IMG/VR virus record: IMGVR_UViG_3300033073_001027
Location: 1-64,000 of that record
Source of the DNA: a virus
Taxonomy: Duplodnaviria; Caudoviricetes
Direction: 5' to 3' (one strand)
Length of the DNA: 64,000 nt
Below are positions 1 to 64,000 of this stretch, in pieces. Both the position numbers and the translations under genes were made by a program. How positions within the stretch are numbered: the first letter of the stretch is position 1; each line of letters opens with the position of its first letter. The notes under the pieces were generated by a model. The model did not search any database. It worked only from the letters and a program-made list of their open reading frames with translations, and was not told the DNA's origin.

Positions 1-1392
1 AGCATATGTTGGACCAGCAAACGGTCCAGTTGGATATGGTCTTTGGGTTGCAGGTCCAGAGTAATATCCTGTGTATGCTAAGGGACTAGAATAATACCCT
101 GTAAAATATCCAGTATAGGTTGTAGGAGAAGAATATGTTCTAGAACCAGAATAAAAACCAGTATATGAAGATGCACTATAGAATGCAGAATACCATGGAC
201 TTCCAGTATAGAAACCAGTATATCCAACCAAAGGACCAAGTGGAGCAGTATATGTTCTAGAGTAAGCACCAGAATATGATACGCCCGAATATGGTCCAGT
301 AGGCGATGAGTATGGTGTTCCTGTATATGGACCACCGCCACCAGACCCACCAGAAGCATAGTTACCAGTAAATGCTTGCGAATACGTACCAGTATAGTTT
401 GTAGGACTATAAACTATGCCACCATAGTTACCGCTGAATGCTTGGGAGTATGTTGGTCCTGGTCCAGAGTAGTTTCCAGTGTAATTTCCTGTACCACCAT
501 AGTTACCAGTAAATGCTCTTGAATATGCAGGACTTGTGTAGTATGCAGTATAAGGTGGACCACCGTATGTTCCACTGAAATTACCAGTAAAGTTGCCAGA
601 ATAAGATCCAGCATAGTTTTGCGGTGTTACTTGCTCGCGTGTATCAGTGGTAGCATTGCCCATCTGAACCCATGTACCAGATCCAGGAGCACTGTCTTGC
701 AATTTATATGTGCCAACACCAGTATCAATAATTCTGTTGCGGAAATTAGCAACCAACTGCTCAATTTCGGTGGAAGACATAATCTTAACAGAATTGTTAT
801 CGTACTTCTTCAGAGGCGCAAGAGAACTGTCAGCAGAAGAACTTGCGGCAGTTTTCTGCCACAAATATGTGGTTGTGTTCCCACCATTCGCTACGTCTGT
901 TATTGTGTATCTTGAAACCCAAGTACCACCAGAAGGCGCAGATGCTTGTAACTTGTATTGCCCAGCAGTGTATGAGGATTCCGACACCATTGCTGAAATA
1001 ACTTTGTCCATGACAGCATCGAGTTGCCCATCTGACATTTCGATGATACCGTCGGACCAAGCGATAGGACGATTAGTAACGCTTTCGGAAGCAGCAGCAG
1101 TTACTTGTTTCGCGTAATAGGTAGTGGTAGTTACGGACCCAGTTGCAGGGTGCGTCCCAGTCGCTTCAGTTCTGTCGGTGTCAGCAAATGTGCCGATCGA
1201 TGTACCCGAACCAGAATTGTCTGTTGTGATATTTAATTCAGCAGTTCCAGAACCAGTAGTATCAGTAGCAAATTTTGTGGTAATTACGTTTGCAATATAG
1301 TTCTGCACCTCGCCATCGGTCAAAGGTTGAAGTCCGCTAAATACGGCGGACGTAATAGGAGTTGTCGATGCTTTGACCTTTAGAGGATTCAT
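1..1392 (-). CDS. Putative virion structural protein with a C-terminal Tyr/Gly/Ser/Thr low-complexity repeat region (3' end runs off the window)
   Basis: Not in the ORF track. I read an uninterrupted minus-strand frame from ATG at 1392 (MNPLKVKASTTPITS...) to position 1. The distal ~205 codons read NYAGSYSGNFTGNFSGTYGG...YTGFYSG...YTGYFTGYYSS. It lies directly downstream of virion genes. Confidence 0.85.
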   Translation of the reverse strand, partial: MNPLKVKASTTPITSAVFSGLQPLTDGEVQNYIANVITTKFATDTTGSGTAELNITTDNSGSGTSIGTFADTDRTEATGTHPATGSVTTTTYYAKQVTAAASESVTNRPIAWSDGIIEMSDGQLDAVMDKVISAMVSESSYTAGQYKLQASAPSGGTWVSRYTITDVANGGNTTTYLWQKTAASSSADSSLAPLKKYDNNSVKIMSSTEIEQLVANFRNRIIDTGVGTYKLQDSAPGSGTWVQMGNATTDTREQVTPQNYAGSYSGNFTGNFSGTYGGPPYTAYYTSPAYSRAFTGNYGGTGNYTGNYSGPGPTYSQAFSGNYGGIVYSPTNYTGTYSQAFTGNYASGGSGGGGPYTGTPYSSPTGPYSGVSYSGAYSRTYTAPLGPLVGYTGFYTGSPWYSAFYSASSYTGFYSGSRTYSSPTTYTGYFTGYYSSPLAYTGYYSGPATQRPYPTGPFAGPTYA

Positions 1393-1394
1393 TT

Positions 1395-1877
1395 TTAGTT
1401 CAACCTGTTACCACTTGTGTCGTATACAATTAGGTTTGTCACACGATACCAGTCTTGGGTATCTTGCGAAACCAACTGAACAGAACTGTATGGTGCAAGA
1501 TTTACTGCAGCATTAACAGTTCCGCCGTCGATAACATCGCCAGTCGACGGATAGATTTTAATTGTATTGCTTGTGGTATTGATAACTGTTACGCTAAGAC
1601 CAGCATCAGCAGCAGGAAGTTTTACGCCCTGATTTGTTGTTGCTGTGGTAACAATGCTGATAGTTTTTGTCAGGGCAGTAGCACCTGACTGATCGGTACC
1701 AGCAGCAGAAACTGTTGGGTCAACCGATGGAACCATCGAACCTGTTAGCGTAATATTTTCGAAGGTCGGACTGTCGCCCGATTCGTATTTGTCTGTGTTG
1801 AGATTGATAAAGTTTTGATCAACCTCATTATTGGTAAGAGGTGTGCCTTTCGCAGACCTCAGTGTTAATGTGCTCAT
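1395..1877 (-). CDS. Virion structural protein
   Basis: N-terminal motif TLRSAKGTPLTNNEVDQNF is typical of T4-like virion/fibre proteins; structural gene context. Confidence 0.7.
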   Translation of the reverse strand: MSTLTLRSAKGTPLTNNEVDQNFINLNTDKYESGDSPTFENITLTGSMVPSVDPTVSAAGTDQSGATALTKTISIVTTATTNQGVKLPAADAGLSVTVINTTSNTIKIYPSTGDVIDGGTVNAAVNLAPYSSVQLVSQDTQDWYRVTNLIVYDTSGNRLN

Positions 1878-2098
1878 GCTTCCCTACCTTGGTTGTTAAG
1901 AATTTTCGTCAATAAAGTCTTTATCTCAATCATTTCGCTCTTCAACATATTTATATCATCGAGAGAAGATTGTATGTGTTTTGCTCTTTCTCTTTGCGCT
2001 TTATATGCTGATAACGAATTGCGGTCACTAGAGATAATCGCTTTAGAGTCTTTATCTCTTACATATTTATTGGTGTCTTGAAGTTGTAATTTTTCCAT
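1874..2098 (-). CDS. Hypothetical protein, 74 aa, coiled-coil C-terminus
   Basis: ORF track; abuts or overlaps both neighbours (ATGA overlap). Confidence 0.7.
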   Translation of the reverse strand: MEKLQLQDTNKYVRDKDSKAIISSDRNSLSAYKAQRERAKHIQSSLDDINMLKSEMIEIKTLLTKILNNQGREA

Positions 2099-2099
2099 A

Positions 2100-5000
2100 T
2101 TAAACCATCAAAGCAATTGCTCTGAGTTCCTTACACTTAGGAACAACAGAACTGTTGTTGGACAGCATTACAATCTTTACTGCGAATGCTTTGAACCCAG
2201 TATAGGTAACACCATCACGCGAATATTCAAATTCTGCAGTAGCAACACTACCTGCTCTGTTAGCAGCAGGAATAGTATATTCATATTCAACGAATCCAGA
2301 TGCAGCAGTTGCACTCAGTGGAGCAACGTCTGTAGACAATTCAATCCAGTCAAGATCGTCAAAGGTATAGTAATCTGACTCGTTTAAGAATTTACCATAG
2401 ACCTTAATATTAGTTCCTGATGGAATATAGTTGCTTAGATATACTCTAAGATCCTCTGCTTGTTCTTCTAGAACAACTCGACGAGAAATATACTTGGAAA
2501 ATGCATCACCCTCGTTAGTTGTTTCATCTGTTGAGTCATTGTTTACATGATTCGAAACGCAGATCAACGAACACTTTCTAAGATCGATTACTGGTGAAAC
2601 ACTGTCAGTTGAAGTAGTCATGCCGACGCGAAGTCCTAGAGTTTTATCTCCACCATAATCATTCTGCTCATTGGAGTAAGAATAGATTGTCCCTTCAGTC
2701 AGAAGATCATTCGTATCACCAAATGTCATTCTTTCATATGAAGATCCTGCTGCAGCAGCACCTGTATCAGTTTTTGCGTATGACCAAATTGCTGTAGTTG
2801 GAGTAAATTCCATAAATCCAATATTGGACTGAATCGAATTAATCAACTTATCTTCGATGCTGGACACTTCGATATATACTGAACCATTGGTAATAACATC
2901 ACCAGCGGCGAATGTTCCTGCCTCGACAACAACCTTCAGAACATTGTGGAGAGGATCGAACTGCTTTACGTAACCATACTTCGTGGATTCGAATCCATCA
3001 ACGTAAACCTTATCACCAGCAGAGATAGATTTAATTGTATCTTCTTCTGTGACAATAGTTGTCAATGTGTTATCGGTGTAGTATGTTGTTCCGTCAAGAA
3101 CAATATAATCATAATTGGAGTTCTGGAACTGTGCAGTTGCAATCTTAGTTGTGTCGAATACTGCTCTGTAAACAGTAAACTTCATATCTTCTGATTGCTT
3201 CTCAGACCAAGTTCTGTTGTTTGCTGATGTGAACAGCATACCAACGTTTGGTTGTTCAGAAATACGAACATTCGTACCAACCTGATTTTCACCAAGTTCC
3301 GAAACCCAAACATTATAATCTGGGTTATTACCTGCTGGTAGAAGAACAAAGCAGTATTCTGTGTTGTTCTGTAGATACACAGGTGATGGGAAGGTAAATC
3401 TTGTTGCCTGGAATGTCACATTTCCGGAACCGTCTTCGGTTGATGTGGTAACTTGATCTGGAAGAAGTGTGACTTCACCAAAAGGAAGAACCCTTTCACC
3501 AGGAACACCGTTTATCATCTCGCGTAATTGAAGAGTGATCGGTGCGGTTGTTGACTTGGTGCGGAAGAACACATCAATACCAGTGCTGAATGTTCCGAAT
3601 GGCATGCCTGAAACGAAGAAACTCTGTGCGAGAGGATCCAATCGGATTGGCATGAAATTCCATTCCCACAACCAGTTATTCAGGAATCCCCAGTCAATAA
3701 CTGGTGCTGGTGGGTCAACTGGGACTGGTGGTTCAATCTCAGGAGGAAGAACTGGAGGATCTGTGAAGACGACTTCAACAACAGGTTCAACAGGATTCAC
3801 AACTGGTGCGACAAAAACTGGTTCCGGAGGAAGAACAACAGGAGGTGGCGCTGGAGGTTCAACAACAGGAGGTAGTACCACTGGAACTGGAGTTTCTGGT
3901 TCAGCAATGATAGTTGGTACTGGTGTTGGTTCAATAATATTGGTAATTTCGGTAATATTATTTACCGTTGTATTTACCACGTTTGTATTGTTGACAACAG
4001 TAGTGTTGTTTGAAACGTTTGTAACGTTAGTTGTGTTGTTAATTGTAGTGAAGTTATTGTTTACTGTTGTGTTTTGAACAGTTCCAACAACACGATCACC
4101 AAGACGATTAACTGATGTTGAAGATTCTGAAATAGATCTTGAATCGCTCAGGGATCTTGTTGCCAGATTTGCTTCTCTTGTCGACACAACCGTATCTTGT
4201 ACTGTTTGTGACAAACCATTCGCAGAGAATGTCTGCGTTGCAGAGGTAGTAGTAAATGCTCCGCGATTAAATTGATCATCGCAAACTCTGAAATTCTTGG
4301 CACCAACACGGAATGTATTAGCAGGAATTCTAAATTGAATTACTGCAACACCGTTCGAATCTGTTACGATTGCATCACCATAATCAGTTACAGCATACTG
4401 CGAGTACTGTGCTGGGTCTGTTGGTGTTACTGTTAGAGCAGTTGAATTTAATTTGCGGCAATGCGCTGAAACATTAACACCATCAAAGAATGGATAAATT
4501 CTTGTATTTGGTTTCAGACGCTGACACTTAACAGTGATTGGAACACTTCTCATAAATGGAATCAGAGAAGTATTTGTTACCTTAGCACCAAGACGCTGTG
4601 TCACAGTTTCAGGAGTTGCACTCAACTGAATACCTTGTCTTGTTTGTCTCTGCTGGGTTGTTGTGGTAGAAATTTGAATCTGTTCTTGGAACAGTGTATC
4701 GCCAGAGACACGAGTCTGACCACCAGTAACAGTAGTATCAGTCGACACTGTTCTACCTGTTACGAGATCCTGCCAATCGCCCCACTGAGTTCCCCATGCA
4801 TTTGCTAGAGTCTGCCAGTTGTCGTAGTTCCCGTCAAAGTTTGCAGCAACATCTGGTTGGACAGTAGTATCAGTCCAGTTATCGACTGGTGGATCAAGTT
4901 GCATGTCACCAATATAACTGAACAGCAGTTCGCCAACACAGTTTCTAGTCTTCGAAGCAAAAAGATTTGAAGAAAGAGATGTATAGTTATATGGCAGAGT

Positions 5001-7982
5001 CAGAAGATCGCCTGTCTTTTTAATTCCAGGAGAATTTGCAGAATCATAGATTAAATCGACGTTCTCAATATTGAAGAACGGACGTAGTTCTTGCTTATAT
5101 GGATCGATTGAGCAACTATACGCAGCGTCTCTTGGATTACCAACATTATGCCCTGTAAAGGCATCAACCATGATACCGTTCTTGAAACGATTCAGAGTTG
5201 GATCTGCAGCACTCTTGATGAATAGCGATTCCGTCGACTTCTCAAGAAGCGATAGAGAAGTATAGTATTCAATTCTGGCAACACGTTGTTCAATGTTACC
5301 GATATCGCGCATTGTGTAGCGACGATTATCCATTGTCTTGAACGTGACACCGAATTCAGGGCGAGAAGAAGATTTTGCAACATATGGTGACAGCGAAGGA
5401 TATGGCGGAATCGTTACGATTGCCAGCGACATAGCATTCTCTGGTTCTTGTGGTGGCAGAGGAGTCAGCGATGGTGTTCCATGAACAGCACTGAATACAC
5501 CATGATCGTCAATGATAATTCTGTCAATTCTACCAAGATAATATTCATAATCAATCTGAAGTTCTTGACTTGGAACAGGAATTGTCAGACCAACAGAAGG
5601 AATTTGAATTGCAATACTGTCTGATGGATCAGCACTAATAGATGCCAAGTTGGCATAAGTAACTGGTGTTGCTGTGTCTGTTACTCTTGGTCTAAAATCA
5701 ATAGTATCGCGCAAGTCATATGACTCGCCAAGAACTGGAGAGTAGTAAACAGGAATTTCTTCGGTGCGAATATATGCGCTGGAAACCACACTATCGTTTA
5801 CTGGATATGAGTCGACAGTAAAGTATGATGCAGTTGCGAGACCAGTACCACCCGATGATGTTGAGTGCGCAAAATAGTCAAACGAAACTGCAATTTTCTT
5901 ACCAGTAAGATCTGTTATTGCCGCTGCAGTTCTTGTTAGAGATGCATGCCCATAGAACGAATCCCTTTGACCATTATCAAAAATATAGTCAGAAGAAATA
6001 TCAACACCAAGATCAACAATTTGCGCATATGTCAGAGTGTTATCGCCAACATATACGCCATTGATTTTCCAAACATCGGAAACACCGAGGTTTAATACAG
6101 ATCCAGCAGTTTCGCTTGGAGCACTAAATCCGACATAACGATCGCGTGTTAGAACCTTGGACATTGGTGCTGCAAGATTAATTTCAACTGTTGCGTAAAC
6201 AGTTGCTGTTCCAGTATATCCAAGTCCAGTAAAGGTAATTAACTGACCAGTTGGATCACTCGCGTCAACTGTGACACCAGAAAGATCTAATACTTGCCAT
6301 GTTGAATCCTTTACGACAAGAAGATTTTCTTTCTTGTATGCTGAAGAAGCAACGTTACCGCCATCGATGAAATATTCATCACCAGTAAGAGCAATTGACA
6401 TGTTGCCAGATGAAACAGAACGAGAAAACTTCTTGGTATAATAGAAAGAAGTATTATAAGTTCCAGTTGGTTTTGTTGTTTTAGTTGCCTTGGATGGCAT
6501 TCTATAAAGAAGTTTGTTATATTGACCTTCTTGAATTGCTGGTGTTATGACATTAGCAAATCCATCAACTGTTCCATTATAGTATATACCAGCAACATCT
6601 GTGAAGTCACCAGATGTCATTCTAACATCATAGACGTAGATATTGTATACCGCAGTAGCAGTTCCTGGAGCATCTGGACCAACATATTCAATATGACGAA
6701 CTCTTGCAGTTCCGATCTTGGTTCCAATATGAACCGTACTTGTTCCAAGACCACCAGAAACACCATTCTGTTCTGCATTGTAAAGATCGATTTCAGAACC
6801 ATCGATTGGGAAGAAACCAAGCATATCATTAACTTGGATGTAATTACCGTACGCAGTGCTTAGAGGAACACTTTCCTTTGTTACAGTATCGATACCCTTT
6901 TCGGTAATAACATATTCAGTTTGACGTGTCTCGTATTCGTAACCACGAACATATGCCTTACCTGCTTCCAGACCAATCGCGAGCAAGTTAGAATTCCCGC
7001 CATAATCTGAAACAAGCAGACCGTTATTCGACCCAGTGTCCAGATGTTCTTTAACCAGAACAGGGAATGGTCTTACTGTATAGTTGCCTGACTCGTCATA
7101 TGTTCTGCGTGCCATATTATCGCCGAGAACAGAATAGATGTCACTTGTGTGAATGCGGGAAACTTCGCCACCAACAATGTCAGCAACTTGATAATAACCT
7201 TCCGGAATAGGATCACCAGAAAGAACAAAAATTAGTTCTGTGTCTAACTTGTATCGATCAGCGCCAGGAGCAGCATAGTTATATGAACCCTTTGCTGGAT
7301 CAGTCAGCGTATCATCGTCTGCTGCGTCCACGATTTGCTCAAGAAGACCAACGCAAACTTTACCTGATGGGAAGAAGGTATATTTAGAAAGAATAATTGT
7401 TTGTGCTGTGTGCTTTACAAAATTTCCATTTAGATAGATCACACCATCTTCGAGAGTGAATCTAGTACCATAACCAAAATAATTGTTTGTTGCGTCGGTT
7501 GAATCGACTGCAAGATCAGAAACCGTAAAGGTATCGCCATTCAGTGCAATATTGTCGGAAGAAACTGTAAGAGTTTCCGCAGCAATAAAGTGGTTTGTTG
7601 AAGTTTCGCCATCGCCACCTGTATAACGCAGATACAAAGTATCGCGATCAGATCCAGTAGCAGCAATTGCATCAATAATTACAGCAGTAAGTCCACCAGA
7701 TCCTGTTACCGTTGCACCAATGTATGATGTAACTGTTGTTTCTGGTGCATCAATTGTAACAAATGAAAGTTTGTTGTCGATTTTTGTATCACAACCACTA
7801 ACTACTGCACCGTTTTTAAATACGTGATTACCGAACTTACCAATTTGATCCTGGAGCGCTGTCTGCAGTTGCGTGAGTTCTCTTGCCTGAACCGCATATC
7901 CAGGTTTAAATAAAATCTTATGATATTTTTTAGTATCGGTATAATCATCCCAATACGGAGCAGCATTTAAATTGAGTGCCAT
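2100..7982 (-). CDS. Large virion structural protein, VrlC/DUF4815-like
   Basis: 1960 aa. N-terminus PYWDDY...KILFKPGYAVQARELTQLQ and internal NRRYTMRDIG..EQR...EYYTSLSLLE / RFKNGIMVDAF motifs typical of this family in T4-like phages. Confidence 0.85.
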   Translation of the reverse strand: MALNLNAAPYWDDYTDTKKYHKILFKPGYAVQARELTQLQTALQDQIGKFGNHVFKNGAVVSGCDTKIDNKLSFVTIDAPETTVTSYIGATVTGSGGLTAVIIDAIAATGSDRDTLYLRYTGGDGETSTNHFIAAETLTVSSDNIALNGDTFTVSDLAVDSTDATNNYFGYGTRFTLEDGVIYLNGNFVKHTAQTIILSKYTFFPSGKVCVGLLEQIVDAADDDTLTDPAKGSYNYAAPGADRYKLDTELIFVLSGDPIPEGYYQVADIVGGEVSRIHTSDIYSVLGDNMARRTYDESGNYTVRPFPVLVKEHLDTGSNNGLLVSDYGGNSNLLAIGLEAGKAYVRGYEYETRQTEYVITEKGIDTVTKESVPLSTAYGNYIQVNDMLGFFPIDGSEIDLYNAEQNGVSGGLGTSTVHIGTKIGTARVRHIEYVGPDAPGTATAVYNIYVYDVRMTSGDFTDVAGIYYNGTVDGFANVITPAIQEGQYNKLLYRMPSKATKTTKPTGTYNTSFYYTKKFSRSVSSGNMSIALTGDEYFIDGGNVASSAYKKENLLVVKDSTWQVLDLSGVTVDASDPTGQLITFTGLGYTGTATVYATVEINLAAPMSKVLTRDRYVGFSAPSETAGSVLNLGVSDVWKINGVYVGDNTLTYAQIVDLGVDISSDYIFDNGQRDSFYGHASLTRTAAAITDLTGKKIAVSFDYFAHSTSSGGTGLATASYFTVDSYPVNDSVVSSAYIRTEEIPVYYSPVLGESYDLRDTIDFRPRVTDTATPVTYANLASISADPSDSIAIQIPSVGLTIPVPSQELQIDYEYYLGRIDRIIIDDHGVFSAVHGTPSLTPLPPQEPENAMSLAIVTIPPYPSLSPYVAKSSSRPEFGVTFKTMDNRRYTMRDIGNIEQRVARIEYYTSLSLLEKSTESLFIKSAADPTLNRFKNGIMVDAFTGHNVGNPRDAAYSCSIDPYKQELRPFFNIENVDLIYDSANSPGIKKTGDLLTLPYNYTSLSSNLFASKTRNCVGELLFSYIGDMQLDPPVDNWTDTTVQPDVAANFDGNYDNWQTLANAWGTQWGDWQDLVTGRTVSTDTTVTGGQTRVSGDTLFQEQIQISTTTTQQRQTRQGIQLSATPETVTQRLGAKVTNTSLIPFMRSVPITVKCQRLKPNTRIYPFFDGVNVSAHCRKLNSTALTVTPTDPAQYSQYAVTDYGDAIVTDSNGVAVIQFRIPANTFRVGAKNFRVCDDQFNRGAFTTTSATQTFSANGLSQTVQDTVVSTREANLATRSLSDSRSISESSTSVNRLGDRVVGTVQNTTVNNNFTTINNTTNVTNVSNNTTVVNNTNVVNTTVNNITEITNIIEPTPVPTIIAEPETPVPVVLPPVVEPPAPPPVVLPPEPVFVAPVVNPVEPVVEVVFTDPPVLPPEIEPPVPVDPPAPVIDWGFLNNWLWEWNFMPIRLDPLAQSFFVSGMPFGTFSTGIDVFFRTKSTTAPITLQLREMINGVPGERVLPFGEVTLLPDQVTTSTEDGSGNVTFQATRFTFPSPVYLQNNTEYCFVLLPAGNNPDYNVWVSELGENQVGTNVRISEQPNVGMLFTSANNRTWSEKQSEDMKFTVYRAVFDTTKIATAQFQNSNYDYIVLDGTTYYTDNTLTTIVTEEDTIKSISAGDKVYVDGFESTKYGYVKQFDPLHNVLKVVVEAGTFAAGDVITNGSVYIEVSSIEDKLINSIQSNIGFMEFTPTTAIWSYAKTDTGAAAAGSSYERMTFGDTNDLLTEGTIYSYSNEQNDYGGDKTLGLRVGMTTSTDSVSPVIDLRKCSLICVSNHVNNDSTDETTNEGDAFSKYISRRVVLEEQAEDLRVYLSNYIPSGTNIKVYGKFLNESDYYTFDDLDWIELSTDVAPLSATAASGFVEYEYTIPAANRAGSVATAEFEYSRDGVTYTGFKAFAVKIVMLSNNSSVVPKCKELRAIALMV

Positions 7983-7996
7983 ATCTTCCTACTTCT

Positions 7997-10162
7997 TTAG
8001 AAATTAATTTGTGCTCTAATCTTTTCAACCTGATCAGCAGTTCTAATAATCTTAACTCTATTGTCAATATACAGGATTTCTCCCGATCTATTATCAATTT
8101 CTGGAGGTGTAACATTTAATACTTGCCCAGAAGAGATGCCTTGCGTCACATTAGTCATACCATTGCCAACACTAATACGAGGAATAATTGGTAGCAAGTG
8201 AATATAATCTACAGTTCCATTTAAATCAGCGTCTTCTTTCTGAACGACAATAAATCTTCCGCCATCATCAGTTTCAATAATATCATCATAATCAAATAAG
8301 TCAGGATTATTTATACCGACAACGTAACAGCAATTAGCAGTATCAGTAGTAACAAGATTTGTAGAATTAAATTGTCTTGGATTAATTACAATACCAAGTT
8401 GTCTAAAATCATTATTCAAGAAACTATCGGAGGTTTCGTTTGTCAGAGGAACCGTCAACGATAGAGTTGTAGCAAATAATTCTTTCTGTGGATTTGATCC
8501 ATGCCCACCGAACGGTGACAATATTGCTCTAAACTTGGCACCAGTTCCAGGAGAAAATGGATTACTATTCACAACAGATATTTCTGCGAACGAATATTCC
8601 GACCCAGGATTAGTAATAGTCACGCCTGTGACAACACCATCAGTAAGAGTAATAACTGCTTCGGCGTCCTGTCCGTCACCCTCAATAACAAGATATGCAT
8701 CGCCCTCGATATAATCGAGTCCGCCGTCAAGAATTTCTATTCTGTCGATTGTTCCTGGGATTGCAGCAGCTTCTACCTTTTCTTGTGGAATACCACCCTC
8801 GACGCTCCCAAGAATGGCAGTAGCAGTTGCTTCTGCTGACGGATTGTTTCCATTTACAGGAACGAATCTAACATTTGCAAAAGTAAACGCAGAACCTGGA
8901 GCATCTACTGTAATAGAACTGACGCTATCTCCAGTCAAGGATGCTGTCGCTCTTGCACCAGAATATCCAGTTCCTCCGTTTGTGACGTTAATTTCTGAGA
9001 TAGTTCCACCAGAAATGACTGCAGATGCAGTAGCACCAGTTCCACCGCCGCCAGAAAGATAAACCTTTGTTCCTTCGAATGTAAGACTATGCGAGGAACC
9101 TTCACCATATGAGGTCAAGTCAACATATGTTTCTGCTTCTAAATTATCTTGACTTGTTGCAAGAGAAACAGTATCTACGTCAATTACTGCCAGATAATAT
9201 GGTCTAGAATTTGTCAGTCCACCAATTGTGGAACCACCGCCATTCGAGTATACGACAATATCACCATTGGTAAATCCATGCGATTCAATCAAAATAGTAT
9301 TAGCAGTCAAAGAAACGCCAGAAGAAGAAGAACCATCGAATGCCTTGGCATTTTCTTCTCTGTAACCAGAACCGCCATTAGTAACAATAACAGAATGAAC
9401 AACATCTTGCTCAGTTTCAGGATCTGTTTGGCAAATAGAAAATGCTTCAGCGCCAGAACCTGTTGTGCTGTCAATAATAACTGTTGGGCAAGTCTGCCCA
9501 TCGCCTTGGATTATTACATATGGAGCATCTGTATATCCAGAACCACCTGAAGTAACTTGAATACGATCAATAAATCCATTAACATCAAATTGCGGATCGC
9601 CAAGTCCTGCCATTTTACGAACAGGAATGTGCGTCGAGGTCAAAAACTTGCTTTGGTCTGCGGATTCTACGCGAAATAGAAACTTCCAAACATACCCATC
9701 AGAAGTTTCGAATGCAACTGTGTCTGTTCCAGTTGGTTTAACCACACTTGGGGAATTGTTATTATTTCCAAGACATTTGTAAACATTAAATTCGTCAGTA
9801 ATAACAAAAAAATCAGCATCAGCAAGATTGCTGACACCGCTATATGCAGTAATTAAATTGCCATTGTCATCTTCTTGACCATATGAATCGTCATACTGGT
9901 CATATACTGTACCCAATGACCAATTACGTCTAGTTGCCATCAAACAAACATCTGATGCTGCAATACGCTTAACAAACATCATATTTCTATGCGCAGTGTT
10001 GTTGTAGGATCCAGAGTCAATTGGTTGCTCTGGATCCTGCTCATCAACCCAATTCAGGGTTCTGGCGATATAGAAATAGTAGTAGTCATGCTCGCTGTAA
10101 ATATCGCGATAGATGCTTCTTGCTATCTCAGTTCGCCCCTGCGATCTTAGAAGAAGTGGCAT
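7997..10162 (-). CDS. gp8: Baseplate wedge subunit gp8-like, with inserted GGSGY repeat domains
   Basis: YDQYDD...FFVITDEFNVYKCLGNN...KPTG...TSDGYVWKFLF, GGHGSNP and DFRQLGIVINP motifs. Confidence 0.85.
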   Translation of the reverse strand: MPLLLRSQGRTEIARSIYRDIYSEHDYYYFYIARTLNWVDEQDPEQPIDSGSYNNTAHRNMMFVKRIAASDVCLMATRRNWSLGTVYDQYDDSYGQEDDNGNLITAYSGVSNLADADFFVITDEFNVYKCLGNNNNSPSVVKPTGTDTVAFETSDGYVWKFLFRVESADQSKFLTSTHIPVRKMAGLGDPQFDVNGFIDRIQVTSGGSGYTDAPYVIIQGDGQTCPTVIIDSTTGSGAEAFSICQTDPETEQDVVHSVIVTNGGSGYREENAKAFDGSSSSGVSLTANTILIESHGFTNGDIVVYSNGGGSTIGGLTNSRPYYLAVIDVDTVSLATSQDNLEAETYVDLTSYGEGSSHSLTFEGTKVYLSGGGGTGATASAVISGGTISEINVTNGGTGYSGARATASLTGDSVSSITVDAPGSAFTFANVRFVPVNGNNPSAEATATAILGSVEGGIPQEKVEAAAIPGTIDRIEILDGGLDYIEGDAYLVIEGDGQDAEAVITLTDGVVTGVTITNPGSEYSFAEISVVNSNPFSPGTGAKFRAILSPFGGHGSNPQKELFATTLSLTVPLTNETSDSFLNNDFRQLGIVINPRQFNSTNLVTTDTANCCYVVGINNPDLFDYDDIIETDDGGRFIVVQKEDADLNGTVDYIHLLPIIPRISVGNGMTNVTQGISSGQVLNVTPPEIDNRSGEILYIDNRVKIIRTADQVEKIRAQINF

Positions 10163-10168
10163 GTTATA

Positions 10169-10621
10169 TTACGATACAGTTACAGTCCAAGTGATAGTCA
10201 TGCTGTCTGACGCACCCTTGTTGATAACGTCAAAAACAGTGCGGCAAAGCATTGTTCCGCTTGTAGAAGCATTAAAGATACCTGCTTCCTTAACAGCACC
10301 AGTTCCTTCACCAGCATTGAATGAAGCAACATATTCAACAGCATTGCTTGTTACTGTTGTTGATGTTAGTGCCTTACGCGAACCAAGTTGCGAACCCAGA
10401 GCAGTATCGCCTGCAGCTGCAGCAGTATTACCAGAACCGATTGCCATGTGCGACATAACTGTTGCAGAAGTTCCTGCCATGCGCGAAGCAATATAGTCGA
10501 GACCTGTATCAACAACAAGGTTTGTTGTTTCAAAGTCGTGCTTTACTTCCCCAGTTGTTGCATCCTGGACAAGAATACGCAACTTACCAGTTGCGCCAGT
10601 TAGTTTATCCTTTAGATTCAT
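10169..10621 (-). CDS. Virion structural/baseplate-associated protein
   Basis: NLVVDTGL...HMAIGSG...EAGIFNA...MLCRTVFDVINK motifs resemble tail-collar/fibre-base-like proteins; baseplate context. Confidence 0.65.
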   Translation of the reverse strand: MNLKDKLTGATGKLRILVQDATTGEVKHDFETTNLVVDTGLDYIASRMAGTSATVMSHMAIGSGNTAAAAGDTALGSQLGSRKALTSTTVTSNAVEYVASFNAGEGTGAVKEAGIFNASTSGTMLCRTVFDVINKGASDSMTITWTVTVS

Positions 10622-10642
10622 TTTTGTTTACCTTCTTCTAGA

Positions 10643-13444
10643 TTAAAAATACGTTGCTTGACCAACATAATCCGAACCAAAATCGCCATTCACATAATCT
10701 TGAGTATTGATTATACCCGAATCAGTGATACCAAGTAGATCTCCGATTCCTTTATTTATAAGCATTCTCGAAGTTTCATTGATTCCAACCAGATCTGTTT
10801 TTGGTTCTTGCACATCAAGAAAAACAATATCCGAAACATTAGAATCTTCTGATTTTGAAAGTTGTAGGACTTTATTATAGTAGTCAAAAGTTGTTGCAAG
10901 TTCTGTCTTATTGAGTACAGAATTCAATGCAATTTCATCCGAGACTCCAACAGTTGCATCTTGCCTTGGTGTTCCAATTGAAATAGACTTATTGTCTGCA
11001 ACAGAAACTGAATCAGTAAGAACCTTATTGATTGTAAAACCAAGAGATTCTGCAGTATCTGCATAATCCTGTAGAACCTTACCAATATCAAAACTATTTA
11101 TTTGATCGCTTGGATGTTTATAGTCTGTGAGAACTTTACCAAACGCAACATTTATTGTTTCTTCTGGGTCCCAAGCAAATTCAGTTCCGCTATAATCTGG
11201 TGCTGCCCAGAAATCTCTAGTCACCCAGACAGGGTCTTCGGATAGAACCTTACCAAAATCAACAAAAGAATCAACTGAAGTCGTTGCAGTTTCGGTGAAA
11301 TCTCTGAAGTAGGAAACAACTCTGGAGAATGTATCCGACATGGTTGTTGTATCATCTTCTGGTTCATAGATACCAACATCAAACAAGAAGTCTGTTGCTT
11401 CAGATACCGTTACTGCATCAGAAAGAACTTTGTAGAAATCAACTTTGACTAAATCAGCATTATCATCATAAGCATAATCTGTTCCAGAATAATCTGCTAC
11501 AGCATAATATGATATTCCAGTATTTACAGAATCACTAAGAACCTTGAAGAAATGGACTTCAACGAGTTGTCCAGTTTCTGCAATATCCACGAATGTTTCG
11601 TGGAGATGCTCATACTCTACAGCACCAATATAATCTGTCAGACCGATAGTCTGGGAAATAATCAACTCACCAAATACTGCCATACCTGCAGGGTGTGCAG
11701 TTCTCTTTAGAATATCTGTCCAATAGTTAGCAGGAACGCCAGATCTAATTACATATGAATAATTCTGATAATAATAGTTGTCTTGCAGTCTAATACTATT
11801 GTCAGACAACATACCACGAGAGTCTTTAAATCTTCCCGATTTAACAAGAACTGCACCAGTAGTGAAAGCAAGAGTTGCAACACAACCTGTTGGAGATGTT
11901 ATGGTTGTCTCGAAGTATTCTTGTTCAAAGTCAAAACCAGTATTAAAGATTTCAACTGCAACAACACAACCTGTTTCGTCAACAGAAGTGACGCGAACAG
12001 ACGCTCTGTTATCTCTACCAACTAGAGTATATTGCTGTTCTTGGTCGAAATAATACAGATCCCCGTCAAACTGCGCTGGATCGTATGTCCCGTAATCTGC
12101 AGGGTTAGCATCAATTGCATCAATTACTTCTGTTGTTGGTGTGGCAAGAGGAGGATCAATTACATATGGACCGACTGTGCTGAGTTCGTCGATTTGATAA
12201 ATTTGACCGACTCTAAATCCACAATCACCATCTACACCTTCTCCGTCACAAGAAAGAACATCAACAGTCGAAAGTTGTCTGATAACATAACCATAGATAG
12301 AAGTGTTACCATGTAAATATATTTTTGTTCGAATAGAATCTGTTGAAAACAGAACTTGGTTTGCTTCAGTATATCCAGATCCGCCAGTCAATACTGTGAC
12401 AGTATCAATAGTACCATTTACTAGATTTGCCCTAAACTGAGCACCAGTTCCATCTGTGCCTGGAAGTGTGATGGTTGGTGCTGCATAGTATCCAGAACCA
12501 CCATCAAATATATTGATGGCAGTAATTTGTCCGTCTGTTATTTCTGCTTCAGCAACAGCACCAGCACCAGGAACCTTTAATGGAGTGTTCTTGGGTAAAG
12601 AAATAATCAATTCATAGATTGGTGGTTGTGTGTATGCTAATTTTTTAACATCACTGACAGTTGCTTCAATTGTTTTAGGGAAAATCTGAGTACCAGTATT
12701 CTCATAATAAACAAGATCGCAAATTGTTCCTGCCAGTTTGAAAGGATTTGTTCCTAAATCACCACCAACAATTCTAATAACAACATCTTCAATCCAGACA
12801 CCATCAGATGCCTTCAAGATATGCTGAGAAGGGTAGAAAAATTCAATACTCTCGTCATACAAAATCTTGAACAGAAGTTCCATAGAATCTTCTGCACCCT
12901 TGGAATCATAAAATTGTCTGATTAATTTTACGAGTCTACGTTGATTTACCAGAACTGTTCTTGGAATATCGATAGCATATTGTCTTCTGAATTGCTCGAC
13001 GAATTCGTCAAGAGTTCTGTCAACATCAGAAAAATCTTTTGCGTTCAATAGAACATTATTTACTTCCCCTGATTGATCAAGGAAACGATAATATGCTTCA
13101 AGAAAAGTGACAAAACCAGAATATTCATTCTGAACAAATTCTGGTAATTGTTCTTGGATCAGGTACTCAAGTTTGTTTTTATAGTCAATATCACCAATGA
13201 TTGCTTCTACGACTGCACCAGAACCCGTCGAATCATCAATCTCGACAGTTGGAACTTCGGTAAAACCTGTTCCCTGATTGAGAATCGTAAACCCTGTGAT
13301 TTTACCTTCAGTTACTATTGCCTCAACTGAAGCATTTTGCCCACCGCCACCCGTGATCGTGATGGTTGGTGCAGTATAATCTGCACCACGACTGGTAATT
13401 GTGAACCCAGTAAGAACCTTTGAGTATGATGGGATAGTGTTCAT
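10643..13444 (-). CDS. gp7: Baseplate wedge initiator gp7-like with C-terminal repeats
   Basis: QLPEFV...FLEAYY, FYDSKG...LFKILYDE and LQDNYYYQNYSYVIRS...HPAGM motifs; lies between gp6 and gp8. Confidence 0.8.
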   Translation of the reverse strand: MNTIPSYSKVLTGFTITSRGADYTAPTITITGGGGQNASVEAIVTEGKITGFTILNQGTGFTEVPTVEIDDSTGSGAVVEAIIGDIDYKNKLEYLIQEQLPEFVQNEYSGFVTFLEAYYRFLDQSGEVNNVLLNAKDFSDVDRTLDEFVEQFRRQYAIDIPRTVLVNQRRLVKLIRQFYDSKGAEDSMELLFKILYDESIEFFYPSQHILKASDGVWIEDVVIRIVGGDLGTNPFKLAGTICDLVYYENTGTQIFPKTIEATVSDVKKLAYTQPPIYELIISLPKNTPLKVPGAGAVAEAEITDGQITAINIFDGGSGYYAAPTITLPGTDGTGAQFRANLVNGTIDTVTVLTGGSGYTEANQVLFSTDSIRTKIYLHGNTSIYGYVIRQLSTVDVLSCDGEGVDGDCGFRVGQIYQIDELSTVGPYVIDPPLATPTTEVIDAIDANPADYGTYDPAQFDGDLYYFDQEQQYTLVGRDNRASVRVTSVDETGCVVAVEIFNTGFDFEQEYFETTITSPTGCVATLAFTTGAVLVKSGRFKDSRGMLSDNSIRLQDNYYYQNYSYVIRSGVPANYWTDILKRTAHPAGMAVFGELIISQTIGLTDYIGAVEYEHLHETFVDIAETGQLVEVHFFKVLSDSVNTGISYYAVADYSGTDYAYDDNADLVKVDFYKVLSDAVTVSEATDFLFDVGIYEPEDDTTTMSDTFSRVVSYFRDFTETATTSVDSFVDFGKVLSEDPVWVTRDFWAAPDYSGTEFAWDPEETINVAFGKVLTDYKHPSDQINSFDIGKVLQDYADTAESLGFTINKVLTDSVSVADNKSISIGTPRQDATVGVSDEIALNSVLNKTELATTFDYYNKVLQLSKSEDSNVSDIVFLDVQEPKTDLVGINETSRMLINKGIGDLLGITDSGIINTQDYVNGDFGSDYVGQATYF

Positions 13445-13447
13445 TTT

Positions 13448-15376
13448 TTATTGTGGATACGCAGAAACTGTCAGACCAACTGGAATATTTGCATCAACAT
13501 TCGCACCGCTGGTATCAAGTTTTAACAGAGAATTTCTAGAAACAGTAGGAATTATCGGACCAGTAGTACTTTCCATCATAGCGCCATCGGTAGACAGAAT
13601 TTTAGTAGTAATATCTGCAGTCACATTTTGCGGTTTGACATAAATTCTAAACGATGTAGCACCACCGAGATACTCGATGAAATATGTGTTAGGAATTACA
13701 ATCTTACCTGTGTTATAATCAATTGTTCCCACGTTAGTTGAAATTGTAGATCCAGTTCCAACCTGCTTTAAGTGAATTGTTCCTGTTCCAGTTGGATCTG
13801 CAGGAACACTATCTGGAACATCAACCATATAAACATCATAATATAGTCCATCAAGATATGTCTTAAAGTTTGTTGAATGTAAACTAGCAGGTGCAATTTG
13901 TTGCCCAAAATTTGGCGTCAGTCTGTAACCTGTTTGACTACTGATAATATTTGTGAATCTTTTGTGCAATGTAAGATCAATTGTATTTGTTGTAATTGCA
14001 TCGAGCGAATCCATAATATCAGAACTGAGTTGAGAATAATAAAAATTCTTTGCCAGTTTGTTAAGATTCGTGGAGAAGTAACCTTGGATTGTCTGGCGAA
14101 CTAACTCTTCGACTTGCGATGATGTTTGTGTAGTTCTTGTTTCTAGATATTTGATAGAAGAATTGATACCAATATATGTGTATTCTGGATCCACAAATTG
14201 TGGTTGGATAGAAACAACACTTTTCGGTCCAATAATACTTCTTGCAATATTATCTTTATCAGTTTCAGTGATAATTGTATTTTCTACTGGATCTAGACAG
14301 ATAAAAACTTTACCATAGATTGGAGGATCATTTTCTTCTCCACCCCAAACTGTGATTGAATTGATTCCTGGAAAATCTCTCTGAATTAGAGATTTATAAT
14401 CTTCTGCTGTTACCGCTCTATCTCTAGTAGTATTGAATTTTGGTGCATAATATTTGATACTATCGATACTTTCTACTGGAGTACCACCACCAGCAACATT
14501 CACAACTTCAATCAATTTAGTTTCATTATTATTAATGAGATTACCAATCATCTTGAAATTACGGATGTTGTTTCCGTATTCTGCAGCACCAACAAAATAT
14601 TCAACTGTTACAATATTACCATACTCTAATTGTTTACCGATAATATTGTCACCAAAAATAATTCTAAACAGACCATCAGTTCCTTCTTCAACCCAGAAAG
14701 AATTACTTGATCCATCGATATTCAGAGAGGTTCCAGCATAATTGAATGATGTCAATGTAAGATCTGTAGAAGAATTCTGAACAGTTACTTTTAGTGTGGT
14801 AGTATCCACATCCTTATTAGGAATTACAAATGGTCCAGATAAGTTAGTAGTATCTACGATAAAACTGTTAGTTACTCTATTACCTTGGATAATAGGTATA
14901 TTCTCAAAAACAAATGTCTTAATTGAACCTGTTTGATTTGCAATGCCAACGGTATAATCTTTGTCTGGTGAGAATGAATACTGCCCAGACCCAGAAAAAC
15001 TAGAAGACAAACCTGTTCCTGTAAATACAGTATTTTTACTCAATAACAATGTCGAACCAGTATATCCACTTGGAGCAGTAATTGTCAGATTAATTGTTGC
15101 TCTCGCAGAGTGCTGAGAATTCGGAACATACCCCATTGTTTTAGCAATAGATACAACCGAAGAACGCTTTAGTGCGCTGTCAAGAAACATTTCGTTTGCA
15201 AGCATATGCGCAAGAGTGGCATTATAGTGAGTGTTATACGCAAGAACGTCGAGAAGAACTGACATTGCAGATCCCTCAAAGTTGTAGTCTGAAAATTCAG
15301 GTTGACTTGCTAGAAATTCTTTTAGATTGGTTTTGATTCCAGCAAAATCCAGTTCTGTGACTCTTAGTTCAGGCAT
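13448..15376 (-). CDS. gp6: Baseplate wedge subunit gp6
   Basis: ELDFAGIKTNLKEFL...DYNFEGSAMSVLLDVLAYNTHYNA...FLDSA and RAVTAEDY motifs. Confidence 0.95.
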   Translation of the reverse strand: MPELRVTELDFAGIKTNLKEFLASQPEFSDYNFEGSAMSVLLDVLAYNTHYNATLAHMLANEMFLDSALKRSSVVSIAKTMGYVPNSQHSARATINLTITAPSGYTGSTLLLSKNTVFTGTGLSSSFSGSGQYSFSPDKDYTVGIANQTGSIKTFVFENIPIIQGNRVTNSFIVDTTNLSGPFVIPNKDVDTTTLKVTVQNSSTDLTLTSFNYAGTSLNIDGSSNSFWVEEGTDGLFRIIFGDNIIGKQLEYGNIVTVEYFVGAAEYGNNIRNFKMIGNLINNNETKLIEVVNVAGGGTPVESIDSIKYYAPKFNTTRDRAVTAEDYKSLIQRDFPGINSITVWGGEENDPPIYGKVFICLDPVENTIITETDKDNIARSIIGPKSVVSIQPQFVDPEYTYIGINSSIKYLETRTTQTSSQVEELVRQTIQGYFSTNLNKLAKNFYYSQLSSDIMDSLDAITTNTIDLTLHKRFTNIISSQTGYRLTPNFGQQIAPASLHSTNFKTYLDGLYYDVYMVDVPDSVPADPTGTGTIHLKQVGTGSTISTNVGTIDYNTGKIVIPNTYFIEYLGGATSFRIYVKPQNVTADITTKILSTDGAMMESTTGPIIPTVSRNSLLKLDTSGANVDANIPVGLTVSAYPQ

Positions 15377-15765
15377 TATCTCAATCTCTTTAAGAACGTT
15401 GAATAAGTAACGGGATCTGGCAACCCTACCACATAGAAAATGATAGTAATGTCATATTGATTGAGATCCTGATTTGGGTTTACATCCACCTGTTCCAATC
15501 TACATCTTGGTTCATAATTACGTATCAATAAAGTAATCTGGTTCTGTAACATGTTTGCTGTAATCATATCCATCGGATCAAACAGCATCTTGTATATTGG
15601 CGAACCAAGTTTATAATTAAATGGTCTTTCTCCATTTGCAGTCATTAGTAATATACGAAGAGACTGCTTCACAGCATTTACGTCATACTTCTTTGCCACG
15701 TCACCTGTTCCTGGGAGTGGCGCAAAAGATAGATCTAGATCTTTGTATATTCTGACTTTTTCCAT
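15376..15765 (-). CDS. gp25: Baseplate wedge subunit gp25
   Basis: YKDLDLSF...AVKQSLRILLMT..GERPF...YEPR motifs. Confidence 0.92.
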   Translation of the reverse strand: MEKVRIYKDLDLSFAPLPGTGDVAKKYDVNAVKQSLRILLMTANGERPFNYKLGSPIYKMLFDPMDMITANMLQNQITLLIRNYEPRCRLEQVDVNPNQDLNQYDITIIFYVVGLPDPVTYSTFLKRLR

Positions 15766-15771
15766 AAGACT

Positions 15772-15779
15772 TATTTATA
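15772..15779 (-). promoter_or_regulatory. T4-type late promoter TATAAATA
   Basis: Exact TATAAATA on the minus strand just upstream of gp25. Confidence 0.8.
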
Positions 15780-15786
15780 TGAGATG

Positions 15787-18700
15787 TTAGAATTTCTTAA
15801 ATGTTCCAGGCGAAGAAACACGTTTATGATTATACATCGTAAAGTGTTCGTATCTGTTTCCTGAAGATTTGAACGAGATATGTATCCAGTGACCACCTGA
15901 TGGAAGATATTCCAACAGGAGTTGATCATATGGAACATTCTTCGCGATCCATTGAACGATTTCAAAATATTGTGGTTTAGAATGTCCACTAAATTTCATA
16001 TCTACTGCTTGTCCAAGCATGTGTTGAGATGTCTTAGAACCACCTTCTGGAATATAATCTCTAAATCCAGATGTGAAATACATATCTGGGTATTGCTTCT
16101 TGATTACATCGAGGCAGTTTACCGCAAGGCAACGCATATTAGCAATCATATCTGCTTTACTAAATCCACCGTAGTCTCTAAGTTTACCCTTAACCATGAC
16201 ATCTTTAAGAGTAAAGTAATCGGAAATCTTCATACCATAGTTGATGCCATTTGAAATATTAATATCAGGAAGTTTAGTTCCCTTCTTTGTTACATTACAT
16301 GCACCAGCAGGAACCTTACTGCTTGTTACATCTGCAGAATCTTCTTCTCCTGGTGTCGGTGTGTCCTCAATTCCTGCTTTATTTCTGTCCTCGATACCAT
16401 CCTCACCATCATAATCCATGCCCTTCAATTCGTCAGCAGTTGGTCCGCCGCCACCAACAAATTGAGGTTCGCTCGGAGTCATTGGAGAAACAGGATCAGA
16501 AACAACTGTAATTTCAGGAGGTGTTCCGTCTGCTGCTGATGCAGGGGAAGTAACACTAACTGATGTTGTACCTCTGATATTTTGCGTATCGTCTGGTAGA
16601 TTGTGGGTTCCCTTGAGGTTAGTAGTCCCTGCATTCAATGTAGAAGTTTTTACCAATGGTGTATTAAGTTCTGCTGTTTCTATCTTCGAAGAAATAACCT
16701 TTGCTGCCTTCAGATTGATATTTCCTGAACCTTCAGCATTAATTGCAGCACTTGACTTGATGTCAATATTGCCAGTAGCATCAACCTTAATTCCGTCAGC
16801 AGACAATAGATCGATTGAGTTTGCAGAACCCATTCTATACCCACCTGAAGTAGAGGAGTTAATGTCACCAGTTACGTCAAGTGAATACTCCCCATCGACA
16901 CGTGAGGCAAAAGTTCCCTTTACTGCTAGACTGAAATTACCACCGATACTCCAGTCGACATTACCATGCGTATCAATAGATGTATTACCGCCAACAGTAA
17001 GATTACAATTATTTGCAACGTAGATATTACAACTACCACCAACATGGACATTCGCTTTACCCTCAATCGTAATAACACCATTACGATCAATTACTGTATA
17101 TCCATCACCAACAATTTTGTTTACCTGCGAACCATCTGGTCGCATTTCTTGGAATGTTCCAGATCTGTGATTCAGCGAAACACGTTCAGCATGTGGAGTG
17201 TCATCAAACTCCAATGTGTGCCCAGATTCTGATTGGTATGTGTGATTGTGTGGATACTTGGATGCTGCTGCAGATTTAGGTTGCGACACGGTCTCACCTG
17301 TTCTACCAGCAATAGTCTTTGATTGTGTTCTCTCAGCATCATGCTGACCATGGATGGTTTCTTCCTTTGGCAAAGTTTTGGTGCCTGAATTGTCACCAAC
17401 TGCCAATGGATTAACGTCTCCCGCACCAGTTTTCAAATAATCTTTCTTGGGATATACGTTGTTTGGGTCTTTGAAACCAATTCTTGGATCTGTGTTATAC
17501 AACCCCTCGTGCGTCGGTTGGTTTGCAATAGTTGGTTTTGCTGCAGCAACCTGCGCAGGTGTAGTCTTAGGAGGCGTGGCAATCCCAGATGTAGATTTCA
17601 ATCCATCATCCAACGTAGATAATGCAAGACTGCCAACGTTAAAGAAATCTAATGAAGTCTTTCCATCAGAACTTGTCTTTACCATTCCTCTTGCAAATTT
17701 GATTGCAGTATCAATACCTTGACCATTAGCAACCGAAAGCAAACCAGTGATAATTTCTTTTGGACTGTCGGAGTCAATAACCTTGGAAGAAAATAACGAC
17801 TTCAAGTTTCTGTCAAGCAATGACAACATAGCATTATTTTGTGCAATAGGATCATTAAGAAACCCTGAAGATCCACCACCAAGATTTAATGTTTGCTCTC
17901 CAAGAACATTTGTTAATGCATCGTCTGTTTGATCTCTAAAATCGCTGATCAGACTACAAACATTTGTCGCGCTGGCAGATAGTGTTTCTGGTGTACCTGT
18001 TGTTCTGAATTCATCAAATGAGACATCAATTGCTCGATTAAGAGCAGTTGCATTTTGAACAATTTGATTGCCAACATCTGTAAATGCAATTGAAGAAGGA
18101 GAAGGTAATTTTGCAGAAGAAAGAGCAGATGAAATACTAGAAACTGTTGATGTGATTGAAGACTGTACGCTCTTTGACAACTTATCAACTGACTGGATCG
18201 AAGCAGTCAATGACGTTGCCTGATTACCAGAATTATTGATTTTATTTGTGATTGAAGTAACTGATGATGTAATTTGTTTTGTTGTGCTAGAAAGCAAAGA
18301 ATCGACTTTTCCAACAGAACCAGTAATAGTTTTGTTTGCTATTTCCGCTGCGCTTCCTGCCTTGGCAACCCAAATTTTTGGATCTGCCATTGCGGCGAAA
18401 TTTAAATTGTTTGCAACGGAAAGTGGGATTCCTGTTGGAACACCAATTTTAAATTTATTCAATGCATCGAGAGCAAAATTCTTGCCAAGGTTTTTACCAG
18501 TTAGTCCAGATAAACCAAGTTTGCCGAGAGGATCTGCAGCAGAACTACGTAACCATGTTTTCTTTGTCAGAGAATCCAGAGGATTTCCAACTCTTTTTTT
18601 AATATTTTCTAGAGTTTTTTCTACAGCACCAGGAACAACCGCACCAACTGCTTGTAGTGCTTCCAAGTTAAATCCATATGCACCCATTTTACCAGACTTA

Positions 18701-18843
18701 CCAACAGCGGCAGCATCACCATCAGATACGTGCGTGGCAACTGCCATCATCAATTTCTTGATTTCTGTGTCGGGAAGTGTCAATCCCAGTTTAGTACCTG
18801 AGATGAATGTTGTTATATCATGGTTGAGCAAATCTTGTTGCAT
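15787..18843 (-). CDS. gp5 C-terminal-half protein: degenerate lysozyme-like N-terminus, gp5 beta-helix, C-terminal M15A peptidase
   Basis: YPHNHTYQSESGHTLEFDDTPHAERV (gp5 central motif), V.G....V.G beta-helix repeats, and SGFR...SQHMLGQAVD...WIHISF (M15 peptidase). Its ATG overlaps the upstream stop (TGATG). Confidence 0.85.
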   Translation of the reverse strand: MQQDLLNHDITTFISGTKLGLTLPDTEIKKLMMAVATHVSDGDAAAVGKSGKMGAYGFNLEALQAVGAVVPGAVEKTLENIKKRVGNPLDSLTKKTWLRSSAADPLGKLGLSGLTGKNLGKNFALDALNKFKIGVPTGIPLSVANNLNFAAMADPKIWVAKAGSAAEIANKTITGSVGKVDSLLSSTTKQITSSVTSITNKINNSGNQATSLTASIQSVDKLSKSVQSSITSTVSSISSALSSAKLPSPSSIAFTDVGNQIVQNATALNRAIDVSFDEFRTTGTPETLSASATNVCSLISDFRDQTDDALTNVLGEQTLNLGGGSSGFLNDPIAQNNAMLSLLDRNLKSLFSSKVIDSDSPKEIITGLLSVANGQGIDTAIKFARGMVKTSSDGKTSLDFFNVGSLALSTLDDGLKSTSGIATPPKTTPAQVAAAKPTIANQPTHEGLYNTDPRIGFKDPNNVYPKKDYLKTGAGDVNPLAVGDNSGTKTLPKEETIHGQHDAERTQSKTIAGRTGETVSQPKSAAASKYPHNHTYQSESGHTLEFDDTPHAERVSLNHRSGTFQEMRPDGSQVNKIVGDGYTVIDRNGVITIEGKANVHVGGSCNIYVANNCNLTVGGNTSIDTHGNVDWSIGGNFSLAVKGTFASRVDGEYSLDVTGDINSSTSGGYRMGSANSIDLLSADGIKVDATGNIDIKSSAAINAEGSGNINLKAAKVISSKIETAELNTPLVKTSTLNAGTTNLKGTHNLPDDTQNIRGTTSVSVTSPASAADGTPPEITVVSDPVSPMTPSEPQFVGGGGPTADELKGMDYDGEDGIEDRNKAGIEDTPTPGEEDSADVTSSKVPAGACNVTKKGTKLPDINISNGINYGMKISDYFTLKDVMVKGKLRDYGGFSKADMIANMRCLAVNCLDVIKKQYPDMYFTSGFRDYIPEGGSKTSQHMLGQAVDMKFSGHSKPQYFEIVQWIAKNVPYDQLLLEYLPSGGHWIHISFKSSGNRYEHFTMYNHKRVSSPGTFKKF

Positions 18844-19940
18844 CAAATAAACTTCCCATTTTTAGTTAAATTATCCATAAAACACTTATACATTTCTTGC
18901 TTCTTCGGCCAACCAGTCTTGACACCACCGACTGCTTTCAATAATATTGGCATTGCATTATCGCCCTTAAGACTTGAAAGACTTACTTTACGGCAAACAG
19001 TAAAATATGCGATAGTCGCCTTTGTGCAAGTTTCTACATTCTGAATCATTAGATCAGGATTAGCAGTCAAGTTTATACCAATTTTATTTCCAATTATCGA
19101 GTAGTTTGACTTACCAGTAATCTGAATGAATCCTCTACCTCGATATTTCCAACCATCCATATTTGGATCAGTGCTGATTCCATCAAATGGTTTATTCCCA
19201 AGAGTTGCTTGTCCATATAAGAAATTGCCAACTGCAACTTTACCTGCGCCAGCAAGTTGACGAGCAAATGCATCACCCTTTGATTTTACGCGACTGAAGT
19301 TTTTCAGTAGTCCGTTTGCGCTGTAATTTAAATTTTCTTCAATAGGTTTCCAAGTAGACTCTCCACCTGCGATTGCAAGCAAAGCAGCGACAGCATTTGG
19401 ATAAGCAGATTGAGTCCAACCAAGCGCCGCAGCACCATTAATAATTGCCTGAATATTAGATTTGCTACCAGAGGCAATAGTTCTTTTCGCAGCATCACTA
19501 CAATTACAATTTTTCAATGCTTCCAGAGTAGCAGGATCTACCTTACCACCACCAGAACCACCAGATCCTCCTGCAGTTGGTGAATTACCAGAACCATCTC
19601 CAGTGGAACCATCTCCGCCCGATCCAGGAACAGCAGCAATTGTGCCAACATATGCTGGTAACTGACCCTCTTCACCATCAATGAAGAACCCCCAACACCA
19701 AGTCCCTTCAACTGGTCCTGTTGGAGACCATCCTATACCAGAAGTTCCTGCAGAAATAGCAGGTTGAATTGGCAATGCCCATGGAAGATCATCAGTTGGT
19801 AGTTGTTCTTTATCATCTGTGTGGTATCCTAGGATACGAAGGCGCAATCTCCCCAAACGAAGCGGATCATCGCGATCTTCCACGACTCCGAAAAACCAAT
19901 AAAAGTTTGCATCATTGTTAGAGAAAAAGTTATTTGCCAT
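18843..19940 (-). CDS. gp5: gp5 N-terminal OB-fold protein fused to a GH19-like glycoside hydrolase
   Basis: WFFGVVEDRDDPLRLGRLR...LPWA...GPVEGTWCWGFFIDG (Gp5 OB fold), a G/S linker, then EENLNYS...YRGRGFIQITGKSNY (GH19 endolysin motif). Confidence 0.88.
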   Translation of the reverse strand: MANNFFSNNDANFYWFFGVVEDRDDPLRLGRLRLRILGYHTDDKEQLPTDDLPWALPIQPAISAGTSGIGWSPTGPVEGTWCWGFFIDGEEGQLPAYVGTIAAVPGSGGDGSTGDGSGNSPTAGGSGGSGGGKVDPATLEALKNCNCSDAAKRTIASGSKSNIQAIINGAAALGWTQSAYPNAVAALLAIAGGESTWKPIEENLNYSANGLLKNFSRVKSKGDAFARQLAGAGKVAVGNFLYGQATLGNKPFDGISTDPNMDGWKYRGRGFIQITGKSNYSIIGNKIGINLTANPDLMIQNVETCTKATIAYFTVCRKVSLSSLKGDNAMPILLKAVGGVKTGWPKKQEMYKCFMDNLTKNGKFI

Positions 19941-19942
19941 AA

Positions 19943-21868
19943 TTAAAAGTTTCCATATATTTTCTGCGGATCAATCGGAGTTCCGTTCAATCGCACCTCA
20001 AAGTGTAAGTGCGGCCCAGTAGATCCACCTGTAGAACCACACTTCATAATCGACTGACCTCCCTTGACAGTGTCGCCAACCTTGCATGAATACGATGATA
20101 AATGCATATAAACTGTCATATATCCACCATCATGCTGTATTTTTACAACATTACCACCTGCCCCAGCGGAACCTGCGAAGACAACCTTTCCATCTCTTGC
20201 AGCATAAACAGGAGTTCCAGTTGGACCAGCAAGATCAACACCATTGTGCATTTTCATCTTATGTTGAATTGGATGCATTCTCATACCAAATTTTGAAACC
20301 AGTTTTCCGCTCATGGGTTTTGCCCAACCATTTTTATCGATTGTGGTTGGTGTAGCATTTGAAGAACCAGTATCATTTTCTGGATTATTAGGATTCTCGG
20401 GATCATCCTTTGCCATATTAGGATCTGGTGCACGTTCAATTGACTGGAATGCAGTATGGAATGAATCTTTAGCAATCTCAAGAATCATCTTGTGCGCCAT
20501 CGGCGTAATTTTGTGGTGAATTGCTGTGATCATCCACACACCAGAAAAGAACGGATCCCATAGAGTTTCGTCTGTTTTATCTGCTCCATCACCAACCTTT
20601 GGATACATGAAATTGATCAGTTTGCCAACTTCTGCATCAGTTCTACCAGGAACAGTAATGTGCATTCTCAATCCAGAAATATCCTCAAGGATACTTTGTC
20701 TGGCAGGTAAAAACTTAGAAGGATCATATTCAATTAATTCAGCATCATCTGAAAGGACTTTTTGGTGCACTGTTCTATAAAAATTCTTGGACAATGCAGA
20801 TCTTGTGACATTGGCGGGATATGTCATATTGTCATTCTGCTCGCCATCAAATTTTGCCGTACCATTCTCGATCTTATAATTTTCCATGTGGACATAATCT
20901 GGATAAGAATATCCATAATCCCATGCCCAGTTAGTAAATTCTTTCAAGGATAGATCTAGAACTGTTGTTGTGCTTGCAAACCTACCATTATCTTGACTCT
21001 TCAACAAGTCGATTTGCTCGGGGAATCTGATCTCTTGAACAATATTGAATTGACGAACCAAGTCCGATTTTGGAACTGAAAAACCAGTCTCTTCATTTTC
21101 TCTGGATTCATCAAATGGTTTTTGTAGATACATATATTCCGCAAAGACCATACTTTCGTCTAACTGCGATTTGATTAGGTTGTCAATTGACGTAAAGTAA
21201 AACTGTTTTGTTGTTTCATAAAAAAGAAAACTTGGAGATTTTTGTTTAGAACCAATAGATCTTTTTGCAACATAATTCAAGCAACGGAAAGGAGACCACA
21301 TATTTGCAACAAAAGCAGTCTTTGATTCATGTGGAGTATCTGCGATAGTCATTGGAGTAATATCCTCAGACTCCAATGTCCCATAACAACGTTGCTGTTT
21401 GATATAATCAGTATAGATTTTATCTGCTATTTCATCAGTAGTTCCTTCGAACTTCTTGCTGACTTGTGTTACGTTATCTCCCATACCCTCCAGCGAACAG
21501 AAATATAATGCATATACCTGTTCTCTGTCGCTTGTTAGTGTTCTATTTTTAATCGAGTAGATTGAAAATGATTTCTTAATAGATTCACCGTATGATTCAT
21601 CGAATGTTGGTGTTCTTACCCAAATATTGATGAGTTCGTCACCAACTAATGGCAAACCTGCAAGAAGATCTGCAGAGTCCACAACAATCAAAACCCCATT
21701 CAACGAATTAGAAAAAATATCCTCATAGATATTCAATTCACTGACGAAATTCTTGATGTCTAGGATATCGCCGTTTACACTTTGTATTTCTACGACCTCC
21801 AGGGAAACGTCCCCTGGAGTTGCCAGACCCTTAACTGGATTAGAATTTACAGGTGTTTCATCTGCCAT
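19943..21868 (-). CDS. Baseplate hub protein (gp27-like) with C-terminal M23 peptidase
   Basis: LNIYEDIFSNSLNG, FLFYET and SGVWMITAIHHKI hub-like motifs; C-terminal HNGVDLA...HLS...STGPHLHFE (M23). Confidence 0.8.
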   Translation of the reverse strand: MADETPVNSNPVKGLATPGDVSLEVVEIQSVNGDILDIKNFVSELNIYEDIFSNSLNGVLIVVDSADLLAGLPLVGDELINIWVRTPTFDESYGESIKKSFSIYSIKNRTLTSDREQVYALYFCSLEGMGDNVTQVSKKFEGTTDEIADKIYTDYIKQQRCYGTLESEDITPMTIADTPHESKTAFVANMWSPFRCLNYVAKRSIGSKQKSPSFLFYETTKQFYFTSIDNLIKSQLDESMVFAEYMYLQKPFDESRENEETGFSVPKSDLVRQFNIVQEIRFPEQIDLLKSQDNGRFASTTTVLDLSLKEFTNWAWDYGYSYPDYVHMENYKIENGTAKFDGEQNDNMTYPANVTRSALSKNFYRTVHQKVLSDDAELIEYDPSKFLPARQSILEDISGLRMHITVPGRTDAEVGKLINFMYPKVGDGADKTDETLWDPFFSGVWMITAIHHKITPMAHKMILEIAKDSFHTAFQSIERAPDPNMAKDDPENPNNPENDTGSSNATPTTIDKNGWAKPMSGKLVSKFGMRMHPIQHKMKMHNGVDLAGPTGTPVYAARDGKVVFAGSAGAGGNVVKIQHDGGYMTVYMHLSSYSCKVGDTVKGGQSIMKCGSTGGSTGPHLHFEVRLNGTPIDPQKIYGNF

Positions 21869-21874
21869 TTTCTA

Positions 21875-22402
21875 TCAACTAATCAATTTCTTAAACTCAT
21901 TAATAAACTTACTTAAATATTTTGGCGGAACATATTTAATCTCGCGTTTTGCATCATTAAGTTCTGATTCATATTCCCAATTAGTAACAGGTTCAATGTT
22001 ACCATTTAAATCCTCTGTTTCATCATAGTCAACTATCAATCCTGCAGGAATACCAGCATCTAGATTTTTATCAGTTGTTCTGTAGTGATGGATCGCAGAG
22101 TAAATATTTTCTTCACCATACTTGTCAAGACAATATTTGTATAAATCTCTTTCATCTCTTGGCCATTCTTCGCGAACGTCGACAATGTTATTAACAATCA
22201 ATAAAATCCAGTGATAATCCTCCCTACCATAAATTTTATATGCCAGTAGTTCTGGAGTTTCTCCTTGTTGAATTGCAGTTGTCTCTAGATTATACAGATT
22301 CTTTGTCGCAAAAATAGCAGCAACTCTTCGAAAGATATCTGTTACAATTGAATAATTGCCAAGGAATTTTCCTTGTAAAAGTGGAAATTGATTAAAATAC
22401 AT
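21875..22402 (-). CDS. gp53: Baseplate wedge subunit gp53
   Basis: MYFNQFP...GETPELLAYKIYG...HWILLIVNNI...EWP...NDAKREIK motifs. Confidence 0.92.
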   Translation of the reverse strand: MYFNQFPLLQGKFLGNYSIVTDIFRRVAAIFATKNLYNLETTAIQQGETPELLAYKIYGREDYHWILLIVNNIVDVREEWPRDERDLYKYCLDKYGEENIYSAIHHYRTTDKNLDAGIPAGLIVDYDETEDLNGNIEPVTNWEYESELNDAKREIKYVPPKYLSKFINEFKKLIS

Positions 22403-22403
22403 C

Positions 22404-23486
22404 TTAGAATCCTTGGTAAATTCTTTGCGTTGTTAGAAGTTCCAGTTCGAGGAAATTCAAACGCATCGTAGCATAAGAAGGCATACCATTGGCAAAAGTA
22501 GTAAATCCTTCTGCGCCATAGTCAACGCTCATACTTTGAAGAACGCAACTAGAAATCTTTCTTACGTATTTATTTTCATCTCCATTGAAGTAATAAACAA
22601 TGGAAAACTCTGATGGATAATTAAAGAAGTAACCACTCTTTGATAGTTCTGGGTGCATATGATATGCAAATTTATTGATAATTCCTGAACGTCCAAATAC
22701 TGTTTCTGCTTCTTGTTGATTTTTTGGTGCAAAAACATAATCAAAACTAAAAGTTCTGTTGTCCATAGATTTAAAGAATTGTTCTTTATATGGGTTCTTA
22801 ACAGTCTTGGAAGTAGCAGCAATAACATTTTCCAGGGAGTCTGCGCCAAGTGCTTTAGATAGAAGTCCTCCTGCTCTTGCTGCAAGTTTAATGTTTTCGC
22901 CATTAAGTGGATTCATCGCTCCAAGTAATGATTGATTACCTGCTGCAATAGCACCAACCAATGTTCCGAGTTCGTCTGCTTGCCAGTTGGCACGATAGGA
23001 AGTTGATATTCTTTCACCTATCTGCAGAGCAATACCACCAGCACCCTCTAGGACTTCTTGCTCTCCTGCGATCTGACTCGATATTGCACCACCAAGTCCG
23101 CCAGCAAAAATTTTTCCTGCTACTGTACCCAGTTTACCATCAAGTTTAACGCCGCCAGCATTTTTACCGCCAGATTTTGCCAGTGCTTCACCAATACCCA
23201 GTGCTGCACCGATTCCTGCGCCTGCTGCCGTCGCAGCTGCGCCACCTTTGTCTGGATTTGTTCTGTTTTGTTGAGATTGATCAACTACTGGTGGTTTGCC
23301 GCCATTACGAGCAGTAAGGCTTTTCCCAATTCTAGAATCCTCGCGAACAAGCGGATAAAAAATTATATAATGCGGAGATTGTTCTTCGAGGTCAGCAGGA
23401 TATCTAAGATTCTTGCCATCTATATCGTTTCTGTTGATAAAAGCATCGCGTGCTTTATCAGTTGATGTAAAATCTTTCGAGTCCAC
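22404..23486 (-). CDS. gp48: Baseplate tail-tube cap gp48-like
   Basis: LRYPAD, NPYKEQFFKSMDNRTFSFDYVFAPKN and CVLQSMSVDY motifs. Start reassigned to GTG at 23486, which follows an AAGGA RBS and a late promoter. Confidence 0.8.
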   Translation of the reverse strand: MDSKDFTSTDKARDAFINRNDIDGKNLRYPADLEEQSPHYIIFYPLVREDSRIGKSLTARNGGKPPVVDQSQQNRTNPDKGGAAATAAGAGIGAALGIGEALAKSGGKNAGGVKLDGKLGTVAGKIFAGGLGGAISSQIAGEQEVLEGAGGIALQIGERISTSYRANWQADELGTLVGAIAAGNQSLLGAMNPLNGENIKLAARAGGLLSKALGADSLENVIAATSKTVKNPYKEQFFKSMDNRTFSFDYVFAPKNQQEAETVFGRSGIINKFAYHMHPELSKSGYFFNYPSEFSIVYYFNGDENKYVRKISSCVLQSMSVDYGAEGFTTFANGMPSYATMRLNFLELELLTTQRIYQGF

Positions 23487-23520
23487 GAATAAATATCCTT
23501 GATTGGTATTACTTTCTGTA

Positions 23521-23528
23521 TATTTATA
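23521..23528 (-). promoter_or_regulatory. T4-type late promoter TATAAATA
   Basis: Exact motif upstream of the gp48-gp53-hub-gp5 operon, at the strand switch point. Confidence 0.75.
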
Positions 23529-23971
23529 TGGGTTACGCAAAAGAAACTCTCAAAGGTCGGTATAATATTCAAAAACCCAATAAGTATATTGGGGATCCGA
23601 ACAACATCATATTTCGATCAAGTTGGGAACTGAAGTTTATGAAGTGGTGCGACCAGAATGATCAAGTTGTTGAATGGGGATCAGAAGAATTATTCATTCC
23701 ATATAGATCGCCAGTAGATGGTCGTTTACATCGATACTTTGTAGATTTCTATATAAAAGTCAAGGGGCAAAAGTATCTAATAGAAATAAAACCCGAAAAA
23801 TTTACCAGAGAACCAAAGATTCCAAAAAGAAAAACAAAACAGTTTCTCAACGAAGTAATAACGTGGGGCGTAAACCAAGCAAAGTGGAAAGCAGCAGAAG
23901 AATTCTGTTTAGATAGAAACTGGAAATTTATGATATTAACTGAAAAAGAATTGGGAATCTCGAATAAATAG
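23528..23971 (+). CDS. gp4: Head completion nuclease gp4
   Basis: KYIGDPNNIIFRSSWELKFMKWCD...WGSEE...YFVDF...EIKP...NQAKW motifs. Confidence 0.92.
   Translation: MGYAKETLKGRYNIQKPNKYIGDPNNIIFRSSWELKFMKWCDQNDQVVEWGSEELFIPYRSPVDGRLHRYFVDFYIKVKGQKYLIEIKPEKFTREPKIPKRKTKQFLNEVITWGVNQAKWKAAEEFCLDRNWKFMILTEKELGISNK
23963..23970 (+). promoter_or_regulatory. Late promoter variant AATAAATA
   Basis: One mismatch to TATAAATA, immediately upstream of gp2. Confidence 0.5.
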
Positions 23972-23976
23972 ATTCT

Positions 23977-24552
23977 ATGGCAAATCCGTTCGAAACCCTT
24001 CGCGCAAAAGCAGGTGATGGTCAAAAATCAGTCTGGTGGTATATGCGCAATGTCCAAAAGATAGTCGGCGCAACTAGTGCTACGCCGAATGCGACAATGC
24101 AATCTGATTTAGGTCAGATGAAAAGCAATGTTGAAATCGGTTCCATGTATCTGTATTACTATGATCCTAAGTGGAAAAAAGAATTGCCGTTCTATGATAC
24201 CTTCCCTCTAGTTCTACCATTTGGTCCTGCACCAGGAGGATTTTACGGCATCAATCTTCACTACGCTCCATATATGGTAAGAGCAAAGATTCTTGGAGAG
24301 TTACTAAATTTTGCCTCTTCAAAAACATATAATGACACAACAAAAATTAAAATGTCATATGAGTTGCTAAAGGGATTGAGCAACGCAAATGAAGTTAAAC
24401 CCTGCATCAAGCATTACTTGACTCCTCATGTCAGATCAAGATTTCTCAAGATCAATCCGATCGACTGGAAAACTGTTATATTCTTACCGCTTGAACAGTT
24501 CCAAAAGAAAACAAAAGATGAAGTCTTCAGAGACTCTAGGAGCAAATACTAA
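23977..24552 (+). CDS. gp2: DNA end protector protein gp2
   Basis: YLYYYDPKWKKELPFYDTFPLV...GINLHY...IKHYL motifs. Confidence 0.9.
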   Translation: MANPFETLRAKAGDGQKSVWWYMRNVQKIVGATSATPNATMQSDLGQMKSNVEIGSMYLYYYDPKWKKELPFYDTFPLVLPFGPAPGGFYGINLHYAPYMVRAKILGELLNFASSKTYNDTTKIKMSYELLKGLSNANEVKPCIKHYLTPHVRSRFLKINPIDWKTVIFLPLEQFQKKTKDEVFRDSRSKY

Positions 24553-25250
24553 TGGCGGGTAATGGTTTGAAAGAATTTCTTTCAGAAATCAAAGAAAAAG
24601 ATCTAGCAAGATCGCATCGTTTCGAAGTAATTATTGGAACTCCGACGTGCATGAATGGATTAGAGAATTCTGTAACGAATGCGATTACCAGCATTCCAGG
24701 AGTTCAGGGGGCAACAGAATTCCTAACAGGGCAGAAAAACACTCCTGAAAATACAAATACTAATTATACATCTTTGATGTGCGAAGAAGCAATTTTTCCT
24801 GGACTACTGGCAGGAACAAGACCCTTTAGATATAATAACAGAATAGAACAGCGTGCCACAATGTTAGATTATGGCGGAGATTCTGCAACATTTACATTTC
24901 TCTGTGACAGAAACTGGAAAGTAAAAAAATATTTTGATCAGTGGATGCGAAATATAGTGGACCCACAAACAAGAACAATAAATTATTATGATGATTATGT
25001 AACGCAAATCGAACTCTACGCTTTAGACAATAAAGATCAAATTTCCCAAGCATGGGTTATTGAAGACGCATTTCCAAGATCAATCGCTCCAGTTTCAGTA
25101 GCGTGGAGTAATACTCAATTTGTAAGATTACCTGTGACATTCACATTTAAAACATGGAAAATTAAAGAAACAGTGGCGCAAAGAGCAGAGGGATGGTTCG
25201 CTCGCAGAATCTTTGGAACAACTTCTGCAGATCCAAATGGAATTGGATAA
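24552..25250 (+). CDS. Tail tube initiator/tube-like protein (gp54/gp19 family)
   Basis: ARSHRFEV...CEEAIFPG...TFTFLCD...FDQWM...AFP..I...VTFTF motifs. Confidence 0.75.
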   Translation: MAGNGLKEFLSEIKEKDLARSHRFEVIIGTPTCMNGLENSVTNAITSIPGVQGATEFLTGQKNTPENTNTNYTSLMCEEAIFPGLLAGTRPFRYNNRIEQRATMLDYGGDSATFTFLCDRNWKVKKYFDQWMRNIVDPQTRTINYYDDYVTQIELYALDNKDQISQAWVIEDAFPRSIAPVSVAWSNTQFVRLPVTFTFKTWKIKETVAQRAEGWFARRIFGTTSADPNGIG

Positions 25251-25268
25251 TTATATTAGGAGATTATT

Positions 25269-25949
25269 ATGTTACCTTCGTTGAACACTCCAACATTTTA
25301 TATTGAAATGATTGGGTCAAAAGAAAAAGTAAAATTTAGACCATTTCTGGTTAAGGAAGAAAAATTATTAATCCTTGCATCAGAGTCTGAAGACAGAAAT
25401 GAAATGATGAACGCTATGCAAGAAATTGTTGGCGTATGTAGTTTCGGTAAATTGGATGGTCACTCCCTTCCATTTTTCGAGTTACAGAATATCTTCATCA
25501 AATTACGTTCTCAGTCTATTGGTCAGATTTCAGAATTCAACTTGATTTGCGGGGAATGTGGGCATAGAACTCCATCCTCGTTGGATCTCGATACGATTAA
25601 ACCGACAACATATGATCAACACACAAATAAAATTAAATTGTCTAGTGATCTTGGTGTTATCATGCGGTATCCTACTGCAAAAGATCTTACCGACGAAAAA
25701 ACAACGTTTGATCTTGTTGTTGATTGCATTGAAACAGTATTTACTGAAGATGAATTATATCAAACCAGCGATCTACAACGCAAAGAAGTAGAAACATTTG
25801 TCGATCAATTAACATCAGAGCAGTTTAAAAATATTACAGATTTCTTTTTAACTATGCCTAAAATTGAACACAAGATTGAGTATAATTGTCCAAGTTGCAA
25901 CGTCCACAATATTGTTGTTCTTGATGGCGTAGAAAGTTTTTTCGAGTAA
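25269..25949 (+). CDS. gp26: Baseplate hub assembly protein gp26/gp51 family
   Basis: LPSLNTPTF...KFRPFLVKEEKLLI...LRSQSIG, CxxC pairs, C-terminus GVESFFE. Confidence 0.85.
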   Translation: MLPSLNTPTFYIEMIGSKEKVKFRPFLVKEEKLLILASESEDRNEMMNAMQEIVGVCSFGKLDGHSLPFFELQNIFIKLRSQSIGQISEFNLICGECGHRTPSSLDLDTIKPTTYDQHTNKIKLSSDLGVIMRYPTAKDLTDEKTTFDLVVDCIETVFTEDELYQTSDLQRKEVETFVDQLTSEQFKNITDFFLTMPKIEHKIEYNCPSCNVHNIVVLDGVESFFE

Positions 25950-26125
25950 CCCTTTCTCATGATAATTTGAGGAATCATTATAAGACCAACTTCCTACTCA
26001 TGCAAGAACATAAATATTCGCTGAGTGAGCTTGAAAATATGATTCCTTGGGAAAGGGAAGTTTACGTTGGTCTTTTGGTTATGCATTTGAAAGAAAAGGC
26101 AGATAAACAAAGGCAAGAACAATAA
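25943..26125 (+). CDS. gp51-like small hub-assembly ORF, probably translated as a -1 frameshift extension of gp26
   Basis: Not in the track. The -1 frame is open from 25943: RVTLSHDNLRNHYKTNFLLMQEHKYSLSELENMIPWEREVYVGLLVMHLKEKADKQRQEQ*. Its stop overlaps the next ATG (TAATG). Confidence 0.75.
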   Translation, partial: RVTLSHDNLRNHYKTNFLLMQEHKYSLSELENMIPWEREVYVGLLVMHLKEKADKQRQEQ

Positions 26126-28650
26126 TGGCGGATGAGTCTAAAAATAATTTCGAAAAACTGTTTACCAAAACAAACAAAATCGAAGAAAAGGTCGAACAGG
26201 ATTCGAAAAGCAAAGAGGATTTGTTTGCGCAAATTCGAGACTCATTGCGTTTAGACAAAAACAGACCTGCGGACAAACAAGCAGCAACTAGGATACTGGA
26301 TTCTTTTATTGAATCATTGCAGAAAAACAACAGTGATCTTTTAATTGATCTTGCTGATTCAGATAAGAAATTATTAGAACAGACAATCGATGAGATTTCA
26401 AAACTACAAAACAAAACACTAGAAGAATTTAAAAAGTCTCTTGCTTCAATCAATAAACTAGCAGAAGAACTGTCTAGAAGAGGAGAGAACACGGGATCTG
26501 CTACAATGAAAGATCTCGGCGAAAAATTGAAAGAATCAACTCTCCAAGAAAGATTTAAGGCAGAAGGTCTTACTCTCGAAGGAAAAGATGACACCTTTAA
26601 GAACCGTCTAAAACAAGAACTGTTTGGGAATTCAAAAGAACCTGGAAGAGAAGGCAAACCAACCAGAGGTTTGCGCGAAGGATTCAAGAATTTCGGTTCC
26701 GGATTCATGGCGGGGTTCAAAGAATCCCTTGCACCAAAGGGTGGTTTCATCGATAGAATCGCGACCACACAAGAATCTCGTCGAGAAGATATTCGCAACG
26801 AGGTAAACAGAGCGAATGCATATAATTCAGAAGTTACAAATATTCTAGAAAAAGTAAAAGAAGTCATTCGCGGCAAAAAAGAAGAACCAAAGAAAAAAAC
26901 TGACGAAGAACAAAACACTGATGCAAGAGCATCTGCATCAAATGCTCCTGATATTGAAAACACGTCAAAGGTTGTTGACGGAAAAGTAATCAGCGAAAAT
27001 GCAAACGAATCTGCACAAAATATTGAAGGTGCAACAAAAAGTGTAACGGAGGAGCAAAAGGCAGGCATAACTGATGCCGACCCAAGTTATTCTAGATCTG
27101 CGACGCAAAATTCGCAAAAGGAAGAAGATCGTTGGGATGAATTAATTGATCTTCTGAAAGAAATTAGAGATTGTGTTTGCGAATGCGGTTGCGATGATAA
27201 CAATGAAAGAATTCCAACTCCATCGCCAACACCTGTGTTACCAAAAGTAACAACAGCAGAACCTACAGCAATACCACAGGCAGAATCCAGTGGTTTAGCA
27301 ACAGGTGCAAAGGTGGCGCTTGGCGCTGCTGCTACGGGAGCAGTTGCACTTCTGACTAGAAGACCACAACTCGCAGCAAGAGTCGGTAAATTATTCTCGA
27401 GGTTCGGAAGAACTGCAGTTGCTGCAAAATCAGCAGGAAAACCTCTTGCTCTACCTGCTCCTGCAAGAATGGCAGCAAATGGAGAGAGACTTGCGCTACC
27501 TGCTCCATCCATGGGAAATAGAGCAGGAGTAACTCTAGAAGAACTGGGAGTAAAATCTGCAACAAGAGAAAAAGTTCTGGCAGGCAGACCAACTCCGAAT
27601 ACCTCTGCACAAAAAACTATTGCACAAAGATTCCAAGATGGTGAATTAAGCGCAAGAGAAGCAGCGGCACAACAACGTGTATATAATAGAAATCTTCCTG
27701 CAGAACAGAGAACAAAATTACCATCTACAACAGAATCTATTGCGAAAACGGAAAAGATCACAAATACTCGATTAAATTCAAATTCGAATTTCCTAGAATC
27801 TTCGAGAAGATTAACTCGCGAAGAATATATTGGAAGACTCAAAGCAACTGAATCTGAGAATCAATTACTGCGAAATATAAAAACAGATCAAGCGCAAGCA
27901 AATGCACCTCTGGCAAGAGCAAATGCTTCGGAAGCAAAATTAGCAAGAACCCTAAGAAATTCTACACCAGCAGCAAAACCAGGATTACTATCCAAAGTAG
28001 GTGGTGGTTTAGGTAAGGTTGGTAGAGTTGGTGGTAAACTTCTGGGTCCACTTGGAGCAGCATTAGATTTTGGTTCGAGAAAGGCAGAAGGACAGAGCAC
28101 CACAAAAGCAGCAATCGGAACTGCTGGTGGTTTGGCAGGAGGAATTGCTGGGGCTGAAGCAGGGGCAGCAGGTGGTGCAGCCATTGGAGCATTGTTTGGC
28201 GGAGTCGGCGCAGTTCCTGGTGCAGTGATTGGAGGTATCGTCGGAGGTATCGGAGGAGCATTATTCGGAGGAACGGTAGCAGATAAAGCAACAGATGCAG
28301 TCGGTATGAGAGCTTCTGGTGGCCCAGTATCACCAGCGAGTACATATATTGTTGGCGAGAAGGGACCAGAATTATTCACACCAAATACTGCTGGTTCTAT
28401 AACAAATAATATGAATTCAAGAAATCTGGTAGAGACTGGTCAAAATAATATTTCTAATTCTATCGATCAGATTACAAATGAAGCAAGAGAAAATACTGCT
28501 CCAGTAATTAATGTTCCACCACCAACTGTAATCCCGCAACCAATTCCTACGGGTGGGGGAAGTAATATTGCTTCTTCTCTGCATGCAGATACAGTAAGAA
28601 CTGAAGATAGCAGTTGGCAAAGATTCCAGAATAGAAGAACGTTTGGATAA
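26125..28650 (+). CDS. Tape-measure-like protein/baseplate hub (gp29 position)
   Basis: 841 aa, helical and low-complexity, with a glycine-zipper segment and RASGGPV...YIVGEKGPELFTP motif typical of tape-measure C-termini; follows gp26/gp51. Confidence 0.7.
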   Translation: MADESKNNFEKLFTKTNKIEEKVEQDSKSKEDLFAQIRDSLRLDKNRPADKQAATRILDSFIESLQKNNSDLLIDLADSDKKLLEQTIDEISKLQNKTLEEFKKSLASINKLAEELSRRGENTGSATMKDLGEKLKESTLQERFKAEGLTLEGKDDTFKNRLKQELFGNSKEPGREGKPTRGLREGFKNFGSGFMAGFKESLAPKGGFIDRIATTQESRREDIRNEVNRANAYNSEVTNILEKVKEVIRGKKEEPKKKTDEEQNTDARASASNAPDIENTSKVVDGKVISENANESAQNIEGATKSVTEEQKAGITDADPSYSRSATQNSQKEEDRWDELIDLLKEIRDCVCECGCDDNNERIPTPSPTPVLPKVTTAEPTAIPQAESSGLATGAKVALGAAATGAVALLTRRPQLAARVGKLFSRFGRTAVAAKSAGKPLALPAPARMAANGERLALPAPSMGNRAGVTLEELGVKSATREKVLAGRPTPNTSAQKTIAQRFQDGELSAREAAAQQRVYNRNLPAEQRTKLPSTTESIAKTEKITNTRLNSNSNFLESSRRLTREEYIGRLKATESENQLLRNIKTDQAQANAPLARANASEAKLARTLRNSTPAAKPGLLSKVGGGLGKVGRVGGKLLGPLGAALDFGSRKAEGQSTTKAAIGTAGGLAGGIAGAEAGAAGGAAIGALFGGVGAVPGAVIGGIVGGIGGALFGGTVADKATDAVGMRASGGPVSPASTYIVGEKGPELFTPNTAGSITNNMNSRNLVETGQNNISNSIDQITNEARENTAPVINVPPPTVIPQPIPTGGGSNIASSLHADTVRTEDSSWQRFQNRRTFG

Positions 28651-28685
28651 AAAAAGAGGGGACCGAAATCCCCTCTTTTCTTTTT
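28651..28685. terminator. Bidirectional rho-independent terminator
   Basis: AAAAGAGGGGA-ccgaaa-TCCCCTCTTTT hairpin flanked by A and T tracts between convergent genes. Confidence 0.88.
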
Positions 28686-29604
28686 AGTCGTCAGCGAGAC
28701 TCGAGAAGTAACTCATCGTGTCATCATCATCCTCGTTCCAAGGTGGAGTATCATCAACTGCCTTAGCAGCAGGTGCTGCCTTCATCTTGGTTTCAACGAA
28801 CAGTTCATCCTCAGCATCAAGAGGCGAGACCTTCTCAGCAGTAGCAACACGTGCGCCACCATTAAGAACTGCATTCAACTTCTGCTTGAGTTCGTCATAC
28901 GACTTAAAGTTCGAAGGATCAAGGAATGCAGCAAGCGAATGCTGCTTGTTCCAAATTGCTTCAATTTCAGCATCATCTTCTGACAGAGCAGAAACCGAAT
29001 CAAATTCCGACTTATCGTAGTTACGATAACCTTCGACCTGACGAATGCGCAACTTAAAGTTAGCACCCTGCCAGAAGTCAAACGGATTGATAGGATCTTC
29101 GTCCTCAAAGGTAGGCTGCATCACATCCTTGATCTTATCAAAGATCTTCTTACCATACTTATAGAGGAAGACCTTACCTTCGTTCTCAGGATTCGCGGGA
29201 TCACGAACAACAAGAACGTTCGAGATATACGACAGACGACGCTTCTGCTTACGAGCGATTTCCTTATTCGCTTCAATCCCTGAATTCCAAAGTTCCGAAT
29301 TCAGTTCACCAACAGGATCGGGCTTGTTGATAGTGGTCAGCGAGTTTTCGATATACCACTTACCAGTTGGACCCTGGAACCCATGATCGAAAACACGAAC
29401 CCAAGGGAGTTCTTCACCAGCAGGTGCTGGGAGAAAACGCAGGACTGCCTGACCATTACCTGCCTTATCGACAGTAGGCTTCCAGAAGCGATCATCGTCG
29501 CTCTTCTTGTCATTTGAGGGATTGGCGATTGACTCAACTGCCTTCATGAGTGAGTCGAAGTTTCCGCGATTCTTGCGGAGTTCAGATAGTGAATTAAACG
29601 ACAT
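28684..29604 (-). CDS. gp32: Single-stranded DNA-binding protein gp32
   Basis: DDRFWKPTVDKAGNGQAVLRFLPA...WYIENSLTT...GANFKLRIR..EGYRNYDKSEF, acidic tail. Confidence 0.97.
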   Translation of the reverse strand: MSFNSLSELRKNRGNFDSLMKAVESIANPSNDKKSDDDRFWKPTVDKAGNGQAVLRFLPAPAGEELPWVRVFDHGFQGPTGKWYIENSLTTINKPDPVGELNSELWNSGIEANKEIARKQKRRLSYISNVLVVRDPANPENEGKVFLYKYGKKIFDKIKDVMQPTFEDEDPINPFDFWQGANFKLRIRQVEGYRNYDKSEFDSVSALSEDDAEIEAIWNKQHSLAAFLDPSNFKSYDELKQKLNAVLNGGARVATAEKVSPLDAEDELFVETKMKAAPAAKAVDDTPPWNEDDDDTMSYFSSLADD

Positions 29605-29633
29605 ATATTTTTCCTTTGTATTGCGTTGTATGT

Positions 29634-29801
29634 TTAATATTTTTGCGCTGTATCATAATAATCATCATAGTCATCATCTTCTTGACTACTCGAGTATTTA
29701 TACAAGTTTTTACGATGTTTACGCGACTTGTTAACATCTTTCTCATTATGACGAATTTTAAATGCATCGTCATAATAATCTCTACGGCGAGACTTGCTCA
29801 T
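29634..29801 (-). CDS. Small hypothetical protein, 55 aa, basic N-terminus and acidic C-terminus
   Basis: Read manually: MSKSRRRDYYDDAFKIRHNEKDVNKSRKHRKNLYKYSSSQEDDDYDDYYDTAQKY*. It fills the gp59-gp32 gap and is preceded by a GGAG-containing sequence. Confidence 0.6.
   Translation of the reverse strand: MSKSRRRDYYDDAFKIRHNEKDVNKSRKHRKNLYKYSSSQEDDDYDDYYDTAQKY
29695..29702 (-). promoter_or_regulatory. T4-type late promoter TATAAATA upstream of gp32
   Basis: Exact motif about 90 nt upstream of the gp32 start. Confidence 0.6.
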
Positions 29802-29802
29802 A

Positions 29803-30387
29803 TTAGTTTACCACCACTCCGATCTCCTTTTGATATAGGTGAGTAAATTTTTCTTTGTCTATCTTAACAAATGGTCGATACTTCTTTACCAAATGCGTGA
29901 AATCATTCCACATAAAATCATTCGATAGAGAACCGTAATCTCTAGAAGTAAATTTAATGATTTTATCCAAAATAGCAATAGATTCTAGAGAAATTTTTCC
30001 ACCCATATACAATTTAAAGATGTTTGGGTGTTGACCATCAACTGACAGCAATGGATCGCCATCAGCATACATGGTATATAAGTCTTGTTTGAATTGATAA
30101 GTTAGTTTTTGCATTTTATATGTCCACTGAGTATAAACCTCAGCAGATTCTGAATCAAAAACTCCACCCCAGCGATTGCCTGACACAAAATTAGAAACAA
30201 GGAAATCGATAATTTCCTGCTTTGTTTTTGTTTCTGCAAGTTTTCTGATAGCAAACAAATCTTTTCTCTTTAGAAATGCTTGCTTTGACGGACGAACTCC
30301 GCCTTTCGTTTTTGTGATGTCATATTTTTCATTGGTGAAATGCAATCTTAGTGCCAAGTATAATCGATAAACCGCATACGGGTCCAT
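29803..30387 (-). CDS. gp59: Helicase loader gp59
   Basis: YRLYLALRLHFTNEKYD...FLKRKD...FLVSNFV...ISLES...KKYRPFV; gp33-gp59-gp32 synteny. Confidence 0.88.
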   Translation of the reverse strand: MDPYAVYRLYLALRLHFTNEKYDITKTKGGVRPSKQAFLKRKDLFAIRKLAETKTKQEIIDFLVSNFVSGNRWGGVFDSESAEVYTQWTYKMQKLTYQFKQDLYTMYADGDPLLSVDGQHPNIFKLYMGGKISLESIAILDKIIKFTSRDYGSLSNDFMWNDFTHLVKKYRPFVKIDKEKFTHLYQKEIGVVVN

Positions 30388-30653
30388 TAGATAGGCAACC
30401 TCCCAGAATCGCTCTTGAGCATATTGAGGTTTTGTGCTTCCACCCGAATCTTTTCCTTCAAAGAGGAACTGATAAGAGAGGCGACAGAGTCCACTTCAAT
30501 TTGACGCTTTTCGCAATAATCAATCAAAACATCCATGCAAGGCATATTTGATTCCTTTGCGATTTTCTCAATATGAATAGAGAACTCTGTCGCTGATTTG
30601 AATTGCTTGGTAATCAAGAATTCGTCAGTTGTAGGAATTTCTTCCAATGTCAT
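30387..30653 (-). CDS. gp33: Late transcription coactivator gp33
   Basis: FSIHIEKI...MDVLIDYCE...ISSSLKEKIRVEA..LNML.....LPI motif. Confidence 0.9.
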   Translation of the reverse strand: MTLEEIPTTDEFLITKQFKSATEFSIHIEKIAKESNMPCMDVLIDYCEKRQIEVDSVASLISSSLKEKIRVEAQNLNMLKSDSGRLPI

Positions 30654-30656
30654 AGT

Positions 30657-31256
30657 TTATCCTGCATAAAAAATATGTCTACCAATTTTACCGACACGCT
30701 CTAATCTCCATCCAGGATTAACATAATCCGCATGATAGAAAAGCACGTTTCTTGAAACAATATTACTAGTTTTTATCTCTGAAGTCAATACTTTTTCAGC
30801 GATTTGTTTTGCTTCAGCGTAAACAACAGGATTAGGAGAGTACTTTCTCATACATGTCCAAGAAAATTGACATGTTCCACCTGTTCGCTGATAAACGACT
30901 GAACAAACTGATTTTGGAAATTTGGGATTCTTAACCCGATTGACAGTTACACCCGCAACTGCTATCTTACCAGCAGTCGGTTCGTGTCCAGCTTCGTAAT
31001 ATATGTTATCCGCAAGGCATTTAATTTCTCTGCGATTTGCGGAGATATACTTTCGTTTTTCTTGCTTTCTAACTTCTTCTTTTACATCTTCAATATTTTT
31101 ATTCACGGTTTCGAGTTTATTGTAAGACGCTGCAGAGAAATCTAATGCAGTGTCTTCAATTCTTTCTTTAGCAAAATTTAAAGCAATGTAATAACCTAAT
31201 ATCAGTGCTAGTATAATAGAAAGAATTTTCAATGACTTCTTGTTGAAGGAAGGCAT
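30657..31256 (-). CDS. Cell wall hydrolase, SleB/Hydrolase_2 family, with N-terminal membrane anchor
   Basis: CLADNIYYEAGHE...AVAGVTVNRV...CSVVYQ...CQFSW...FYHADYVNPGW...IGRHIFY; hydrophobic residues ~9-29. Confidence 0.9.
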   Translation of the reverse strand: MPSFNKKSLKILSIILALILGYYIALNFAKERIEDTALDFSAASYNKLETVNKNIEDVKEEVRKQEKRKYISANRREIKCLADNIYYEAGHEPTAGKIAVAGVTVNRVKNPKFPKSVCSVVYQRTGGTCQFSWTCMRKYSPNPVVYAEAKQIAEKVLTSEIKTSNIVSRNVLFYHADYVNPGWRLERVGKIGRHIFYAG

Positions 31257-31399
31257 TTACTATTCCTTAGATTGTTAAACTTGAGAGGTTTTGATACTAC
31301 AGTGACTCCCCACACTGTGATGAAAAATGGAACCAAGAGGTTCCATACAACTATTTATCGGTATTAACCTTTCTGTTCGCTCGGTTCACCGTCGAAAAA

Positions 31400-31716
31400 G
31401 AACGGTTGGAGGTTTTATTCTGTTTCGAGGAAAAACCGCCAAAAACCCAATGCTAGCTTAAGCAGCTAGAGCAAAGGCAACGTCATTATCGTTTGCATTT
31501 ACATTTAGTGGCACTTTGCCAGTCAATCAGTCTCGGACGTCCTATTCCACGAAAATCGATCCTAGTTCACCCCCATCAACTACACACTGGCGACAATATT
31601 AAAGACCTTTGCTCTTATCATCGGGACGGTCATGCGAGGACCAATGTGTAGATGGTGGAGGTGGTGGGAGTCGCACCCACGTCTTTCCGCCTTTATTGTT
31701 GCCTGTCAACAACTGA
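31400..31716 (-). ncRNA. ssrA: Circularly permuted (two-piece) tmRNA; tag peptide ANDNDVAFALAA
   Basis: Minus-strand order: acceptor piece ending GTGGG-TGCGACT-CCCAC-CACCTCC-A-CCA (3' end 31653), intervening segment 31575-31652, then a coding piece starting GGGGGTG (31574) with the tag ORF at 31496-31458. The acceptor stem has a G3-U70 pair. Outer boundaries are approximate. Confidence 0.92.
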
Positions 31717-31721
31717 TAATC

Positions 31722-31752
31722 TATTTATACTATAGAATTCTTTAGAAGTCAA
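31722..31752 (-). promoter_or_regulatory. Overlapping sigma70-like (TTGACT-17-TATAAA) and late (TATAAATA) promoters for the tmRNA
   Basis: TTGACT at 31752-31747; TATAAATA at 31729-31722. Confidence 0.7.
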
Positions 31753-32429
31753 TCCAAATAATAACCATTTTCAAAAAAATCTCTCGTTCTGATCAATTCT
31801 TTCGTCCAGTCATCGCGACGTTCGATAAACACCTGAGGTTCATCATCTTCGACTGCAATCAGAATAACCAACCAAGGAACAGGAATCCCAGTCCGCTCTT
31901 CATACATGATAGCATATGCTGCTGCTTGCATAAAGTAAGAGTGAATCTGTGACTTATACTTTGCTTTGTTGGCAGTCTTGAAGTCGATAACTGCACGTTT
32001 GCCTTCGTATTCAGCAATACAGTCTACGCGACCTGCCATACGCAGGTGATCACTGTAAAGTGCAAGTTCCTGGCAATGAATGTCGCCGATAGAATCGAGA
32101 ACAGACTTAAATTTGTTAAACATCTCGATATCTAGTATCGACGCCTTTGTCGTAGCGTATGCGTCGTAAATATCTTCGTTTTTGAGATATGCTTCAGTCA
32201 GTGAGTGGATCTTAGTTCCACGAGTAGTTGCTTTGCGCGAAACCTTGTTCGCTTCTTCTTCGCCAACACGCTTACGCCAAGCAGCGATAGCATCCCGAGA
32301 AAGAACCGACAAAACAGTGGTAGCAGAAGGATACGCAGTGCCAGAGGCATTTACGTAAACTCTGCTACCATCTTCGTTCGTTGTCGATTGAGCGAAATCT
32401 TCATAGTCATATATCGTTTTAAACATCAT
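31749..32429 (-). CDS. PD-(D/E)XK exonuclease (phage RecB/Cas4-like)
   Basis: YPSATTVLS...RGTKIH...AGRVDCIAEY...IDFKT...YFMQAAAYAIM motifs. Confidence 0.88.
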   Translation of the reverse strand: MMFKTIYDYEDFAQSTTNEDGSRVYVNASGTAYPSATTVLSVLSRDAIAAWRKRVGEEEANKVSRKATTRGTKIHSLTEAYLKNEDIYDAYATTKASILDIEMFNKFKSVLDSIGDIHCQELALYSDHLRMAGRVDCIAEYEGKRAVIDFKTANKAKYKSQIHSYFMQAAAYAIMYEERTGIPVPWLVILIAVEDDEPQVFIERRDDWTKELIRTRDFFENGYYLD

Positions 32430-32434
32430 AAACC

Positions 32435-32462
32435 ATTATACTAAAAACTGCAAAAAAGTCAA
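32435..32462 (-). promoter_or_regulatory. sigma70-like promoter TTGACT-16-TATAAT
   Basis: Near-consensus elements directly upstream of the exonuclease start. Confidence 0.65.
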
Positions 32463-32749
32463 GCTTGTTTTGCTAAAATAAATTCTCTCAATCCAGTTTT
32501 ATACGTAAAATACGCTTGGATTTCTTCTGCATTTTCTGTGACAGCACCACTATCCAACGCATCTTGCATTTCTTGGATTTCTCTAGTAAGAGTTTGCTGT
32601 CTGGTCGCAAAATCTTCTGCAGAGGGATCCAACGAATTTAACTCGTTTTGTAGAGATACCACTCTACCTTCAGCAAGTTCTTTGGGAAGAAGTGGTTCAG
32701 AAGTAAACCCTTCTAATGTTGCTTGGTACTCTTGTTCTACGGTAGTCAT
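32459..32749 (-). CDS. Hypothetical acidic helical protein
   Basis: ORF track; start reassigned to MTTVEQ after an AAGGA RBS. Confidence 0.7.
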   Translation of the reverse strand: MTTVEQEYQATLEGFTSEPLLPKELAEGRVVSLQNELNSLDPSAEDFATRQQTLTREIQEMQDALDSGAVTENAEEIQAYFTYKTGLREFILAKQA

Positions 32750-32759
32750 TTTTTTTCCT

Positions 32760-33512
32760 TTATGCTGCGTAACGTGATTCGTATTCCATTCTCGCAATTA
32801 TATATTCTTTTACGAGTTTCGAACGAACGATATCGTCTACAGTAAATTCAACGGTTTTAAATGAAGGCATCATGTCAGCGATTGCCAGAAACTTTTGCAA
32901 TCCAGACATATCGTTCTTCTTATATAGGTCAGTTTGGCGGAAGTCGCCGCAGAAAATAACCTTAGAATTCTTACCGACGCGAGTCATAATTGAATTGAGT
33001 TCCATATCTGTCATATTCTGACATTCATCAACAATGACGATGGAATTATCTAGAGTGATACCACGAACAAACGAGGTGATCATAAATGCAACTGACTTTT
33101 GTTCTTGTAATCTCTGAAATGGTTGGATATGATTGAACAAATCTTCGCAGATTTCTACATATGGTAAAGTATAAACTTCTGTCTTTTCTTTTTCATCACC
33201 TGGAAGGTGACCGATATCCCTTGATGGAACAGCAGAGCGAACAATAATTACTCGTTCGAAATTTGTTGTATTGTCTAATACTTCTTCCAATGCTTTGTAT
33301 AGTGCGATATATGTTTTTCCTGTTCCTGCTACTCCATGTAATAACATTGCGGTGGACTGTTTATCATATAACTCAAAAAAAGTTCTTTGATTTTGATTTA
33401 GCGGAGAAATTTGTTTGAGATCATTATAGTGGACTTTGCAATTTCTGCTCTTCTCCTGAATTACAGTAGGCGAATCGACGAGGTGGAGATTATTTTTTTG
33501 TTTTCTCGACAT
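32760..33512 (-). CDS. phoH: PhoH-like ATPase
   Basis: GVAGTGKT Walker A, RSAV...IGHLPG, VRGITLDN..VIVDECQN and TRVG...CGDFRQTDL motifs. Confidence 0.95.
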   Translation of the reverse strand: MSRKQKNNLHLVDSPTVIQEKSRNCKVHYNDLKQISPLNQNQRTFFELYDKQSTAMLLHGVAGTGKTYIALYKALEEVLDNTTNFERVIIVRSAVPSRDIGHLPGDEKEKTEVYTLPYVEICEDLFNHIQPFQRLQEQKSVAFMITSFVRGITLDNSIVIVDECQNMTDMELNSIMTRVGKNSKVIFCGDFRQTDLYKKNDMSGLQKFLAIADMMPSFKTVEFTVDDIVRSKLVKEYIIARMEYESRYAA

Positions 33513-33539
33513 AACAGTCCCTTGGGTTTGTGTTGATAC

Positions 33540-33567
33540 AAAAAAGGCGACGCAAATAGCGTCGCCT
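33540..33567 (-). terminator. Rho-independent terminator
   Basis: AGGCGACGC-tattt-GCGTCGCCT followed by a T tract on the minus strand, downstream of the DenV-like gene. Confidence 0.75.
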
Positions 33568-33599
33568 CGAAATTATCCGTTTTTCACGGAATTGAAAAA

Positions 33600-34169
33600 T
33601 CAGGAAGTGGAATCTTGTTCGTTCTCATGTAAGTATTTATTACTCCACCACTCTGGAACTGGTCGATTTTTCCACTTTGCAAAACTTTTTTTCGCACCGA
33701 TATAATAGTTACGATACGACTGAATCGAATCAGAAACCTTGTATTCGTCAGGCATAGCAGGAGTAGGTTGCGTCAGATAACCGACTGGAATATTCTTCGG
33801 TGGTTTACGCAACCAATAGACAAGACGATCGGTAGCATGAATCTTGCCATATCGATGTGTATATTCCTGCAATAATTCTGTAAACAAGCAGAACAACCAA
33901 GTATAATTGTTGTTGGACTGGCGAACCCAGAGAGCACTGGGGTGATTGATATGAGATGCCTTGTATAGATTCTGTTCCATCGCCTGATCGTCAAGCCGCC
34001 AACGCTTGATGCGTCGACCAGAGGATGCATCGATGTATTCCTCGCCATCTAGAATACGATGCGCAGTGGATAGGAGTTGCGCATACTCGATGATCATCTT
34101 GACGACATGCTTGTCAACATGCATCTCTGCGCATACGCGAGGTTCGGGATGTAGATAAAAAATGTTCAT
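33600..34169 (-). CDS. Pyrimidine-dimer DNA glycosylase/endonuclease V-like protein
   Basis: MNIFYL...CAEMHVDKHVVKMIIEYAQLLSTAH...HINHPS..W...EYTHRYGKIH...PAMPDEYK motifs. Confidence 0.75.
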   Translation of the reverse strand: MNIFYLHPEPRVCAEMHVDKHVVKMIIEYAQLLSTAHRILDGEEYIDASSGRRIKRWRLDDQAMEQNLYKASHINHPSALWVRQSNNNYTWLFCLFTELLQEYTHRYGKIHATDRLVYWLRKPPKNIPVGYLTQPTPAMPDEYKVSDSIQSYRNYYIGAKKSFAKWKNRPVPEWWSNKYLHENEQDSTS

Positions 34170-34175
34170 AATATA

Positions 34176-34457
34176 TTACTCGTCAAAAGGTAACTCTTGT
34201 ATATTGTCTAGGATTGCGTGCAGATGTTTTTTTGCACCATCACTAATTATACTCGATGTAGTAGCGAAGTCAATGCATTTCTTGACAAAAATCGGATCCA
34301 ATCCAACAAGATCCTCGGCAAAATACTTTTTTTCTGTATCTGGATATGTGTTCAATGCAACCAATACCAATTCCACTTCATAGTCCGTATATAATGTTAT
34401 ACGGTATCTGCGTGGAAAAGGCAATAGTTTATCAGGAAATTTTAATATCTCTGCCAT
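34176..34457 (-). CDS. Hypothetical protein
   Basis: ORF track; start reassigned to MAEILKFP, preceded by an AATAAATA late-promoter variant. Confidence 0.6.
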   Translation of the reverse strand: MAEILKFPDKLLPFPRRYRITLYTDYEVELVLVALNTYPDTEKKYFAEDLVGLDPIFVKKCIDFATTSSIISDGAKKHLHAILDNIQELPFDE

Positions 34458-35565
34458 CAATATATTTATTAGTTTGAAGAGTTTTGATGATAGTTTCCAA
34501 ACCATCCGACTCTTTTATTGCGTTGGAATATTCTAACCCAATAGAATAATCATAAAAGTCGCGATCTAGTGTATCGAGCAATTTAGTGGAGGTAAACTCT
34601 TCTGGTTGAATCACTGCACAGAAATGAGAGAAGTACTCAGAATTTTCAGAATTCTCTTGCATCTGCGGGACAATTATCTGCGGCGTATTTGATTCCAAAC
34701 ATTTTGCAATTGTTCCTATTCCACCATGATTTACTACTGCTCTTGATTGCGGGAACAGTAAATGATGTGCTAGTGTTTCGTTACAAACAAAAACATTTTC
34801 ATGTTCAACTTTGACATCTCCGAGTACGATCGAACGAATACCAGAAGATGCAACTTCTATAATATAATCTAAAAAGTTTTTTGGTTTTGTTTCGCCGCCA
34901 ATACCATAACCAAGAGTGTATACTACTGGAGGGGTTCCTGCGTCGATAAAATTTTGCATATCAATCGGCAATCCAGATTGATCATAATGTTGCATAAAAT
35001 TACCATAAACCAAATTTTCATGATCACCAGAATCATAAATCTTTTTTGGAAATAATGTAATCTTCAAATTATCATTCCGAAGAGGAGATAAACTTGTATA
35101 TGAATCTTTCGGCAATCCGAGCGCATACCTTCTCTCATTGAGACATTCCAACCAATATGAATTTAAGAATGCATCGCTGCTAGGATTATTTTTGATATAT
35201 TTTGGAGAAATTAGTAAGTCTACTTTTGGGATACAATAATAATCAGAAATTATTTTTGCCATTGGACATAGAGGGTGAGAAATAATCAAATCAATCCCAC
35301 TACAAATTTCTATCATCTTTGGAAGAAAAGACATAGAATGATTCATCAACAAATCTAATATCGGAAAAATAAAATCTTCATTTTTGCTGAAATCAACATC
35401 CATAACATTAACATATGGAATAGCATGAAAGTCAGCAACATCTTTTAAGTTATTTTCTGGGAGAACAAATATTACCTCATGACCAAGATCTTGTAATTTT
35501 TTACCAAGAGGAATAAATGGACTAATATCTCCATAGGAACCACCTGTATGTAGTAAAATCTTCAT
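34432..35565 (-). CDS. GT-B glycosyltransferase (GT1/GT28-like, NDP-sugar dependent)
   Basis: GSYGDISPFIPLGKKLQDLGHEV N-terminal motif; HHLLFP...VNHGGIGT...PQIIVP sugar-nucleotide-binding motif. Confidence 0.88.
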   Translation of the reverse strand: MKILLHTGGSYGDISPFIPLGKKLQDLGHEVIFVLPENNLKDVADFHAIPYVNVMDVDFSKNEDFIFPILDLLMNHSMSFLPKMIEICSGIDLIISHPLCPMAKIISDYYCIPKVDLLISPKYIKNNPSSDAFLNSYWLECLNERRYALGLPKDSYTSLSPLRNDNLKITLFPKKIYDSGDHENLVYGNFMQHYDQSGLPIDMQNFIDAGTPPVVYTLGYGIGGETKPKNFLDYIIEVASSGIRSIVLGDVKVEHENVFVCNETLAHHLLFPQSRAVVNHGGIGTIAKCLESNTPQIIVPQMQENSENSEYFSHFCAVIQPEEFTSTKLLDTLDRDFYDYSIGLEYSNAIKESDGLETIIKTLQTNKYIDGRDIKIS

Positions 35566-36992
35566 GAAAATACTCTAACACCATATGTCTGTTCGAACTC
35601 TCTGGCATCCTTTGAATTATTTACCATTGGTTTACCCTTTACGTTCAAACTTGTATTAAGTAGTATCGGGCACCCTGTTTCTTGGTACCATTGTCTGAGT
35701 AAAGTATAGAGACCAGGATGTTGCTCAAATGTCACAGTCTGGACACGACTTGTCCCATCAGCATGAACAATAGCAGGAAACTCATCAGGATATTTACATC
35801 TTGAAGTATACTGCATATACGGGGAGTCTTCCCATGACATTTCAAAGTAGTCTCTTGCATGTTCTGCCAGAATGACTGGAGCGAACGGACGAAATTTTTG
35901 TCGTTGTTTGATCTCATTAACTCTATCCTTGATGTCATGACCACGAGGATCGGCAAGTAAACTACGATTACCCAATGCTCTAGGTCCGAACTCTGCGCGA
36001 CCATTAGCAACCCCAACTATACCTGTTTTGTGTAGTTCTGTCAATAGTTTTTTGATTGGATATTCGTCGCCCATATCTGCACCAAGATATGGACCCTTCC
36101 AATTCAACTTTTGTCGATTATTAGCAGCGATAGCGCCAAGCGAACTTCCCGCATCACCAGGATTTGGCATAATCCAAACGTTCTTAAAATACTTTTTTGT
36201 GATATGATTGGCACTACAGTTTAGCGCACAACCACCCATCAGAACAAGATTGTTGCTATTTGTTAATTCAGTAGCAAGAATTACAAGTTTCTCAAACTCT
36301 TCCTCGTAAACTTTTTGAGTTGCTGATGCGACGCTATATACGTCCAAGACGTCATCAGTATGGCGCCACGCACGGCATCCGCGATGGAGGTTCTCGTGTT
36401 CCCAAAGACCTCGGACATCCGTGTAATATTTTTCTGAATCTCCGTATGCTGCCATTCCCATTAGAATGTATTCGTCTTCATTGGGTTTTAGTCCAATTCT
36501 ATCTGTCATAGCAGAATAGAACAGTCCCAGTGACTGCGGATACTTCATACTCCACAACTTCTTCATCTTCGACCCTCGGCACGACCAAATAGAAGCAGTA
36601 TCTAATTCGCCTATGGCATCAATAACCAGAACAGTTGCCTCTACAAATCGAGAAGTGTAAAATCCTGCAGCAGCGTGAGATTCGTGATGGTTGGCATATT
36701 CAAATACAGCATCTATACCGAAGTTCTTCTTCATATATCGAGAAGGGAAGAAATGTTGAAATCCTTGCCCTGCATAAAGTCTGCGGATTGTTCTCAGATA
36801 CGGTTTCTCGTACCAATGTATTTTTGTCGGAACACCATATTTCATTGCTTCGGTGATAATCTGATTGTTCAACCAAGGATCGTTCTTGATACCACTAAAA
36901 CGCTCTGCGTGACTTGCAAATAGAATTTCACTTCCATCAACTACAGCAATAGATGCATCATGTGCGCCAGCTGAAATACCCCATTCAATCAT
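35562..36992 (-). CDS. Carbamoyltransferase, NodU/CmcH family
   Basis: HDASIA...ERFS..KND, HHESHAA, DAIGE, EYILMGMAAYG, GGCALNC, EFGPRALGNRSLLADP, RPFAP, DGTSRVQTV and LLNTSLN motifs. Confidence 0.95.
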   Translation of the reverse strand: MIEWGISAGAHDASIAVVDGSEILFASHAERFSGIKNDPWLNNQIITEAMKYGVPTKIHWYEKPYLRTIRRLYAGQGFQHFFPSRYMKKNFGIDAVFEYANHHESHAAAGFYTSRFVEATVLVIDAIGELDTASIWSCRGSKMKKLWSMKYPQSLGLFYSAMTDRIGLKPNEDEYILMGMAAYGDSEKYYTDVRGLWEHENLHRGCRAWRHTDDVLDVYSVASATQKVYEEEFEKLVILATELTNSNNLVLMGGCALNCSANHITKKYFKNVWIMPNPGDAGSSLGAIAANNRQKLNWKGPYLGADMGDEYPIKKLLTELHKTGIVGVANGRAEFGPRALGNRSLLADPRGHDIKDRVNEIKQRQKFRPFAPVILAEHARDYFEMSWEDSPYMQYTSRCKYPDEFPAIVHADGTSRVQTVTFEQHPGLYTLLRQWYQETGCPILLNTSLNVKGKPMVNNSKDAREFEQTYGVRVFS

Positions 36993-37089
36993 AAATGAAA
37001 GGATCCATTTTTCTAATTGCCTTTAACCTCTGTTTAAGTTTCTTCTTATTTTGAAAATACTTAATAATCTTGAAAAATATTTTGATCAT
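36985..37089 (-). CDS. 34-aa peptide with C-terminal DPFIYD motif
   Basis: Read manually: MIKIFFKIIKYFQNKKKLKQRLKAIRKMDPFIYD*. It has a GGAG RBS, an ATGA overlap with the upstream rSAM stop, and overlaps the carbamoyltransferase start. Confidence 0.75.
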   Translation of the reverse strand: MIKIFFKIIKYFQNKKKLKQRLKAIRKMDPFIYD

Positions 37090-38195
37090 GTATATTCTCC
37101 GTATACTCTTAGAAGTTCTGGCCACAAGTCATATGATCTTGTTGATTTATTTAACATTTTATACTCAACTCCAGCAGTCCAAGAGTTAAAATTAACAAAA
37201 CTAGATTCTTTATCAATATTCAATAAATTTTTCCTAAATGACTGCAACGATTCAACGTTCGGGTTTCCAGAATATTTTTCCAAACATTCGTCAAGTTGCT
37301 GCAGTGCAATTGTTTTTATTTCTGGATGTTGATCGAATATGCTGAGAGAAGCAGGAGTAGTTAAACATTGCCAATATACATTAGCAAAATATTCAGAATT
37401 TAACACATAATCGCAATAGTCAATCAGACGCAAAGAAGAAAACAAAAAATATACTGGGTGCGCATTTAATTTTTTGCCAGTTTGTTCATATATTATTCTG
37501 AGATTTTCCTCGAATACTTTCCATGATGCGCCATGTCGAACATACTCGAATCTATCGCCTATTGTTTCAAAACTAACACCCCAGGTAACATTTGGATTTG
37601 AGATCATTTTTTGCGCAAGTAAATTTGTTTTGACATCATTTGTCAAATTAGTAAGAACATAATACTGTTTATCGGGCAGTAAATCCAACAATTTCAAATT
37701 TTGTTTTTGAAGTAGAGGTTCACCGCCCAATAAATTGATATTCTCTATAGTAGATAGATTAGTCGTAATAAAATCAAAAACATTAATTTCTGCAGCATCT
37801 TTGTTCGGAGTAGATTGTTCTTCTTTACTCAATGATGCCCATTTCGAACTAAACTGCGAGTTACAATAAACGCATGAAAGATTACATGTATTAGTCCATC
37901 GAACATCAAAATTAGTCAGCGTAAATTCTTCGGGTGTGTTTACCTTAATCACTGGAGGTTTTCGTTGAGAATTTCCGCCAACTGCTTCTATCTTTTTACA
38001 ATACGAACAATTTTTTTCATGCCATTCACCCTTAAACATCGCTGCTCGAATATCATTGGATTTTTCATTGTTTAATATTTGTTCTAGCGGTTCTTCGTTT
38101 ATGTTACCAAGAGTTACATCTGATGCACAGCAAAATTTCACTTCTCCATTTGTATTAAGAAAAAAAGAATCAAATGGATAAGAACACAAAGGCAT
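37086..38195 (-). CDS. Radical SAM protein with N-terminal twitch/SPASM-like domain (copy 8)
   Basis: CNLSCVYC, GGEPLL; N-terminal CSYPF...FCC...CSYC. Confidence 0.92.
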   Translation of the reverse strand: MPLCSYPFDSFFLNTNGEVKFCCASDVTLGNINEEPLEQILNNEKSNDIRAAMFKGEWHEKNCSYCKKIEAVGGNSQRKPPVIKVNTPEEFTLTNFDVRWTNTCNLSCVYCNSQFSSKWASLSKEEQSTPNKDAAEINVFDFITTNLSTIENINLLGGEPLLQKQNLKLLDLLPDKQYYVLTNLTNDVKTNLLAQKMISNPNVTWGVSFETIGDRFEYVRHGASWKVFEENLRIIYEQTGKKLNAHPVYFLFSSLRLIDYCDYVLNSEYFANVYWQCLTTPASLSIFDQHPEIKTIALQQLDECLEKYSGNPNVESLQSFRKNLLNIDKESSFVNFNSWTAGVEYKMLNKSTRSYDLWPELLRVYGEYT

Positions 38196-39049
38196 TAAAA
38201 TCTCTCCAACAATTCACCATAAATTGTTTCGGATAATTCTACGTGCTTATCATATTTCGCATGCCCAAATCCGCAAACTGGATAACTCTCGGTGGTAAAA
38301 TATTGTGCATTTTTCAAACGTGATTGAAAATTCTCTGCTGTATTAATCATAGTTTCAGAAATATGTCCATCTATTTGCCCCTGCCCATACCAAGGAATCA
38401 ACGCATCCCAAGAAGTGGAAATTGTAAACCACACAATTCTGTTATTGTGCCGCGAGGATAATAGGTCCAAATATTTTAATTCTTGATAATACTTACATAA
38501 CATATTCTTAGGATTCGCATATTGTAAAACATATTCCTCGTAAGATTTCTTATTCGGCCAGTTCCACCATTGAGCATTAAAATGACCATAGATTATATTG
38601 TGTTCTTCGCCAGAATCATCAATCCAAAATTGTCTATTGGGAGCAGGCGCTCCAATTACAACAAGAGATTTATCTGTAATATTACCTGACAGCAAATCTT
38701 CTTCTAATTTGTGTATCGAATATGCCAAACTAGATCCACCAAGACCACGATTAACCCAAGGAACATTAAATTTATCAGACAACCAGCGAGGCCATGCAAA
38801 TTGTTCTTGGTATTCTCGAACTTTCTGTGCCACATGTTTTGGATCAGGGTTGATAAACCAAGCAGGATTACTACAATATTCTGGGGTAAAATATTTTGCA
38901 TAAAAATCACCAGTTCTGTGATTTGTATATTCTCGTTTAATTCTATCTACTTCTTGCTCTGACAACTTGTCTATAACAACATGATCCATCAGTTCCTCAC
39001 CAGAAGTAAAACTGCAACCATATGCAAAAATCTTATCAATTTGTATCAT
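38195..39049 (-). CDS. SGNH/GDSL-fold hydrolase- or acyltransferase-like protein
   Basis: Block I-like FAYGCSFTSG, block II-like NRGLGGSS, C-terminal GHA...H. Confidence 0.6.
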   Translation of the reverse strand: MIQIDKIFAYGCSFTSGEELMDHVVIDKLSEQEVDRIKREYTNHRTGDFYAKYFTPEYCSNPAWFINPDPKHVAQKVREYQEQFAWPRWLSDKFNVPWVNRGLGGSSLAYSIHKLEEDLLSGNITDKSLVVIGAPAPNRQFWIDDSGEEHNIIYGHFNAQWWNWPNKKSYEEYVLQYANPKNMLCKYYQELKYLDLLSSRHNNRIVWFTISTSWDALIPWYGQGQIDGHISETMINTAENFQSRLKNAQYFTTESYPVCGFGHAKYDKHVELSETIYGELLERF

Positions 39050-39058
39050 TAATTCCTC

Positions 39059-40246
39059 TTAAATTAAATTTGCTTCTCGATATGACAGTAGAATATTACC
39101 AAATTCAGGAAAAATATCGAAATAATTCTCGTTTCGATATTGATCGTGCAGTTTTATCTTTCGCATCATACTAAGATAATCTGACGGATTATCAATTTTC
39201 AAAAATTCCACCAACGAAGGAAGTTGTTCGTGTAGAGATTGATTTTTCTGTAATTTTTTTATAACATGTTCTTTTATTTCCATGGGCAAATTTTTCGCCG
39301 ACAATACGTCAGGAACATGCACTAAATTCAAATAGACTCCTATTCCCAAAGAGTTAAATACCTCCAAATACTCTGGGACGTAATATATATTAAGAGAACT
39401 GATAGTCAGGCAAATTTGAACATCATTCGGTCCATATCTTTCAAGGAACCTTTGTAAATTTTCAGACACCTTGCCCCAAGAAGCAGGATGTCGCATATAT
39501 TCAAATTGTTTACCTACTCCATCTATGCTAAACATAAAATCAACACGCATAAATTCGTTCCAGATTTCGTTCATTGCGAATTCAGGAAAAACAGTTCCAT
39601 TGGTATTATAATGGATTCTTTGTTTTTTACTATAACCAGCAGAAATACTTTTTCGTAATAGACTATAATGTTGCTCGTTAATTAGCGGTTCTCCGCCATA
39701 TATTTCAAATAATTCAATTTGCGGAAGAAGCGTCTCGAGATCATTCCAAAACTCAGAATTATATAATGGCCACTGTAATACTTTTCTGTAGTTTCCATCA
39801 GAGGAAAGGTTTGAATAATTTTGTAAAAACCCACCAAGACCAAGATCAATTGTTTCTCGAATCCATTTACTAGAACTTGTTGCCGTACAAGTCCTGCATT
39901 TTAAATTACAAGTATTACCTAACTTGACATCTAAAAATTTCAACTCAGGAGTAGTATGAACGCCCCATCTTTTATTTTCTCTCTGCCTCTTACTTTCTTT
40001 ACCGCATAACTCTTCTTCCCAACAAACACGACAACCACTTGGTTTCTCTCCATTTACCATGGATTCGCGCAACTCTTTAATTGAGTTTGAATTCCAAACT
40101 TCACTTAGAGTGTCAGAAGAAAGAGTAAATAATGAGTTATCGTCTCGCGTATAGAATTGTTGATTCAGACAACAGGGACTAACTAAACCATCTGCTCGAC
40201 TTTCTAAATGTATGAATGGTAGAACACAATAAGAATCACTGGTCAT
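39059..40246 (-). CDS. Radical SAM protein with N-terminal twitch domain (copy 7)
   Basis: CNLKCRTC, GGEPLI, YNTNGT, SIDG; N-terminal CVLPF...PCC...CRVC. Confidence 0.92.
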   Translation of the reverse strand: MTSDSYCVLPFIHLESRADGLVSPCCLNQQFYTRDDNSLFTLSSDTLSEVWNSNSIKELRESMVNGEKPSGCRVCWEEELCGKESKRQRENKRWGVHTTPELKFLDVKLGNTCNLKCRTCTATSSSKWIRETIDLGLGGFLQNYSNLSSDGNYRKVLQWPLYNSEFWNDLETLLPQIELFEIYGGEPLINEQHYSLLRKSISAGYSKKQRIHYNTNGTVFPEFAMNEIWNEFMRVDFMFSIDGVGKQFEYMRHPASWGKVSENLQRFLERYGPNDVQICLTISSLNIYYVPEYLEVFNSLGIGVYLNLVHVPDVLSAKNLPMEIKEHVIKKLQKNQSLHEQLPSLVEFLKIDNPSDYLSMMRKIKLHDQYRNENYFDIFPEFGNILLSYREANLI

Positions 40247-41447
40247 TAAATAAATCCTGGTATTCTGGAAACACTGAAAAGAAATCTTCGTTTCTAATTC
40301 TGTCGATAATTTGAATTTCTTCCAGCAATTCTGGTAATTGATGTGATCTATCTTCTGCCATCATATAATCTTTTAAATGATTAATTTGAGCAATACTGTT
40401 AGTTCTATCTGTCATACTTACATTACCGACCAAATAAGTTTCTTCAATAAATGAATTGAATCTAACCAGAAGTTCTTCTTTGTATTTTGCGGGCAATACC
40501 TGAATACGCATAAACTCTGGAGTTTGTATTGGATTTACCATCCATCCATTATCATCAATAAATCCAGAATTTATACAGTGTCGAATAAAATCTGTTAAAT
40601 CATATGCATTAAAAACGCCAACAGTCGCGCTGATTTTCAACGAAATGTGAGGACATTCTCGTTTGATTGCTCGAATATTATCTTCAATCTCAGACCAGAC
40701 AGTCCCCTTTCGCAAATACTCTCCTCGTTCTAGATAAGAATCTAGACTAGCCCAAACCTCAACAGTATCAAAATGATTCCAATATTCTAATACATTAATA
40801 TTTTTGTAATTCAATTTACTAAGATTAGTATTATATCTAAGGAGAACATTAGTTTTTTTGCGATCGATCAACTCTTGCAATATCATGTAATGTTGTTCCA
40901 TGATAAGAGGTTCTCCTCCTGCAAAATATATTTCTTCAACATAATCAAAATGTGGATATATTTGTTCCCAAAGATCAATCTTTTGCGGAGAAGAAAACCA
41001 ATCTTCACCCACCTTACCGAATCTTATTTTTGAATCAGAATGCCAACCTGAACTTAATTGCGGACCACAAGATCTACACTTAAAGTTACAAATATTACTG
41101 AAACGAAAATCCCAATAATACATTTTAAATTGATCTAACGACCCATCTTCATTTGTCATATTGAACAAATACTGTTTGTCTTTATTATATTCGTTCAATC
41201 TTGTTCGATTGCTGTTGCCCGAATGCTTTTCTTGTAAATAACAACGAGAACAGATCTCAGATTTTTCTCCGTTTAACATTTTTTTACGAAGAGTTTTCAT
41301 TTGGTCATTATTCCATATCTCTTCTAATGTGGAATCTGCGAGATTCCCAACATCAAGATGATGTGATGTCATACAACAAGGTAAAACCTTATTGTTTGGC
41401 AACGTATGTAAATGAATCCAAGGAGAAATACAAAGAGTATCAGACAT
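40236..41447 (-). CDS. Radical SAM protein with N-terminal twitch domain (copy 6)
   Basis: CNFKCRSC, AGGEPLI, YNTNL; start reassigned to MSDTLCISPW. Confidence 0.92.
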   Translation of the reverse strand: MSDTLCISPWIHLHTLPNNKVLPCCMTSHHLDVGNLADSTLEEIWNNDQMKTLRKKMLNGEKSEICSRCYLQEKHSGNSNRTRLNEYNKDKQYLFNMTNEDGSLDQFKMYYWDFRFSNICNFKCRSCGPQLSSGWHSDSKIRFGKVGEDWFSSPQKIDLWEQIYPHFDYVEEIYFAGGEPLIMEQHYMILQELIDRKKTNVLLRYNTNLSKLNYKNINVLEYWNHFDTVEVWASLDSYLERGEYLRKGTVWSEIEDNIRAIKRECPHISLKISATVGVFNAYDLTDFIRHCINSGFIDDNGWMVNPIQTPEFMRIQVLPAKYKEELLVRFNSFIEETYLVGNVSMTDRTNSIAQINHLKDYMMAEDRSHQLPELLEEIQIIDRIRNEDFFSVFPEYQDLFNDQ

Positions 41448-42642
41448 AGCGGGATAGTTCCTCGAACCACTCAGGAAATGTTTGTTGGAAATCTTCATTG
41501 CGCAAATTGTCAAGTTTTTTTGTAATATCACTAAATTCAGAAAGTAAATTCTGATCTTTATTCATTGTCAAAAAATTAGTTACTGTTTGCTCTACTCGTT
41601 TGCCTTGAACTCGGGAGATAATTATATCCTTCAATGTTCTTGGTAAAATTCTGGGATCATAATATGCAGGATCGGTGACAAAATTTATAGAAATATTATT
41701 TGTATACTTGCTGAAATAGTCTTCAAACTCAGATAGGTAAAAAATATTAAAAATAGAAACTGTTTGTAGGACACTATAACTCAAGTTGCTATGCGTTTCA
41801 CACAAATTACGAATCCAGTCAAACGTTTCCATTACTGTATTCCATTTAGAAGGCCAACGGATATACTTATTTCGATCATACAAGTCATCAATAGAGAGCA
41901 TAAATTGCACTCTTTTAAATTTTTTCCAAACATCATTATATTCTGTATTGATAATAGTAGTATTGGTAGAATAAATTATTTCGATGTGTTCAGAATCACC
42001 AGATTGAACTAACGACTCTAGAAAATGTTTATGTTTGTCTATCAACAAAGGTTCACCACCATTGATATACAGTAACCTTAATGATTTTCTATGCACAAAC
42101 AATTTATCCCAAAACTCAGAATCCAAACACCAATTAAACTTGTTTTTATCTATGTTGGTAGGAGAGAATCCATGAATTGCTTCAAATGCGGGAAACCATC
42201 TACTGCTAGAATAAATGTTACAAGATCTACAAGCAAGATTGCAATGATTGCCCAATCTTAATTCCACCATCTCATAATTTACATCGACGCTTCCGTCCGC
42301 AGAGGTATCTTTTATTGCGTCATCATAAGAGTATTCGAGTCTTTCCAATTCAAATTGCCGTTTACTTGTAATTCCAACACGTTCTTTATCGAAACACCGA
42401 CTGCACTGCACAGGTTCCTGCCCCGCCAACATTTCCAAGCGGACTTTTTTAAAAGATTCGCTATTCTGAATTGGTTTAAAATCGTATTGCGTATTGTTTA
42501 ACGTTCTATATTCAGGTTTCTCGAATTTATCAAATGCTTCTGACATTCTAGAATCGTGTCTTGCCTCACAACACAATGTAACTGAACCATGTGGATGCGT
42601 TGCAAGATGATTCCAGGGTAATGGACAAAATGTTTTACTCAT
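41440..42642 (-). CDS. Radical SAM protein with N-terminal twitch domain (copy 5)
   Basis: CNLACRSC, NGGEPLL; N-terminal CPLPW...LCC...CSRC. Confidence 0.92.
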   Translation of the reverse strand: MSKTFCPLPWNHLATHPHGSVTLCCEARHDSRMSEAFDKFEKPEYRTLNNTQYDFKPIQNSESFKKVRLEMLAGQEPVQCSRCFDKERVGITSKRQFELERLEYSYDDAIKDTSADGSVDVNYEMVELRLGNHCNLACRSCNIYSSSRWFPAFEAIHGFSPTNIDKNKFNWCLDSEFWDKLFVHRKSLRLLYINGGEPLLIDKHKHFLESLVQSGDSEHIEIIYSTNTTIINTEYNDVWKKFKRVQFMLSIDDLYDRNKYIRWPSKWNTVMETFDWIRNLCETHSNLSYSVLQTVSIFNIFYLSEFEDYFSKYTNNISINFVTDPAYYDPRILPRTLKDIIISRVQGKRVEQTVTNFLTMNKDQNLLSEFSDITKKLDNLRNEDFQQTFPEWFEELSRYV

Positions 42643-42648
42643 AAGTTT

Positions 42649-43965
42649 TTACTCATTAATAGAATCCCACCATACCTTAGCGTTGTCGGTCAAGCACTCT
42701 CGGAATGTTATATCCTGAGTTCGCAATCTCTCTGTTGTTAATATGTTTTTTTTACCCTTTGATGCTGCTTGCCAATATTGTTCAGTCCATTCTTCCTGGA
42801 AAGTTTTTCTATTTAACAATTCTAACAACGTATGTTTATATATCATTGTTTTGTGCGTTAACTTCGGTTCAATGTATTGCAGAATATCGTGAATAATTTC
42901 TTCCAATATTTGTCGAGGTAGACACATTGGAGACATAAGAACAGAAGGGTCGAAGGCAAAGGTTACTTTTAAGTAAGTTTTAACGTCCAACTCGGTAACA
43001 ACATCAAACAACTCTTTTAGATGAATCAATCCAGGAGTTGTTAACGTGACATCGAATACTATAGCATCGTCATTGTATAGATCAAGAAGAAACATTCCTT
43101 CTTTAAAATTATGCAACCACTTATCCCAGTCTAATCCTGTTCTGATATACTCTCCGACAGTTCCAACGCCATCTATGCTCGCACAGATATTTACATTCTT
43201 AAAATGCGGCAAGTATTCATATAGATTATGTTCTTTGTAGGATATTCTACTTAGATTGGTATTATATCGAACAACCACATCCTTACTTTTACCAGTATCA
43301 ACCAGTTGTTTCATTATCGACCAATGTCGTTCCCACATCAAGGGTTCACCGCCAACCCAATAGATTTCTTCGATGATTCCAGAATCAACTGCAGATTGTA
43401 ATTCTGTTTCTAGGACTTCCTTTTGGAAATTTCTAATTTTTTCTCTGTTTGCAGGTTGCAACCAAGGATTGCCAGCGTAATCCACTAGATCGTTCTTTAC
43501 TTTCTCAGTTTCCCAAGAAGAACTTAATTGCTCACCGCACATTCGACATTTAAAATTGCAAAGATTAGATATTCTATAGTCATAGGAAACAGGAGATAAG
43601 GTCGTATATCCTGTTTCGTCTGTAGATTCTAAAATCTCATCTATCTTGTGCGGAAATAAAGTTTCTGTAAAGTATTTTTTATATGTGTGCAGATTTAATA
43701 TTTGATTATTACAAACATCGCATTGTGAAATTTTCTCACCAGAAAGAATTCGCTTTCGAATATCTTTCATATACTCGCTGTTCCAGTGTTCTTCCAGACT
43801 CTTCGGCGAAAACTCTTGCACTTGTTCTCCCCCAGGAGCATCAATATACTGCCTCTGGAATTCAGGAGTCTCTCTGCTTGCACAGCAAAGTCTGCGCTCC
43901 CCCTGCGGACTGACGAATGTGTGAGTCCAAGGGGCAACGCAGAAGTATTCTGAAACTTTAGTCAT
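42649..43965 (-). CDS. Radical SAM protein with N-terminal twitch domain (copy 4)
   Basis: CNFKCRMC, VGGEPLM; N-terminal CVAPW...LCC...CDVC. Confidence 0.92.
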   Translation of the reverse strand: MTKVSEYFCVAPWTHTFVSPQGERRLCCASRETPEFQRQYIDAPGGEQVQEFSPKSLEEHWNSEYMKDIRKRILSGEKISQCDVCNNQILNLHTYKKYFTETLFPHKIDEILESTDETGYTTLSPVSYDYRISNLCNFKCRMCGEQLSSSWETEKVKNDLVDYAGNPWLQPANREKIRNFQKEVLETELQSAVDSGIIEEIYWVGGEPLMWERHWSIMKQLVDTGKSKDVVVRYNTNLSRISYKEHNLYEYLPHFKNVNICASIDGVGTVGEYIRTGLDWDKWLHNFKEGMFLLDLYNDDAIVFDVTLTTPGLIHLKELFDVVTELDVKTYLKVTFAFDPSVLMSPMCLPRQILEEIIHDILQYIEPKLTHKTMIYKHTLLELLNRKTFQEEWTEQYWQAASKGKKNILTTERLRTQDITFRECLTDNAKVWWDSINE

Positions 43966-45475
43966 ACTTTGCTAAAGGTTCGTCGATATTTTTACTATCT
44001 GGATTCAGAATCCAACCTTCTTCTTTAGCGATACGAAGCAAGTCTTCATCGTCTAGATACTGAACAGTGCTATCACCATTGATCAGTTCTGTTCTCTTAT
44101 TCAAACGTGTATCAGGAATTGTCTCATACCACTCTCGCAAAATATTTGGGAATGTATCAAGCAAGTTTTTTTCTCTGCGCTGATCATATTGACTGTAGAA
44201 AGTTTTAAAGTCTCTCCACAGAGTCATCTTGTTACTCGTTCTACGATGTGGCGCATCAACAATTTCAAGATAATCAATCAGACGTTCAATACTGGCACGT
44301 TCAAATGAATGCCACAATGGTCTATCCTTCGCGATGTTCCACCAGTCCTGTAGTTTCTCTCTACAATAATTCTTCAAGTGATCTGGTAGGGCGAGAGGAC
44401 TCTGGAAACTCGGAAACCGCAGGATGTTCAGACTCAACGAAGGGTCTTTACATTGACTTATTTCCTTGATGTTATACATATCCTCCATAAACTCAGTTAT
44501 GTTAAACAAACATAGACTGTTAATAGTCATCATGATGTGGACCTGTTTTACATCAGGAGAAAACACCAGACGCTCGATATTCTTGCGCCAAGTCTTCCAC
44601 TCAAACCCGTCGCGAATGTATTCTGCATGCGCATGAGTCGTTTCGCAACTTGTATAGACATGAAATTCCTTGATAGACTTCGCCTTCTCAAGAAGTTTAT
44701 CGATGATGGCATCTTTAGCAATAAGGTTGCTATTGACAGCAAAACGCATATTGTTATCTGGGTTTTCTTCGAACCAGTCAAAGAGTTTCCAAGTTTCAGG
44801 ACTCATTAGCGGTTCGCCGCCTGTAATTCTAAGTTCTTCTAGACTGCCAGACAGTCCACTGTTCCACCACTTCCAAAAAGCAGTGATGTATGGATTTTCC
44901 TCATCTCTGGAAAATGGTTCAGTCCAAGATCCATCTTGTTCGAAGGCACCTGCGCCATCAGAAACTAGATTCTGATACGGTCCATTGTTTTTAATGTCTC
45001 GTGCCCAAGAAGTGGAGAAACTTGCATTACAATATGAGCATGCTAAATTGCAAGTTCGATCGAATGCAATCTCAAATGTTTTCAGATTAACGTCATCTTT
45101 CCAATTCATTTCTTGAATGACTTTGAGTTCTTCATCGGTATAGATCACTGACTTGAATACTCTATCGCTAACAGCATCAACACCCATATCTTCTATACGC
45201 CAGCAGTATTCACACTCACGAGGTCTGTCACCCTCTTGCATCATTTTACGCATTGCCTTTTTGTGCATGGTATTATGAATCGCTGTAGGATTATTTTCGA
45301 TTTCCTCGAGAGGAATTTTATGTGCTGGCGGGTGATGACAACTGGCAGTAGTTCCACTACCTAACCAAGTAGTCGCATTAAACCACTTCGCGCCACAGAA
45401 ACTCTTAGACTTAGTATCAAGAACTCTTTTTCGATAATCAATTAGAGTTTCATCACCTTGCGGACCTTTGCTCAT
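43958..45475 (-). CDS. Radical SAM protein with N-terminal twitch domain, CHH subtype (copy 3)
   Basis: CNLACSYC, TGGEPLM; N-terminal CGAKW...SCHHP...CEYCW. Start at the ATGA overlap. Confidence 0.92.
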   Translation of the reverse strand: MSKGPQGDETLIDYRKRVLDTKSKSFCGAKWFNATTWLGSGTTASCHHPPAHKIPLEEIENNPTAIHNTMHKKAMRKMMQEGDRPRECEYCWRIEDMGVDAVSDRVFKSVIYTDEELKVIQEMNWKDDVNLKTFEIAFDRTCNLACSYCNASFSTSWARDIKNNGPYQNLVSDGAGAFEQDGSWTEPFSRDEENPYITAFWKWWNSGLSGSLEELRITGGEPLMSPETWKLFDWFEENPDNNMRFAVNSNLIAKDAIIDKLLEKAKSIKEFHVYTSCETTHAHAEYIRDGFEWKTWRKNIERLVFSPDVKQVHIMMTINSLCLFNITEFMEDMYNIKEISQCKDPSLSLNILRFPSFQSPLALPDHLKNYCREKLQDWWNIAKDRPLWHSFERASIERLIDYLEIVDAPHRRTSNKMTLWRDFKTFYSQYDQRREKNLLDTFPNILREWYETIPDTRLNKRTELINGDSTVQYLDDEDLLRIAKEEGWILNPDSKNIDEPLAKYD

Positions 45476-46857
45476 TTCCACTCCTCAATTAAATGTGTAT
45501 ATTCGGGGAAAGTTTCTGCGAAGTTCTTTCCTCTGCGCTTATCGTATTCATTGACAAACTTAACGAAATCTGCTCTATACTTGTCTTGTGTTGGTTCAGT
45601 TCGCAGATAATCACAGAACCTTTGTATTTGATCGAACTCTTCCAGATATAATCTGGCATGGTGAGAAGGAGAATGATATTTTAACCATCCTCTGCAATAT
45701 TCTTCAATTTGATCGGCGTACATATCTCGTGTTGCTTTATCGAGCATAGTTGCCTGAAGGTGAACAGGATATCGCAAGTAATTAACACTAAGAGGAATCA
45801 TATTCTCTTCAGTAAACTTGTTGAAGAATACTCTGAGTTCCATCAATTCTTCAATAAACTTAGTAAATGTTGGAAGACTGAGAATATTGATTGTTGTCAT
45901 AATAGTCACTCTGGACTTGGTCATGTTCAGAATTTTTTGAACATTATTATGCCAATCTCTATAATTTAAACCATCTCTAGCATATTCTGCCTGTTTACCA
46001 TAACTTTCTATACTGGTATAGATGTCGATCTGCTTCACACTATATTCGAGATCATTAATATCTGCAATCAATCTGTCAATCAATTCAGGAGAAGAACCCA
46101 AGTTAGTATTAACTGCCAGTTCTAAGTTTGGTTGTGGATTCTTCTTGATCATCTCCATAGTCTGCCAGAAATCCTTACTCATGGTCGGTTCTCCGCCAGT
46201 CATGCGGAACACCCTAAGATACTTCAATGCTTCTGGAAACCAAATTTTAAATGCTTCGGAGTAAGGATTGTGTTCACTGTTTTTATATGGAAACCGTCCT
46301 GCTTCCTTCAACCAATCAAGATGATGTGCACTAAACGTCGTTGGATATGGACCATTCTGCTTAATATCTTCCATCCATTTGCTAGAAATTTCAGGAGAAC
46401 AATACGCACAAGCAAAATTGCAAGCATTAGAAAATGAAACTTCTAGATATGTAGGATACACGTTTTGATCCCACGGATGAGAAGATAATTCTTCTACCTT
46501 ATCAAACGACCAATGTTCTGCTGTTTTGTAATGTCGATCCGAAAAATAGTCTTTACCGAGATCTTCAATTTTCCAACAGTATTCACACTCGCGAGGTCTT
46601 TGCCCCTCTAACATAAGTTGACGTTGTTTTTTCTTGTGTTCGCTGTTGTGCAGAGACGAAACATCATTTTCAATCTCTGACAGGGGAATTTTATGCGGCG
46701 ATGGATGGTGGCAAGAATGATTGAATCCATTTTGCAAATACAATGTAGTTTGTAACCATTTTGCGGCGCAAAATGTAGGGCTGATTGTATTCATCACATC
46801 GCGTTTGCGCTTCAGTTCTTCAATTCTTGCTTCATTTGTTCCAGTATTAACGTTCAT
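45472..46857 (-). CDS. Radical SAM protein with N-terminal twitch domain, CHH subtype (copy 2)
   Basis: CNFACAYC, TGGEPTM; N-terminal CAAKW...SCHHP...CEYCW. Confidence 0.92.
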   Translation of the reverse strand: MNVNTGTNEARIEELKRKRDVMNTISPTFCAAKWLQTTLYLQNGFNHSCHHPSPHKIPLSEIENDVSSLHNSEHKKKQRQLMLEGQRPRECEYCWKIEDLGKDYFSDRHYKTAEHWSFDKVEELSSHPWDQNVYPTYLEVSFSNACNFACAYCSPEISSKWMEDIKQNGPYPTTFSAHHLDWLKEAGRFPYKNSEHNPYSEAFKIWFPEALKYLRVFRMTGGEPTMSKDFWQTMEMIKKNPQPNLELAVNTNLGSSPELIDRLIADINDLEYSVKQIDIYTSIESYGKQAEYARDGLNYRDWHNNVQKILNMTKSRVTIMTTINILSLPTFTKFIEELMELRVFFNKFTEENMIPLSVNYLRYPVHLQATMLDKATRDMYADQIEEYCRGWLKYHSPSHHARLYLEEFDQIQRFCDYLRTEPTQDKYRADFVKFVNEYDKRRGKNFAETFPEYTHLIEEWK

Positions 46858-48170
46858 AATGTTTTACACCACTCTAAAAATTCTTTAAATTCAGGAAATG
46901 TCTCTATCAAATTAGTTCCACTGCGAAGATCGTACTCGGGAAAGAACTTGGCAAATTCTTTACGAGCACGCAGACGGTATTCTTCTGTGACTGCATGTGA
47001 GTCTTGATAAAAATATTCACGAACTCGTTCCATTTTACCGATTTCTATTTTACTGAATCCATTATGATTCATAAACTCAACATCTCGATCTATATATACT
47101 CCGAACTCTCTCGGTAGAATATTCATTGTCCAGTGTGGAGGTTCTTTAAGATGTGGGATGTCAATCAGAATACGTTCACCCCATTTTGCTCTAAGTTCTA
47201 CAATCAACTGTAGGAAGTCTTTAAAGTATGGAACAGTCAGAACATTATACGTTGTCATAAAACTCAGATACGCTGTTGGCACCGTTTCTAGAACAGTATT
47301 TACGTTCTCGAGAAACAGTTCGTAGTTTAGACCACGACGAATATACTCTGCTTGCTTACCTGTGCATTCGAGACTCGTAAACAATCGCAAATTCTTGATG
47401 TGCTTTGCTTCAATCAAACCCTGCACACGTTCGCAAAAATCTTTAACTTTACGAGTTGTAACACCAAGGTTGGTATTGATCTGTAAAAATAATTCTGGGT
47501 TACCATCTTCCTTTAACATATCCAGCAACTTAAATGTGTTTGTTGTCATCAGAGGTTCGCCACCAGTGATGCGGAAGATCTTCAAATCGTTCTTCAGATC
47601 AGGCCACCATTTCCAAAATGCTTCGACGTATGGATTGTATTCTTTTTCAGAATAAATTTTGCCATGCACACCATATGGACTATTTGAAATATCATAATCC
47701 CCAAATTGAGATATTTCCTCCTGCCACATCGAAGAAAACGTAGAACAACAATATCCGCACTTGAAGTTACAAGCATTGCTGAAACTAATTTCCATGTTAT
47801 AAGGATTTACGTCTTGATCCCATGGAGTATTGCGAAGTAGTTCCGTCTCTTCGTCTAACACAAATAGATTATTAATGCTGTCCGTATTTTTATATACTCG
47901 GTCGCTAGTTTTATCTAAATCTTCTATGCTCCAGCAATATGAACATTCACTAGGTCTGCCACCTTCAAGCATATTTTTACGCTGTTGTTTTTCATGAGAT
48001 GTATTGTGGAGGGCAGAAGGATTACTTTTAATTTCCTCCTGTGGGATATATAGAGGAGGTGGATGATGACAACTGTGTTTCTCCCCAGAGTGAAGATAAA
48101 GCGCAAGCCATCTCCACTTCTGGGGGCAAAACCCAGCACCAACAGAATCCAGTTTTTCTTTTACATTCAA
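46854..48170 (-). CDS. Radical SAM protein with N-terminal twitch domain, CHH subtype (copy 1)
   Basis: CNFKCGYC, TGGEPLM; N-terminal CPQKW...SCHHP...CSYCW. Confidence 0.92.
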   Translation of the reverse strand: MNVKEKLDSVGAGFCPQKWRWLALYLHSGEKHSCHHPPPLYIPQEEIKSNPSALHNTSHEKQQRKNMLEGGRPSECSYCWSIEDLDKTSDRVYKNTDSINNLFVLDEETELLRNTPWDQDVNPYNMEISFSNACNFKCGYCCSTFSSMWQEEISQFGDYDISNSPYGVHGKIYSEKEYNPYVEAFWKWWPDLKNDLKIFRITGGEPLMTTNTFKLLDMLKEDGNPELFLQINTNLGVTTRKVKDFCERVQGLIEAKHIKNLRLFTSLECTGKQAEYIRRGLNYELFLENVNTVLETVPTAYLSFMTTYNVLTVPYFKDFLQLIVELRAKWGERILIDIPHLKEPPHWTMNILPREFGVYIDRDVEFMNHNGFSKIEIGKMERVREYFYQDSHAVTEEYRLRARKEFAKFFPEYDLRSGTNLIETFPEFKEFLEWCKTL

Positions 48171-48562
48171 CCTCTGCGCATCCTTGCTACCTCATGTGCC
48201 TGTTCTTCGCTGATAATAGGAACAGCATTGCTCTTGTGCATTGTGGCGATACCCTTGATAAGAGTGCCAGTGTATGTGTTCTCTTTGCGAGCAAAGGTGA
48301 CACCAACACCTTCCTCTGATTTATAACGTTCGCGATGGTCGGACTTGTATGGTTCAGGTGCCTTGGTACCACGAAGTTTCGGATTATATTTACCCTGACG
48401 ATATGCGACATACTCGTCGAATGTCTTGGTCTTGCAACCGAGACGCTTCATTTGCTTGTTGTGATCTGCCCAGTCTTGAGCATACTTCGCAGTCGGAACT
48501 TTCGACTTACGATGCTTAGTATTCGTAGTGGTATACGCATGAGACATAAGGTGCATAGTCAT
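48167..48562 (-). CDS. Conserved hypothetical phage protein (basic)
   Basis: C-terminal YTGTLIKGIATMHKSNAVPI motif seen in T4-like phages; AGGAG RBS. Confidence 0.75.
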   Translation of the reverse strand: MTMHLMSHAYTTTNTKHRKSKVPTAKYAQDWADHNKQMKRLGCKTKTFDEYVAYRQGKYNPKLRGTKAPEPYKSDHRERYKSEEGVGVTFARKENTYTGTLIKGIATMHKSNAVPIISEEQAHEVARMRRG

Positions 48563-48593
48563 AACAAACTCCTATTTCAAAGTCAACATACTT

Positions 48594-48622
48594 GTTATAC
48601 CCTAACTGCGCAATATTGTCAA
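48594..48622 (-). promoter_or_regulatory. sigma70-like promoter TTGACA-17-TATAAC heading the radical SAM operon
   Basis: Elements at 48622-48617 and 48599-48594. Confidence 0.75.
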
Positions 48623-48637
48623 GGGAAAAATAGGGGC

Positions 48638-48666
48638 TTGACATTTTTAGTGTAATCAAGTAGAAT
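48638..48666 (+). promoter_or_regulatory. sigma70-like promoter TTGACA-17-TAGAAT (divergent)
   Basis: Elements at 48638-48643 and 48661-48666, followed by a GAGGAG RBS. Confidence 0.75.
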
Positions 48667-48692
48667 GGTGGTTTGTTTGAGGAGAAGAAACG

Positions 48693-48965
48693 ATGAATAT
48701 TTTTTATGAAACTGGTAATGCGAAAAATAGCGACTTTGATCCGTTTGTAATCCGTAAAATGAACCCGAATAGTGCTTGGGCGAATCATTCCTATAATCAT
48801 TTTGTTCTGACCCATATTTTTCGGAATTCGCCTGATCCTCGGGAAAAAATCCAAGCCGGAAAGGAAATTGAAATCGCTGAACGTAAGATGAAGTTTTGGG
48901 AACGTCATCCAGATTTTGAACTCGATCATGCAGAATTCTATCGGAAAAAATATTACCGAATGTGA
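48693..48965 (+). CDS. Hypothetical early protein
   Basis: ORF track; has a promoter and RBS. Confidence 0.75.
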   Translation: MNIFYETGNAKNSDFDPFVIRKMNPNSAWANHSYNHFVLTHIFRNSPDPREKIQAGKEIEIAERKMKFWERHPDFELDHAEFYRKKYYRM

Positions 48966-48975
48966 TTTTTAGGGA

Positions 48976-49004
48976 TTGACTTTTCTGTAATTTTAGCGTA
49001 TAGT
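48976..49004 (+). promoter_or_regulatory. sigma70-like promoter TTGACT-17-TATAGT
   Basis: Elements at 48976-48981 and 48999-49004. Confidence 0.7.
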
Positions 49005-49016
49005 GATAATATTGAA

Positions 49017-49244
49017 ATGGAGATTGTTATGTTTGATATTTCTAAAGAAGCAGAAAATCTGATGATCGCTCTCGGATATGATGAGCAAGGGTTTGGTTAC
49101 GTCGCAAGCGATTACCTTGAGGTGAATTTTGAACTGGAAGCAAATGGAATTCAGTTCGGTTCCTTTGAAGATTTCCTTCGTCGTAAGTTGGAATGGAAGA
49201 ACTCTTTGAAAAGCGATGTAGTTGTTGAAAGGATTGCAGCATAA
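49017..49244 (+). CDS. Hypothetical early protein (true start possibly 49029)
   Basis: ORF track; GGAG precedes the second ATG. Confidence 0.7.
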   Translation: MEIVMFDISKEAENLMIALGYDEQGFGYVASDYLEVNFELEANGIQFGSFEDFLRRKLEWKNSLKSDVVVERIAA

Positions 49245-49459
49245 TGGTTAGTATCTATACTGAAGTCGAAGTCTATATGGAAGATTTCGATGACGCAGAT
49301 TTGATTGACGAACTTGAAGGTCGAGGTTACTATGTAGTTAAGAACCCAGCACAAGTTCCAAGTGTCAATTCACTTTATGATGCATGGATTCTAGATAAGA
49401 ATAAGTTTGAAGATTTGTTTCGCGATTTTTGCCGCGAGAATATTGGGAGGAGTTTTTAA
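49244..49459 (+). CDS. Hypothetical acidic protein
   Basis: ORF track; TAATG coupling to the upstream gene. Confidence 0.7.
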   Translation: MVSIYTEVEVYMEDFDDADLIDELEGRGYYVVKNPAQVPSVNSLYDAWILDKNKFEDLFRDFCRENIGRSF

Positions 49460-49638
49460 TGACATCATCAATTAGTCAGCAAGAAATGGATATGCATTTC
49501 GACAAGATCGAAAGTGAGATGACTCAGCAACAAGTTACTGAGTCACCCACTGTTTACTTTCGTTTCGGAGAGGAAAGTCCTCTACTTACTTGGACGTTGC
49601 TCTATACACGCCATCCCAACCCTCAGTTGGTTTCTTAG
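49459..49638 (+). CDS. Hypothetical protein
   Basis: GGAGG RBS and TAATG coupling; overlaps the 3' end of the convergent cyclase gene. Confidence 0.5.
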   Translation: MTSSISQQEMDMHFDKIESEMTQQQVTESPTVYFRFGEESPLLTWTLLYTRHPNPQLVS

Positions 49639-51631
49639 ATAGTTCTTCGATTCGTTCGACCATCATATCGTAATAAGAAGTTAACTCTCCTTGCCACTGG
49701 TCTTTAAGATCGGTGGCAAACTTTTTAGCACGGATCCAATCACCAGTACGATAAGCATGGAGGAACTTGAGATGCTCGTGCCCGAGTTTCACATTAAGTT
49801 CTGTGTCAAGAACAGTGTAGATTGATACTGGTTCAGTCTTACCCTTAACAGCGACCAAGTCTAGTTCTACTGCTTGGTAGGTTCCATCGGCGAGGACTGC
49901 TTGTGCGGTTTTTGGACCAATAACGATCTTAACCCCATAAGGTTTTGATTGTCCTTCAAGTCGGGAAGCCAGATTAACGCCATCACCAAGGCAGGTATAA
50001 TCAAAACGCTGATCGCTGCCCATATTACCAACCACAACGGTGTCAGTGTTAATCCCAAGACCCATACCAAAGGGTGGAACACCTTCTTTTTCAACTTCAG
50101 CATTGAATGCCTCCAAGTCTTTCAGCATTGCAAGTCCAGTACGAACTGCATTCATAGCATGATCTTTATCATCTAACGGTGCATTCCAGAAGGCCATCTG
50201 GGCATCACCAATATATTTGTCAAGAGTGCCTTCGTTCTCGATAATACGAGCAGTCATGGCAGTCATGTAGCGATTCATAATTTTAGTTAGACCCTGAACG
50301 TCTTTACCATAGTGCTCAGAGATAGTTGTAAATCCGCGAACGTCAGTAAACATAATTGACAGTTCTCTTGATTCACCACCAAGCGCAAGCAGTTCTGGAT
50401 TCTTCTGGAGTTTCTCGACCATTGCGGGTGACAGATATGTACCGAATTGCTTCTTGATCTGTTGCTTCTGGAGGAATTCGCTGATAAACTTGACCGTATA
50501 GATGTGCATGTAGATAATAGCAATTGCGATGATATTAAATGTCACATCGAACAGAATATGCTGTTCTTTGAAGAGATATACTGGCAAATAAAAATATCCA
50601 GCGAGAATTGCGCAAATATAAATTATAGAGAACCGAAAACGAGAGAGAACGATCAATGCAAGAGCAAGACCCAGAAAAGCAGCAAGATCCGCAACTGTTG
50701 ACCAGTTCGGAATCGCAACAGAATCTCCATTTATCAGAGTTTCAAGTATACTCGCCTGAAGGTCGTGGGGATATTGGGCACCTGATGGAGTCGCTACAGG
50801 ATTCGCTACCCCAGCAGCAGTTACGCCTAATACGACAATCTTACCAGAAAGATCAGGAAGTTTCTCGCCTATCTCAAACGTTTGAAATTTATAATTTGGA
50901 TTAATGAACACTCGACCATATTCATCGGTCTTAATGGTATCGAATTGAGGAACACGTAATGCTTCAACACCAGTCTGATTTATCTTTGCTTGATACGAAG
51001 AGTCTCCTGCAGCTACACGCAGCATCTCTATCCCAAATGCAGGATAGTATTCGCCTTTTGATTGAGATAGAAGAGGAACTCTACGTACAACCCCATCAGA
51101 CTCGGGTAGTGTCGACGTTATCCCTACACCGACGGCAGCTTCTTGCAGAACTGGAATATTACTTAGAACGCATGGGTATTGAGGAAGAAATTCAGTCGGT
51201 TGTCCGTCGCCGACGACAGCAACTCCAGTCCGAGCAATATTCTGCACCCCCTTACATGAATCAGTTGTTGTCTGACTCAGGACTACTGGGTAATTAGATA
51301 GTGCACTTGCCAATACAGCGTCAGTGCCCATGCGATCAGGCTCAGGCATAAGTACAGTGCTACCGACAAGAGCAGCCCCTCTACTATAAATGTCCTCAAT
51401 AATTTTAGCATGGACTTCGCGTGGGAAAGGCCACTGACCATATTCTTCAATTGCTTTCTCCCCGATATTTACGGTAACAATTTGTTCGGATTGTTTGGGT
51501 GAACCCAACATCAAATAGTCATAAAATTTCATTCTGGTTGCTTCAACCAGATACGGATCAGAGAGTTTTACCGCCAAAAGAATACCAAAGGTAAATAACG
51601 CCAACCATGGCGAAAGTAAAACTTTTTTCAT
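49586..51631 (-). CDS. CHASE2-domain class III adenylate/guanylate cyclase
   Basis: N-terminal TM, CHASE2 motifs (GQWPFPREVHA, DGVVRRVPL, GKIVVLG), three TMs, then FTDVRGFTTISE...DKYIGDAQMAFWNAP...GNMGS..RFDYTCLGDGVNLASRLEG. Confidence 0.95.
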   Translation of the reverse strand: MKKVLLSPWLALFTFGILLAVKLSDPYLVEATRMKFYDYLMLGSPKQSEQIVTVNIGEKAIEEYGQWPFPREVHAKIIEDIYSRGAALVGSTVLMPEPDRMGTDAVLASALSNYPVVLSQTTTDSCKGVQNIARTGVAVVGDGQPTEFLPQYPCVLSNIPVLQEAAVGVGITSTLPESDGVVRRVPLLSQSKGEYYPAFGIEMLRVAAGDSSYQAKINQTGVEALRVPQFDTIKTDEYGRVFINPNYKFQTFEIGEKLPDLSGKIVVLGVTAAGVANPVATPSGAQYPHDLQASILETLINGDSVAIPNWSTVADLAAFLGLALALIVLSRFRFSIIYICAILAGYFYLPVYLFKEQHILFDVTFNIIAIAIIYMHIYTVKFISEFLQKQQIKKQFGTYLSPAMVEKLQKNPELLALGGESRELSIMFTDVRGFTTISEHYGKDVQGLTKIMNRYMTAMTARIIENEGTLDKYIGDAQMAFWNAPLDDKDHAMNAVRTGLAMLKDLEAFNAEVEKEGVPPFGMGLGINTDTVVVGNMGSDQRFDYTCLGDGVNLASRLEGQSKPYGVKIVIGPKTAQAVLADGTYQAVELDLVAVKGKTEPVSIYTVLDTELNVKLGHEHLKFLHAYRTGDWIRAKKFATDLKDQWQGELTSYYDMMVERIEELSKKPTEGWDGVYRATSK

Positions 51632-52185
51632 TGCGTCAATTCTTTCCATTCTTCTGGGGTGATTTCTCGTTTAGTTGCAAGTAAATTTTCATAATGTATA
51701 TATTCTGTTTCTAAATCATTTTCAGAATACACATCATTTTTTACATAAACTTTTGATTCGCTTTTGGTATTTGTGGTAATTGTTCTGTTGTCAGTTGGTA
51801 TATACTCAGATAATCTATCAAAATTAATATAACAAAAATCAAGATAATTTTGACGCCATTGACCTGTTTCAATATCATAGTGCACAAAATTCATAGTATT
51901 ACCATAACATATATATTTTAAGAATGGTCTGGAATGCTCGATAAATTGCTGTCTAGCATGTTCATCATATATTATACTATTACATCCAAATCTTTTATAT
52001 GCAGAAATTAATCGTTGGTACGGATTGCGCAACACAACAATTCTAAGATTTTTTGTAGTTTGCCAAATATTAAATGATTCCGCAACACAAGTATATACGG
52101 GAATATTAAAATACCCATACATACTTGTATGACCGCATCTTGTTGCAGAATAAACACACATTTTACCATTATCATAAACAAACAT
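51628..52185 (-). CDS. Sulfotransferase-like protein (Sulfotransfer_2-type motifs)
   Basis: TRCGHTSM (5'-PSB-like) and VLRNPYQRLISAY (3'-PB-like); visibly AT-richer than its neighbours. Confidence 0.55.
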   Translation of the reverse strand: MFVYDNGKMCVYSATRCGHTSMYGYFNIPVYTCVAESFNIWQTTKNLRIVVLRNPYQRLISAYKRFGCNSIIYDEHARQQFIEHSRPFLKYICYGNTMNFVHYDIETGQWRQNYLDFCYINFDRLSEYIPTDNRTITTNTKSESKVYVKNDVYSENDLETEYIHYENLLATKREITPEEWKELTQ

Positions 52186-52187
52186 AA

Positions 52188-53642
52188 TTAATTCTTCGTA
52201 TAAGAGTATCCATTACATGGTCCAGTCGTACATGTTATTTCCATTTTTGCAGAGTCTGCGGCAGTCAAGTTATTTTGCGAAACTGTCACACCAATACCTG
52301 CATTATTTAATATAAGTTGAAATTGTTTAGCAGAAGAACCAATTTGAGATACTGTAGCAGAAACTCCACCAAATGGCGCATCAATCTGTAAGAAATGGTT
52401 TCCCAATCCTTCTTGCAACGCACTGATATTATTAGAATTTCCTAACGCATTGATAAACAACGATTTTCCGTTTGCGTCTTTTTGTTGTGCAGAAATCTGA
52501 TTGCCAAGACCATTGGTTACAATCTCAGCATACTTGCTACCATGCTGTTGCGTCAGCGATATAATATTGTTGTTACCAGTCACCGAAACTTCTGCCAAAT
52601 TTTTACCGATTGGTGTTGTCGCAGTCCCTTGATTAATTGTAATACTGTTACCACTACCATTGATCAACATTGCTTGTGCACCATTAACACCGCGAATCTG
52701 ATTCTGTTTAGAAAACTGTTCAATATAAACTGAATTATTAGATCCAGTTGCATTAATGTAGATAGAGTTTTGCGTAATTGCATTAGTCTGATTGATCTTT
52801 AGTGATTGACTCGCACTAATTGCAGCAGCAGGATATGTTGGTTCTACAGGTCCAGGAGTCGGAGGTGGCGGGGCAGAAGATCCCGCATTTGGTTGAACTG
52901 GTGTGAATGTCGCACCATTCAGCAACGTTGTACCTTGCATCTGGTCAATGAAAAGAATTGGCGACAAAGCAGTATCACCAAGATTGAATGAAGCAAATCC
53001 TAATGTGTAGTTACCATCAGTAGGAACAGTAAATACCGCAACTTGCCAACCAGTGGCACCATACGAGTTAGTAGAGTAGTTACCAGTGCCAGTATTAGTA
53101 AAACCTAACAGAGCAAAGTTTTGTGTCTGTCCATTGATAGTTGGTGTTCCTGGTCCGCCAGTCAAAGTAATCAGAGAACCATCATTGTATGGCATGTAGT
53201 CTGTTGAAACATACTGCCAAGCAAACGTATAAGTAACCCCTGCTTGTAGCGTTACTGTTCTACTGATAGATGACGCATTAGTCGGCCACATGTTACCATT
53301 AGAATAGATCGTATTTTTAATTGATGTAATCGCTGAACCAGCAAGACCAAGAGTGGTCATAGCATTATCAAAGGTTGGCGAACCACCCCCTGCTTGAACA
53401 GCGACCATGTATGATCCGTATGGTGTAACTGTCCAGCACTTACCGCCACCAGGACAATAGTTTTGCATTCCAGATGTTACTTGAACACCAGCGCCGTTTG
53501 GACTCCAAGAAGTGCGAAGTGTAGTTGATCCGTTACTTACTGTCCAACCAGTATAATTCCCGTTCTCAAACCCGTAGTTTGCAACCTGCGCAAAAGATGG
53601 GAAAGAGAAGAACAGAAGAAATAGAGCGATTAATTTTTTCAT
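52188..53642 (-). CDS. Secreted protein: N-terminal beta-sandwich-like domain, Pro linker, C-terminal curlin-like repeats
   Basis: Signal peptide MKKLIALFLLFFSFPSFA; NYGFENGNYTGWTV; PPPPTPGPVEP; repeats such as TGSNNSVYIEQ, GSGNSITINQG, TGNNNIISLTQ, GLGNQISAQQ and GNSNNISALQEG. Confidence 0.75.
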   Translation of the reverse strand: MKKLIALFLLFFSFPSFAQVANYGFENGNYTGWTVSNGSTTLRTSWSPNGAGVQVTSGMQNYCPGGGKCWTVTPYGSYMVAVQAGGGSPTFDNAMTTLGLAGSAITSIKNTIYSNGNMWPTNASSISRTVTLQAGVTYTFAWQYVSTDYMPYNDGSLITLTGGPGTPTINGQTQNFALLGFTNTGTGNYSTNSYGATGWQVAVFTVPTDGNYTLGFASFNLGDTALSPILFIDQMQGTTLLNGATFTPVQPNAGSSAPPPPTPGPVEPTYPAAAISASQSLKINQTNAITQNSIYINATGSNNSVYIEQFSKQNQIRGVNGAQAMLINGSGNSITINQGTATTPIGKNLAEVSVTGNNNIISLTQQHGSKYAEIVTNGLGNQISAQQKDANGKSLFINALGNSNNISALQEGLGNHFLQIDAPFGGVSATVSQIGSSAKQFQLILNNAGIGVTVSQNNLTAADSAKMEITCTTGPCNGYSYTKN

Positions 53643-54778
53643 CTCTGCCCTGTCTCCTGAATAACAGTGATGTTACCTTGCGGTCTACCAGTACCAGATG
53701 TTGTCCATTTATCATCCATAAAGTTGTAAACATCAACCAATCCATTTTGCACGGAAACTAACTGCAGTTCTGTAGATTTTTCCATCCACACAGTGATTGC
53801 TTGTTGTTTATCTTCCGAGAGACGAGTATAAACCCAACCAACCTGCACATTCTTTTTGAATGTTGGAGAAACGTTAGTATAAATCGTTTCTGCTGGTCTA
53901 TTTCCCTCGTTGAATTCTTGATAAACTTCAATCAACTCTTGCGGAGTTGCTTGTCGAATCATAACAGCAGCAACCTGTTCGACATTGTCTGTAGTTCCTG
54001 CGTCAGGATCTTTATTGTCATCTCCTGCTGCTCTTGCTGGGTTTGTGAATTTCTTGAGTGTTTCTCTAGCAACCTGCAGCAAACTTTGACCGTCGTCTGT
54101 TTCCAGAGGAACAATCTGAACACTGTTGTCTAGTGTCTTCATCAAAGGATTAATTACCACTGGTGGAGAAGGTGGGGCATAAGAATTCTCAACAACAGTT
54201 GCTTGGAATGCTTTTGTAAGAGAAACAACTCCAGACGCAGTGATAACATCGATCGCACCATTAGGACAATCTGCTGTTTGTTTTGTAATATCTAATTCAT
54301 TATAGCATTCGGGAACAAGCACGACCGTCGAACGACCTGCTTCATCAACCGACATAACGAAGTCTGTGCCACGAACTGCGATGGTTGCAGTAGGTGTGCG
54401 AATATTTACGCCTTTCGCGTTACCGTGCGCGATGGCACCTGAGGTGTATCTGACAGTGCCGAGTGCGACTCGTAACCCGAGTTTGCCTTTCGACTTCCCT
54501 CCGCCATCATAAACAAAGTCATCGATAAGAAGTTTAGAGTTTTCTGTAATATTGACCGTAGTTGCATCATTGAATGTAATCCTAAATCTTCCCTGAGAGT
54601 TGGTGGACACCGTGTCCATTTTTTCAACACCAGAACCCTTCGCGGCAGGTGCTGCTTTCACCCCACGTTTAATTTGCCCACCACCCTTAGCATCGGTGAT
54701 CGACCCGATTGATGCCATCGCAGGGGTCGATACCAATAGTAAAAGATTAATGGCCAGTTTTAATATTGAACGTGCCAT
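53639..54778 (-). CDS. FecR-domain protein (exported)
   Basis: Signal peptide; DTVST...ITFNDATTVNITENSKLLIDDFVYD...GTVRYTSG...IRTPTATIAVRGTDF. Confidence 0.88.
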   Translation of the reverse strand: MARSILKLAINLLLLVSTPAMASIGSITDAKGGGQIKRGVKAAPAAKGSGVEKMDTVSTNSQGRFRITFNDATTVNITENSKLLIDDFVYDGGGKSKGKLGLRVALGTVRYTSGAIAHGNAKGVNIRTPTATIAVRGTDFVMSVDEAGRSTVVLVPECYNELDITKQTADCPNGAIDVITASGVVSLTKAFQATVVENSYAPPSPPVVINPLMKTLDNSVQIVPLETDDGQSLLQVARETLKKFTNPARAAGDDNKDPDAGTTDNVEQVAAVMIRQATPQELIEVYQEFNEGNRPAETIYTNVSPTFKKNVQVGWVYTRLSEDKQQAITVWMEKSTELQLVSVQNGLVDVYNFMDDKWTTSGTGRPQGNITVIQETGQR

Positions 54779-55508
54779 TTGAACCTGTGCTGTTAATGTT
54801 TATAACAGTTTCGGAAACACCATATTGTTGTGTTGTTACAGTGTTTAGAGAACCTGTTAGATTCACATACAGCGAGTGACCAAATGTTCCACCAGTGCCT
54901 GTTTGTGTAATATCAAAGTCGTTGTAGTTACCAGTCACAAGTAGAGTCTGCGATGCATTAGGAGATAATGCATCAATGTTAAATGTGTTGTTATTACCAG
55001 AGATATCCATCGAGTTGCGGATATTGGCACCCGAACCATGGAACACAATCGAGTTTGAATTACCAGTAAACTTAGCATTCATGTCAAGTTGATTACACAA
55101 CGAATCTGTCTGCAGAGTTCCGCAGCGAATATCTGCAGAGTTTAGATCGCCAAGTTGACGAATTGTTACTGTTGCGATTCCTTGGGCCCCAGTGTTGGAA
55201 ACAATTCCCATGTAGAGAGTGTTTCCGTTACCTGTCTGAATACCAATGACGCTTTGGTTGTCCCCACGTAGATAGATAGGATCAACAGCGGAACCAATAA
55301 TATTGGCAGTACCAGTTTGAACAATGTTAACATCTACATTGCCTCCTTGCTGATCGATATATACCTTATTTGTAGTTGCCACTGCATTAGCGTCAGTTTC
55401 GTTAGGTGAAGTTGTGACGATTGCTGGTGGAGTTGGTGCTGTTGGCAGAACTGTCTGAGCGAACGCAGAAGTTGAAACGAACAGCAAACCTAGTGCGAAT
55501 TTCTTCAT
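54747..55508 (-). CDS. Secreted curlin-repeat (CsgA/CsgB-like) protein
   Basis: Signal peptide MKKFALGLLFVSTSAFA; repeated x-I-x-Q-x-G-x-x-N units (NKVYIDQQG, NIVQTGTAN, IQTGNGN, IRQLGDLN, ISGNNN, ITQTG). Confidence 0.75.
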   Translation of the reverse strand: MKKFALGLLFVSTSAFAQTVLPTAPTPPAIVTTSPNETDANAVATTNKVYIDQQGGNVDVNIVQTGTANIIGSAVDPIYLRGDNQSVIGIQTGNGNTLYMGIVSNTGAQGIATVTIRQLGDLNSADIRCGTLQTDSLCNQLDMNAKFTGNSNSIVFHGSGANIRNSMDISGNNNTFNIDALSPNASQTLLVTGNYNDFDITQTGTGGTFGHSLYVNLTGSLNTVTTQQYGVSETVININSTGSNGTFNIKTGH

Positions 55509-56323
55509 TTAGATTGCTCCTGTTTTTGCTTAAATCTCCATAGATTTTTTCTTTCACCATCCTTGATCACCTCAACAACGGCCGTTTCTATGGCAGAACG
55601 GATAGCATAACTACCTGCTTCATTACTTGTTTGTTGTCCATCGAACTCAAATGCTTTCGTGTCCATATCGAAGAACTTGAAAGCAGTGATACCTTCAGAA
55701 GTCGAGAGAACTGTTTTCTCAACTGTAACTGAAGTCAGCACCTCGCCAGTCTGGACAGATACTAGACGAATACTAATCGTAACTTGGTCTTGCGCATATT
55801 GCTGGTATGGACCGATGCCAAGGAAACGAGCACCTGTTCCTCCAGTTTTAATGTTCGAATTATAGTCAATGATGCCACCCTCAAGAATGATACCTGCAAC
55901 TTTTAGTGGCGGTAGAGGTTCAGCACTTTCACCAGCAATTTGTTCACGCATCTGGCGAACAAGTTGACGTTCTTTAATGAGTGAATCGATTCCAACACGC
56001 TCAACAGGAACAAACCACTTACCATCGCCTGTATCTTGTAGAGTTTTAATCAGATATGCGTCAGCACCCTGAGTTACTGCTGTTGAGAAACTTGCTAATG
56101 TCGATGATGGTTTACGTTGCCCTGTTCTATCAGTAAATGCATATAGAGCGATAGGAATAGGTTGACCGTCTAACTCTGGTAGATTCTTGAATAATTTTGG
56201 ATTCGCGAATCTTTTGACTTCTGCATCTTCTCTGAACAAATAGGATTGATTGGTGGCAGGATGAAGCGCACCAACGCACCCTGAAGTTGCGAGCAGAAGC
56301 GGAAGGAGAATTAACTTTTTCAT
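55505..56323 (-). CDS. csgG: Curli secretion pore lipoprotein CsgG
   Basis: Lipobox LATSGC; YAFTDRTGQRKP...FSTAVTQGA...WFVPVERVGIDSLIKERQLVR...EGGIIDY...TGGTGARFLGIG...RLVSVQTGEVL. Confidence 0.93.
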   Translation of the reverse strand: MKKLILLPLLLATSGCVGALHPATNQSYLFREDAEVKRFANPKLFKNLPELDGQPIPIALYAFTDRTGQRKPSSTLASFSTAVTQGADAYLIKTLQDTGDGKWFVPVERVGIDSLIKERQLVRQMREQIAGESAEPLPPLKVAGIILEGGIIDYNSNIKTGGTGARFLGIGPYQQYAQDQVTISIRLVSVQTGEVLTSVTVEKTVLSTSEGITAFKFFDMDTKAFEFDGQQTSNEAGSYAIRSAIETAVVEVIKDGERKNLWRFKQKQEQSK

Positions 56324-56332
56324 ATATCCTCC

Positions 56333-56779
56333 TTAGAATGCGAATGTAGCAATAGGAACAGTAACAACCGTAGTGTTACCATTCTTATCGACAACTGTTA
56401 GAGTCACATCAGTATTGCTCTTGACATAAGAAATCTTATTTCCGTCAAGATTAAAAGTTCCTGCTCTCGCCTCAGAACCCTCAGCAAACAGATTGTTTGA
56501 AAGTTGTGTAGCAAGTTGGGCATAAACCTGTGAGGTGAACAGTGCCATAAACTTTGCTAGTGGTGTATTTGATGCCTCTGCCTTTGCCAGCGCAATCTTT
56601 GCTGCTTCCGCATCTTTAATTGCTTGAGTACGCGAACGTTCTTGGGCATCAATTGATTGAACGTGCGATGACCACCCATAACCATTGAAGGAAGGTGATT
56701 TAAAGGACTGGACTATAGGGTCTGCGAATGCTGGACTACTTAGACTTAGTAGCAGGAGCATCGTCGCTCGTTTTAGCAT
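56333..56779 (-). CDS. csgF: Curli assembly protein CsgF-like
   Basis: Signal peptide, FKSPSFNG (compare CsgF NPxFGG), SQVYAQLATQLSNNLF and TVVTVP; adjacent to csgG. Confidence 0.8.
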   Translation of the reverse strand: MLKRATMLLLLSLSSPAFADPIVQSFKSPSFNGYGWSSHVQSIDAQERSRTQAIKDAEAAKIALAKAEASNTPLAKFMALFTSQVYAQLATQLSNNLFAEGSEARAGTFNLDGNKISYVKSNTDVTLTVVDKNGNTTVVTVPIATFAF

Positions 56780-56867
56780 CTTTCTCTTCCTTTATTTTTT
56801 TATTTGAAGAAAAATCTAATTCAAGCGTAAATACTTTAAGGATCTCAATTTTTAGTCTTAATGTCAT
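56736..56867 (-). CDS. Possible 43-aa hypothetical protein
   Basis: Read manually: MTLRLKIEILKVFTLELDFSSNKKIKEEKDAKTSDDAPATKSK*. It has a GAGGA RBS and bridges the gap with overlaps on both sides. Confidence 0.45.
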   Translation of the reverse strand: MTLRLKIEILKVFTLELDFSSNKKIKEEKDAKTSDDAPATKSK

Positions 56868-57111
56868 CACTATGATCCTCTTTTATTTGCAATACAACAC
56901 TCACCTTCTGATTTAATCTAATAAGATCGTTATCTAACATGCGAATTCTATCAATTAGTGCGATCAAAATTACATTTGTCTCACCAATCAACGGCATTAA
57001 TTTATCTGTAACAAATTTGTAAATAAACCAAACAAAATATCCCATGCCAACTGCGGCGACAATAGGAAATCCGTACTGTTTAACAAACGAAACTATCAAT
57101 TCGGGATCCAT
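56845..57111 (-). CDS. Small single-TM membrane protein, YvrJ/holin-like
   Basis: QYGFPIVAA TM segment followed by a coiled coil (DRIRMLDNDLIRL). Confidence 0.6.
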   Translation of the reverse strand: MDPELIVSFVKQYGFPIVAAVGMGYFVWFIYKFVTDKLMPLIGETNVILIALIDRIRMLDNDLIRLNQKVSVVLQIKEDHSDDIKTKN

Positions 57112-57398
57112 TAGTCCCTCCTTGCGTCGTTCTTCCCGTCTGCTCTTGCGATTCTATCTAAGTCTGGTTTCAGACCCAAAGCGGAACTAACAACAGCATC
57201 AACGCGAATAATATCATGGTTCATGGTTTTCACACGGTTGTCCAACCCCATAATAATACCCTGCATTCCCTTGATCGCCTTAACAACGCTCTCAAGAATG
57301 TAGTTGATGACAAAATACACGAAAACGCCACCGAGCAATGCTGCCGCGATGGGAAATCCTACATCTCCAATAAGTTTAAAAATTGCATCGTAACTCAT
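57111..57398 (-). CDS. Small single-TM membrane protein, YvrJ/holin-like (paralogue of the preceding gene)
   Basis: DVGFPIAAA TM segment followed by NRVKTMNHDIIRV. Confidence 0.6.
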   Translation of the reverse strand: MSYDAIFKLIGDVGFPIAAALLGGVFVYFVINYILESVVKAIKGMQGIIMGLDNRVKTMNHDIIRVDAVVSSALGLKPDLDRIARADGKNDARRD

Positions 57399-57403
57399 GC
57401 ATT

Positions 57404-57411
57404 TATTTATA
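57404..57411 (-). promoter_or_regulatory. T4-type late promoter TATAAATA heading the holin-like/curli/cyclase operon
   Basis: Exact motif 5 nt upstream of the ATG at 57398. Confidence 0.75.
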
Positions 57412-57417
57412 ATAAAA

Positions 57418-58515
57418 TCAATGCAAATACTTAAAATCGCACATCATACGAGTCGGATATCCGTCAGTTCCTTGTGTATCACGAATGTTAAGTTTAAATT
57501 CGTAAGTGGAACTCTTGACGACTATATCGATACGCTTCCCTGCTCCGCCTTTACCACCATAGAATATTTCTTGCGAAATAGGAGTCGCTGCAGTTCGCAT
57601 ATATTGTTCATCAACTGCATAGGATTTTATTTTTCCTGGCATTTTGTGAATAACGTGATAGTTATGACCGATGCCTGTTTCCAACAACGTCTTAAGACCC
57701 TGTTTATCTGGAACAACTGTCTCTTTAGTTCCCTGCTTCAAATCTCCGTTGAATATATCACAAAACTTCTTGGGATCTATCTTAAACAATTCTAGAAGCG
57801 CAAGTCCATCTTTGTTGGTTATATTTCCAGATTGTATTTCACTCTTAGTGAGAATAGTTTTAATACCAACATTAAAGAAGGTAACAGTACTTTCAAATTT
57901 CAAACTTAGATATAGTTTCTTCTGAATACCTTGCTTGTTTTTCCAATGAACTGTTACGTCTGTGACAAGTTCTCCAACATCAGTTCCGCTTCCCTTTGGA
58001 TTCGAAACCTTAATACCATTGGTAAATGTTAGAGGTCTTCTGTTATTCGCGGCACCTTCCGCCGCTACTTTGAAGTCTGACTGGTTTCCTTCGCCAATAC
58101 CATACTTCTTGTCTAGACCTTCAATTGTATCCAACACAGTTCTATCAATATTGTCGAGATTACCTTCTCGCCATTTGTTTAATGCATCGACGAATTCATA
58201 TTCAAACGCATTACCTCTATTCTGAACACCTCTGTTACCAGAAGAACCATCTCCGAATTTCATCTTAAATGGTTGTTGGACTTTGGCAAGAGAAAGTATC
58301 TGAGATTCTGTGAGAGAACCTTTTATCGCACGAACAACATTGATTGGAGAATTCTCTCCTTTTGTCGTATCAATGTTGATTGGAGTTTCTATTGATGGAT
58401 ATTTTGTGCGCAGCAATGCAAAAACACGAGAGCAGTTCTCTCTGTATTTGTCAGACTTACTTTTCAGTTTGTCTTGGATCTCTTTTTCAGATTTTGGGAA
58501 AAAATCGTACGCCAT
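57418..58515 (-). CDS. Hypothetical protein, possible PD-(D/E)XK nuclease fold
   Basis: NRGNAFE...TDVTV...YLSLK pattern; GAGG RBS. Confidence 0.55.
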   Translation of the reverse strand: MAYDFFPKSEKEIQDKLKSKSDKYRENCSRVFALLRTKYPSIETPINIDTTKGENSPINVVRAIKGSLTESQILSLAKVQQPFKMKFGDGSSGNRGVQNRGNAFEYEFVDALNKWREGNLDNIDRTVLDTIEGLDKKYGIGEGNQSDFKVAAEGAANNRRPLTFTNGIKVSNPKGSGTDVGELVTDVTVHWKNKQGIQKKLYLSLKFESTVTFFNVGIKTILTKSEIQSGNITNKDGLALLELFKIDPKKFCDIFNGDLKQGTKETVVPDKQGLKTLLETGIGHNYHVIHKMPGKIKSYAVDEQYMRTAATPISQEIFYGGKGGAGKRIDIVVKSSTYEFKLNIRDTQGTDGYPTRMMCDFKYLH

Positions 58516-58533
58516 AATAGTCCTCTTTAAGAC

Positions 58534-58541
58534 TATTTATA
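58534..58541 (-). promoter_or_regulatory. T4-type late promoter TATAAATA
   Basis: Exact motif upstream of the 58515 start. Confidence 0.75.
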
Positions 58542-58544
58542 GTA

Positions 58545-59663
58545 TCAGCGAATAATATCAATCTTTTCGATCGTTTCGGGCGACCAAATTTCTAAATTTT
58601 GACGCAAACGTCCGTCCGAACGCAAAGTTTCGTATCTTGAGGACGCTTTTTTCTTCCACCAGCGAATAATATTCTCAGAATAGTGCTTGTCAAAGTTTTC
58701 AGGACTCTTAATTAGCGTTTTATCGGTTCCGAGGATGTAATTTTTAGAATTTTCGTATCCGTAAGTCGAAATATAGAATCTTTTTTGCGTTGTAACGTCT
58801 TTGTTCGCCTGAATTGCGTTCGAAAACTCCTTCAAGAGTTCGGATTCGTAATATTTTAGCGAATTTTTGATAACTGCCATCATTTTGTTTTGCATTTTCA
58901 ACTTGTAGGAGGCAATTCCCTCTCTACCAAACAAAGGTTGACCATTATTCTTACTTGCAAACCAATTCATCGTCTCTTCCCAGAAATCATCCGAGAATGC
59001 AAGCACAAAATTGCTTACTGTATCACCAGTGTAGCGAATAAACGGTTTTAGTCCGTCGTATTGCGACGCTTGTTTGATATTTCCGTAAAGAGATGTTGTT
59101 TCAAAAAGACAAGTTTCCATGTCATATTTCTTATTGAACATTTCACGGAACTCATGAGAAGCGCAAAGAAGTGCACAAAGTTTACCACCAAGGTAGTTGA
59201 ACCCAAACGGTTGCGCAGGGACGATAATGAACCCCATAACTGCATGCTTGTTGAAAGATCGTAAATCTGGAACGCGACCAAACCAATCATTACGAGGTTT
59301 AGAATTAATGAGAGGACTGGCGACTCGACAAAATCCAACATATTTTCCTGTGTTCTTTTCTCTTACAATGAATTTAATCTCCTTCCCGAACGAATTCTCA
59401 TTACAGAAAGACGAGGTGATCTCGACCATCGTTGAAAATTCGCTCGGGGAGGGTTCGAAGATCTCAAACTCCATATCTTCAGGATGCATATCGAAATCCG
59501 AGAACAACATGTGTTCTGGTTCACAACCTGGAAGAGTTGCAGGAAGAGACTTCAAACGTTCTAACTTCTTCATGCGCATGTGGTCATCGATTCGACCATA
59601 GTTTGACATATAGTCAATGAATCGACGACCAATATATTCTGCGTCTTGTTTTTCTAATAGCAT
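58545..59663 (-). CDS. DUF4338/DruA-like protein
   Basis: KFIVREKNTGKYVG...SP.....PRNDWFG...IVPAQPFGFNYLGGKLCALL...ETTSLYG....SQYDGL...GDT motifs. Confidence 0.65.
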   Translation of the reverse strand: MLLEKQDAEYIGRRFIDYMSNYGRIDDHMRMKKLERLKSLPATLPGCEPEHMLFSDFDMHPEDMEFEIFEPSPSEFSTMVEITSSFCNENSFGKEIKFIVREKNTGKYVGFCRVASPLINSKPRNDWFGRVPDLRSFNKHAVMGFIIVPAQPFGFNYLGGKLCALLCASHEFREMFNKKYDMETCLFETTSLYGNIKQASQYDGLKPFIRYTGDTVSNFVLAFSDDFWEETMNWFASKNNGQPLFGREGIASYKLKMQNKMMAVIKNSLKYYESELLKEFSNAIQANKDVTTQKRFYISTYGYENSKNYILGTDKTLIKSPENFDKHYSENIIRWWKKKASSRYETLRSDGRLRQNLEIWSPETIEKIDIIR

Positions 59664-59669
59664 TAAATG

Positions 59670-59698
59670 ACTATACTACGAGGAAACAAGAAAGTCAA
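59670..59698 (-). promoter_or_regulatory. sigma70-like promoter TTGACT-17-TATAGT
   Basis: Elements at 59698-59693 and 59675-59670. Confidence 0.7.
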
Positions 59699-59699
59699 G

Positions 59700-60509
59700 T
59701 TAAAAAAGATCTTCAAGTGAAGATTCAACCTTCTTATACTTCTTGTTTCGATCATGCAGTTTCAGTTCTGCATGCCCAGTCGACTCACGAATATACATCG
59801 TACACAGTTCTGGGAAAGTATCAGCAATAATCTTGACGCTGTCATAGACATACTGCTTGGTTCGGAAGTCTTGTAGTCCACCTTCTTCCTTATAGTATCG
59901 CGACTTAACAGTATAATCGTCTAGACGAACTAGAACACCATTCTTAATATACTGGCGAATAGAATATTCGTAGTCTTCACCGTGATTGGTAATACGAGCA
60001 AGGAAGTCATCATGCTCAACAATAACACCAAACATAGAAGCAATGATATAACAGATGTCGTTATAAACACGGTGCTTCATAAAATATGCATTAGCAGCAG
60101 CATAGATACCAAAAGTCTTAGCACCTACCTTGTCACATTCCTCGAAACCACGAAGAATAACTTCCTTCTCCAGATCCTCGACTCGACCCAACTTCTGTTC
60201 GCTAATCTTTACCTGAACTTCTTCAATGTCATCATCGAACATCATGAGACGAGTTCCCTCAGGATACCACTTCTCGATAAAATTGCGCTGAGCACCAATG
60301 GTCGGAACTCCACGAATAATCTCAATATCCTTTGCGTAAGGATTATCCTTCAACGCATTGGCATAGCGATCATATTCACCTTCTTCCTGATCATTAACAA
60401 AGATCTTAATCTTGGCAGGATCAATGTTATACGACTCAAGAACCTTCAACGTCTTATTCTGAACAGTCTTTTCACGATGATAAGACGGGATGGCAATACA
60501 ATAATCCAT
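59700..60509 (-). CDS. TET-associated (GREB1-like, GT-A) glycosyltransferase
   Basis: IAIPSYHR...RNFI...MFDDDI...GEDYEYSI...GGL motifs; coupled to the TET/JBP gene. Confidence 0.8.
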   Translation of the reverse strand: MDYCIAIPSYHREKTVQNKTLKVLESYNIDPAKIKIFVNDQEEGEYDRYANALKDNPYAKDIEIIRGVPTIGAQRNFIEKWYPEGTRLMMFDDDIEEVQVKISEQKLGRVEDLEKEVILRGFEECDKVGAKTFGIYAAANAYFMKHRVYNDICYIIASMFGVIVEHDDFLARITNHGEDYEYSIRQYIKNGVLVRLDDYTVKSRYYKEEGGLQDFRTKQYVYDSVKIIADTFPELCTMYIRESTGHAELKLHDRNKKYKKVESSLEDLF

Positions 60510-61885
60510 TAAAACAAATCCTCCAATGACGATGTTACTTCATATGCTTTAGGGTGATACTTCTCAACTGTTTCTCGACCCATCTTTTCTTCTAGGTAGT
60601 CATACCATTCTTGTTCATCCCACATTCCAGGCGATACGCCATTCCAAAGTGGGCGATAATACTTATGCTCGTGGTTGCTTCTGCGATCTACAACATACTG
60701 CTCCCGAGTTGTTTCGTATTCATACGATCCAAGTTCCAACATGTTCTCGCGGAAATAGCAAACGAGCGAGATACGTTCTGCTTCTGGATTATTTAGAACG
60801 ATCTCAGTGTTACCGTGCATAATTTCATGATTGTTAACAAGCAGCAGATCTCCTGGGCGAACGTTTACTGCGATACGATATTCAGGAAATACTAGATAAC
60901 CACCAGTATAATCCCCGCTACCGACAACAAGCAGATTGCTGAGACCATCGTCAAGATCGCCAGCATCTCTGTGGGCAGCAGTACGGAACGACTTGTTGAC
61001 TGTGATAGTTGTAAATACGGTTCCTGGGACAACAAACTTCTCATCGATTCTGTCGACTGCTGCTTTCTGATTCCCCCAACGCCATGGGAGTAGTTCCTTG
61101 AAACCTCTGTCAAGAGACTGTAGAAAAGGAAAGGAAAGGCGAAACTTATCAAAATTATCGCGAGTGTAACTAGTAGCACGCCCAAAAGGAATTCTCGGAT
61201 AACGATCGTACCACCCAGCAACACCTGAGAAAACCGACTTCGCATAGTTTGTGGTTGAGATCCACTTGGTGGCAACGATTTTTGCTGCATCTACAATTTC
61301 TTCCTTAGACTTTCCATCAAGACTATCGACCCACTTGTCGAACCATCCGAAATATTCTGGATATACCTTACATACCTGACTACGCAACCAGACTGCGCCA
61401 CGAGTTTCATCTGCATTCGAACGAGGCGCACCTGCATACTTAGCACGAATGCTTTCGATTGATACGTCTTCGATCAATCTTCCGCTAGTATCCATCAGGA
61501 AATCGAGCATCTCGAGTTCGTAATCAGTTACCCAGTCACGGCCGCCACGACCCTCTACGCCAAGAATCTCACCGCGAGGACCAGCAGCAAGTCCACGATT
61601 CTGCGATTCGGTTGCTGCTTCTCGCAGTCCGAGATATGCCTGATCCTGTTCTTCCTGAGTAAACCAGTTCTTACGAAACTTGAATGCGATTCGTCGCTCA
61701 TCAGTGCCAATATCGCAATCACTACAATCTTTATCGCATGAAACTTTTGTGTCAAGACCACAGTCTGCTTCCATATAGCAGTCGGTATCTTCATTGATCA
61801 CAACATCAAAGTGACTCTCATCTAGATATTGACCTAGTAGGTGTTCGCAGTCGAGTTTAGACTCTGCGACAATAACTTTTACCAT
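60509..61885 (-). CDS. TET/JBP-family 2-oxoglutarate/Fe(II) dioxygenase
   Basis: SGVAGWYDR, FTTITVNKSFRTAAHRDAGD (HxD), GDLLLVNNHEIMHGNT (distal His) and RISLVCYFRE (2OG-binding Arg). Confidence 0.88.
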   Translation of the reverse strand: MVKVIVAESKLDCEHLLGQYLDESHFDVVINEDTDCYMEADCGLDTKVSCDKDCSDCDIGTDERRIAFKFRKNWFTQEEQDQAYLGLREAATESQNRGLAAGPRGEILGVEGRGGRDWVTDYELEMLDFLMDTSGRLIEDVSIESIRAKYAGAPRSNADETRGAVWLRSQVCKVYPEYFGWFDKWVDSLDGKSKEEIVDAAKIVATKWISTTNYAKSVFSGVAGWYDRYPRIPFGRATSYTRDNFDKFRLSFPFLQSLDRGFKELLPWRWGNQKAAVDRIDEKFVVPGTVFTTITVNKSFRTAAHRDAGDLDDGLSNLLVVGSGDYTGGYLVFPEYRIAVNVRPGDLLLVNNHEIMHGNTEIVLNNPEAERISLVCYFRENMLELGSYEYETTREQYVVDRRSNHEHKYYRPLWNGVSPGMWDEQEWYDYLEEKMGRETVEKYHPKAYEVTSSLEDLF

Positions 61886-61932
61886 AAAATACTCCTTAAT
61901 TAACTCCTACTAGTATATAGACAGGATCAATC

Positions 61933-62484
61933 TTACGCAAAAAATCTACCCCAAGTGGTGTTCTTCTTGACAATACCATCTTTATCGGCAGGAATGGTGA
62001 GAGTGTCGCCCGTATGACCAGTAAGGTCAATGATTGCTTCCTGGAGCATACCACCATATGTGATCTGAACATGGACCTTACTGAGATTCTTACCCTTGAG
62101 ATTACCAATACGATAATTAAAATATCGTTCATCACTAGACGACAGTAAACTCTTGGTAGACTTAGTTTCAATACCACCAACAGTATCTGATCCAGGACTA
62201 TTCTTCGGGAGAAGAGAATCACCCTCAACCAAACACGTATAGATTTCTGCAATCTGCCCTGGACGAAAAACACCTAGTCGGCAGAAGATCTCCAGTAGTT
62301 TCTGATATGGAAGAAGATTACGACGATCTAAAACAATCTCACGAGTGAACGGATCTTCGATTAGAATGTCTTGAGACATGATACTGTCAAGCAACTGATT
62401 GACTGAATACAAATCTCCGACGACATCTGTGTGCTTTTGATTGCTGAGTTCTGCAATAGAACGAGATAATGTATTATTTTCCAT
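61933..62484 (-). CDS. Hypothetical protein, possible restriction-endonuclease-like fold
   Basis: GQIAE...GSD....IETKST pattern. Start reassigned to MENN after a consensus promoter and an AAGGTG RBS. Confidence 0.55.
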   Translation of the reverse strand: MENNTLSRSIAELSNQKHTDVVGDLYSVNQLLDSIMSQDILIEDPFTREIVLDRRNLLPYQKLLEIFCRLGVFRPGQIAEIYTCLVEGDSLLPKNSPGSDTVGGIETKSTKSLLSSSDERYFNYRIGNLKGKNLSKVHVQITYGGMLQEAIIDLTGHTGDTLTIPADKDGIVKKNTTWGRFFA

Positions 62485-62512
62485 AGTTTCACCTTTCACA
62501 TTATAAAGAATC

Positions 62513-62541
62513 ATTATACTAAATTGTAGGAGATTTGTCAA
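62513..62541 (-). promoter_or_regulatory. Consensus sigma70 promoter TTGACA-17-TATAAT
   Basis: Perfect consensus at 62541-62536 and 62518-62513. Confidence 0.85.
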
Positions 62542-63002
62542 GTGTTTTTGTTGTTCATATCATACCAACGCTGGTAGAGTCCAACCTCGCGACCGTATGC
62601 TTCAATTTCCCACGGGCAGTCCCAATATGGATCCTCGTTCTTCTTTGGATCCCAGAACTCTCCCATCCACTTCGAACCAATCCCGATACCCTTACGAGTC
62701 AGACGGAACTGCTTGCTCAACTCATTACGAATATACTGCTTGACATGCACCATCTCGTGCGCCAGCGTCTTAATCATATCCTCGTCGCTCTTCTTACCCC
62801 GAAGGGTAATCGTAAACCATCGAGGATTCTTCGTCTCCTCCTCCGACACGCATTCACCCTGCACATCAGACCGAAGGTTGCGCTCCACATCCAGCGTAAA
62901 CTTAATGCGACTCAACCCCAACGCATGCGCAAATAGCGACACTGCATTGGTAATATCCTCAGTCTGCTTCCGAGAGAATCCAGTTACCGTCAGGTCAATC
63001 AT
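62538..63002 (-). CDS. Zinc metallopeptidase-like protein (HEXXH)
   Basis: TLAHEMVHVKQY and PWEIEAY motifs. Confidence 0.8.
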   Translation of the reverse strand: MIDLTVTGFSRKQTEDITNAVSLFAHALGLSRIKFTLDVERNLRSDVQGECVSEEETKNPRWFTITLRGKKSDEDMIKTLAHEMVHVKQYIRNELSKQFRLTRKGIGIGSKWMGEFWDPKKNEDPYWDCPWEIEAYGREVGLYQRWYDMNNKNT

Positions 63003-63008
63003 GTTAAC

Positions 63009-63037
63009 ACTATACCATAAATTTGAAGAAATGTCAA
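63009..63037 (-). promoter_or_regulatory. sigma70-like promoter TTGACA-17-TATAGT
   Basis: Elements at 63037-63032 and 63014-63009; nearly leaderless ATG at 63002. Confidence 0.75.
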
Positions 63038-63041
63038 GCCA

Positions 63042-63704
63042 TTAAATATCAAGCAACGCTGGTGTGGCAGCACTCTGCCGCTTGTGCTCCAGCGTAATAT
63101 TCGGAGAAATCGAGTTAAGTACCGCATTCGCGGGATACAAACCATTATAGAATTCGATAACACCATCCTCTAGTGCTCGAAGCATAGTCTGCGGAGCATC
63201 GATCGGAATGAATATCGCAGAAGCATAATCCATGGTTCTCCCATGCTTCTTAATCCACTTATTAGCAGCAGCAATATCATCATCGCCAAGATCAGTCATA
63301 ACACGTCGAACGAACTTACCAATACGCTCTCGTGGGTCACGAATAGTTGATCCAACATACACTGATATTTCACCACTGATTGGATGTTCATAGTAAATCA
63401 CATACAACCCTCGTGTCCCCTTAATACTGGGGATATTATAGTCAAGGAAATCAATTCCCTTATACTCACCAGTCGAACTATAACGTGGTGTAATTCTGGT
63501 CTTTTCCGTCATAGTCAATACCATACTGACATACTCTGAAAGAAAATCCACATACTGCGGTAAAATCAATGTACCATCAAGTCCATATAATGTGCCATTA
63601 AGTGCACGTGCGCAACTCTCAACAACTGGACTCATCGTTGATTGCTTAACAAACATATCTGATGCCAATCTAACTGCCACTGCATGTGCTAATTCATGTT
63701 TCAT
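63042..63704 (-). CDS. GIY-YIG-like nuclease domain protein
   Basis: GLYVIY...YVGST....RERI...LE pattern; start at MKHELAH after AGGAGG. Confidence 0.55.
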   Translation of the reverse strand: MKHELAHAVAVRLASDMFVKQSTMSPVVESCARALNGTLYGLDGTLILPQYVDFLSEYVSMVLTMTEKTRITPRYSSTGEYKGIDFLDYNIPSIKGTRGLYVIYYEHPISGEISVYVGSTIRDPRERIGKFVRRVMTDLGDDDIAAANKWIKKHGRTMDYASAIFIPIDAPQTMLRALEDGVIEFYNGLYPANAVLNSISPNITLEHKRQSAATPALLDI

Positions 63705-63723
63705 ATTATGCCTCCTTATTGTT

Positions 63724-63903
63724 TCATGCTTCAACTGTAGTAGCGTATCCGTTTTTCACTTCACGCTTTCTTGATGCCTGTGCTCTCTTCACTTCTTTAT
63801 CGGAGAGTCCCAACCCCCTCGCCCATTCATAATTGTCCAGGAGGACAACAATGCCATCAGGGGTGATATACTCATAGTAGAAGTAGTGCGCTTTCCTTGC
63901 CAT
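63724..63903 (-). CDS. Hypothetical protein, 59 aa
   Basis: Read manually: MARKAHYFYYEYITPDG...YATTVEA*; TGATG coupling. Confidence 0.6.
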   Translation of the reverse strand: MARKAHYFYYEYITPDGIVVLLDNYEWARGLGLSDKEVKRAQASRKREVKNGYATTVEA

Positions 63904-64000
63904 CAGTTAAACTTCCCTTCCATAAAGTCTTCCACCCACTGAAAGAACGTGTCGTAATCGTATAGCACAGTCTCCAATAGTTCCGCTTCAATCTGTGCAG
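63903..64000 (-). CDS. 3' end of a hypothetical protein (partial)
   Basis: Open frame ...AQIEAELLETVLYDYDTFFQWVEDFMEGKFN* whose stop overlaps the next ATG. Confidence 0.5.
   Translation of the reverse strand, partial: AQIEAELLETVLYDYDTFFQWVEDFMEGKFN

Follow-up and report, generated by a model that had tools for sequence, protein, structure and literature searches.

Near-complete elimination of restriction sites is documented in non-temperate dsDNA phages, mainly at orthodox type II sites (Rusinov et al. 2018, PMC6286503). The DNA examined here, a 64,000 nt stretch (the window) of a 102,113 bp viral contig that represents ~60% of the genome of an uncultured, T4-like water phage, resembles those cases in that short, self-complementary, type-II-like words have been nearly eliminated by synonymous change, with several words avoided together in lineage-specific sets. 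It differs from the surveyed cases in its main word, the degenerate RGCY, which is the equivalent of a 3-bp site and of which roughly 1000 copies have been removed. Exactly this word is cut (RG^CY) by R.CviJI, part of the CviJI restriction-modification system of chlorovirus IL-3A (PMC3681635); the literature consulted names no other characterised RGCY endonuclease. The virus that encodes this system infects a eukaryotic alga, and the system includes a C5 methyltransferase, whereas neither such a methyltransferase nor a recognisable restriction enzyme was found in the phage or its relatives. Literature searches returned nothing specific on RGCY or CviJI avoidance in phages or cyanophages. Modification of RGCY has been reported in marine myovirus-like MAGs (Hiraoka et al. 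2022, PMC8919816), that is, at the same word and in the same broad aquatic myovirus group. Those MAGs keep enough RGCY for a modified motif to be called, while the phage described here has removed the sites and lacks a matching methyltransferase; by analogy, the comparison suggests that RGCY may be a contested site in aquatic phage‒host systems.

The window also carries a Tet_JBP dioxygenase gene with an adjacent TET-associated glycosyltransferase (TAGT) gene, as do the C5-methyltransferase/TET/glycosyltransferase hypermodification systems of phages (Burke et al. 2021, PMC8256090), in which the TET-linked C5-methyltransferases target GC[C/T] regardless of the 5′ base. The present phage departs from these systems on three points: its near-complete relatives carry no C5-methyltransferase, the word concerned is RGCY and not GC[C/T], and the locus and the purge do not go together. 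With the ParB-independent phage thymine dioxygenases (O'Toole et al. 2026, PMC13229309) it shares a 5mYOX gene adjoining a glycosyltransferase gene, without a neighbouring C5-methyltransferase or ParB, a context assigned in that study to thymine oxidation; the likeness is one of gene context. A C5-methyltransferase was present in only 6% of phage 5mYOX pathways, and the others were inferred to be thymine dioxygenases (PMC13229309).

The loss of sites extends over the whole window and beyond it, as summarised by the following feature.

Positions 1–64,000, no strand: strand-symmetric depletion of RGCY (45 copies), with CCGG (5) and GTAC (59) also depleted, extending over the whole 102-kb contig.

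The initial annotation had judged AGCT, AGCC, GGCT and GGCC to be scarce, at a few dozen copies where about 600 would be expected, and this was accurate: the window holds 45 RGCY (AGCT 12, AGCC 8, GGCT 8 and GGCC 17) against ~617 expected from base composition, with observed/expected ratios (O/E) of 0.05 to 0.18 for the individual members. The expectation is ~538 under a first-order and ~280 under a second-order Markov model, and the ratio does not approach 1 after correction; the four RGCY words and CCGG rank lowest among all 256 tetramers (Markov-2 O/E 0.10 to 0.45). The whole contig contains 99 RGCY against ~1064 expected, so that about nine-tenths of the copies are gone, and none of the 4-kb bins along it has a normal level. 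Inside ORFs, 70 sites were seen against 614 ± 17.5 (z = −31) under a null in which codons were permuted within genes over 200 replicates, preserving the proteins and the codon usage of each gene. The three reading frames are purged to about the same degree (13, 29 and 28 sites; a single shuffled replicate gave ~147, 199 and 275). RGCY reads identically on the two strands and its depletion is strand-symmetric: AGCC and GGCT are equally rare in the window, although the genes are nearly all on the same strand. Because all frames are purged, and because these two words are equally rare despite the one-strand gene layout, the constraint acts on DNA and not on mRNA.

Type-II-like palindromes that lack a GpC centre are purged as well. 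Nearly all copies of CCGG have been lost (5 against 95 expected in the window), and GTAC is reduced to 59 against 227 there; O/E for the two words stands at 0.03 and 0.27. The contig has at most one copy of each of the hexamers ACGCGT, CCGCGG, GCGCGC, CCTAGG and GCTAGC, and none of the first three. These losses of CCGG, GTAC and 6-mers go beyond those listed in the initial annotation. YGCY words are mostly at or above expectation in the window (TGCT 1.49, TGCC 1.31, CGCC 1.39, CGCT 0.82). GATC, TCGA and TGCA appear to be in excess, a feature explained by dinucleotide biases since their O/E falls to 0.67 to 0.96 under the Markov-2 model. The idea that modified thymine shields palindromes containing TC or TG was dropped, as this excess vanishes after correction.

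The route by which sites were removed can be read from codon choice. A dependence of alanine codons on context had been noticed by eye, and the codon shares bear it out: after a purine, GCA accounts for 0.80, GCG for 0.16 and GCC plus GCT for 0.046, and after a pyrimidine GCT accounts for 0.36 and GCC for 0.12. GGC makes up 0.9% of glycine codons before a pyrimidine versus 19% before a purine, AGC makes up 0.9% versus 12.8% of serine codons in the same two contexts, and leucine codon choice is likewise context-dependent. Where GGC is lost before a pyrimidine it is replaced by GGA or GGG, not GGT, the share of which is flat (0.506 before Y, 0.496 before R). When orthologs in G019, an unpurged relative, are compared, 81 of the 95 RGCY that fall at conserved dipeptides have changed here; sites in the alanine frame were altered solely at the flanking R/Y bases, with transversions predominating (T>A 10, C>A 8, C>G 7, A>T 8), and substitutions were not concentrated on the central C or G. 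The dinucleotide O/E values for the window (GC 1.00, GT 0.99, AC 0.89) and the GGT share reveal neither loss of GpC nor gain of deamination products, as CpG-like, methylation-driven decay would entail. Since GpC stands at 1.00 and the alanine-frame sites were lost by flanking transversions, the pattern is one of selection against the word, and the earlier proposal that RGCY had been eroded by deamination does not hold.

The sites that survive are concentrated in a few places, including the following.

Positions 31,367–31,745, minus strand: permuted, two-piece alpha-type tmRNA, an unpurged structural RNA retaining two AGCT (31,455 and 31,464).
Positions 18,907–18,910, minus strand: example of a forced GGCC, where Trp-Pro must be coded TGG-CCN.
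Positions 49,586–51,649, minus strand: CHASE2/adenylate-guanylate cyclase gene with 7 RGCY (O/E roughly 0.35).
Positions 28,152–28,321, plus strand: 3′ end of an 841-aa tail-lysin-like gene, with four surviving RGCY in 170 bp.

Structural RNAs are unpurged, and 23 of the 99 sites of the contig fall within the 2.2 kb of tRNA and tmRNA genes (10.3 per kb, versus 0.76 per kb elsewhere). The two neighbouring AGCT that the initial annotation had seen in the tmRNA are present. Of the GGCC in the window, 10 of 17 are forced by Trp-Pro pairs (including those at 18907, 22161, 37120, 38556, 38790, 39768, 47602, 51429 and 53284), as are 12 of 32 in the whole contig. Among protein genes, the densest cluster of surviving RGCY is that of the CHASE2-cyclase gene, possibly a recent acquisition in which the purge is still incomplete. 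The nearest cellular homologs of this gene, 49–53% identical, are in Bacteroidota MAGs. An 83% match occurs in a ‘Bacteroidetes’ MAG, but that sequence is itself purged of RGCY and CCGG and is most likely a misbinned contig of a related phage. Host assignment through this gene was therefore rejected, the 83% match being likely phage and the true cellular homologs only 49–53% identical. The tmRNA is of the alpha-proteobacterial type.

Comparison with other phages shows that the purge is lineage-specific. Relatives with gp32 proteins 83–90% identical split into purged (RGCY O/E 0.05–0.11) and unpurged (0.62–1.03) groups, and the sets of avoided words differ between related phages, as enzyme repertoires specific to each host would lead one to expect. 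Relative G002 avoids the same set as this contig; G004 avoids AGCT (0.02), GGCC (0.06) and CCGG (0.01) but has AGCC/GGCT at 1.09; and G003 avoids CGCG (0.19) and GTAC (0.25), with RGCY at 0.86. A ‘modify or avoid’ split between the two groups was rejected, as the unpurged sisters (G019 and others) are without a cytosine methyltransferase. A 20 kb megablast search against cultured phages gave no match. RGCY depletion is also seen in cultured T4-like phages of marine Synechococcus and Pelagibacter that lack TET (S-H9-2, 0.15; S-RSM4, 0.19; HTVC008M, 0.25), the TET search giving only a sub-threshold, 14-bit match in S-RSM4. Conversely, TET occurs without the purge in G003, in Cr30 (0.70) and in the loci L013–L016 (about 1.0), and an orthologous TET is also found in genomes missing only AGCT, GGCC and CCGG.

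The genes on which the initial annotation had based its main interpretation lie near the right end of the window, next to a third gene that also had to be considered.

Positions 60,509–61,885, minus strand: TET/JBP-family dioxygenase (5mYOX) of 458 aa, with a Tet_JBP domain at aa 253–380.
Positions 59,700–60,509, minus strand: TAGT (PF20691), the presence of which is uncorrelated with the purge.
Positions 58,545–59,663, minus strand: DruA/DUF4338-like (GNAT-like) protein adjoining TAGT, from a very large family in aquatic T4-like phages.

The TET domain matches PF12851 (91 bits, at 60,746–61,129); the N-terminal ~250 aa match no family, yet are conserved among relatives. A search of solved structures with the TET sequence returned only weak Tet-family matches, uninformative on substrate. 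TAGT adjoins TET in 16 of 80 TET loci, spread across purged and unpurged lineages, and is missing from the equally purged G002 (92% complete). The initial annotation had proposed a search for a C5-methyltransferase in the rest of the genome; PF00145 gave no matches in the contig, in 18 TET-bearing relatives (three of them 92–100% complete) or in 5 gp32 relatives, while positive controls were detected. Neither PF01555 (N4 methyltransferase) nor PF00303 (the dCMP-methylase homologue) was found in the contig, nor in the related records searched (up to 18, of which three are at least 92% complete); among the cultured phages tested, PF01555 genes occur only in S-H9-2 and P-SSM5 and do not track the purge. 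As these three families were not found, no route to 5mC is visible, and on that ground TET is more likely to be a thymine dioxygenase than a cytosine one. Nor did these searches reveal any cytosine methyltransferase able to protect RGCY sites, which agrees with avoidance of restriction. TET and TAGT constitute a separate system, which would most likely oxidise thymine to 5hmU and then glycosylate it. This putative glycosylation could not shield GGCC or CCGG, since both words lack T.

The DruA/DUF4338-like gene is confined to the purged clade among TET loci and long contigs, and 74 distant loci carrying such a gene have a median RGCY O/E of 0.40. As a cause of the purge it was rejected: cultured cyanophages without the gene (S-RSM4, S-H9-2, S-H9-1 and P-SSM5) are equally purged, and the association is therefore a lineage effect. 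The depletion is thus independent of this gene as well as of TET and TAGT. A screen, not exhaustive, for genes common to the purged G000 and G002 but missing in G003 and G004 returned ribonucleotide reductase, radical SAM enzymes, glycosyltransferases, a NUMOD3 homing-endonuclease-like ORF, a small methyltransferase-like protein and genes of unknown function. No restriction-enzyme-like or DNA-methyltransferase family was detected among them (Pfam, PHROGs and NCBIfam; many ORFs are unannotated and 40% of the genome is missing). The small methyltransferase-like protein, a class-I ORF of 213 aa, has no DNA-methyltransferase motifs, and nothing convincing emerged from the screen.

The purge is probably a case of classical restriction-site avoidance, independent of the TET and sugar-transferase genes. 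The initial annotation had offered a host restriction target as its second choice, and it is this alternative that the evidence favours over its TET/glycosyltransferase reading. Under restriction-site avoidance, the genome of a lytic T4-like phage would be under strong selection, at the level of dsDNA, against self-complementary RGCY and also against CCGG, GTAC and some 6-bp palindromes. Any available synonymous change would serve to remove sites, and survivors would remain only where the sequence is constrained (tRNA, tmRNA and Trp-Pro pairs) or perhaps recently acquired. We infer that a host restriction enzyme is responsible: most likely the phage encounters at least one site-specific endonuclease in its host or hosts, candidates being an RGCY cutter of CviJI-like specificity together with HpaII/MspI-like and RsaI-like enzymes. 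A classical single-site cutter could still cleave at the 99 remaining sites, and for this reason the agent may be density-dependent or the residual sites otherwise protected. We know of no bacterial or other prokaryotic enzyme of RGCY specificity, and the marine Synechococcus and Pelagibacter hosts of the depleted cultured phages are, to our knowledge, not noted for rich restriction systems.

A broader version of this reading is plausible, though it is put forward tentatively: an undescribed, widespread CviJI-like RGCY nuclease of aquatic bacteria or phages may have shaped many T4-like genomes, with the ~100 sites that could not be removed perhaps covered by a non-canonical modification. Such a nuclease would span the range from the freshwater-type lineage described here (O/E 0.09) to the cultured Synechococcus and Pelagibacter myoviruses (0.15–0.25). 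Non-canonical cover of residual sites would also agree with the RGCY signals that lack an explanation in MAGs of marine myoviruses.

Avoidance of methylatable sites, in which host methyltransferases for RGCY, GGCC or CCGG, either solitary or belonging to R-M systems, would mark phage DNA for cutting by type IV nucleases of the next host, is unlikely. Solitary GGCC and rCCGGy methylation is widespread in cyanobacteria, which counts in its favour, and the tolerated residual sites would fit enzymes needing at least two modified sites, so that a lower density would matter. Among the modified motifs of marine myovirus-like MAGs, furthermore, RGCY is the most common, and no methyltransferase that matches it has been identified (PMC8919816). 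The sequence pattern expected under this model is nonetheless that of classical restriction, and the data cannot tell the two apart; the avoidance recorded in surveys is mainly at orthodox type II sites (PMC6286503).

It is also rather improbable that the phage encodes an RGCY nuclease of its own, shredding host DNA as chloroviruses do with R.CviJI and remaining safe by lacking sites rather than through methylation. T4-like phages do degrade host DNA, and the purge is confined to certain lineages, which is how an accessory gene would be distributed. Against this, the non-exhaustive screen of genes common to G000 and G002 and missing in G003 and G004 found no restriction-enzyme-like or DNA-methyltransferase family, and the purge of CCGG and GTAC would require several such nucleases.

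Very little speaks for the leading proposal of the initial annotation, that RGCY is modified by the phage's own C5-methyltransferase/TET/glycosyltransferase pathway (5mC, then 5hmC, then glycosyl-hmC) and that either 5mC deamination or the cost of modification has eroded the word. The TET/JBP and TAGT genes are indeed adjacent, and published phage TETs act on GpC-centred 5mC (PMC8256090). TET, however, is found without the purge and the purge without TET (TET alone in G003, Cr30 and L013–L016; the purge alone in S-H9-2, HTVC008M and S-RSM4), TAGT is missing in the purged G002, and no C5, N4 or ThyA-like enzyme was found in the contig or the relatives searched. The known partner methyltransferases target GC[C/T], but YGCY is not depleted (TGCT, TGCC and CGCC are all above expectation). 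The GpC ratio, the flat GGT share and the flanking transversions also stand against it, and so does the rarity of C5-methyltransferases among phage 5mYOX pathways (PMC13229309).

A non-selective cause, whether a bias in codon pairs or in translation or a context-dependent bias in the mutations made by the replication machinery, is scarcely credible: nothing specific favours it, dinucleotide biases explaining only the GATC/TCGA/TGCA excess, and the depletion survives both Markov-2 correction and synonymous shuffling, on both strands and in three frames, and is missing from sisters with 83–90% identical gp32, which presumably have the same replication and translation apparatus.

The phage and its relatives provide an unusually clean natural experiment, in which ~1000 sites have been lost by codon rewriting while sisters with gp32 83–90% identical are unpurged. 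They separate two things that are naturally conflated, a TET/glycosyltransferase modification locus and the purge of a GpC-centred word, and they carry a warning for annotation: a phage TET homolog that comes with no C5-methyltransferase is not to be called cytosine-modifying. The results point to an RGCY restriction specificity not yet described in prokaryotes and, because cultured cyanophages and a pelagiphage show the same bias, tractable hosts could be used to look for the agent.

The window forms the opening 64 kb of an IMG/VR viral contig of 102,113 bp (completeness ~59%, CheckV) and derives from a T4-like phage. Its genes include those for gp32, gp59, a T4 baseplate protein, PhoH and a permuted tmRNA of the alpha-proteobacterial type, and 24 tRNA genes lie farther along the contig than the window; the contig is incomplete and many ORFs belong to no family. 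The gp32 protein shares 54–56% identity with the gp32 of Pelagibacter phage HTVC008M and of marine cyanomyoviruses, and no close relative at the DNA level was found among cultured phages.

The scarcity of RGCY (AGCT, AGCC, GGCT and GGCC) described in the initial annotation was confirmed. The window holds 45 sites (AGCT 12, AGCC 8, GGCT 8, GGCC 17), against ~617 expected from base composition, ~538 from a first-order and ~280 from a second-order Markov model, and after correction the four words, together with CCGG, are still the most depleted among all 256 tetramers. There are 99 sites in the whole contig, and every 4-kb bin is depleted. When synonymous codons were shuffled inside each ORF, preserving protein sequence and per-gene codon usage, 614 ± 17.5 sites were expected in ORFs and 70 were seen (z = −31). 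Other avoided words are CCGG and GTAC (contig observed/expected ratios, O/E, 0.03 and 0.27), and the 6-bp palindromes ACGCGT, CCGCGG, GCGCGC, CCTAGG and GCTAGC occur at most once each. Alanine codon choice depends on context, as had been noticed by eye: after a purine GCA makes up 80%, GCG 16% and GCY 4.6%, and after a pyrimidine GCT makes up 36% and GCC 12%. The GGC share of glycine codons falls from 19% to 0.9% if the next base is a pyrimidine, the AGC share of serine codons falls from 12.8% to 0.9%, and leucine following a codon ending in RG is nearly always TTR.

The remaining sites mark places where selection is not free to act. The tRNA and tmRNA genes (2.2 kb) carry 23 of the 99 sites, including the two AGCT sites previously reported in the tmRNA; this is 10.3 per kb, approximately the unbiased density, versus 0.76 per kb elsewhere. 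GGCC is the least depleted member because Trp-Pro pairs force TGG-CCN, which accounts for 12 of its 32 copies in the contig. The ~100 leftover sites may mean that the agent is density-dependent, or that sites are protected in some way.

The depletion reflects selection against the word and not decay of methylated cytosine, the erosion by deamination that had been proposed. Dinucleotide ratios are ordinary (GpC 1.00, GT 0.99, AC 0.89), and the purge is about as strong in each of the three reading frames. Although the genes lie almost all on one strand, AGCC and GGCT are scarce to the same degree; the constraint therefore acts on duplex DNA rather than mRNA. Before a pyrimidine, the lost GGC is offset by GGA and GGG while GGT is flat (0.506 vs 0.496). 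Orthologs were compared with G019, an unpurged relative genome (117 kb, RGCY O/E 0.72), using only dipeptides with conserved amino acids, and 81 of its 95 alignable sites are changed in the window phage. In the frame xxR|GCY, where alanine locks the central G and C, all changes fall at flanking positions and are mostly transversions that break R/Y identity (T>A 10, C>A 8, C>G 7, A>T 8), a pattern that cytosine deamination is unable to give.

The purge is probably driven by host restriction, the alternative offered in the initial annotation and the one favoured here; enzymes reading RGCY would select for loss of the sites. The features are those of the restriction-site avoidance that Rusinov et al. 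surveyed (PMC6286503): a non-temperate phage, a dsDNA genome, and short, self-complementary words, several of which are avoided at once in sets that differ among related lineages. The sharpest comparison is among genus-level relatives with gp32 83–90% identical, which split into a purged set (0.05–0.11, CCGG low) and an unpurged set (0.62–1.03). The equal loss of non-palindromic AGCC/GGCT argues for one RGCY-reading agent rather than AluI-like plus HaeIII-like enzymes. Such a combination is, in contrast, the pattern of the clade typified by the TET-bearing relative G004 (100% complete; AGCT 0.02, GGCC 0.06, CCGG 0.01, AGCC/GGCT 1.09). Chlorovirus CviJI is the only characterised RGCY enzyme that we found named in the literature (PMC3681635), and in marine myovirus-like MAGs RGCY is the most frequent modified motif, with no matching methyltransferase (PMC8919816); RGCY thus seems to be contested in the interplay of aquatic myoviruses and their hosts. 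That methylatable sites are instead avoided because of type IV enzymes is unlikely. A phage-borne RGCY nuclease is likewise an unlikely agent; among the scanned genes specific to purged genomes, no recognisable restriction enzyme or DNA methyltransferase was found. Three adjacent window genes were considered as correlates:

58545–59663, minus strand: DruA/DUF4338-like protein, beside TAGT and TET
59700–60509: TAGT glycosyltransferase, adjoining TET
60509–61885: Tet_JBP dioxygenase (TET)

Among TET loci the DruA-like gene occurs in the purged clade only, and over more distant loci that carry it the median RGCY O/E is 0.40. It was rejected as a correlate, since the purge is just as strong in cultured cyanophages that lack it. 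The protein has ~5,900 homologs in public data, one called 'methylcarbamoylase mom' in a GenBank record, and DUF4338 has been termed GNAT-like (PMC10853773). In cyanomyoviruses the gene is flanked by gp44 and gp62, which encode the clamp loader; in the window it has moved next to TAGT/TET.

The proposal that RGCY is the site modified by the TET/glycosyltransferase locus is very improbable, being refuted by a double dissociation. Across 80 viral loci with orthologous, full-length TET (55–91% identity), only the clade of ≥77% identity is purged (0.02–0.11); loci at ~70% are near 1.0, and a large clade at 55–64% has AGCT, GGCC and CCGG at ~0.0 and AGCC/GGCT at ~1.0. Among near-complete relatives bearing TET, G002 (92% complete) has the word profile of the contig and G003 (98% complete) gives RGCY 0.86, CGCG 0.19 and GTAC 0.25; cultured Caulobacter phage Cr30, with TET, gives 0.70. 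Conversely, three cultured phages are purged: S-H9-2 (0.15) and HTVC008M (0.25), in which Tet_JBP gave no match, and S-RSM4 (0.19), whose one match is sub-threshold at 14 bits. Just 16 of the 80 loci have TAGT after TET; these are spread over purged and unpurged lineages, and TAGT is absent from purged G002. Searches of the contig and related records, with positive control genomes, gave no match to PF00145 (C5-methyltransferase), PF01555 (N4/N6 methyltransferase) or PF00303 (ThyA, dCMP methylase/hydroxymethylase), so that no route to 5mC is visible in these sequences. Published TET-linked methyltransferases target GC[C/T] with any 5' base (PMC8256090), whereas in the window YGCY words are as common as expected or commoner. 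A 2026 study (PMC13229309) reports a C5-methyltransferase in just 6% of phage 5mYOX pathways and assigns those without one, often adjoining glycosyltransferases, to thymine dioxygenases; from this gene context, the window TET more likely makes 5hmU for glycosylation. TET homologs of Cr30, DLP6, S-CBWM1 and HTVC112P are annotated in GenBank as 'SNF2 DNA repair protein', a label probably inherited from trypanosome JBP2; they match Tet_JBP and not SNF2. Non-selective bias is the least credible explanation.

One accessory gene may have arrived recently; the nearest homologs from cells are in MAGs of Bacteroidota:

49586–51649: CHASE2-cyclase gene, keeping 7 RGCY sites

An 83% identical copy lies on a 46.6-kb sequence (RGCF01000015.1) binned in a 'Bacteroidetes bacterium' MAG. 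This sequence is itself purged (RGCY 0.14, CCGG 0.00) and is most likely a mis-binned contig of a related phage rather than host DNA. The terminal ~7 kb of G019 (110001–117295), a curli/CHASE2 module, is RGCY-poor (0.25 vs 0.72 overall) and its proteins are 76–92% identical to those of window genes 49586–56779, which suggests that the module was swapped between purged and unpurged lineages. Window 34432–48170 (minus strand) is a single operon in which eight radical SAM genes stand in tandem, five of them having an N-terminal SPASM-type domain. The operon also contains a carbamoyltransferase, a GT28-type glycosyltransferase and a 284-aa gene that lacks annotation; a diverged version occurs in G002 and G019, and it is absent from G003 and G004. 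Outside the window, also on the minus strand, contig 73257–74443 carries a 213-aa class-I SAM methyltransferase-like ORF (weak Methyltransf_31/FtsJ matches, no DNA-methyltransferase motifs) overlapping a 188-aa 2OG-Fe(II) oxygenase, a pair missing from G003 and G004. A 713-aa TonB-dependent receptor (Plug and beta-barrel domains; 85294–87435, minus) is an outer-membrane transporter of a kind rare in phage genomes. Directly beyond the tRNA array, a NUMOD3-motif ORF (91791–92282, minus) is probably a homing endonuclease, and the overlapping ORF beside it has an in-frame stop in this contig.

HTVC008M shows a very strong multi-site purge over its whole genome (RGCY 0.25, TCGA 0.00, CGCG 0.01, CCGA/TCGG 0.03, GATC 0.18); to our knowledge, its host Pelagibacter is not noted for restriction systems. 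Site avoidance by phages is already known, and the case described here is striking in being aimed at RGCY. Cultured cyanophages and a pelagiphage share this bias and so provide tractable systems in which to seek the agent.

Follow-up and report, generated by a model that had tools for sequence, protein, structure and literature searches.

The window analyzed here, a stretch of viral DNA of 64,000 nucleotides, comes from a 102-kb IMG/VR record (∼59% complete) of an uncultured marine T4-like myovirus whose nearest cultured relatives are Pelagibacter phage HTVC008M and Methylophilales phage Melnitz. On its minus strand, which carries all features described below, an operon of ∼15 kb runs from 48562 to ∼33550 and comprises 15 overlapping or abutting genes, with overlaps of 1 to 26 nt or gaps of 6 to 9 nt at the junctions. 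An earlier sequence-only reading had described a tightly packed, same-strand operon spanning 34432 to 48622. The packing was confirmed and assigned to the minus strand, the borders were revised to those given above, and every gene that had been named was recovered, with genes for a 131-aa protein, a 34-aa peptide, a ∼93-aa protein, and a denV-like protein added to the list. The sigma70-like promoter reported upstream is present at 48594 to 48622 (TTGACA-17-TATAAC), but it lacks the −7 T and is omitted by a consensus promoter scan, and the region shows no excess of promoter-like sites over shuffled sequences (59 found versus 61.8 expected); thus, it carries little evidential weight. A search from 31.7 to 57.4 kb for the T4 late promoter, TATAAATA, found none. 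The unit is closed by a strong intrinsic terminator at 33544 to 33568 (10-bp stem with 7 GC pairs, T run).

The operon is headed by a gene for a 131-aa basic protein of unknown function (48167 to 48562; phrog_27048), which is also first in the operon at 17 related loci and for which Pfam and Atlas searches returned no match. Near the other end, a conserved protein of ∼93 aa (34176 to 34457) is encoded 3′ of the carbamoyltransferase gene in 52 related loci; the start at 34505 proposed previously probably makes this ORF too long. The last gene before the terminator (33600 to 34169) encodes the denV-like protein, which matches phrog_624 at 1e-56 and Pyr_excise weakly, below the cutoff.

Most of the operon consists of eight N-terminal-twitch radical SAM genes, as had been noted. 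Each exceeded the curated 170-bit cutoff of NF033640 (N_Twi_rSAM), with matches of 207 to 397 bits along the full model: rs1 (46854 to 48170; 438 aa, TTG start, 304 bits, all Cys motifs kept), rs2 (45472 to 46857; 461 aa, 323 bits), rs3 (43958 to 45481; 507 aa, GTG start, C-terminal extension, 307 bits), rs4 (42649 to 43965; 438 aa, 319 bits), rs5 (41440 to 42642; 400 aa, 342 bits), rs6 (40236 to 41447; 403 aa, 397 bits, model pLDDT of 87.5), rs7 (39059 to 40246; 395 aa, 345 bits), and rs8 (37086 to 38195; 369 aa, 207 bits), the most divergent. The true start of rs6 is the ATG at 41447, giving an 8-nt overlap with the end of rs5. In an alignment of all eight paralogues, four N-terminal cysteines, the CxxxCxxC motif (C119, C123, and C126), and GGEP (G176-G177-E178-P179) are invariant. 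PF04055 matches all eight (six over the cutoff), and Pfam SPASM matches the N terminus of five, among them rs4 (residues 9 to 86), rs5 (residues 6 to 83), and rs8 (residues 4 to 66). The domain order is N-terminal twitch, radical SAM core, and helical C-terminal region. Because the auxiliary-cluster domain is N-terminal in all eight, these enzymes are permuted relatives of the SPASM/twitch subfamily, which is defined by a C-terminal auxiliary domain, rather than canonical members.

Pairwise identity among the eight is 18 to 40%, and each paralogue, rs1 included, forms its own supported clade or orthogroup shared with other phages, Ralstonia phage RsoM2USA, and bacterial arrays. The closest copies of rs2 (E = 2e-122; placed in the rs2 clade by the tree) and rs3 (E = 3e-175; adjoining the carbamoyltransferase gene) are in RsoM2USA, rs6 is of the widespread single-copy type of bacteria, and rs7 groups with a copy on a true Bacteriovoracaceae chromosome. 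These identities and the recurrence of the orthogroups across distant phages and bacterial arrays indicate that the eight are old, nonredundant paralogues. With complete motifs in every copy, the pattern fits the earlier proposal of distinct steps or substrates for eight intact enzymes. The NF033640 family comprises at least 7,190 clusters; it has no characterized member, in keeping with the description of the locus as an uncharacterized phage tailoring cluster, and a full-text search found no paper on it. Some database polypeptides contain two or three full NF033640 modules; if these are natural fusions, the modules would be expected to act together, but the polypeptides may also be merged gene calls. 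Structural comparison gave a tie among BlsE, SkfB, anSME, CteB, and MoaA (Z ∼10 to 11), with SuiB and PqqE also among the nearest structures, and a profile of rs6-type homologues gave a weak match to the BtrN twitch domain (E = 0.004, residues 5 to 80 here).

Between rs7 and rs8 lies a gene for a 284-aa protein (38195 to 39049) that is a candidate esterase or acyltransferase. No Pfam, NCBIfam, or PHROG match was obtained, and the SGNH assignment made earlier is upheld by its model (pLDDT of 81), for which the top 17 Foldseek matches are all GDSL, CE2, or PatB structures (probability of 1.00, E values of 5e-4 and weaker). Alignment of the family showed invariant GCS.T.G (GCS replacing GDS), VN.A.PG.S, and H..P...H, corresponding to blocks I, II, and V, while neither the Asn of block III nor the triad Asp (DxxH) is invariant; the protein may have a Ser-His pair with no Asp, as is reported for CE2 esterases. 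A 377-aa GT-B glycosyltransferase of the GT1 family (34432 to 35565), also as first read, exceeded the cutoffs of both Glyco_transf_28 domains (PF03033, 28.9 versus 26.2; PF04101, 23.3 versus 22) and is nearest to GtfA and GtfB (GtfA E = 3e-12, residues 3 to 304). Homologues occur at 2 of ∼79 related viral loci and beside the radical SAM family in a Polyangiaceae MAG; this enzyme is an optional add-on of the module.

The 476-aa O-carbamoyltransferase (35562 to 36992; phrog_1601) is of the TobZ/NodU/CmcH type, in agreement with the sequence-only reading. Both Pfam domains scored over their cutoffs (Carbam_trans_N, 125 bits, 1e-36; Carbam_trans_C, 184 bits, 1e-54), and its HHESH motif aligns to HHRAH of a solved chain. 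Its PDB relatives TobZ, GdmN, and NovN (1e-37 to 1e-51) are all named O-carbamoyltransferases of secondary-metabolite pathways. The NodU equivalog model (NF041651) scored 139.8 bits against a cutoff of 1000, indicating a member of the wider family other than NodU.

A 34-aa micropeptide gene (36985 to 37089), absent from the gene list compiled before, lies immediately upstream; its start overlaps the end of rs8 (4 nt), and its end overlaps the start of the carbamoyltransferase gene (8 nt). The peptide has an amphipathic basic N terminus and a conserved C terminus, RKxDPFIYD. A database search recovered 5,978 proteins of 18 to 83 aa at an E value of ≤10 (best, ∼1e-15). The peptide is present at 49 related viral loci and in RsoM2USA, and in a second, independent phage sample the DPFIY motif accompanied the carbamoyltransferase at 49 of 50 loci. 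[quoted passage not shown] Codon choice within the motif varies freely at synonymous sites; thus, the constraint acts on the peptide. This distribution ties the micropeptide to the carbamoyltransferase and not to the radical SAM enzymes.

The copy-number and neighborhood comparison suggested in the sequence-only reading covered both phage and bacterial loci. Across 80 independently sampled viral loci, radical SAM copies numbered two to eight (mode, five), and copy number varied between close relatives. The carbamoyltransferase was found at 50 of these loci, the SGNH-like family at 62, a glycogenin-like family at 63 (GT8-like and probably GT8, E ∼0.01), and DegT at 10. Cultured carriers of the module are RsoM2USA, in which a denV-like gene lies ∼0.7 kb downstream of the carbamoyltransferase gene, and Vibrio phages K566 and K567. 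UDPG/GDP-mannose dehydrogenase-like genes are also found at related phage loci, as are a cytidylyltransferase gene and the pairing of SGNH and carbamoyltransferase genes, and cyanophage S-CAM3 has a carbamoyltransferase gene adjoining ADP-heptose genes. Among 78 bacterial loci, Wzt was found at 11, GT2 at 10, UbiA at 13, and PhyH at 10, so that glycan-type neighbors are present at only 10 to 13 of the 78. Most of the recurrent phage neighbors have no recognizable family, an eight-member array on a Bacteriovoracaceae chromosome adjoins no sugar gene, and single-copy bacterial genes of the family lie in unrelated contexts. No NDP-sugar synthesis gene was found in the window, and neither a GT8 nor an SDR epimerase gene was detected when the 102-kb record (∼59% complete) was searched. 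On balance, neighbors such as UDP-sugar dehydrogenase, cytidylyltransferase, DegT, GT2, GT8-like enzymes, and Wzt favor tailoring of a glycan or glycoside.

We therefore regard the operon, at roughly even odds (probability of about 0.5), as one instance of a modular tailoring pathway that is widespread and acts on a carbohydrate-type substrate (glycan, glycolipid, or glycoside). Gene content, motif integrity, orthogroups, folds, and the linkage of micropeptide and carbamoyltransferase are observations, whereas the substrate class, reactions, timing, and target are inferences. Each radical SAM enzyme would cleave SAM at its CxxxCxxC cluster and abstract hydrogen at its own position or from its own intermediate. 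Given the four conserved cysteines, the auxiliary cluster is probably an electron conduit, as it is in BtrN, and such a role would make ketone formation by oxidation, epimerization, or dehydration of sugar carbons the likeliest chemistry. Addition or removal of an O-acyl group would fall to the SGNH-fold protein and O carbamoylation of a hydroxyl, via carbamoyl-AMP, to the TobZ/NodU-type enzyme; in this phage, the GT1 enzyme would add a sugar. From the genetic linkage, the most likely role of the micropeptide's C-terminal tail is to dock on the carbamoyltransferase, and the basic amphipathic N terminus would provide a second contact, possibly with the membrane. Transcription probably starts at an early or middle promoter and stops at the 33.55-kb terminator, in which case the product would be made before virion assembly. 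Of the two products envisaged earlier, a tailored glycan or a posttranslational modification, the enzymes encoded next to the family at other loci favor a sugar-type substrate. The sequence would accommodate virion proteins, the host surface, and the sugar of modified DNA alike as targets; a glycan of the host envelope or a soluble glycoside is the most plausible.

The fold neighbors of the radical SAM enzymes include peptide-modifying enzymes as often as sugar-modifying ones, which counts against a sugar substrate and raises the question of whether the array instead cross-links, epimerizes, or oxidizes a phage or host protein or peptide, with the DPFIY tyrosine as a conceivable carbamoyl acceptor. 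The nearest structures include SkfB, CteB, anSME, SuiB, and PqqE, and most characterized SPASM/twitch enzymes have peptide substrates; GtfA and GtfB, the nearest solved relatives of the glycosyltransferase, act on the vancomycin-class peptide aglycone. DPFIY, moreover, is an invariant free C terminus that is always next to the carbamoyltransferase, as an acceptor tail would be. However, the motif stays constant while the radical SAM set varies from zero to eight between loci, and the micropeptide-carbamoyltransferase pair also occurs at loci with no radical SAM gene nearby. Thus, the micropeptide is not the precursor of the arrays, and a RiPP system built on it was rejected. Apart from the micropeptide gene, the genes conserved alongside the arrays include no small precursor-like gene rich in Cys, Gly, or aromatic residues, and searches for a RiPP recognition domain, a protease, and an exporter found none. 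Modification of a protein or peptide therefore appears rather unlikely.

The nearest characterized relatives of several of the operon's enzymes are secondary-metabolite enzymes, namely, BtrN (butirosin), BlsE (blasticidin S), TobZ/NovN/GdmN, GtfA/GtfB, and macrolide GT1s. This would suit an operon that makes a free aminocyclitol-, nucleoside-, or glycoside-type metabolite serving as an inhibitor, signal, or cofactor in infection, and not as a decoration of a polymer. Some related loci add DegT, SnoaL-like, cupin, shikimate-dehydrogenase-like, and nitroreductase-like genes, and the saxitoxin cluster (PMC2885083) offers a parallel by gene content alone. We consider such a product unlikely, in that the window encodes no enzyme that would build a core scaffold (PKS, NRPS, cyclase, or inositol-type synthase) and the recurrent bacterial neighbors are polymer-export and glycosyltransfer genes.

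Finally, the array could edit a sugar or side chain on phage DNA bases after replication. The operon has no late promoter, and none is expected for T4-type DNA-modification genes; it ends in a denV-like gene, which in RsoM2USA also lies near the carbamoyltransferase gene. A TET/JBP dioxygenase and a TET-associated glycosyltransferase are encoded 11 kb away in the same genome and share an identical heptapeptide end, SSLEDLF. In phage M6, a radical SAM enzyme participates in thymidine hypermodification (PMC8989533), but that enzyme, gp53, resembles spore photoproduct lyase and is of a different family. Two articles on phage DNA modification linked to TET are silent on both radical SAM and carbamoyl groups, and freshwater pelagimyophages, as we read the report, have the 2OGFeDO gene while radical SAM genes are absent (PMC7029224). 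Since TET occurs in only one of five other array-bearing viral records (71 to 86% complete, so absence from them is not strict) and is absent from the complete RsoM2USA genome, co-occurrence lends no support to the DNA-sugar target proposed earlier or to dependence on the phage TET system. With bacterial chromosomal arrays adjoining housekeeping or polysaccharide-export genes, we consider DNA modification improbable.

The preferred reading, a modular carbohydrate-tailoring pathway, can be set against several known systems. BtrN, the 2-deoxy-scyllo-inosamine dehydrogenase of butirosin synthesis, acts on a carbohydrate-like cyclitol and has a fully Cys-ligated auxiliary cluster that serves as an electron conduit. 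It shares with the paralogues the radical SAM core and one auxiliary cluster; however, its twitch is C-terminal in a single enzyme, whereas here the twitch is N-terminal in eight paralogues that match BtrN weakly. The carbamoyltransferase has the common two-domain architecture of TobZ, NodU, CmcH, NovN, and GdmN, with its HHESH aligned to HHRAH of a solved chain and a strongly conserved Carbam_trans_C domain. TobZ is ∼100 residues longer, and the phage enzyme is coupled to a conserved micropeptide; to our knowledge, no such partner has been described for any characterized O-carbamoyltransferase. A parallel is offered by HypF, a YrdC/Kae1-type carbamoyl-AMP enzyme that carbamoylates the C-terminal cysteine of the flexible end of HypE. 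In both systems a free, extreme C-terminal tail stands beside a carbamoyl enzyme, and here the tail is always encoded next to the carbamoyltransferase. The HypE tail ends in Cys and the tails here end in Tyr-Asp, Tyr-Lys, or Tyr-Arg, and docking accounts for the data equally well.

Two further comparisons concern gene content. In the saxitoxin cluster, the carbamoyltransferase SxtI is flanked by the short ORFs SxtJ and SxtK, and the GDSL enzyme SxtL belongs to the same cluster (PMC2885083), a set that resembles the phage module by gene content alone, the saxitoxin scaffold genes being absent here. In 2020, Zaragoza-Solas et al. (PMC7029224) mentioned radical SAM cassettes within the pelagimyophage host-recognition cluster. 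Those cassettes are similar to the present array in phage lineage, with HTVC008M and Melnitz nearest here, and in being variable; they were mentioned with no family assignment, orthogroups, carbamoyltransferase-micropeptide link, or function. Because a curated NCBIfam model exists and the pelagimyophage cassettes are in print, the array as such had already been seen. While NF033640 had been known only as a sequence model, at this locus the family appears as an ordered set of eight orthogroups together with a carbamoyltransferase module.

The source genome is a 102-kb IMG/VR virus record of about 59% completeness, of which the window is a part, and its baseplate, tail, gp32, gp59, and PhoH genes assign it to the T4-like myoviruses. 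The nearest relatives of its gp6-like wedge protein and CHASE2-cyclase were in Pelagibacter phage HTVC008M and Methylophilales phage Melnitz (37 to 40% identity); megablast of the 15-kb operon region against cultured phages gave no match, and hence no near-identical cultured phage. All operon genes named by the sequence-only reading were present, all on the minus strand. A TTGACA-17-TATAAC element (48622-48594, minus strand) is followed by a ribosome-binding site and an ATG at 48562, where the first gene begins; this gene encodes a 131-aa basic protein (phrog_27048), and an Atlas search for this head protein was empty. Seven radical SAM genes, the gene for a 284-aa protein, the eighth radical SAM gene, a 34-aa ORF, the carbamoyltransferase and glycosyltransferase genes, a gene for a ~93-aa protein, and a denV-like gene (33600-34169, minus strand; phrog_624; Pyr_excise below cut-off) follow in that order, and a strong terminator (33568-33544, minus strand) ends the operon. 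Gene junctions are overlaps of 1 to 26 nt or gaps of 6 to 9 nt; for example, the sixth radical SAM gene (rs6) starts with an ATG at 41447 that overlaps the rs5 stop codon. A denV-like gene also lies ~0.7 kb downstream of the carbamoyltransferase gene in the unrelated jumbo phage RsoM2USA (locus L173, 8309-8896), and this linkage could be functional or mere shared synteny.

No T4-type late promoter (TATAAATA) was present between 31.7 and 57.4 kb of the window; nine were present elsewhere in the window, and most of those mapped lie immediately 5' of genes with structural or replication roles. We infer early or middle transcription of the operon, and go no further than inference because promoter-like sites were not enriched in the region. 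One late promoter of this type (57404-57411) precedes the adjacent cyclase unit (49586-57411, minus strand), which encodes a 687-aa CHASE2-adenylate/guanylate cyclase (phrog_35576) with nearly full-length Melnitz and HTVC008M homologues of about 40% identity. Several short plus-strand ORFs appear to occupy the gap between the operon and the cyclase gene (48690-49530, one starting near 48693) and would be transcribed away from the operon.

All eight radical SAM paralogues (rs1, 46854-48170, through rs7, 39059-40246, and rs8, 37086-38195) scored 207 to 397 bits over the full length of the NCBIfam N-terminal-twitch model NF033640 (curated cut-off, 170), and no gene of fourteen control genomes exceeded that cut-off. 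In an alignment of the eight, four N-terminal Cys residues, CxxxCxxC, and GGEP were all invariant, confirming the earlier description of eight motif-intact N-terminal-twitch enzymes. The Pfam SPASM model matched the N terminus of five of the eight, and a profile of rs6-type homologues aligned residues 5 to 80 to the BtrN twitch domain (E 0.004). The predicted rs6 structure (pLDDT 87.5) matched radical SAM cores generally; in Foldseek and VIA-align comparisons, BlsE, SkfB, anSME, CteB, and MoaA tied at a Z of about 10 to 11. Because sugar-, nucleotide-, and peptide-acting enzymes tie, the substrate is not readable from the fold. If each enzyme binds two [4Fe-4S] clusters, 64 iron atoms would go into a single set of all eight. 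For a phage in the sea this is an appreciable expense, and the product must therefore be important during infection.

Pairwise identity among the eight was 18 to 40% (mean, 24%). A tree built from 155 family members (proteins of the NF033640 type) put each paralogue in a separate, supported clade together with its orthologues of other viral loci. RsoM2USA, a jumbo phage from soil, has close counterparts of rs2 and rs3 (E 2e-122 and 3e-175, respectively), and the rs2, rs4, rs5, rs6, and rs7 types occur together in an eight-gene array on a Bacteriovoracaceae contig; ribosomal protein, Obg, and Lgt genes on that contig mark it as a true chromosome. From this grouping of separate clades with orthologues in other phages and in a bacterial array, we judge the eight copies to be ancient and individually maintained. 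Recent tandem duplication was ruled out by the low identity and by the grouping of paralogues with orthologues from other genomes and not with their neighbors.

A profile search of 1.84 billion representatives (E ≤ 1e-30) yielded at least 7,190 family clusters at 50% identity, and a single query type matched more than 567 IMG/VR contigs; the family is found mainly in large phages of aquatic habitats and in bacteria that are predatory or belong to Bacteroidota. Among the best matches were polypeptides of 790 to 1,200 aa with two or three complete twitch radical SAM modules (P0365-P0382), which, if they are real fusions and not merged gene calls, suggest that the paralogues work together. The eight-paralogue alignment was too divergent to serve as a locus-search seed, and a 30-sequence alignment of rs6-type homologues was used, which biases the bacterial sample towards the rs6 type; a single-protein scan of bacterial genomes gave no match. 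Literature searches for the N-terminal twitch/SPASM domain or the NCBIfam family name found no paper.

The carbamoyltransferase (35562-36992, minus strand) contained both Pfam domains and aligned to solved O-carbamoyltransferases, including TobZ, GdmN, and the novobiocin enzyme, which bears out its proposed NodU/CmcH type. Its HHESH aligned with the HHRAH of the best-matching solved chain, and its score was far under the NodU equivalog cut-off. The glycosyltransferase (34432-35565, minus strand) is a GT1/GT-B protein, as had been proposed, with GtfA, GtfB, and sterol glucosyltransferases nearest. Its homologues were found in only two related viral loci, plus beside the family in a Polyangiaceae MAG; since only those two viral loci have it, the glycosyltransferase is an optional member of the module. 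The 284-aa protein (38195-39049, minus strand) had been called SGNH, which stood at the level of fold and not of profile: no profile matched, and a predicted structure (pLDDT 81) matched only GDSL esterases, CE2 carbohydrate esterases, acetyl-xylan esterases, and PatB. Thirteen homologues have GCS.T.G, VN.A.PG.S, and a C-terminal H.P...H in common. This family's profile had no significant similarity to a 320-aa protein of the bacterial array or to two recurrent phage families; by eye, one of these two phage families does have GGCS and HP..EAH motifs, as in the SGNH family.

The original gene list did not include a 34-aa ORF (36985-37089, minus strand) that lies between rs8 and the carbamoyltransferase gene and overlaps both. 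Residues 1 to 14 of the micropeptide form a strongly amphipathic stretch that ranks in the top 1.2% against shuffles; the peptide carries a net charge of +9 and has the C terminus RKMDPFIYD. Homologues ending in ..KKRLxELRKxDPFIY[D/K] were found in 49 of 79 viral loci fetched with the carbamoyltransferase, some of which had a carbamoyltransferase only ~53% identical and no radical SAM gene within 10 kb. In RsoM2USA (MG752970.1), gene 199 encodes the carbamoyltransferase, and upstream of it, between genes 201 and 200 of the deposited annotation, lies an unannotated 36-aa ORF with the C terminus RKQDPFIYK (locus L173, 5038-5148). In a second sample, 80 viral loci selected only by an rs6-type match, the peptide was present in 49 of the 50 carbamoyltransferase loci; in most of those listed it overlapped, abutted, or lay within about 150 nt of the enzyme start, and in the rest it lay up to 1.4 kb away. 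A database search returned 5,978 proteins of 18 to 83 aa at E ≤ 10 (best, 1e-15 to 1e-11), and among those listed all were unnamed or "hypothetical protein." Searching cultured phages by tblastn gave no match, though a motif scan finds the RsoM2USA copy; the micropeptide is thus hidden by short length or a low-complexity filter.

Among 83 different DNA versions, synonymous changes occur in the motif's codons for Asp, Pro, Phe, Ile, and Tyr (all four Pro codons, three Ile codons, and six Leu codons are used in the micropeptide), so the constraint is on the peptide and not on the DNA. This free codon use, together with conservation up to 1.4 kb away, ruled out a nucleotide-level artefact of the overlap with the carbamoyltransferase start. 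The micropeptide was also rejected as a radical SAM substrate, because it accompanies the carbamoyltransferase even where no radical SAM gene lies within 10 kb.

The DPFIY motif also occurs in longer proteins. Dozens of GatZ/KbaZ-like aldolase-type proteins matched, and in all three retrieved the motif is the extreme C-terminal tail; it also tails UDP-glucose-dehydrogenase-like proteins and one radical SAM family member. In all three contexts looked up, the tail-bearing gene was immediately upstream of, and overlapping, the carbamoyltransferase gene. Since the same tail is free-standing or on unrelated enzymes, adjoining the carbamoyltransferase, the motif is, to judge from these sequences, a portable free C-terminal element that accompanies the carbamoyltransferase, whatever its carrier. 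It may be a docking element or an acceptor, of the kind that HypE is with HypF. The tailed class II aldolase-type proteins are 345 to 365 aa long (P0264, P0265, and P0289; locus L259, 10001-11038). In the phage-like locus L259, the tailed aldolase gene lies beside the carbamoyltransferase gene with SnoaL-, cupin-, shikimate-dehydrogenase-, and nitroreductase-like genes, a possible sign of a more elaborate form of the pathway.

Radical SAM copy number in the 80-locus viral sample was 2 to 8 (mode, 5). An SGNH-like family was present in 62 of these loci and a DegT aminotransferase in 10; 63 carried a family for which glycogenin (GT8, E about 0.01) gave the only coherent PDB matches. Of ten recurrent phage neighbor families, seven had no Pfam match and one more had just a GT2-like match under the threshold; PDB profile searches with two of these families found no match. 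Searches of the phage's own 102-kb record (~59% complete) for GT8, C5-methyltransferase, and SDR-epimerase genes were all empty. The 78 bacterial loci held 153 family members in arrays of up to 12, near UbiA-type transferases (13 loci), Wzt ABC exporters (11), GT2 enzymes (10), PhyH dioxygenases (10 loci, 43 copies), and B12-radical SAM enzymes (4); single-copy family genes in Reichenbachiella and Agaribacillus had no telling gene context. Cultured carriers are RsoM2USA and Vibrio phages K566/K567, QD01, VS1, and VS2. RsoM2USA has two family members along with the micropeptide and the carbamoyltransferase, and tblastn gave matches at four places in K566/K567. The cultured 255-kb phage K566 (OZ196521.1; locus L262, 7464-14460 and 18984-19176) has three clustered genes annotated as radical SAM family and, 4.5 kb from them, a gene annotated as lipid A acylation protein PagP.

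The weight of gene context favors a carbohydrate-type substrate, and we give a probability of roughly one-half to a pathway in which redox-coupled hydrogen abstraction, favored because of the four conserved auxiliary-domain Cys residues and the BtrN-like twitch, would result in oxidation, epimerization, or dehydration and would be followed by O-acyl handling, O-carbamoylation, and, in this phage, glycosylation. Modification of a protein or peptide by the array is supported by the structural neighbors of the radical SAM enzymes and by the GtfA/B-like glycosyltransferase, but no precursor travels with the arrays. Relatives of several parts are natural-product enzymes, and the gene content is analogous to that of the saxitoxin sxtI/J/K/L set (PMC2885083), which suggests a free secondary metabolite as product; against this, the window has no scaffold synthase.

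DNA hypermodification is a possible target of the array, given a minus-strand cluster (57418-61885) that encodes a 458-aa TET/JBP dioxygenase, a TET-associated glycosyltransferase (PF20691) with the same C-terminal heptapeptide, SSLEDLF, as the dioxygenase, a DruA-domain protein, and a 365-aa protein, and given the denV-like gene that closes the operon. No PF00145 C5-methyltransferase was found in the 102-kb record, and the candidate TET substrates are 5mC or thymine. Against a DNA target, a TET gene was found in just one of five further records that bear an array, and none in the complete RsoM2USA genome, absences that speak against a dependence of the array on TET; two papers on TET-linked phage DNA modification contain no mention of radical SAM enzymes or carbamoyl groups.

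A more tentative, and in our estimate rather unlikely, elaboration of the carbohydrate pathway combines a portable DPFIY tag with coupled enzymes. The tag, free or fused to the enzyme preceding the carbamoyltransferase, would recruit pathway enzymes to the carbamoyltransferase or bear the carbamoyl group on its Tyr, and the five to eight radical SAM orthogroups would form a physically coupled multistep machine that makes a series of radical edits on a single sugar structure. If true, this would be modification chemistry undescribed for phages or bacteria.

The family is very large yet has no assigned reaction, and its reactions would add new radical chemistry; they could also reveal the way in which a glycan or glycoside is remodeled by large phages, which would bear on superinfection and host range. 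Annotation pipelines often miss functional microproteins, of which this carbamoyltransferase-linked micropeptide or C-terminal tag is a testable case, and because cultured carriers exist, the question is directly testable. New here are the orthogroup analysis for this phage, polypeptides that may be natural fusions of family modules, the fold-level test of the SGNH call, the codon test on the micropeptide, the list of cultured carriers, and the DPFIY motif as a C-terminal tag on unrelated enzymes encoded beside the carbamoyltransferase. The family itself is already catalogued (NCBIfam), and the cassettes are mentioned in the published literature. Related pelagimyophage-type contigs share a framework of head protein, variable array, SGNH protein, peptide, carbamoyltransferase, 90-aa protein, denV-like protein, and PhoH, with zero to eight radical SAM genes detected per locus fragment (zero-copy fragments have little upstream sequence), and other relatives carry UDPG/GDP-mannose dehydrogenase-like genes and a cytidylyltransferase. 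This framework agrees with the "radical SAM cassettes" of pelagimyophages, described in a brief remark on a hypervariable host-recognition cluster (PMC7029224).

Follow-up and report, generated by a model that had tools for sequence, protein, structure and literature searches.

A tiny phage protein with an invariant C-terminal tyrosine, linked to carbamoyltransferase and SGNH genes

In a 64,000-nucleotide stretch of a Caudoviricetes virus (positions 1 to 64,000 of IMG/VR record IMGVR_UViG_3300033073_001027; the window) we identified a 34-codon gene whose product, judged by profile and alignment comparisons, is a member of a very large and still unnamed family: tiny proteins with an invariant terminal tyrosine, found in both phages and bacteria. 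Members of this family accompany, or are fused to, an SGNH enzyme, alongside a carbamoyltransferase (CT). The microprotein probably acts as a swinging arm between these two enzymes and, by analogy with known carrier tails, we put at roughly 50% the probability that the CT loads a carbamoyl group on the tail tyrosine, from which the serine of the SGNH enzyme then takes it. If true, this relay by a swinging arm would be the first of its kind described for carbamoyl groups; we found no publication on the peptide-CT-SGNH system in the literature.

Position and conservation of the microprotein gene

The gene (36985-37089, minus strand) runs from an ATG at 37089 to a TGA at 36985. The ATG shares the sequence ATGA with the TGA of a radical-SAM/SPASM gene (38195-37086), a GGAG lies 7 nt 5' of it, and the stop lies 8 nt within the CT open reading frame (ORF; CT start 36992; sequence TATGATTGA), with the Tyr and Asp codons of the micro-ORF overlapping the CT start codon. 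The coordinates and the coupling agree with the earlier note, which had described a 34-codon ORF coupled to the CT and ending in PFIYD. The product begins with MIKIFF and closes with RKMDPFIYD; its short, 12-residue amphipathic start runs directly into a strongly basic Lys/Arg-rich segment (net charge of the protein +9), which is followed by the C-terminal DPFIY and a final Asp. It has no transmembrane helix, and neither it nor the SGNH protein described below has a signal peptide or transmembrane segment.

The surrounding 9 kb contains 101 ORFs of at least 25 aa; a length of 34 codons alone is not above chance, and conservation is the decisive point. Of the 83 related viral loci retrieved using the CT, 64 have a short ORF ending in DP[FY]IY plus 1-2 residues, in every case on the strand of the CT and never on the opposite one. 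The micro-ORF, whose conservation beside phage CTs the earlier note had proposed to check, is indeed recurrent. These loci encode 34 distinct peptides of 26-47 aa, in which the D, P, I and Y of the tail are invariant columns, while across 74 distinct DNA versions every synonymous codon of the tail is used: two for Asp, four for Pro, two for Phe or Tyr at the aromatic position, three for Ile and two for Tyr. The motif is also kept where the ORF and the CT do not overlap (L002, L018, L070-L079 and the bacterial fusions), so the overlap does not account for it. Searching with a profile retrieved 4490 protein clusters (E ≤ 0.01, 14-70 aa), none of which has a Pfam family, and the homologue in Ralstonia phage RsoM2USA (L002:4038-4148) carries no GenBank annotation. 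Among the 120 top microproteins and 33 tailed homologues Phe never replaces the tail Tyr, while the aromatic position beside it varies (F, Y, L, W). Together these data show that the micro-ORF is a genuine gene, selected at the level of its protein.

Selection on the peptide could in principle reflect a cis-acting leader or arrest peptide, translation of whose conserved C-terminus controls the overlapping CT gene. We consider this very improbable: the overlap with the CT start is tight in most phage loci (4 or 8 nt), the CT has no clear Shine-Dalgarno sequence, and in several bacterial loci a fused tail stops just before the CT, yet the peptide is also encoded upstream of SGNH genes, downstream of the CT, 3 kb off or on the opposite strand (L018, L070-79, L136-140, L143-149), as well as with no CT nearby, and one would hardly expect to find a leader fused to the end of an enzyme whose gene follows the CT.

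The neighbouring enzymes

The gene that the micro-ORF is translationally coupled to (35562-36992, minus strand) is assigned, from its two Pfam domains and its similarity to solved enzymes, as an O-carbamoyltransferase of the NodU/CmcH/TobZ type, with a predicted Kae1-like N-domain and YrdC-like C-domain. Specifically, it matches Carbam_trans_N (5e-36, 125 bits), Carbam_trans_C (3e-54, 184 bits) and phrog_1601, as well as 7xb6, NovN, GdmN and TobZ (about 1e-51 to 1e-36), and its HHxSH and other motifs are invariant. Its end overlaps a GT-B glycosyltransferase gene of the GT28/GT1-like kind (34432-35565, minus strand; Glyco_transf_28, EryCIII-like_C and Glyco_tran_28_C), which points to a sugar-containing acceptor. 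The phage also encodes Tet_JBP and a TET-associated glycosyltransferase, making modified DNA a possible target.

Between the microprotein and SGNH genes sits a radical-SAM enzyme with an N-terminal SPASM-like domain (37086-38195, minus strand; SPASM 1e-11, Radical_SAM 5e-9), and three more radical-SAM/SPASM paralogues lie upstream in the same operon (39059-42642, minus strand). This arrangement, with at least four such genes in one operon, one of them overlapping the micro-ORF start, together with the combination of peptide and radical-SAM genes in many viral loci, would fit a RiPP-type precursor modified by its radical-SAM/SPASM neighbours, for instance at the C-terminal Tyr, for which the precursors of mycofactocin and PQQ would be models. 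Such a precursor would be expected to co-occur obligately with its maturase, and this was not observed in L053-L064 or in most bacterial loci; in the L053-L064 phages and most actinomycete loci the peptide is found with CT and SGNH genes but no detectable relatives of these radical-SAM genes. Moreover, the enzymes to which the tail is fused are SGNH, not radical-SAM, enzymes. We therefore regard a RiPP origin as highly unlikely and, given that many loci have the peptide without such genes, the radical-SAM gene is operon context, not a conserved partner of the peptide.

The SGNH-like gene itself (38195-39049, minus strand) lies where the earlier note had placed it, i.e., next to the radical-SAM gene on the side away from the micro-ORF. 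Its product has no Pfam family at E ≤ 1 and hence no direct match to DUF6071 (PF19547), a family directly matched by RsoM2USA gene 200 and by the bacterial proteins. When compared by hhalign with tailed DUF6071 proteins, it aligned over 223 columns (99.7%, E 1.3e-26). The AlphaFold2 model (pLDDT 82, pTM 0.84) had CE2, GDSL esterases, PatB and TesA as its top Foldseek matches, the latter three at probability 1.00. The predicted nucleophile is Ser13 (GCSFTSG block), accompanied by Asn100, Gly105, His263 and His269; neither alignment shows any variation at Ser13, His263 or His269, Gly105 is invariant in A6 and Asn100 nearly so. The Ser and His of the classical triad are conserved, and a triad Asp was not identified. 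Profile homology, the predicted structure and the conserved Ser, Gly, Asn and His blocks all indicate an SGNH fold and a divergent DUF6071 protein, itself without a tail.

Tail fusions and the role of the tyrosine

Strong support for the functional link between peptide, CT and SGNH protein that the earlier note had proposed comes from bacteria, where SGNH proteins adjoining the CT end in a basic linker followed by DP[FY][ILV]Y and 0-1 further residue. They are of two types, one DUF6071 (type A; L122, L144, L129, L136, L140, L154) and one GDSL-like (type B; L088, L089, L118). Tailed proteins account for 13 of the 150 best family representatives. The Streptomyces protein P0146 has 33 homologues in the database, and all of them have the tail, its Tyr being invariant together with the active-site Ser, Asn and His of the SGNH enzyme. 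Alignment of the microprotein profile with the tails of fused SGNH proteins gave a probability of 87.5% (hhalign, E 3.6e-6), and the phage SGNH-like protein, also named as a partner in that proposal, proved to be a profile-level relative of these tailed proteins. Among bacterial CT loci, a tail or micro-ORF was found in 45 of 60 with an SGNH gene vs 5 of 20 without one. One locus (L075) has two SGNH-microprotein pairs and a single CT, the gene order in RsoM2USA is microprotein, DUF6071, CT, and sampling from the peptide side found the peptide beside CT or beside SGNH genes. The tail thus occurs as a free microprotein or as an SGNH fusion, and its gene is linked to CT and SGNH genes.

Covalent loading of the Tyr, the direction of transfer and the acceptor are what we infer from here on. 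The microprotein is a soluble, basic 34-aa protein whose flexible ...RKxDPFIY-x tail would be the mobile partner of a two-enzyme system. The CT would convert carbamoyl phosphate and ATP to carbamoyl-AMP and pass the carbamoyl to the hydroxyl of the penultimate Tyr, much as the Kae1-like domain of its relative HypF carbamoylates the C-terminal Cys in the PR(I/V)C motif of HypE (PMC4506123, PMC12130793). The loaded tail would then swing to the DUF6071-type SGNH enzyme, where the Ser of the GCS block may take over the carbamoyl held as an aryl carbamate. In the same way, acyl groups pass to DltD and PatB from the FxYxxF tails carried by DltX and PatA. The Tyr of FIYxxF tails becomes acylated, and PatB accepts the acyl group from a FIYANF peptide, whereas a scrambled peptide does not serve as donor (PMC12148441). 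Finally, the SGNH enzyme would hand the carbamoyl to a bulky acceptor that probably bears a sugar and would be built by the glycosyltransferase and radical-SAM enzymes encoded nearby. Candidates are a glycan and the glycosylated 5hmC DNA of this TET-encoding phage. The SGNH-tail fusions, the CT/SGNH co-occurrence, the SGNH fold with its PatB match and the precedents of HypE, DltX and the saxitoxin cassette all count in favour of this relay.

Several observations count against it. The peptide lacks the xxF that closes the known shuttle motif, and the characterised relatives of the CT (TobZ, GdmN, NovN and the phage 5hmC carbamoyltransferase) need no partner and transfer carbamoyl straight to their final substrates (PMC8670742 for the phage 5hmC enzyme). 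There are CT loci that have SGNH genes but no tail (L040-42, L048-51 and 15 bacterial loci); in one abundant phage lineage three SGNH genes accompany the peptide and a CT is absent within 10 kb of it, suggesting that the carried group need not always be carbamoyl. In an AlphaFold2 model of a fused protein the tail was disordered (pLDDT <50 for residues 262-290) and was not placed in the SGNH active site; this suggests a flexible tail and neither supports nor contradicts active-site docking. Carbamoyl-serine enzymes, moreover, turn over slowly as a rule, as seen in carbamate inhibition, and SxtL has been proposed to be a hydrolase that removes carbamoyl groups instead of adding them.

The direct action of known CTs and the proposal for SxtL also speak for the main rival explanation, a non-covalent docking or adaptor tail, which we hold possible though not likely. 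Here DPFIY would plug a pocket of the CT or the SGNH enzyme and the basic helix would bind the other partner, DNA or an acidic polymer, such that a CT-SGNH complex is assembled or gated and the Tyr is never modified; in that case the SGNH enzyme might serve at another step, as an esterase or decarbamoylase. The fusion and co-occurrence data show physical or functional linkage, not chemistry, and the conserved, strongly basic segment of the microprotein, like the basic linkers of the fusions, has no obvious role in a pure shuttle. What docking explains less well is the strict invariance of the Tyr hydroxyl (i.e., the lack of any Phe swap noted above), the location of the nucleophile at the very C-terminal end, which HypE and DltX share, and the FIY core, which matches the acyl-donor sequence recognised by PatB (PMC12148441).

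Comparison with known systems

The relay that we favour has partial counterparts in several systems. In the saxitoxin cassette the CT (SxtI) is likewise accompanied by a tiny PFIY protein (SxtK), together with SxtJ and the GDSL/SGNH-like SxtL. The premise of the earlier note that SxtK/DUF5989-like proteins accompany CTs holds, with a CT beside the DUF5989 gene in 25 of 31 sampled loci; these proteins end in PF[IV]YT[LI]F and SxtJ is usually present too. The phage peptide itself falls outside that family. It has no match to DUF5989 (PF19451) at E ≤ 1, nor is there one at E ≤ 10 across the 102-kb record (the Pfam cut-off is 27 bits and true members score 35-91 bits), and hhalign aligned only 6 columns at 17% probability, PFIY alone being common to both. 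DUF5989 members have a hydrophobic stretch of ~20 residues (a transmembrane helix) between the basic N-terminus and the tail, which the phage peptide lacks, and they travel with the membrane protein SxtJ in cell-envelope neighbourhoods, whereas the phage record has no SxtJ.

The phage 5-hydroxymethylcytosine carbamoyltransferase is, like the CT described here, a phage-encoded enzyme of the TobZ type (Yang et al. 2021, PMC8670742). By contrast, it works alone in vitro on ssDNA and 5hmdCTP, with no peptide or SGNH partner reported (PMC8670742).

The HypF/HypE pair of [NiFe]-hydrogenase maturation offers a parallel on the loading side. In both systems the loader has YrdC-like and Kae1-like domains and would act via carbamoyl-AMP (the CT adjacent to the microprotein is of the HypF superfamily), the acceptor would be an extreme C-terminal nucleophile on a flexible tail with a Pro-x-Ile/Val-nucleophile pattern (here a Tyr that is the last or next-to-last residue), and once loaded the tail would work for the enzyme it belongs to or for a partner. 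The nucleophile differs (Tyr-OH vs the Cys-SH of HypE), as does the partner (an SGNH enzyme vs a PurM-like dehydratase), and there is neither a PurM-like domain nor a hydrogenase context. PFIY resembles the PRIC of HypE at the motif level only, by analogy and not by membership.

On the receiving side, the premise that DltX acts as a Tyr carrier is sound: the FXYXXF tail of DltX/PatA brings an acyl group on its Tyr to an SGNH partner (PMC12148441). The phage peptide differs in being soluble and basic with no transmembrane helix; in its family the chain stops 0-2 residues after the Tyr, and the tail is fused to the SGNH enzyme and not, as in PatA, to the loading enzyme. The phage record contains neither an MBOAT nor an AT3 enzyme, and the likely loader is a carbamoyl-AMP-forming enzyme, so the group carried would be a carbamate and not an ester. 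What the systems share is a short F-I-Y motif at the C-terminus, its Tyr invariant, the occurrence of this motif either as a free microprotein (DltX) or as an enzyme fusion (PatA), and a partner with an SGNH fold, which here has a conserved Ser and His and PatB among its structural matches.

A conserved micro-ORF within a phage operon

The minus strand of the window carries one tightly packed operon that runs from radical-SAM genes through to a glycosyltransferase. Three radical-SAM genes with an N-terminal SPASM-like domain (42642-39059, minus strand) are transcribed first, followed by a 284-aa SGNH-like gene without a Pfam match (39049-38195, minus), a fourth radical-SAM gene (38195-37086, minus), a 34-codon micro-ORF (37089-36985, minus), a NodU/CmcH-type carbamoyltransferase (CT; 36992-35562, minus; Carbam_trans_N 5e-36, Carbam_trans_C 3e-54) and, last in operon order, a GT-B glycosyltransferase (35565-34432, minus). 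Throughout the four radical-SAM paralogues (37086-42642, minus) the SPASM-like, Cys-rich domain lies before the radical-SAM core and not after it. The source record, an IMG/VR contig of 102 kb, comes from a marine phage of the T4 type similar to pelagimyophages (PMC7029224). It also encodes, side by side, a Tet_JBP dioxygenase (60509-61885, minus) and a TET-associated glycosyltransferase (TAGT; 59700-60509, minus), an arrangement suggesting that the phage DNA probably carries glycosylated 5hmC. Next to TAGT, the gene at 58545-59663 (minus) has a match to the DruA family of Druantia proteins (PF14236, 1.8e-12), an uncommon finding in a phage.

The ATG of the micro-ORF overlaps the stop codon of the radical-SAM gene (ATGA) with a GGAG 7 nt upstream, and its own stop lies 8 nt within the CT frame, which agrees with the translational coupling to the CT claimed in the earlier note. 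The encoded microprotein begins with a short amphipathic stretch, is rich in Lys/Arg in the middle (net charge +9) and ends in RKMDPFIYD. Given that these 9 kb contain 101 ORFs of at least 25 aa, the size of the micro-ORF means nothing alone, and we judged it to be real because it is conserved. By eye, a counterpart was found in both of the closest annotated CT relatives. In the marine virus AG-345-D19 it ends in DPYIYEE and runs into the start of the CT; in the Ralstonia jumbo phage RsoM2USA (L002:4038-4148; MG752970) it encodes 36 aa ending in DPFIYK, is unannotated in the GenBank record, overlaps the gene 201 stop codon and is followed by gene 200 (DUF6071) and gene 199 (CT). Two side observations concern these genomes: genes 201 and 203 of RsoM2USA are further SGNH-like paralogues, and the CT of AG-345-D19 is broken into two ORFs in different frames, an N-terminal one of 35 aa and another of 446 aa (L003:5819-7211), probably through a frameshift error of the single-cell assembly.

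Conservation of the micro-ORF beside phage CTs was borne out on a larger scale by 83 loci retrieved via the CT (79 of them from IMG/VR). A short frame ending in DP[FY]IY plus one or two residues was present in 64, always on the CT strand and never on the opposite strand, and most of the loci without it are cut off upstream. The 34 distinct peptides (26-47 aa, many preceded by a Shine-Dalgarno-like sequence) align with only D, P, I and Y invariant, behind a conserved basic helix (KKRLxELRK). Across 74 distinct DNA versions all synonymous codons are in use at these four positions, meaning that selection acts on the protein, and the motif is retained where the ORF does not overlap the CT, meaning that the CT start does not account for it. 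Given this conservation, a chance ORF carries little weight.

A profile search of 5.8 billion proteins returned 4490 peptide clusters (14-70 aa), none with a Pfam family and all of the named ones 'hypothetical'. Pfam and PHROG scans of the peptide found no family, blastn of the region against phage records gave two short matches only, and the ESM Atlas returned unnamed clusters only.

The SGNH partner and its C-terminal tails

The SGNH protein of the window and its relatives have in common a GCS/GDS block (Ser13), an N-x-x-x-x-G-x-S-N block and a GHPxxxxH block. Its bacterial relatives correspond to the Pfam family DUF6071, with which the window family aligned at 99.7% probability (E 1.3e-26). 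AlphaFold2 models of the window protein and of a tailed DUF6071 protein (pLDDT 82 and 88, pTM 0.84 and 0.85, respectively) matched solely GDSL/SGNH esterases, CE2 esterases, TesA and the peptidoglycan O-acetyltransferase PatB in Foldseek. The family comprises 13,050 representatives (50% identity, E<=1e-3); among 401 Actinomycetota genomes only the centre genome has DUF6071, so the family is sporadic there. Three proteins of ~590 aa (P0207, P0231 and P0300) carry a DUF6071-like SGNH domain C-terminal to an unidentified ~320-aa domain.

Scanning one genome per prokaryotic species with the CT profile returned 80 loci, including Streptomyces, Plantactinospora, Sorangium, Edaphobacter and many MAGs. 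About half of them have the motif beside the CT, either as a micro-ORF or, in a fused form, at the C-terminal end of an SGNH protein behind a basic linker of 30-80 residues. Fused proteins were either of the DUF6071 type (loci L122, L144, L129, L136, L140 and L154) or of a second, GDSL-like type (L088, L089 and L118), and variants such as DRFIYP, INFIYT and RDFLYP widen the class. All 33 homologues of a tailed Streptomyces DUF6071 protein (P0146) end in an aromatic residue or Leu, then Ile/Val/Leu, Tyr and 0-1 residue, and in their alignment the tail Tyr is invariant, as are the catalytic Ser, Asn and His. The microprotein profile aligned with the fused SGNH tails at 87.5% probability (E 3.6e-6), and 13 tailed proteins occurred among the 150 best SGNH-family representatives. 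By the gene-fusion argument, these tails indicate a joint function of the SGNH enzyme with the free peptide of phages. A tail or micro-ORF was found in 45 of the 60 bacterial loci having an SGNH gene and in 5 of the 20 without one, the loci being phylogenetically non-independent. The AlphaFold2 model of the tailed DUF6071 protein, made with possible docking of the tail in its own active site in mind, has a confident domain, while the tail and the linker that tethers it are disordered.

Searching longer proteins with the peptide profile gave few matches, including one phage SGNH-plus-peptide protein (P0123). Several others, among them P0129, P0135, P0140 and P0128, do not look like true fusions: the peptide is N-terminal in these four, and after DPFIY[KD] comes Q or N and then the rest of a longer protein, as expected of gene calls that read through the stop of the peptide. 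Stop-codon reassignment in the source phages is a possible origin.

The peptide also occurs in other arrangements. One locus (L075) combines one CT with two SGNH-plus-micro-ORF pairs, and sampling from the peptide side yielded micro-ORFs adjoining a CT with no SGNH gene nearby. Conversely, the peptide variant of highest abundance (P0055; 187 blocks of the collection list it) occupies positions 10001-10105 of an ENA metagenome scaffold (L202:1-20105), inside a 20-kb glycan operon that encodes four glycosyltransferases, methyltransferases, a radical-SAM gene, 2OG oxygenases, RmlC, sugar epimerases and three SGNH-like genes, two of them following the micro-ORF and the third 8 kb further. Loci of this variant (L199-type) have no CT within 10 kb, and their SGNH protein has no relatives in IMG/VR; two genes directly upstream of the L202 peptide (412 aa and 452 aa, no Pfam match) could be an alternative loader. 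The peptide thus pairs with either partner, and the chemistry around its loci is sugar chemistry. These gene arrangements poorly fit a leader peptide or a RiPP precursor, to both of which we assign low weight. We are confident that the micro-ORF is a real gene and a functional partner of the CT and the SGNH enzyme.

A possible carbamoyl relay through a C-terminal tyrosine

The earlier note had invoked Dlt-type systems, in which a tail carries an acyl group on Tyr to an SGNH partner, and the literature agrees: in Dlt and PatAB, the acyl group is placed on the Tyr of a C-terminal FIY-type tail and then taken over by the Ser of the SGNH partner, and PatB accepts an O-acetylated FIYANF peptide, whereas it does not use a scrambled version (PMC12148441). 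HypF, of the YrdC-plus-Kae1 class shared with TobZ and NodU, makes carbamoyl-AMP and carbamoylates the extreme C-terminal Cys of the HypE PR(I/V)C tail (PMC4506123, PMC12130793). The module studied here brings together a HypF-class CT, an SGNH enzyme and a P-F-I-Y tail, which may stand free or be linked to the SGNH enzyme. By analogy, its best-supported reading is a carbamoyl relay with a covalent shuttle, to which we give a probability of about 0.5. Specifically, the CT would pass carbamoyl to the C-terminal Tyr (of the free microprotein or the SGNH tail), this Tyr would pass it to the SGNH Ser, and the Ser would pass it to an acceptor (polymer or sugar). Chemically, it is plausible for an aryl carbamate to serve a serine hydrolase as donor. 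As for the acceptor, the glycosyltransferase, the glycan operons and the TET/TAGT genes suggest a polymer-borne sugar, the polymer possibly being modified DNA. More tentatively, and at a little under even odds, the peptide may be a soluble protein-tyrosine carbamoyl carrier, with a NodU/HypF-type loader and an SGNH enzyme that delivers to polymers or sugars.

The main rival is that the tail serves for non-covalent docking or as an adaptor. It is favoured by the fact that characterised CTs, including a phage 5hmC carbamoyltransferase (PMC8670742), act directly on their substrates, and by the conserved basic segment, which has no obvious role in a pure shuttle; we consider this rival less likely than the relay. 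Even then, the peptide would mark a previously unrecognised, obligate CT-SGNH partnership. If instead the tail carries the group covalently, the tyrosine acyl-shuttle principle, discovered only recently, would be broadened to cover soluble as well as membrane MBOAT systems, carbamates as well as esters, and phages; the mechanism would also account for how carbamoyl could be put on bulky targets (candidates are glycans or glycosylated DNA) beyond the reach of a deep CT active site. The peptide and SGNH families (4490 clusters and 13,050 representatives) are almost wholly unannotated, the peptide often being missed by gene callers. The relay, if true, would give a function to thousands of unnamed phage microproteins and to DUF6071 and, by extension, a testable role to SxtJ, SxtK and SxtL.

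Comparison with DUF5989 and other tyrosine-tailed systems

SxtK/DUF5989-like small proteins ending in PFIY had been said to accompany CTs, and in 25 of 31 loci DUF5989 (PF19451) is indeed a neighbour of a CT, from which SxtJ usually separates it. A survey of 301 Bdellovibrionota genomes detected the family in 104. Its members (~50 aa) are basic at the N-terminus, contain a single transmembrane helix and finish in APF[IV]YT[LI]F, a sequence that conforms to the FxYxxF motif published for shuttles. Their neighbourhoods (L164-L194) are those of the cell envelope, with PBPs (transpeptidase), Wzy_C (O-antigen ligase) and PMT_2 glycosyltransferases, and the CT-SxtJ-DUF5989 trios suggest a membrane-crossing carbamoyl shuttle for envelope polymers. 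At one locus (L164) a TM-anchored SGNH-like gene adjoins the trio. In the saxitoxin cluster, SxtJ and SxtK were uncharacterised as of a 2010 review, and SxtL is GDSL-like (PMC2885083).

The phage peptide itself was rejected as a DUF5989 member, with no HMM match and a profile-profile alignment of six columns only; unlike DUF5989, it has no transmembrane helix. The phage record contains no SxtJ; it also contains no MBOAT, in line with the MBOAT-free phage version proposed in the earlier note. Our literature searches found no paper mentioning DUF5989 or DUF6071, and none on the combination of carbamoyltransferase, SGNH, radical SAM and phage. Relative to this literature, comparative genomics supports a putative new, soluble and carbamoyl-linked variant of the tyrosine-shuttle idea, which, if true, would be the first O-carbamoyl-tyrosine shuttle, merging the logics of HypF-HypE and DltX-DltD.
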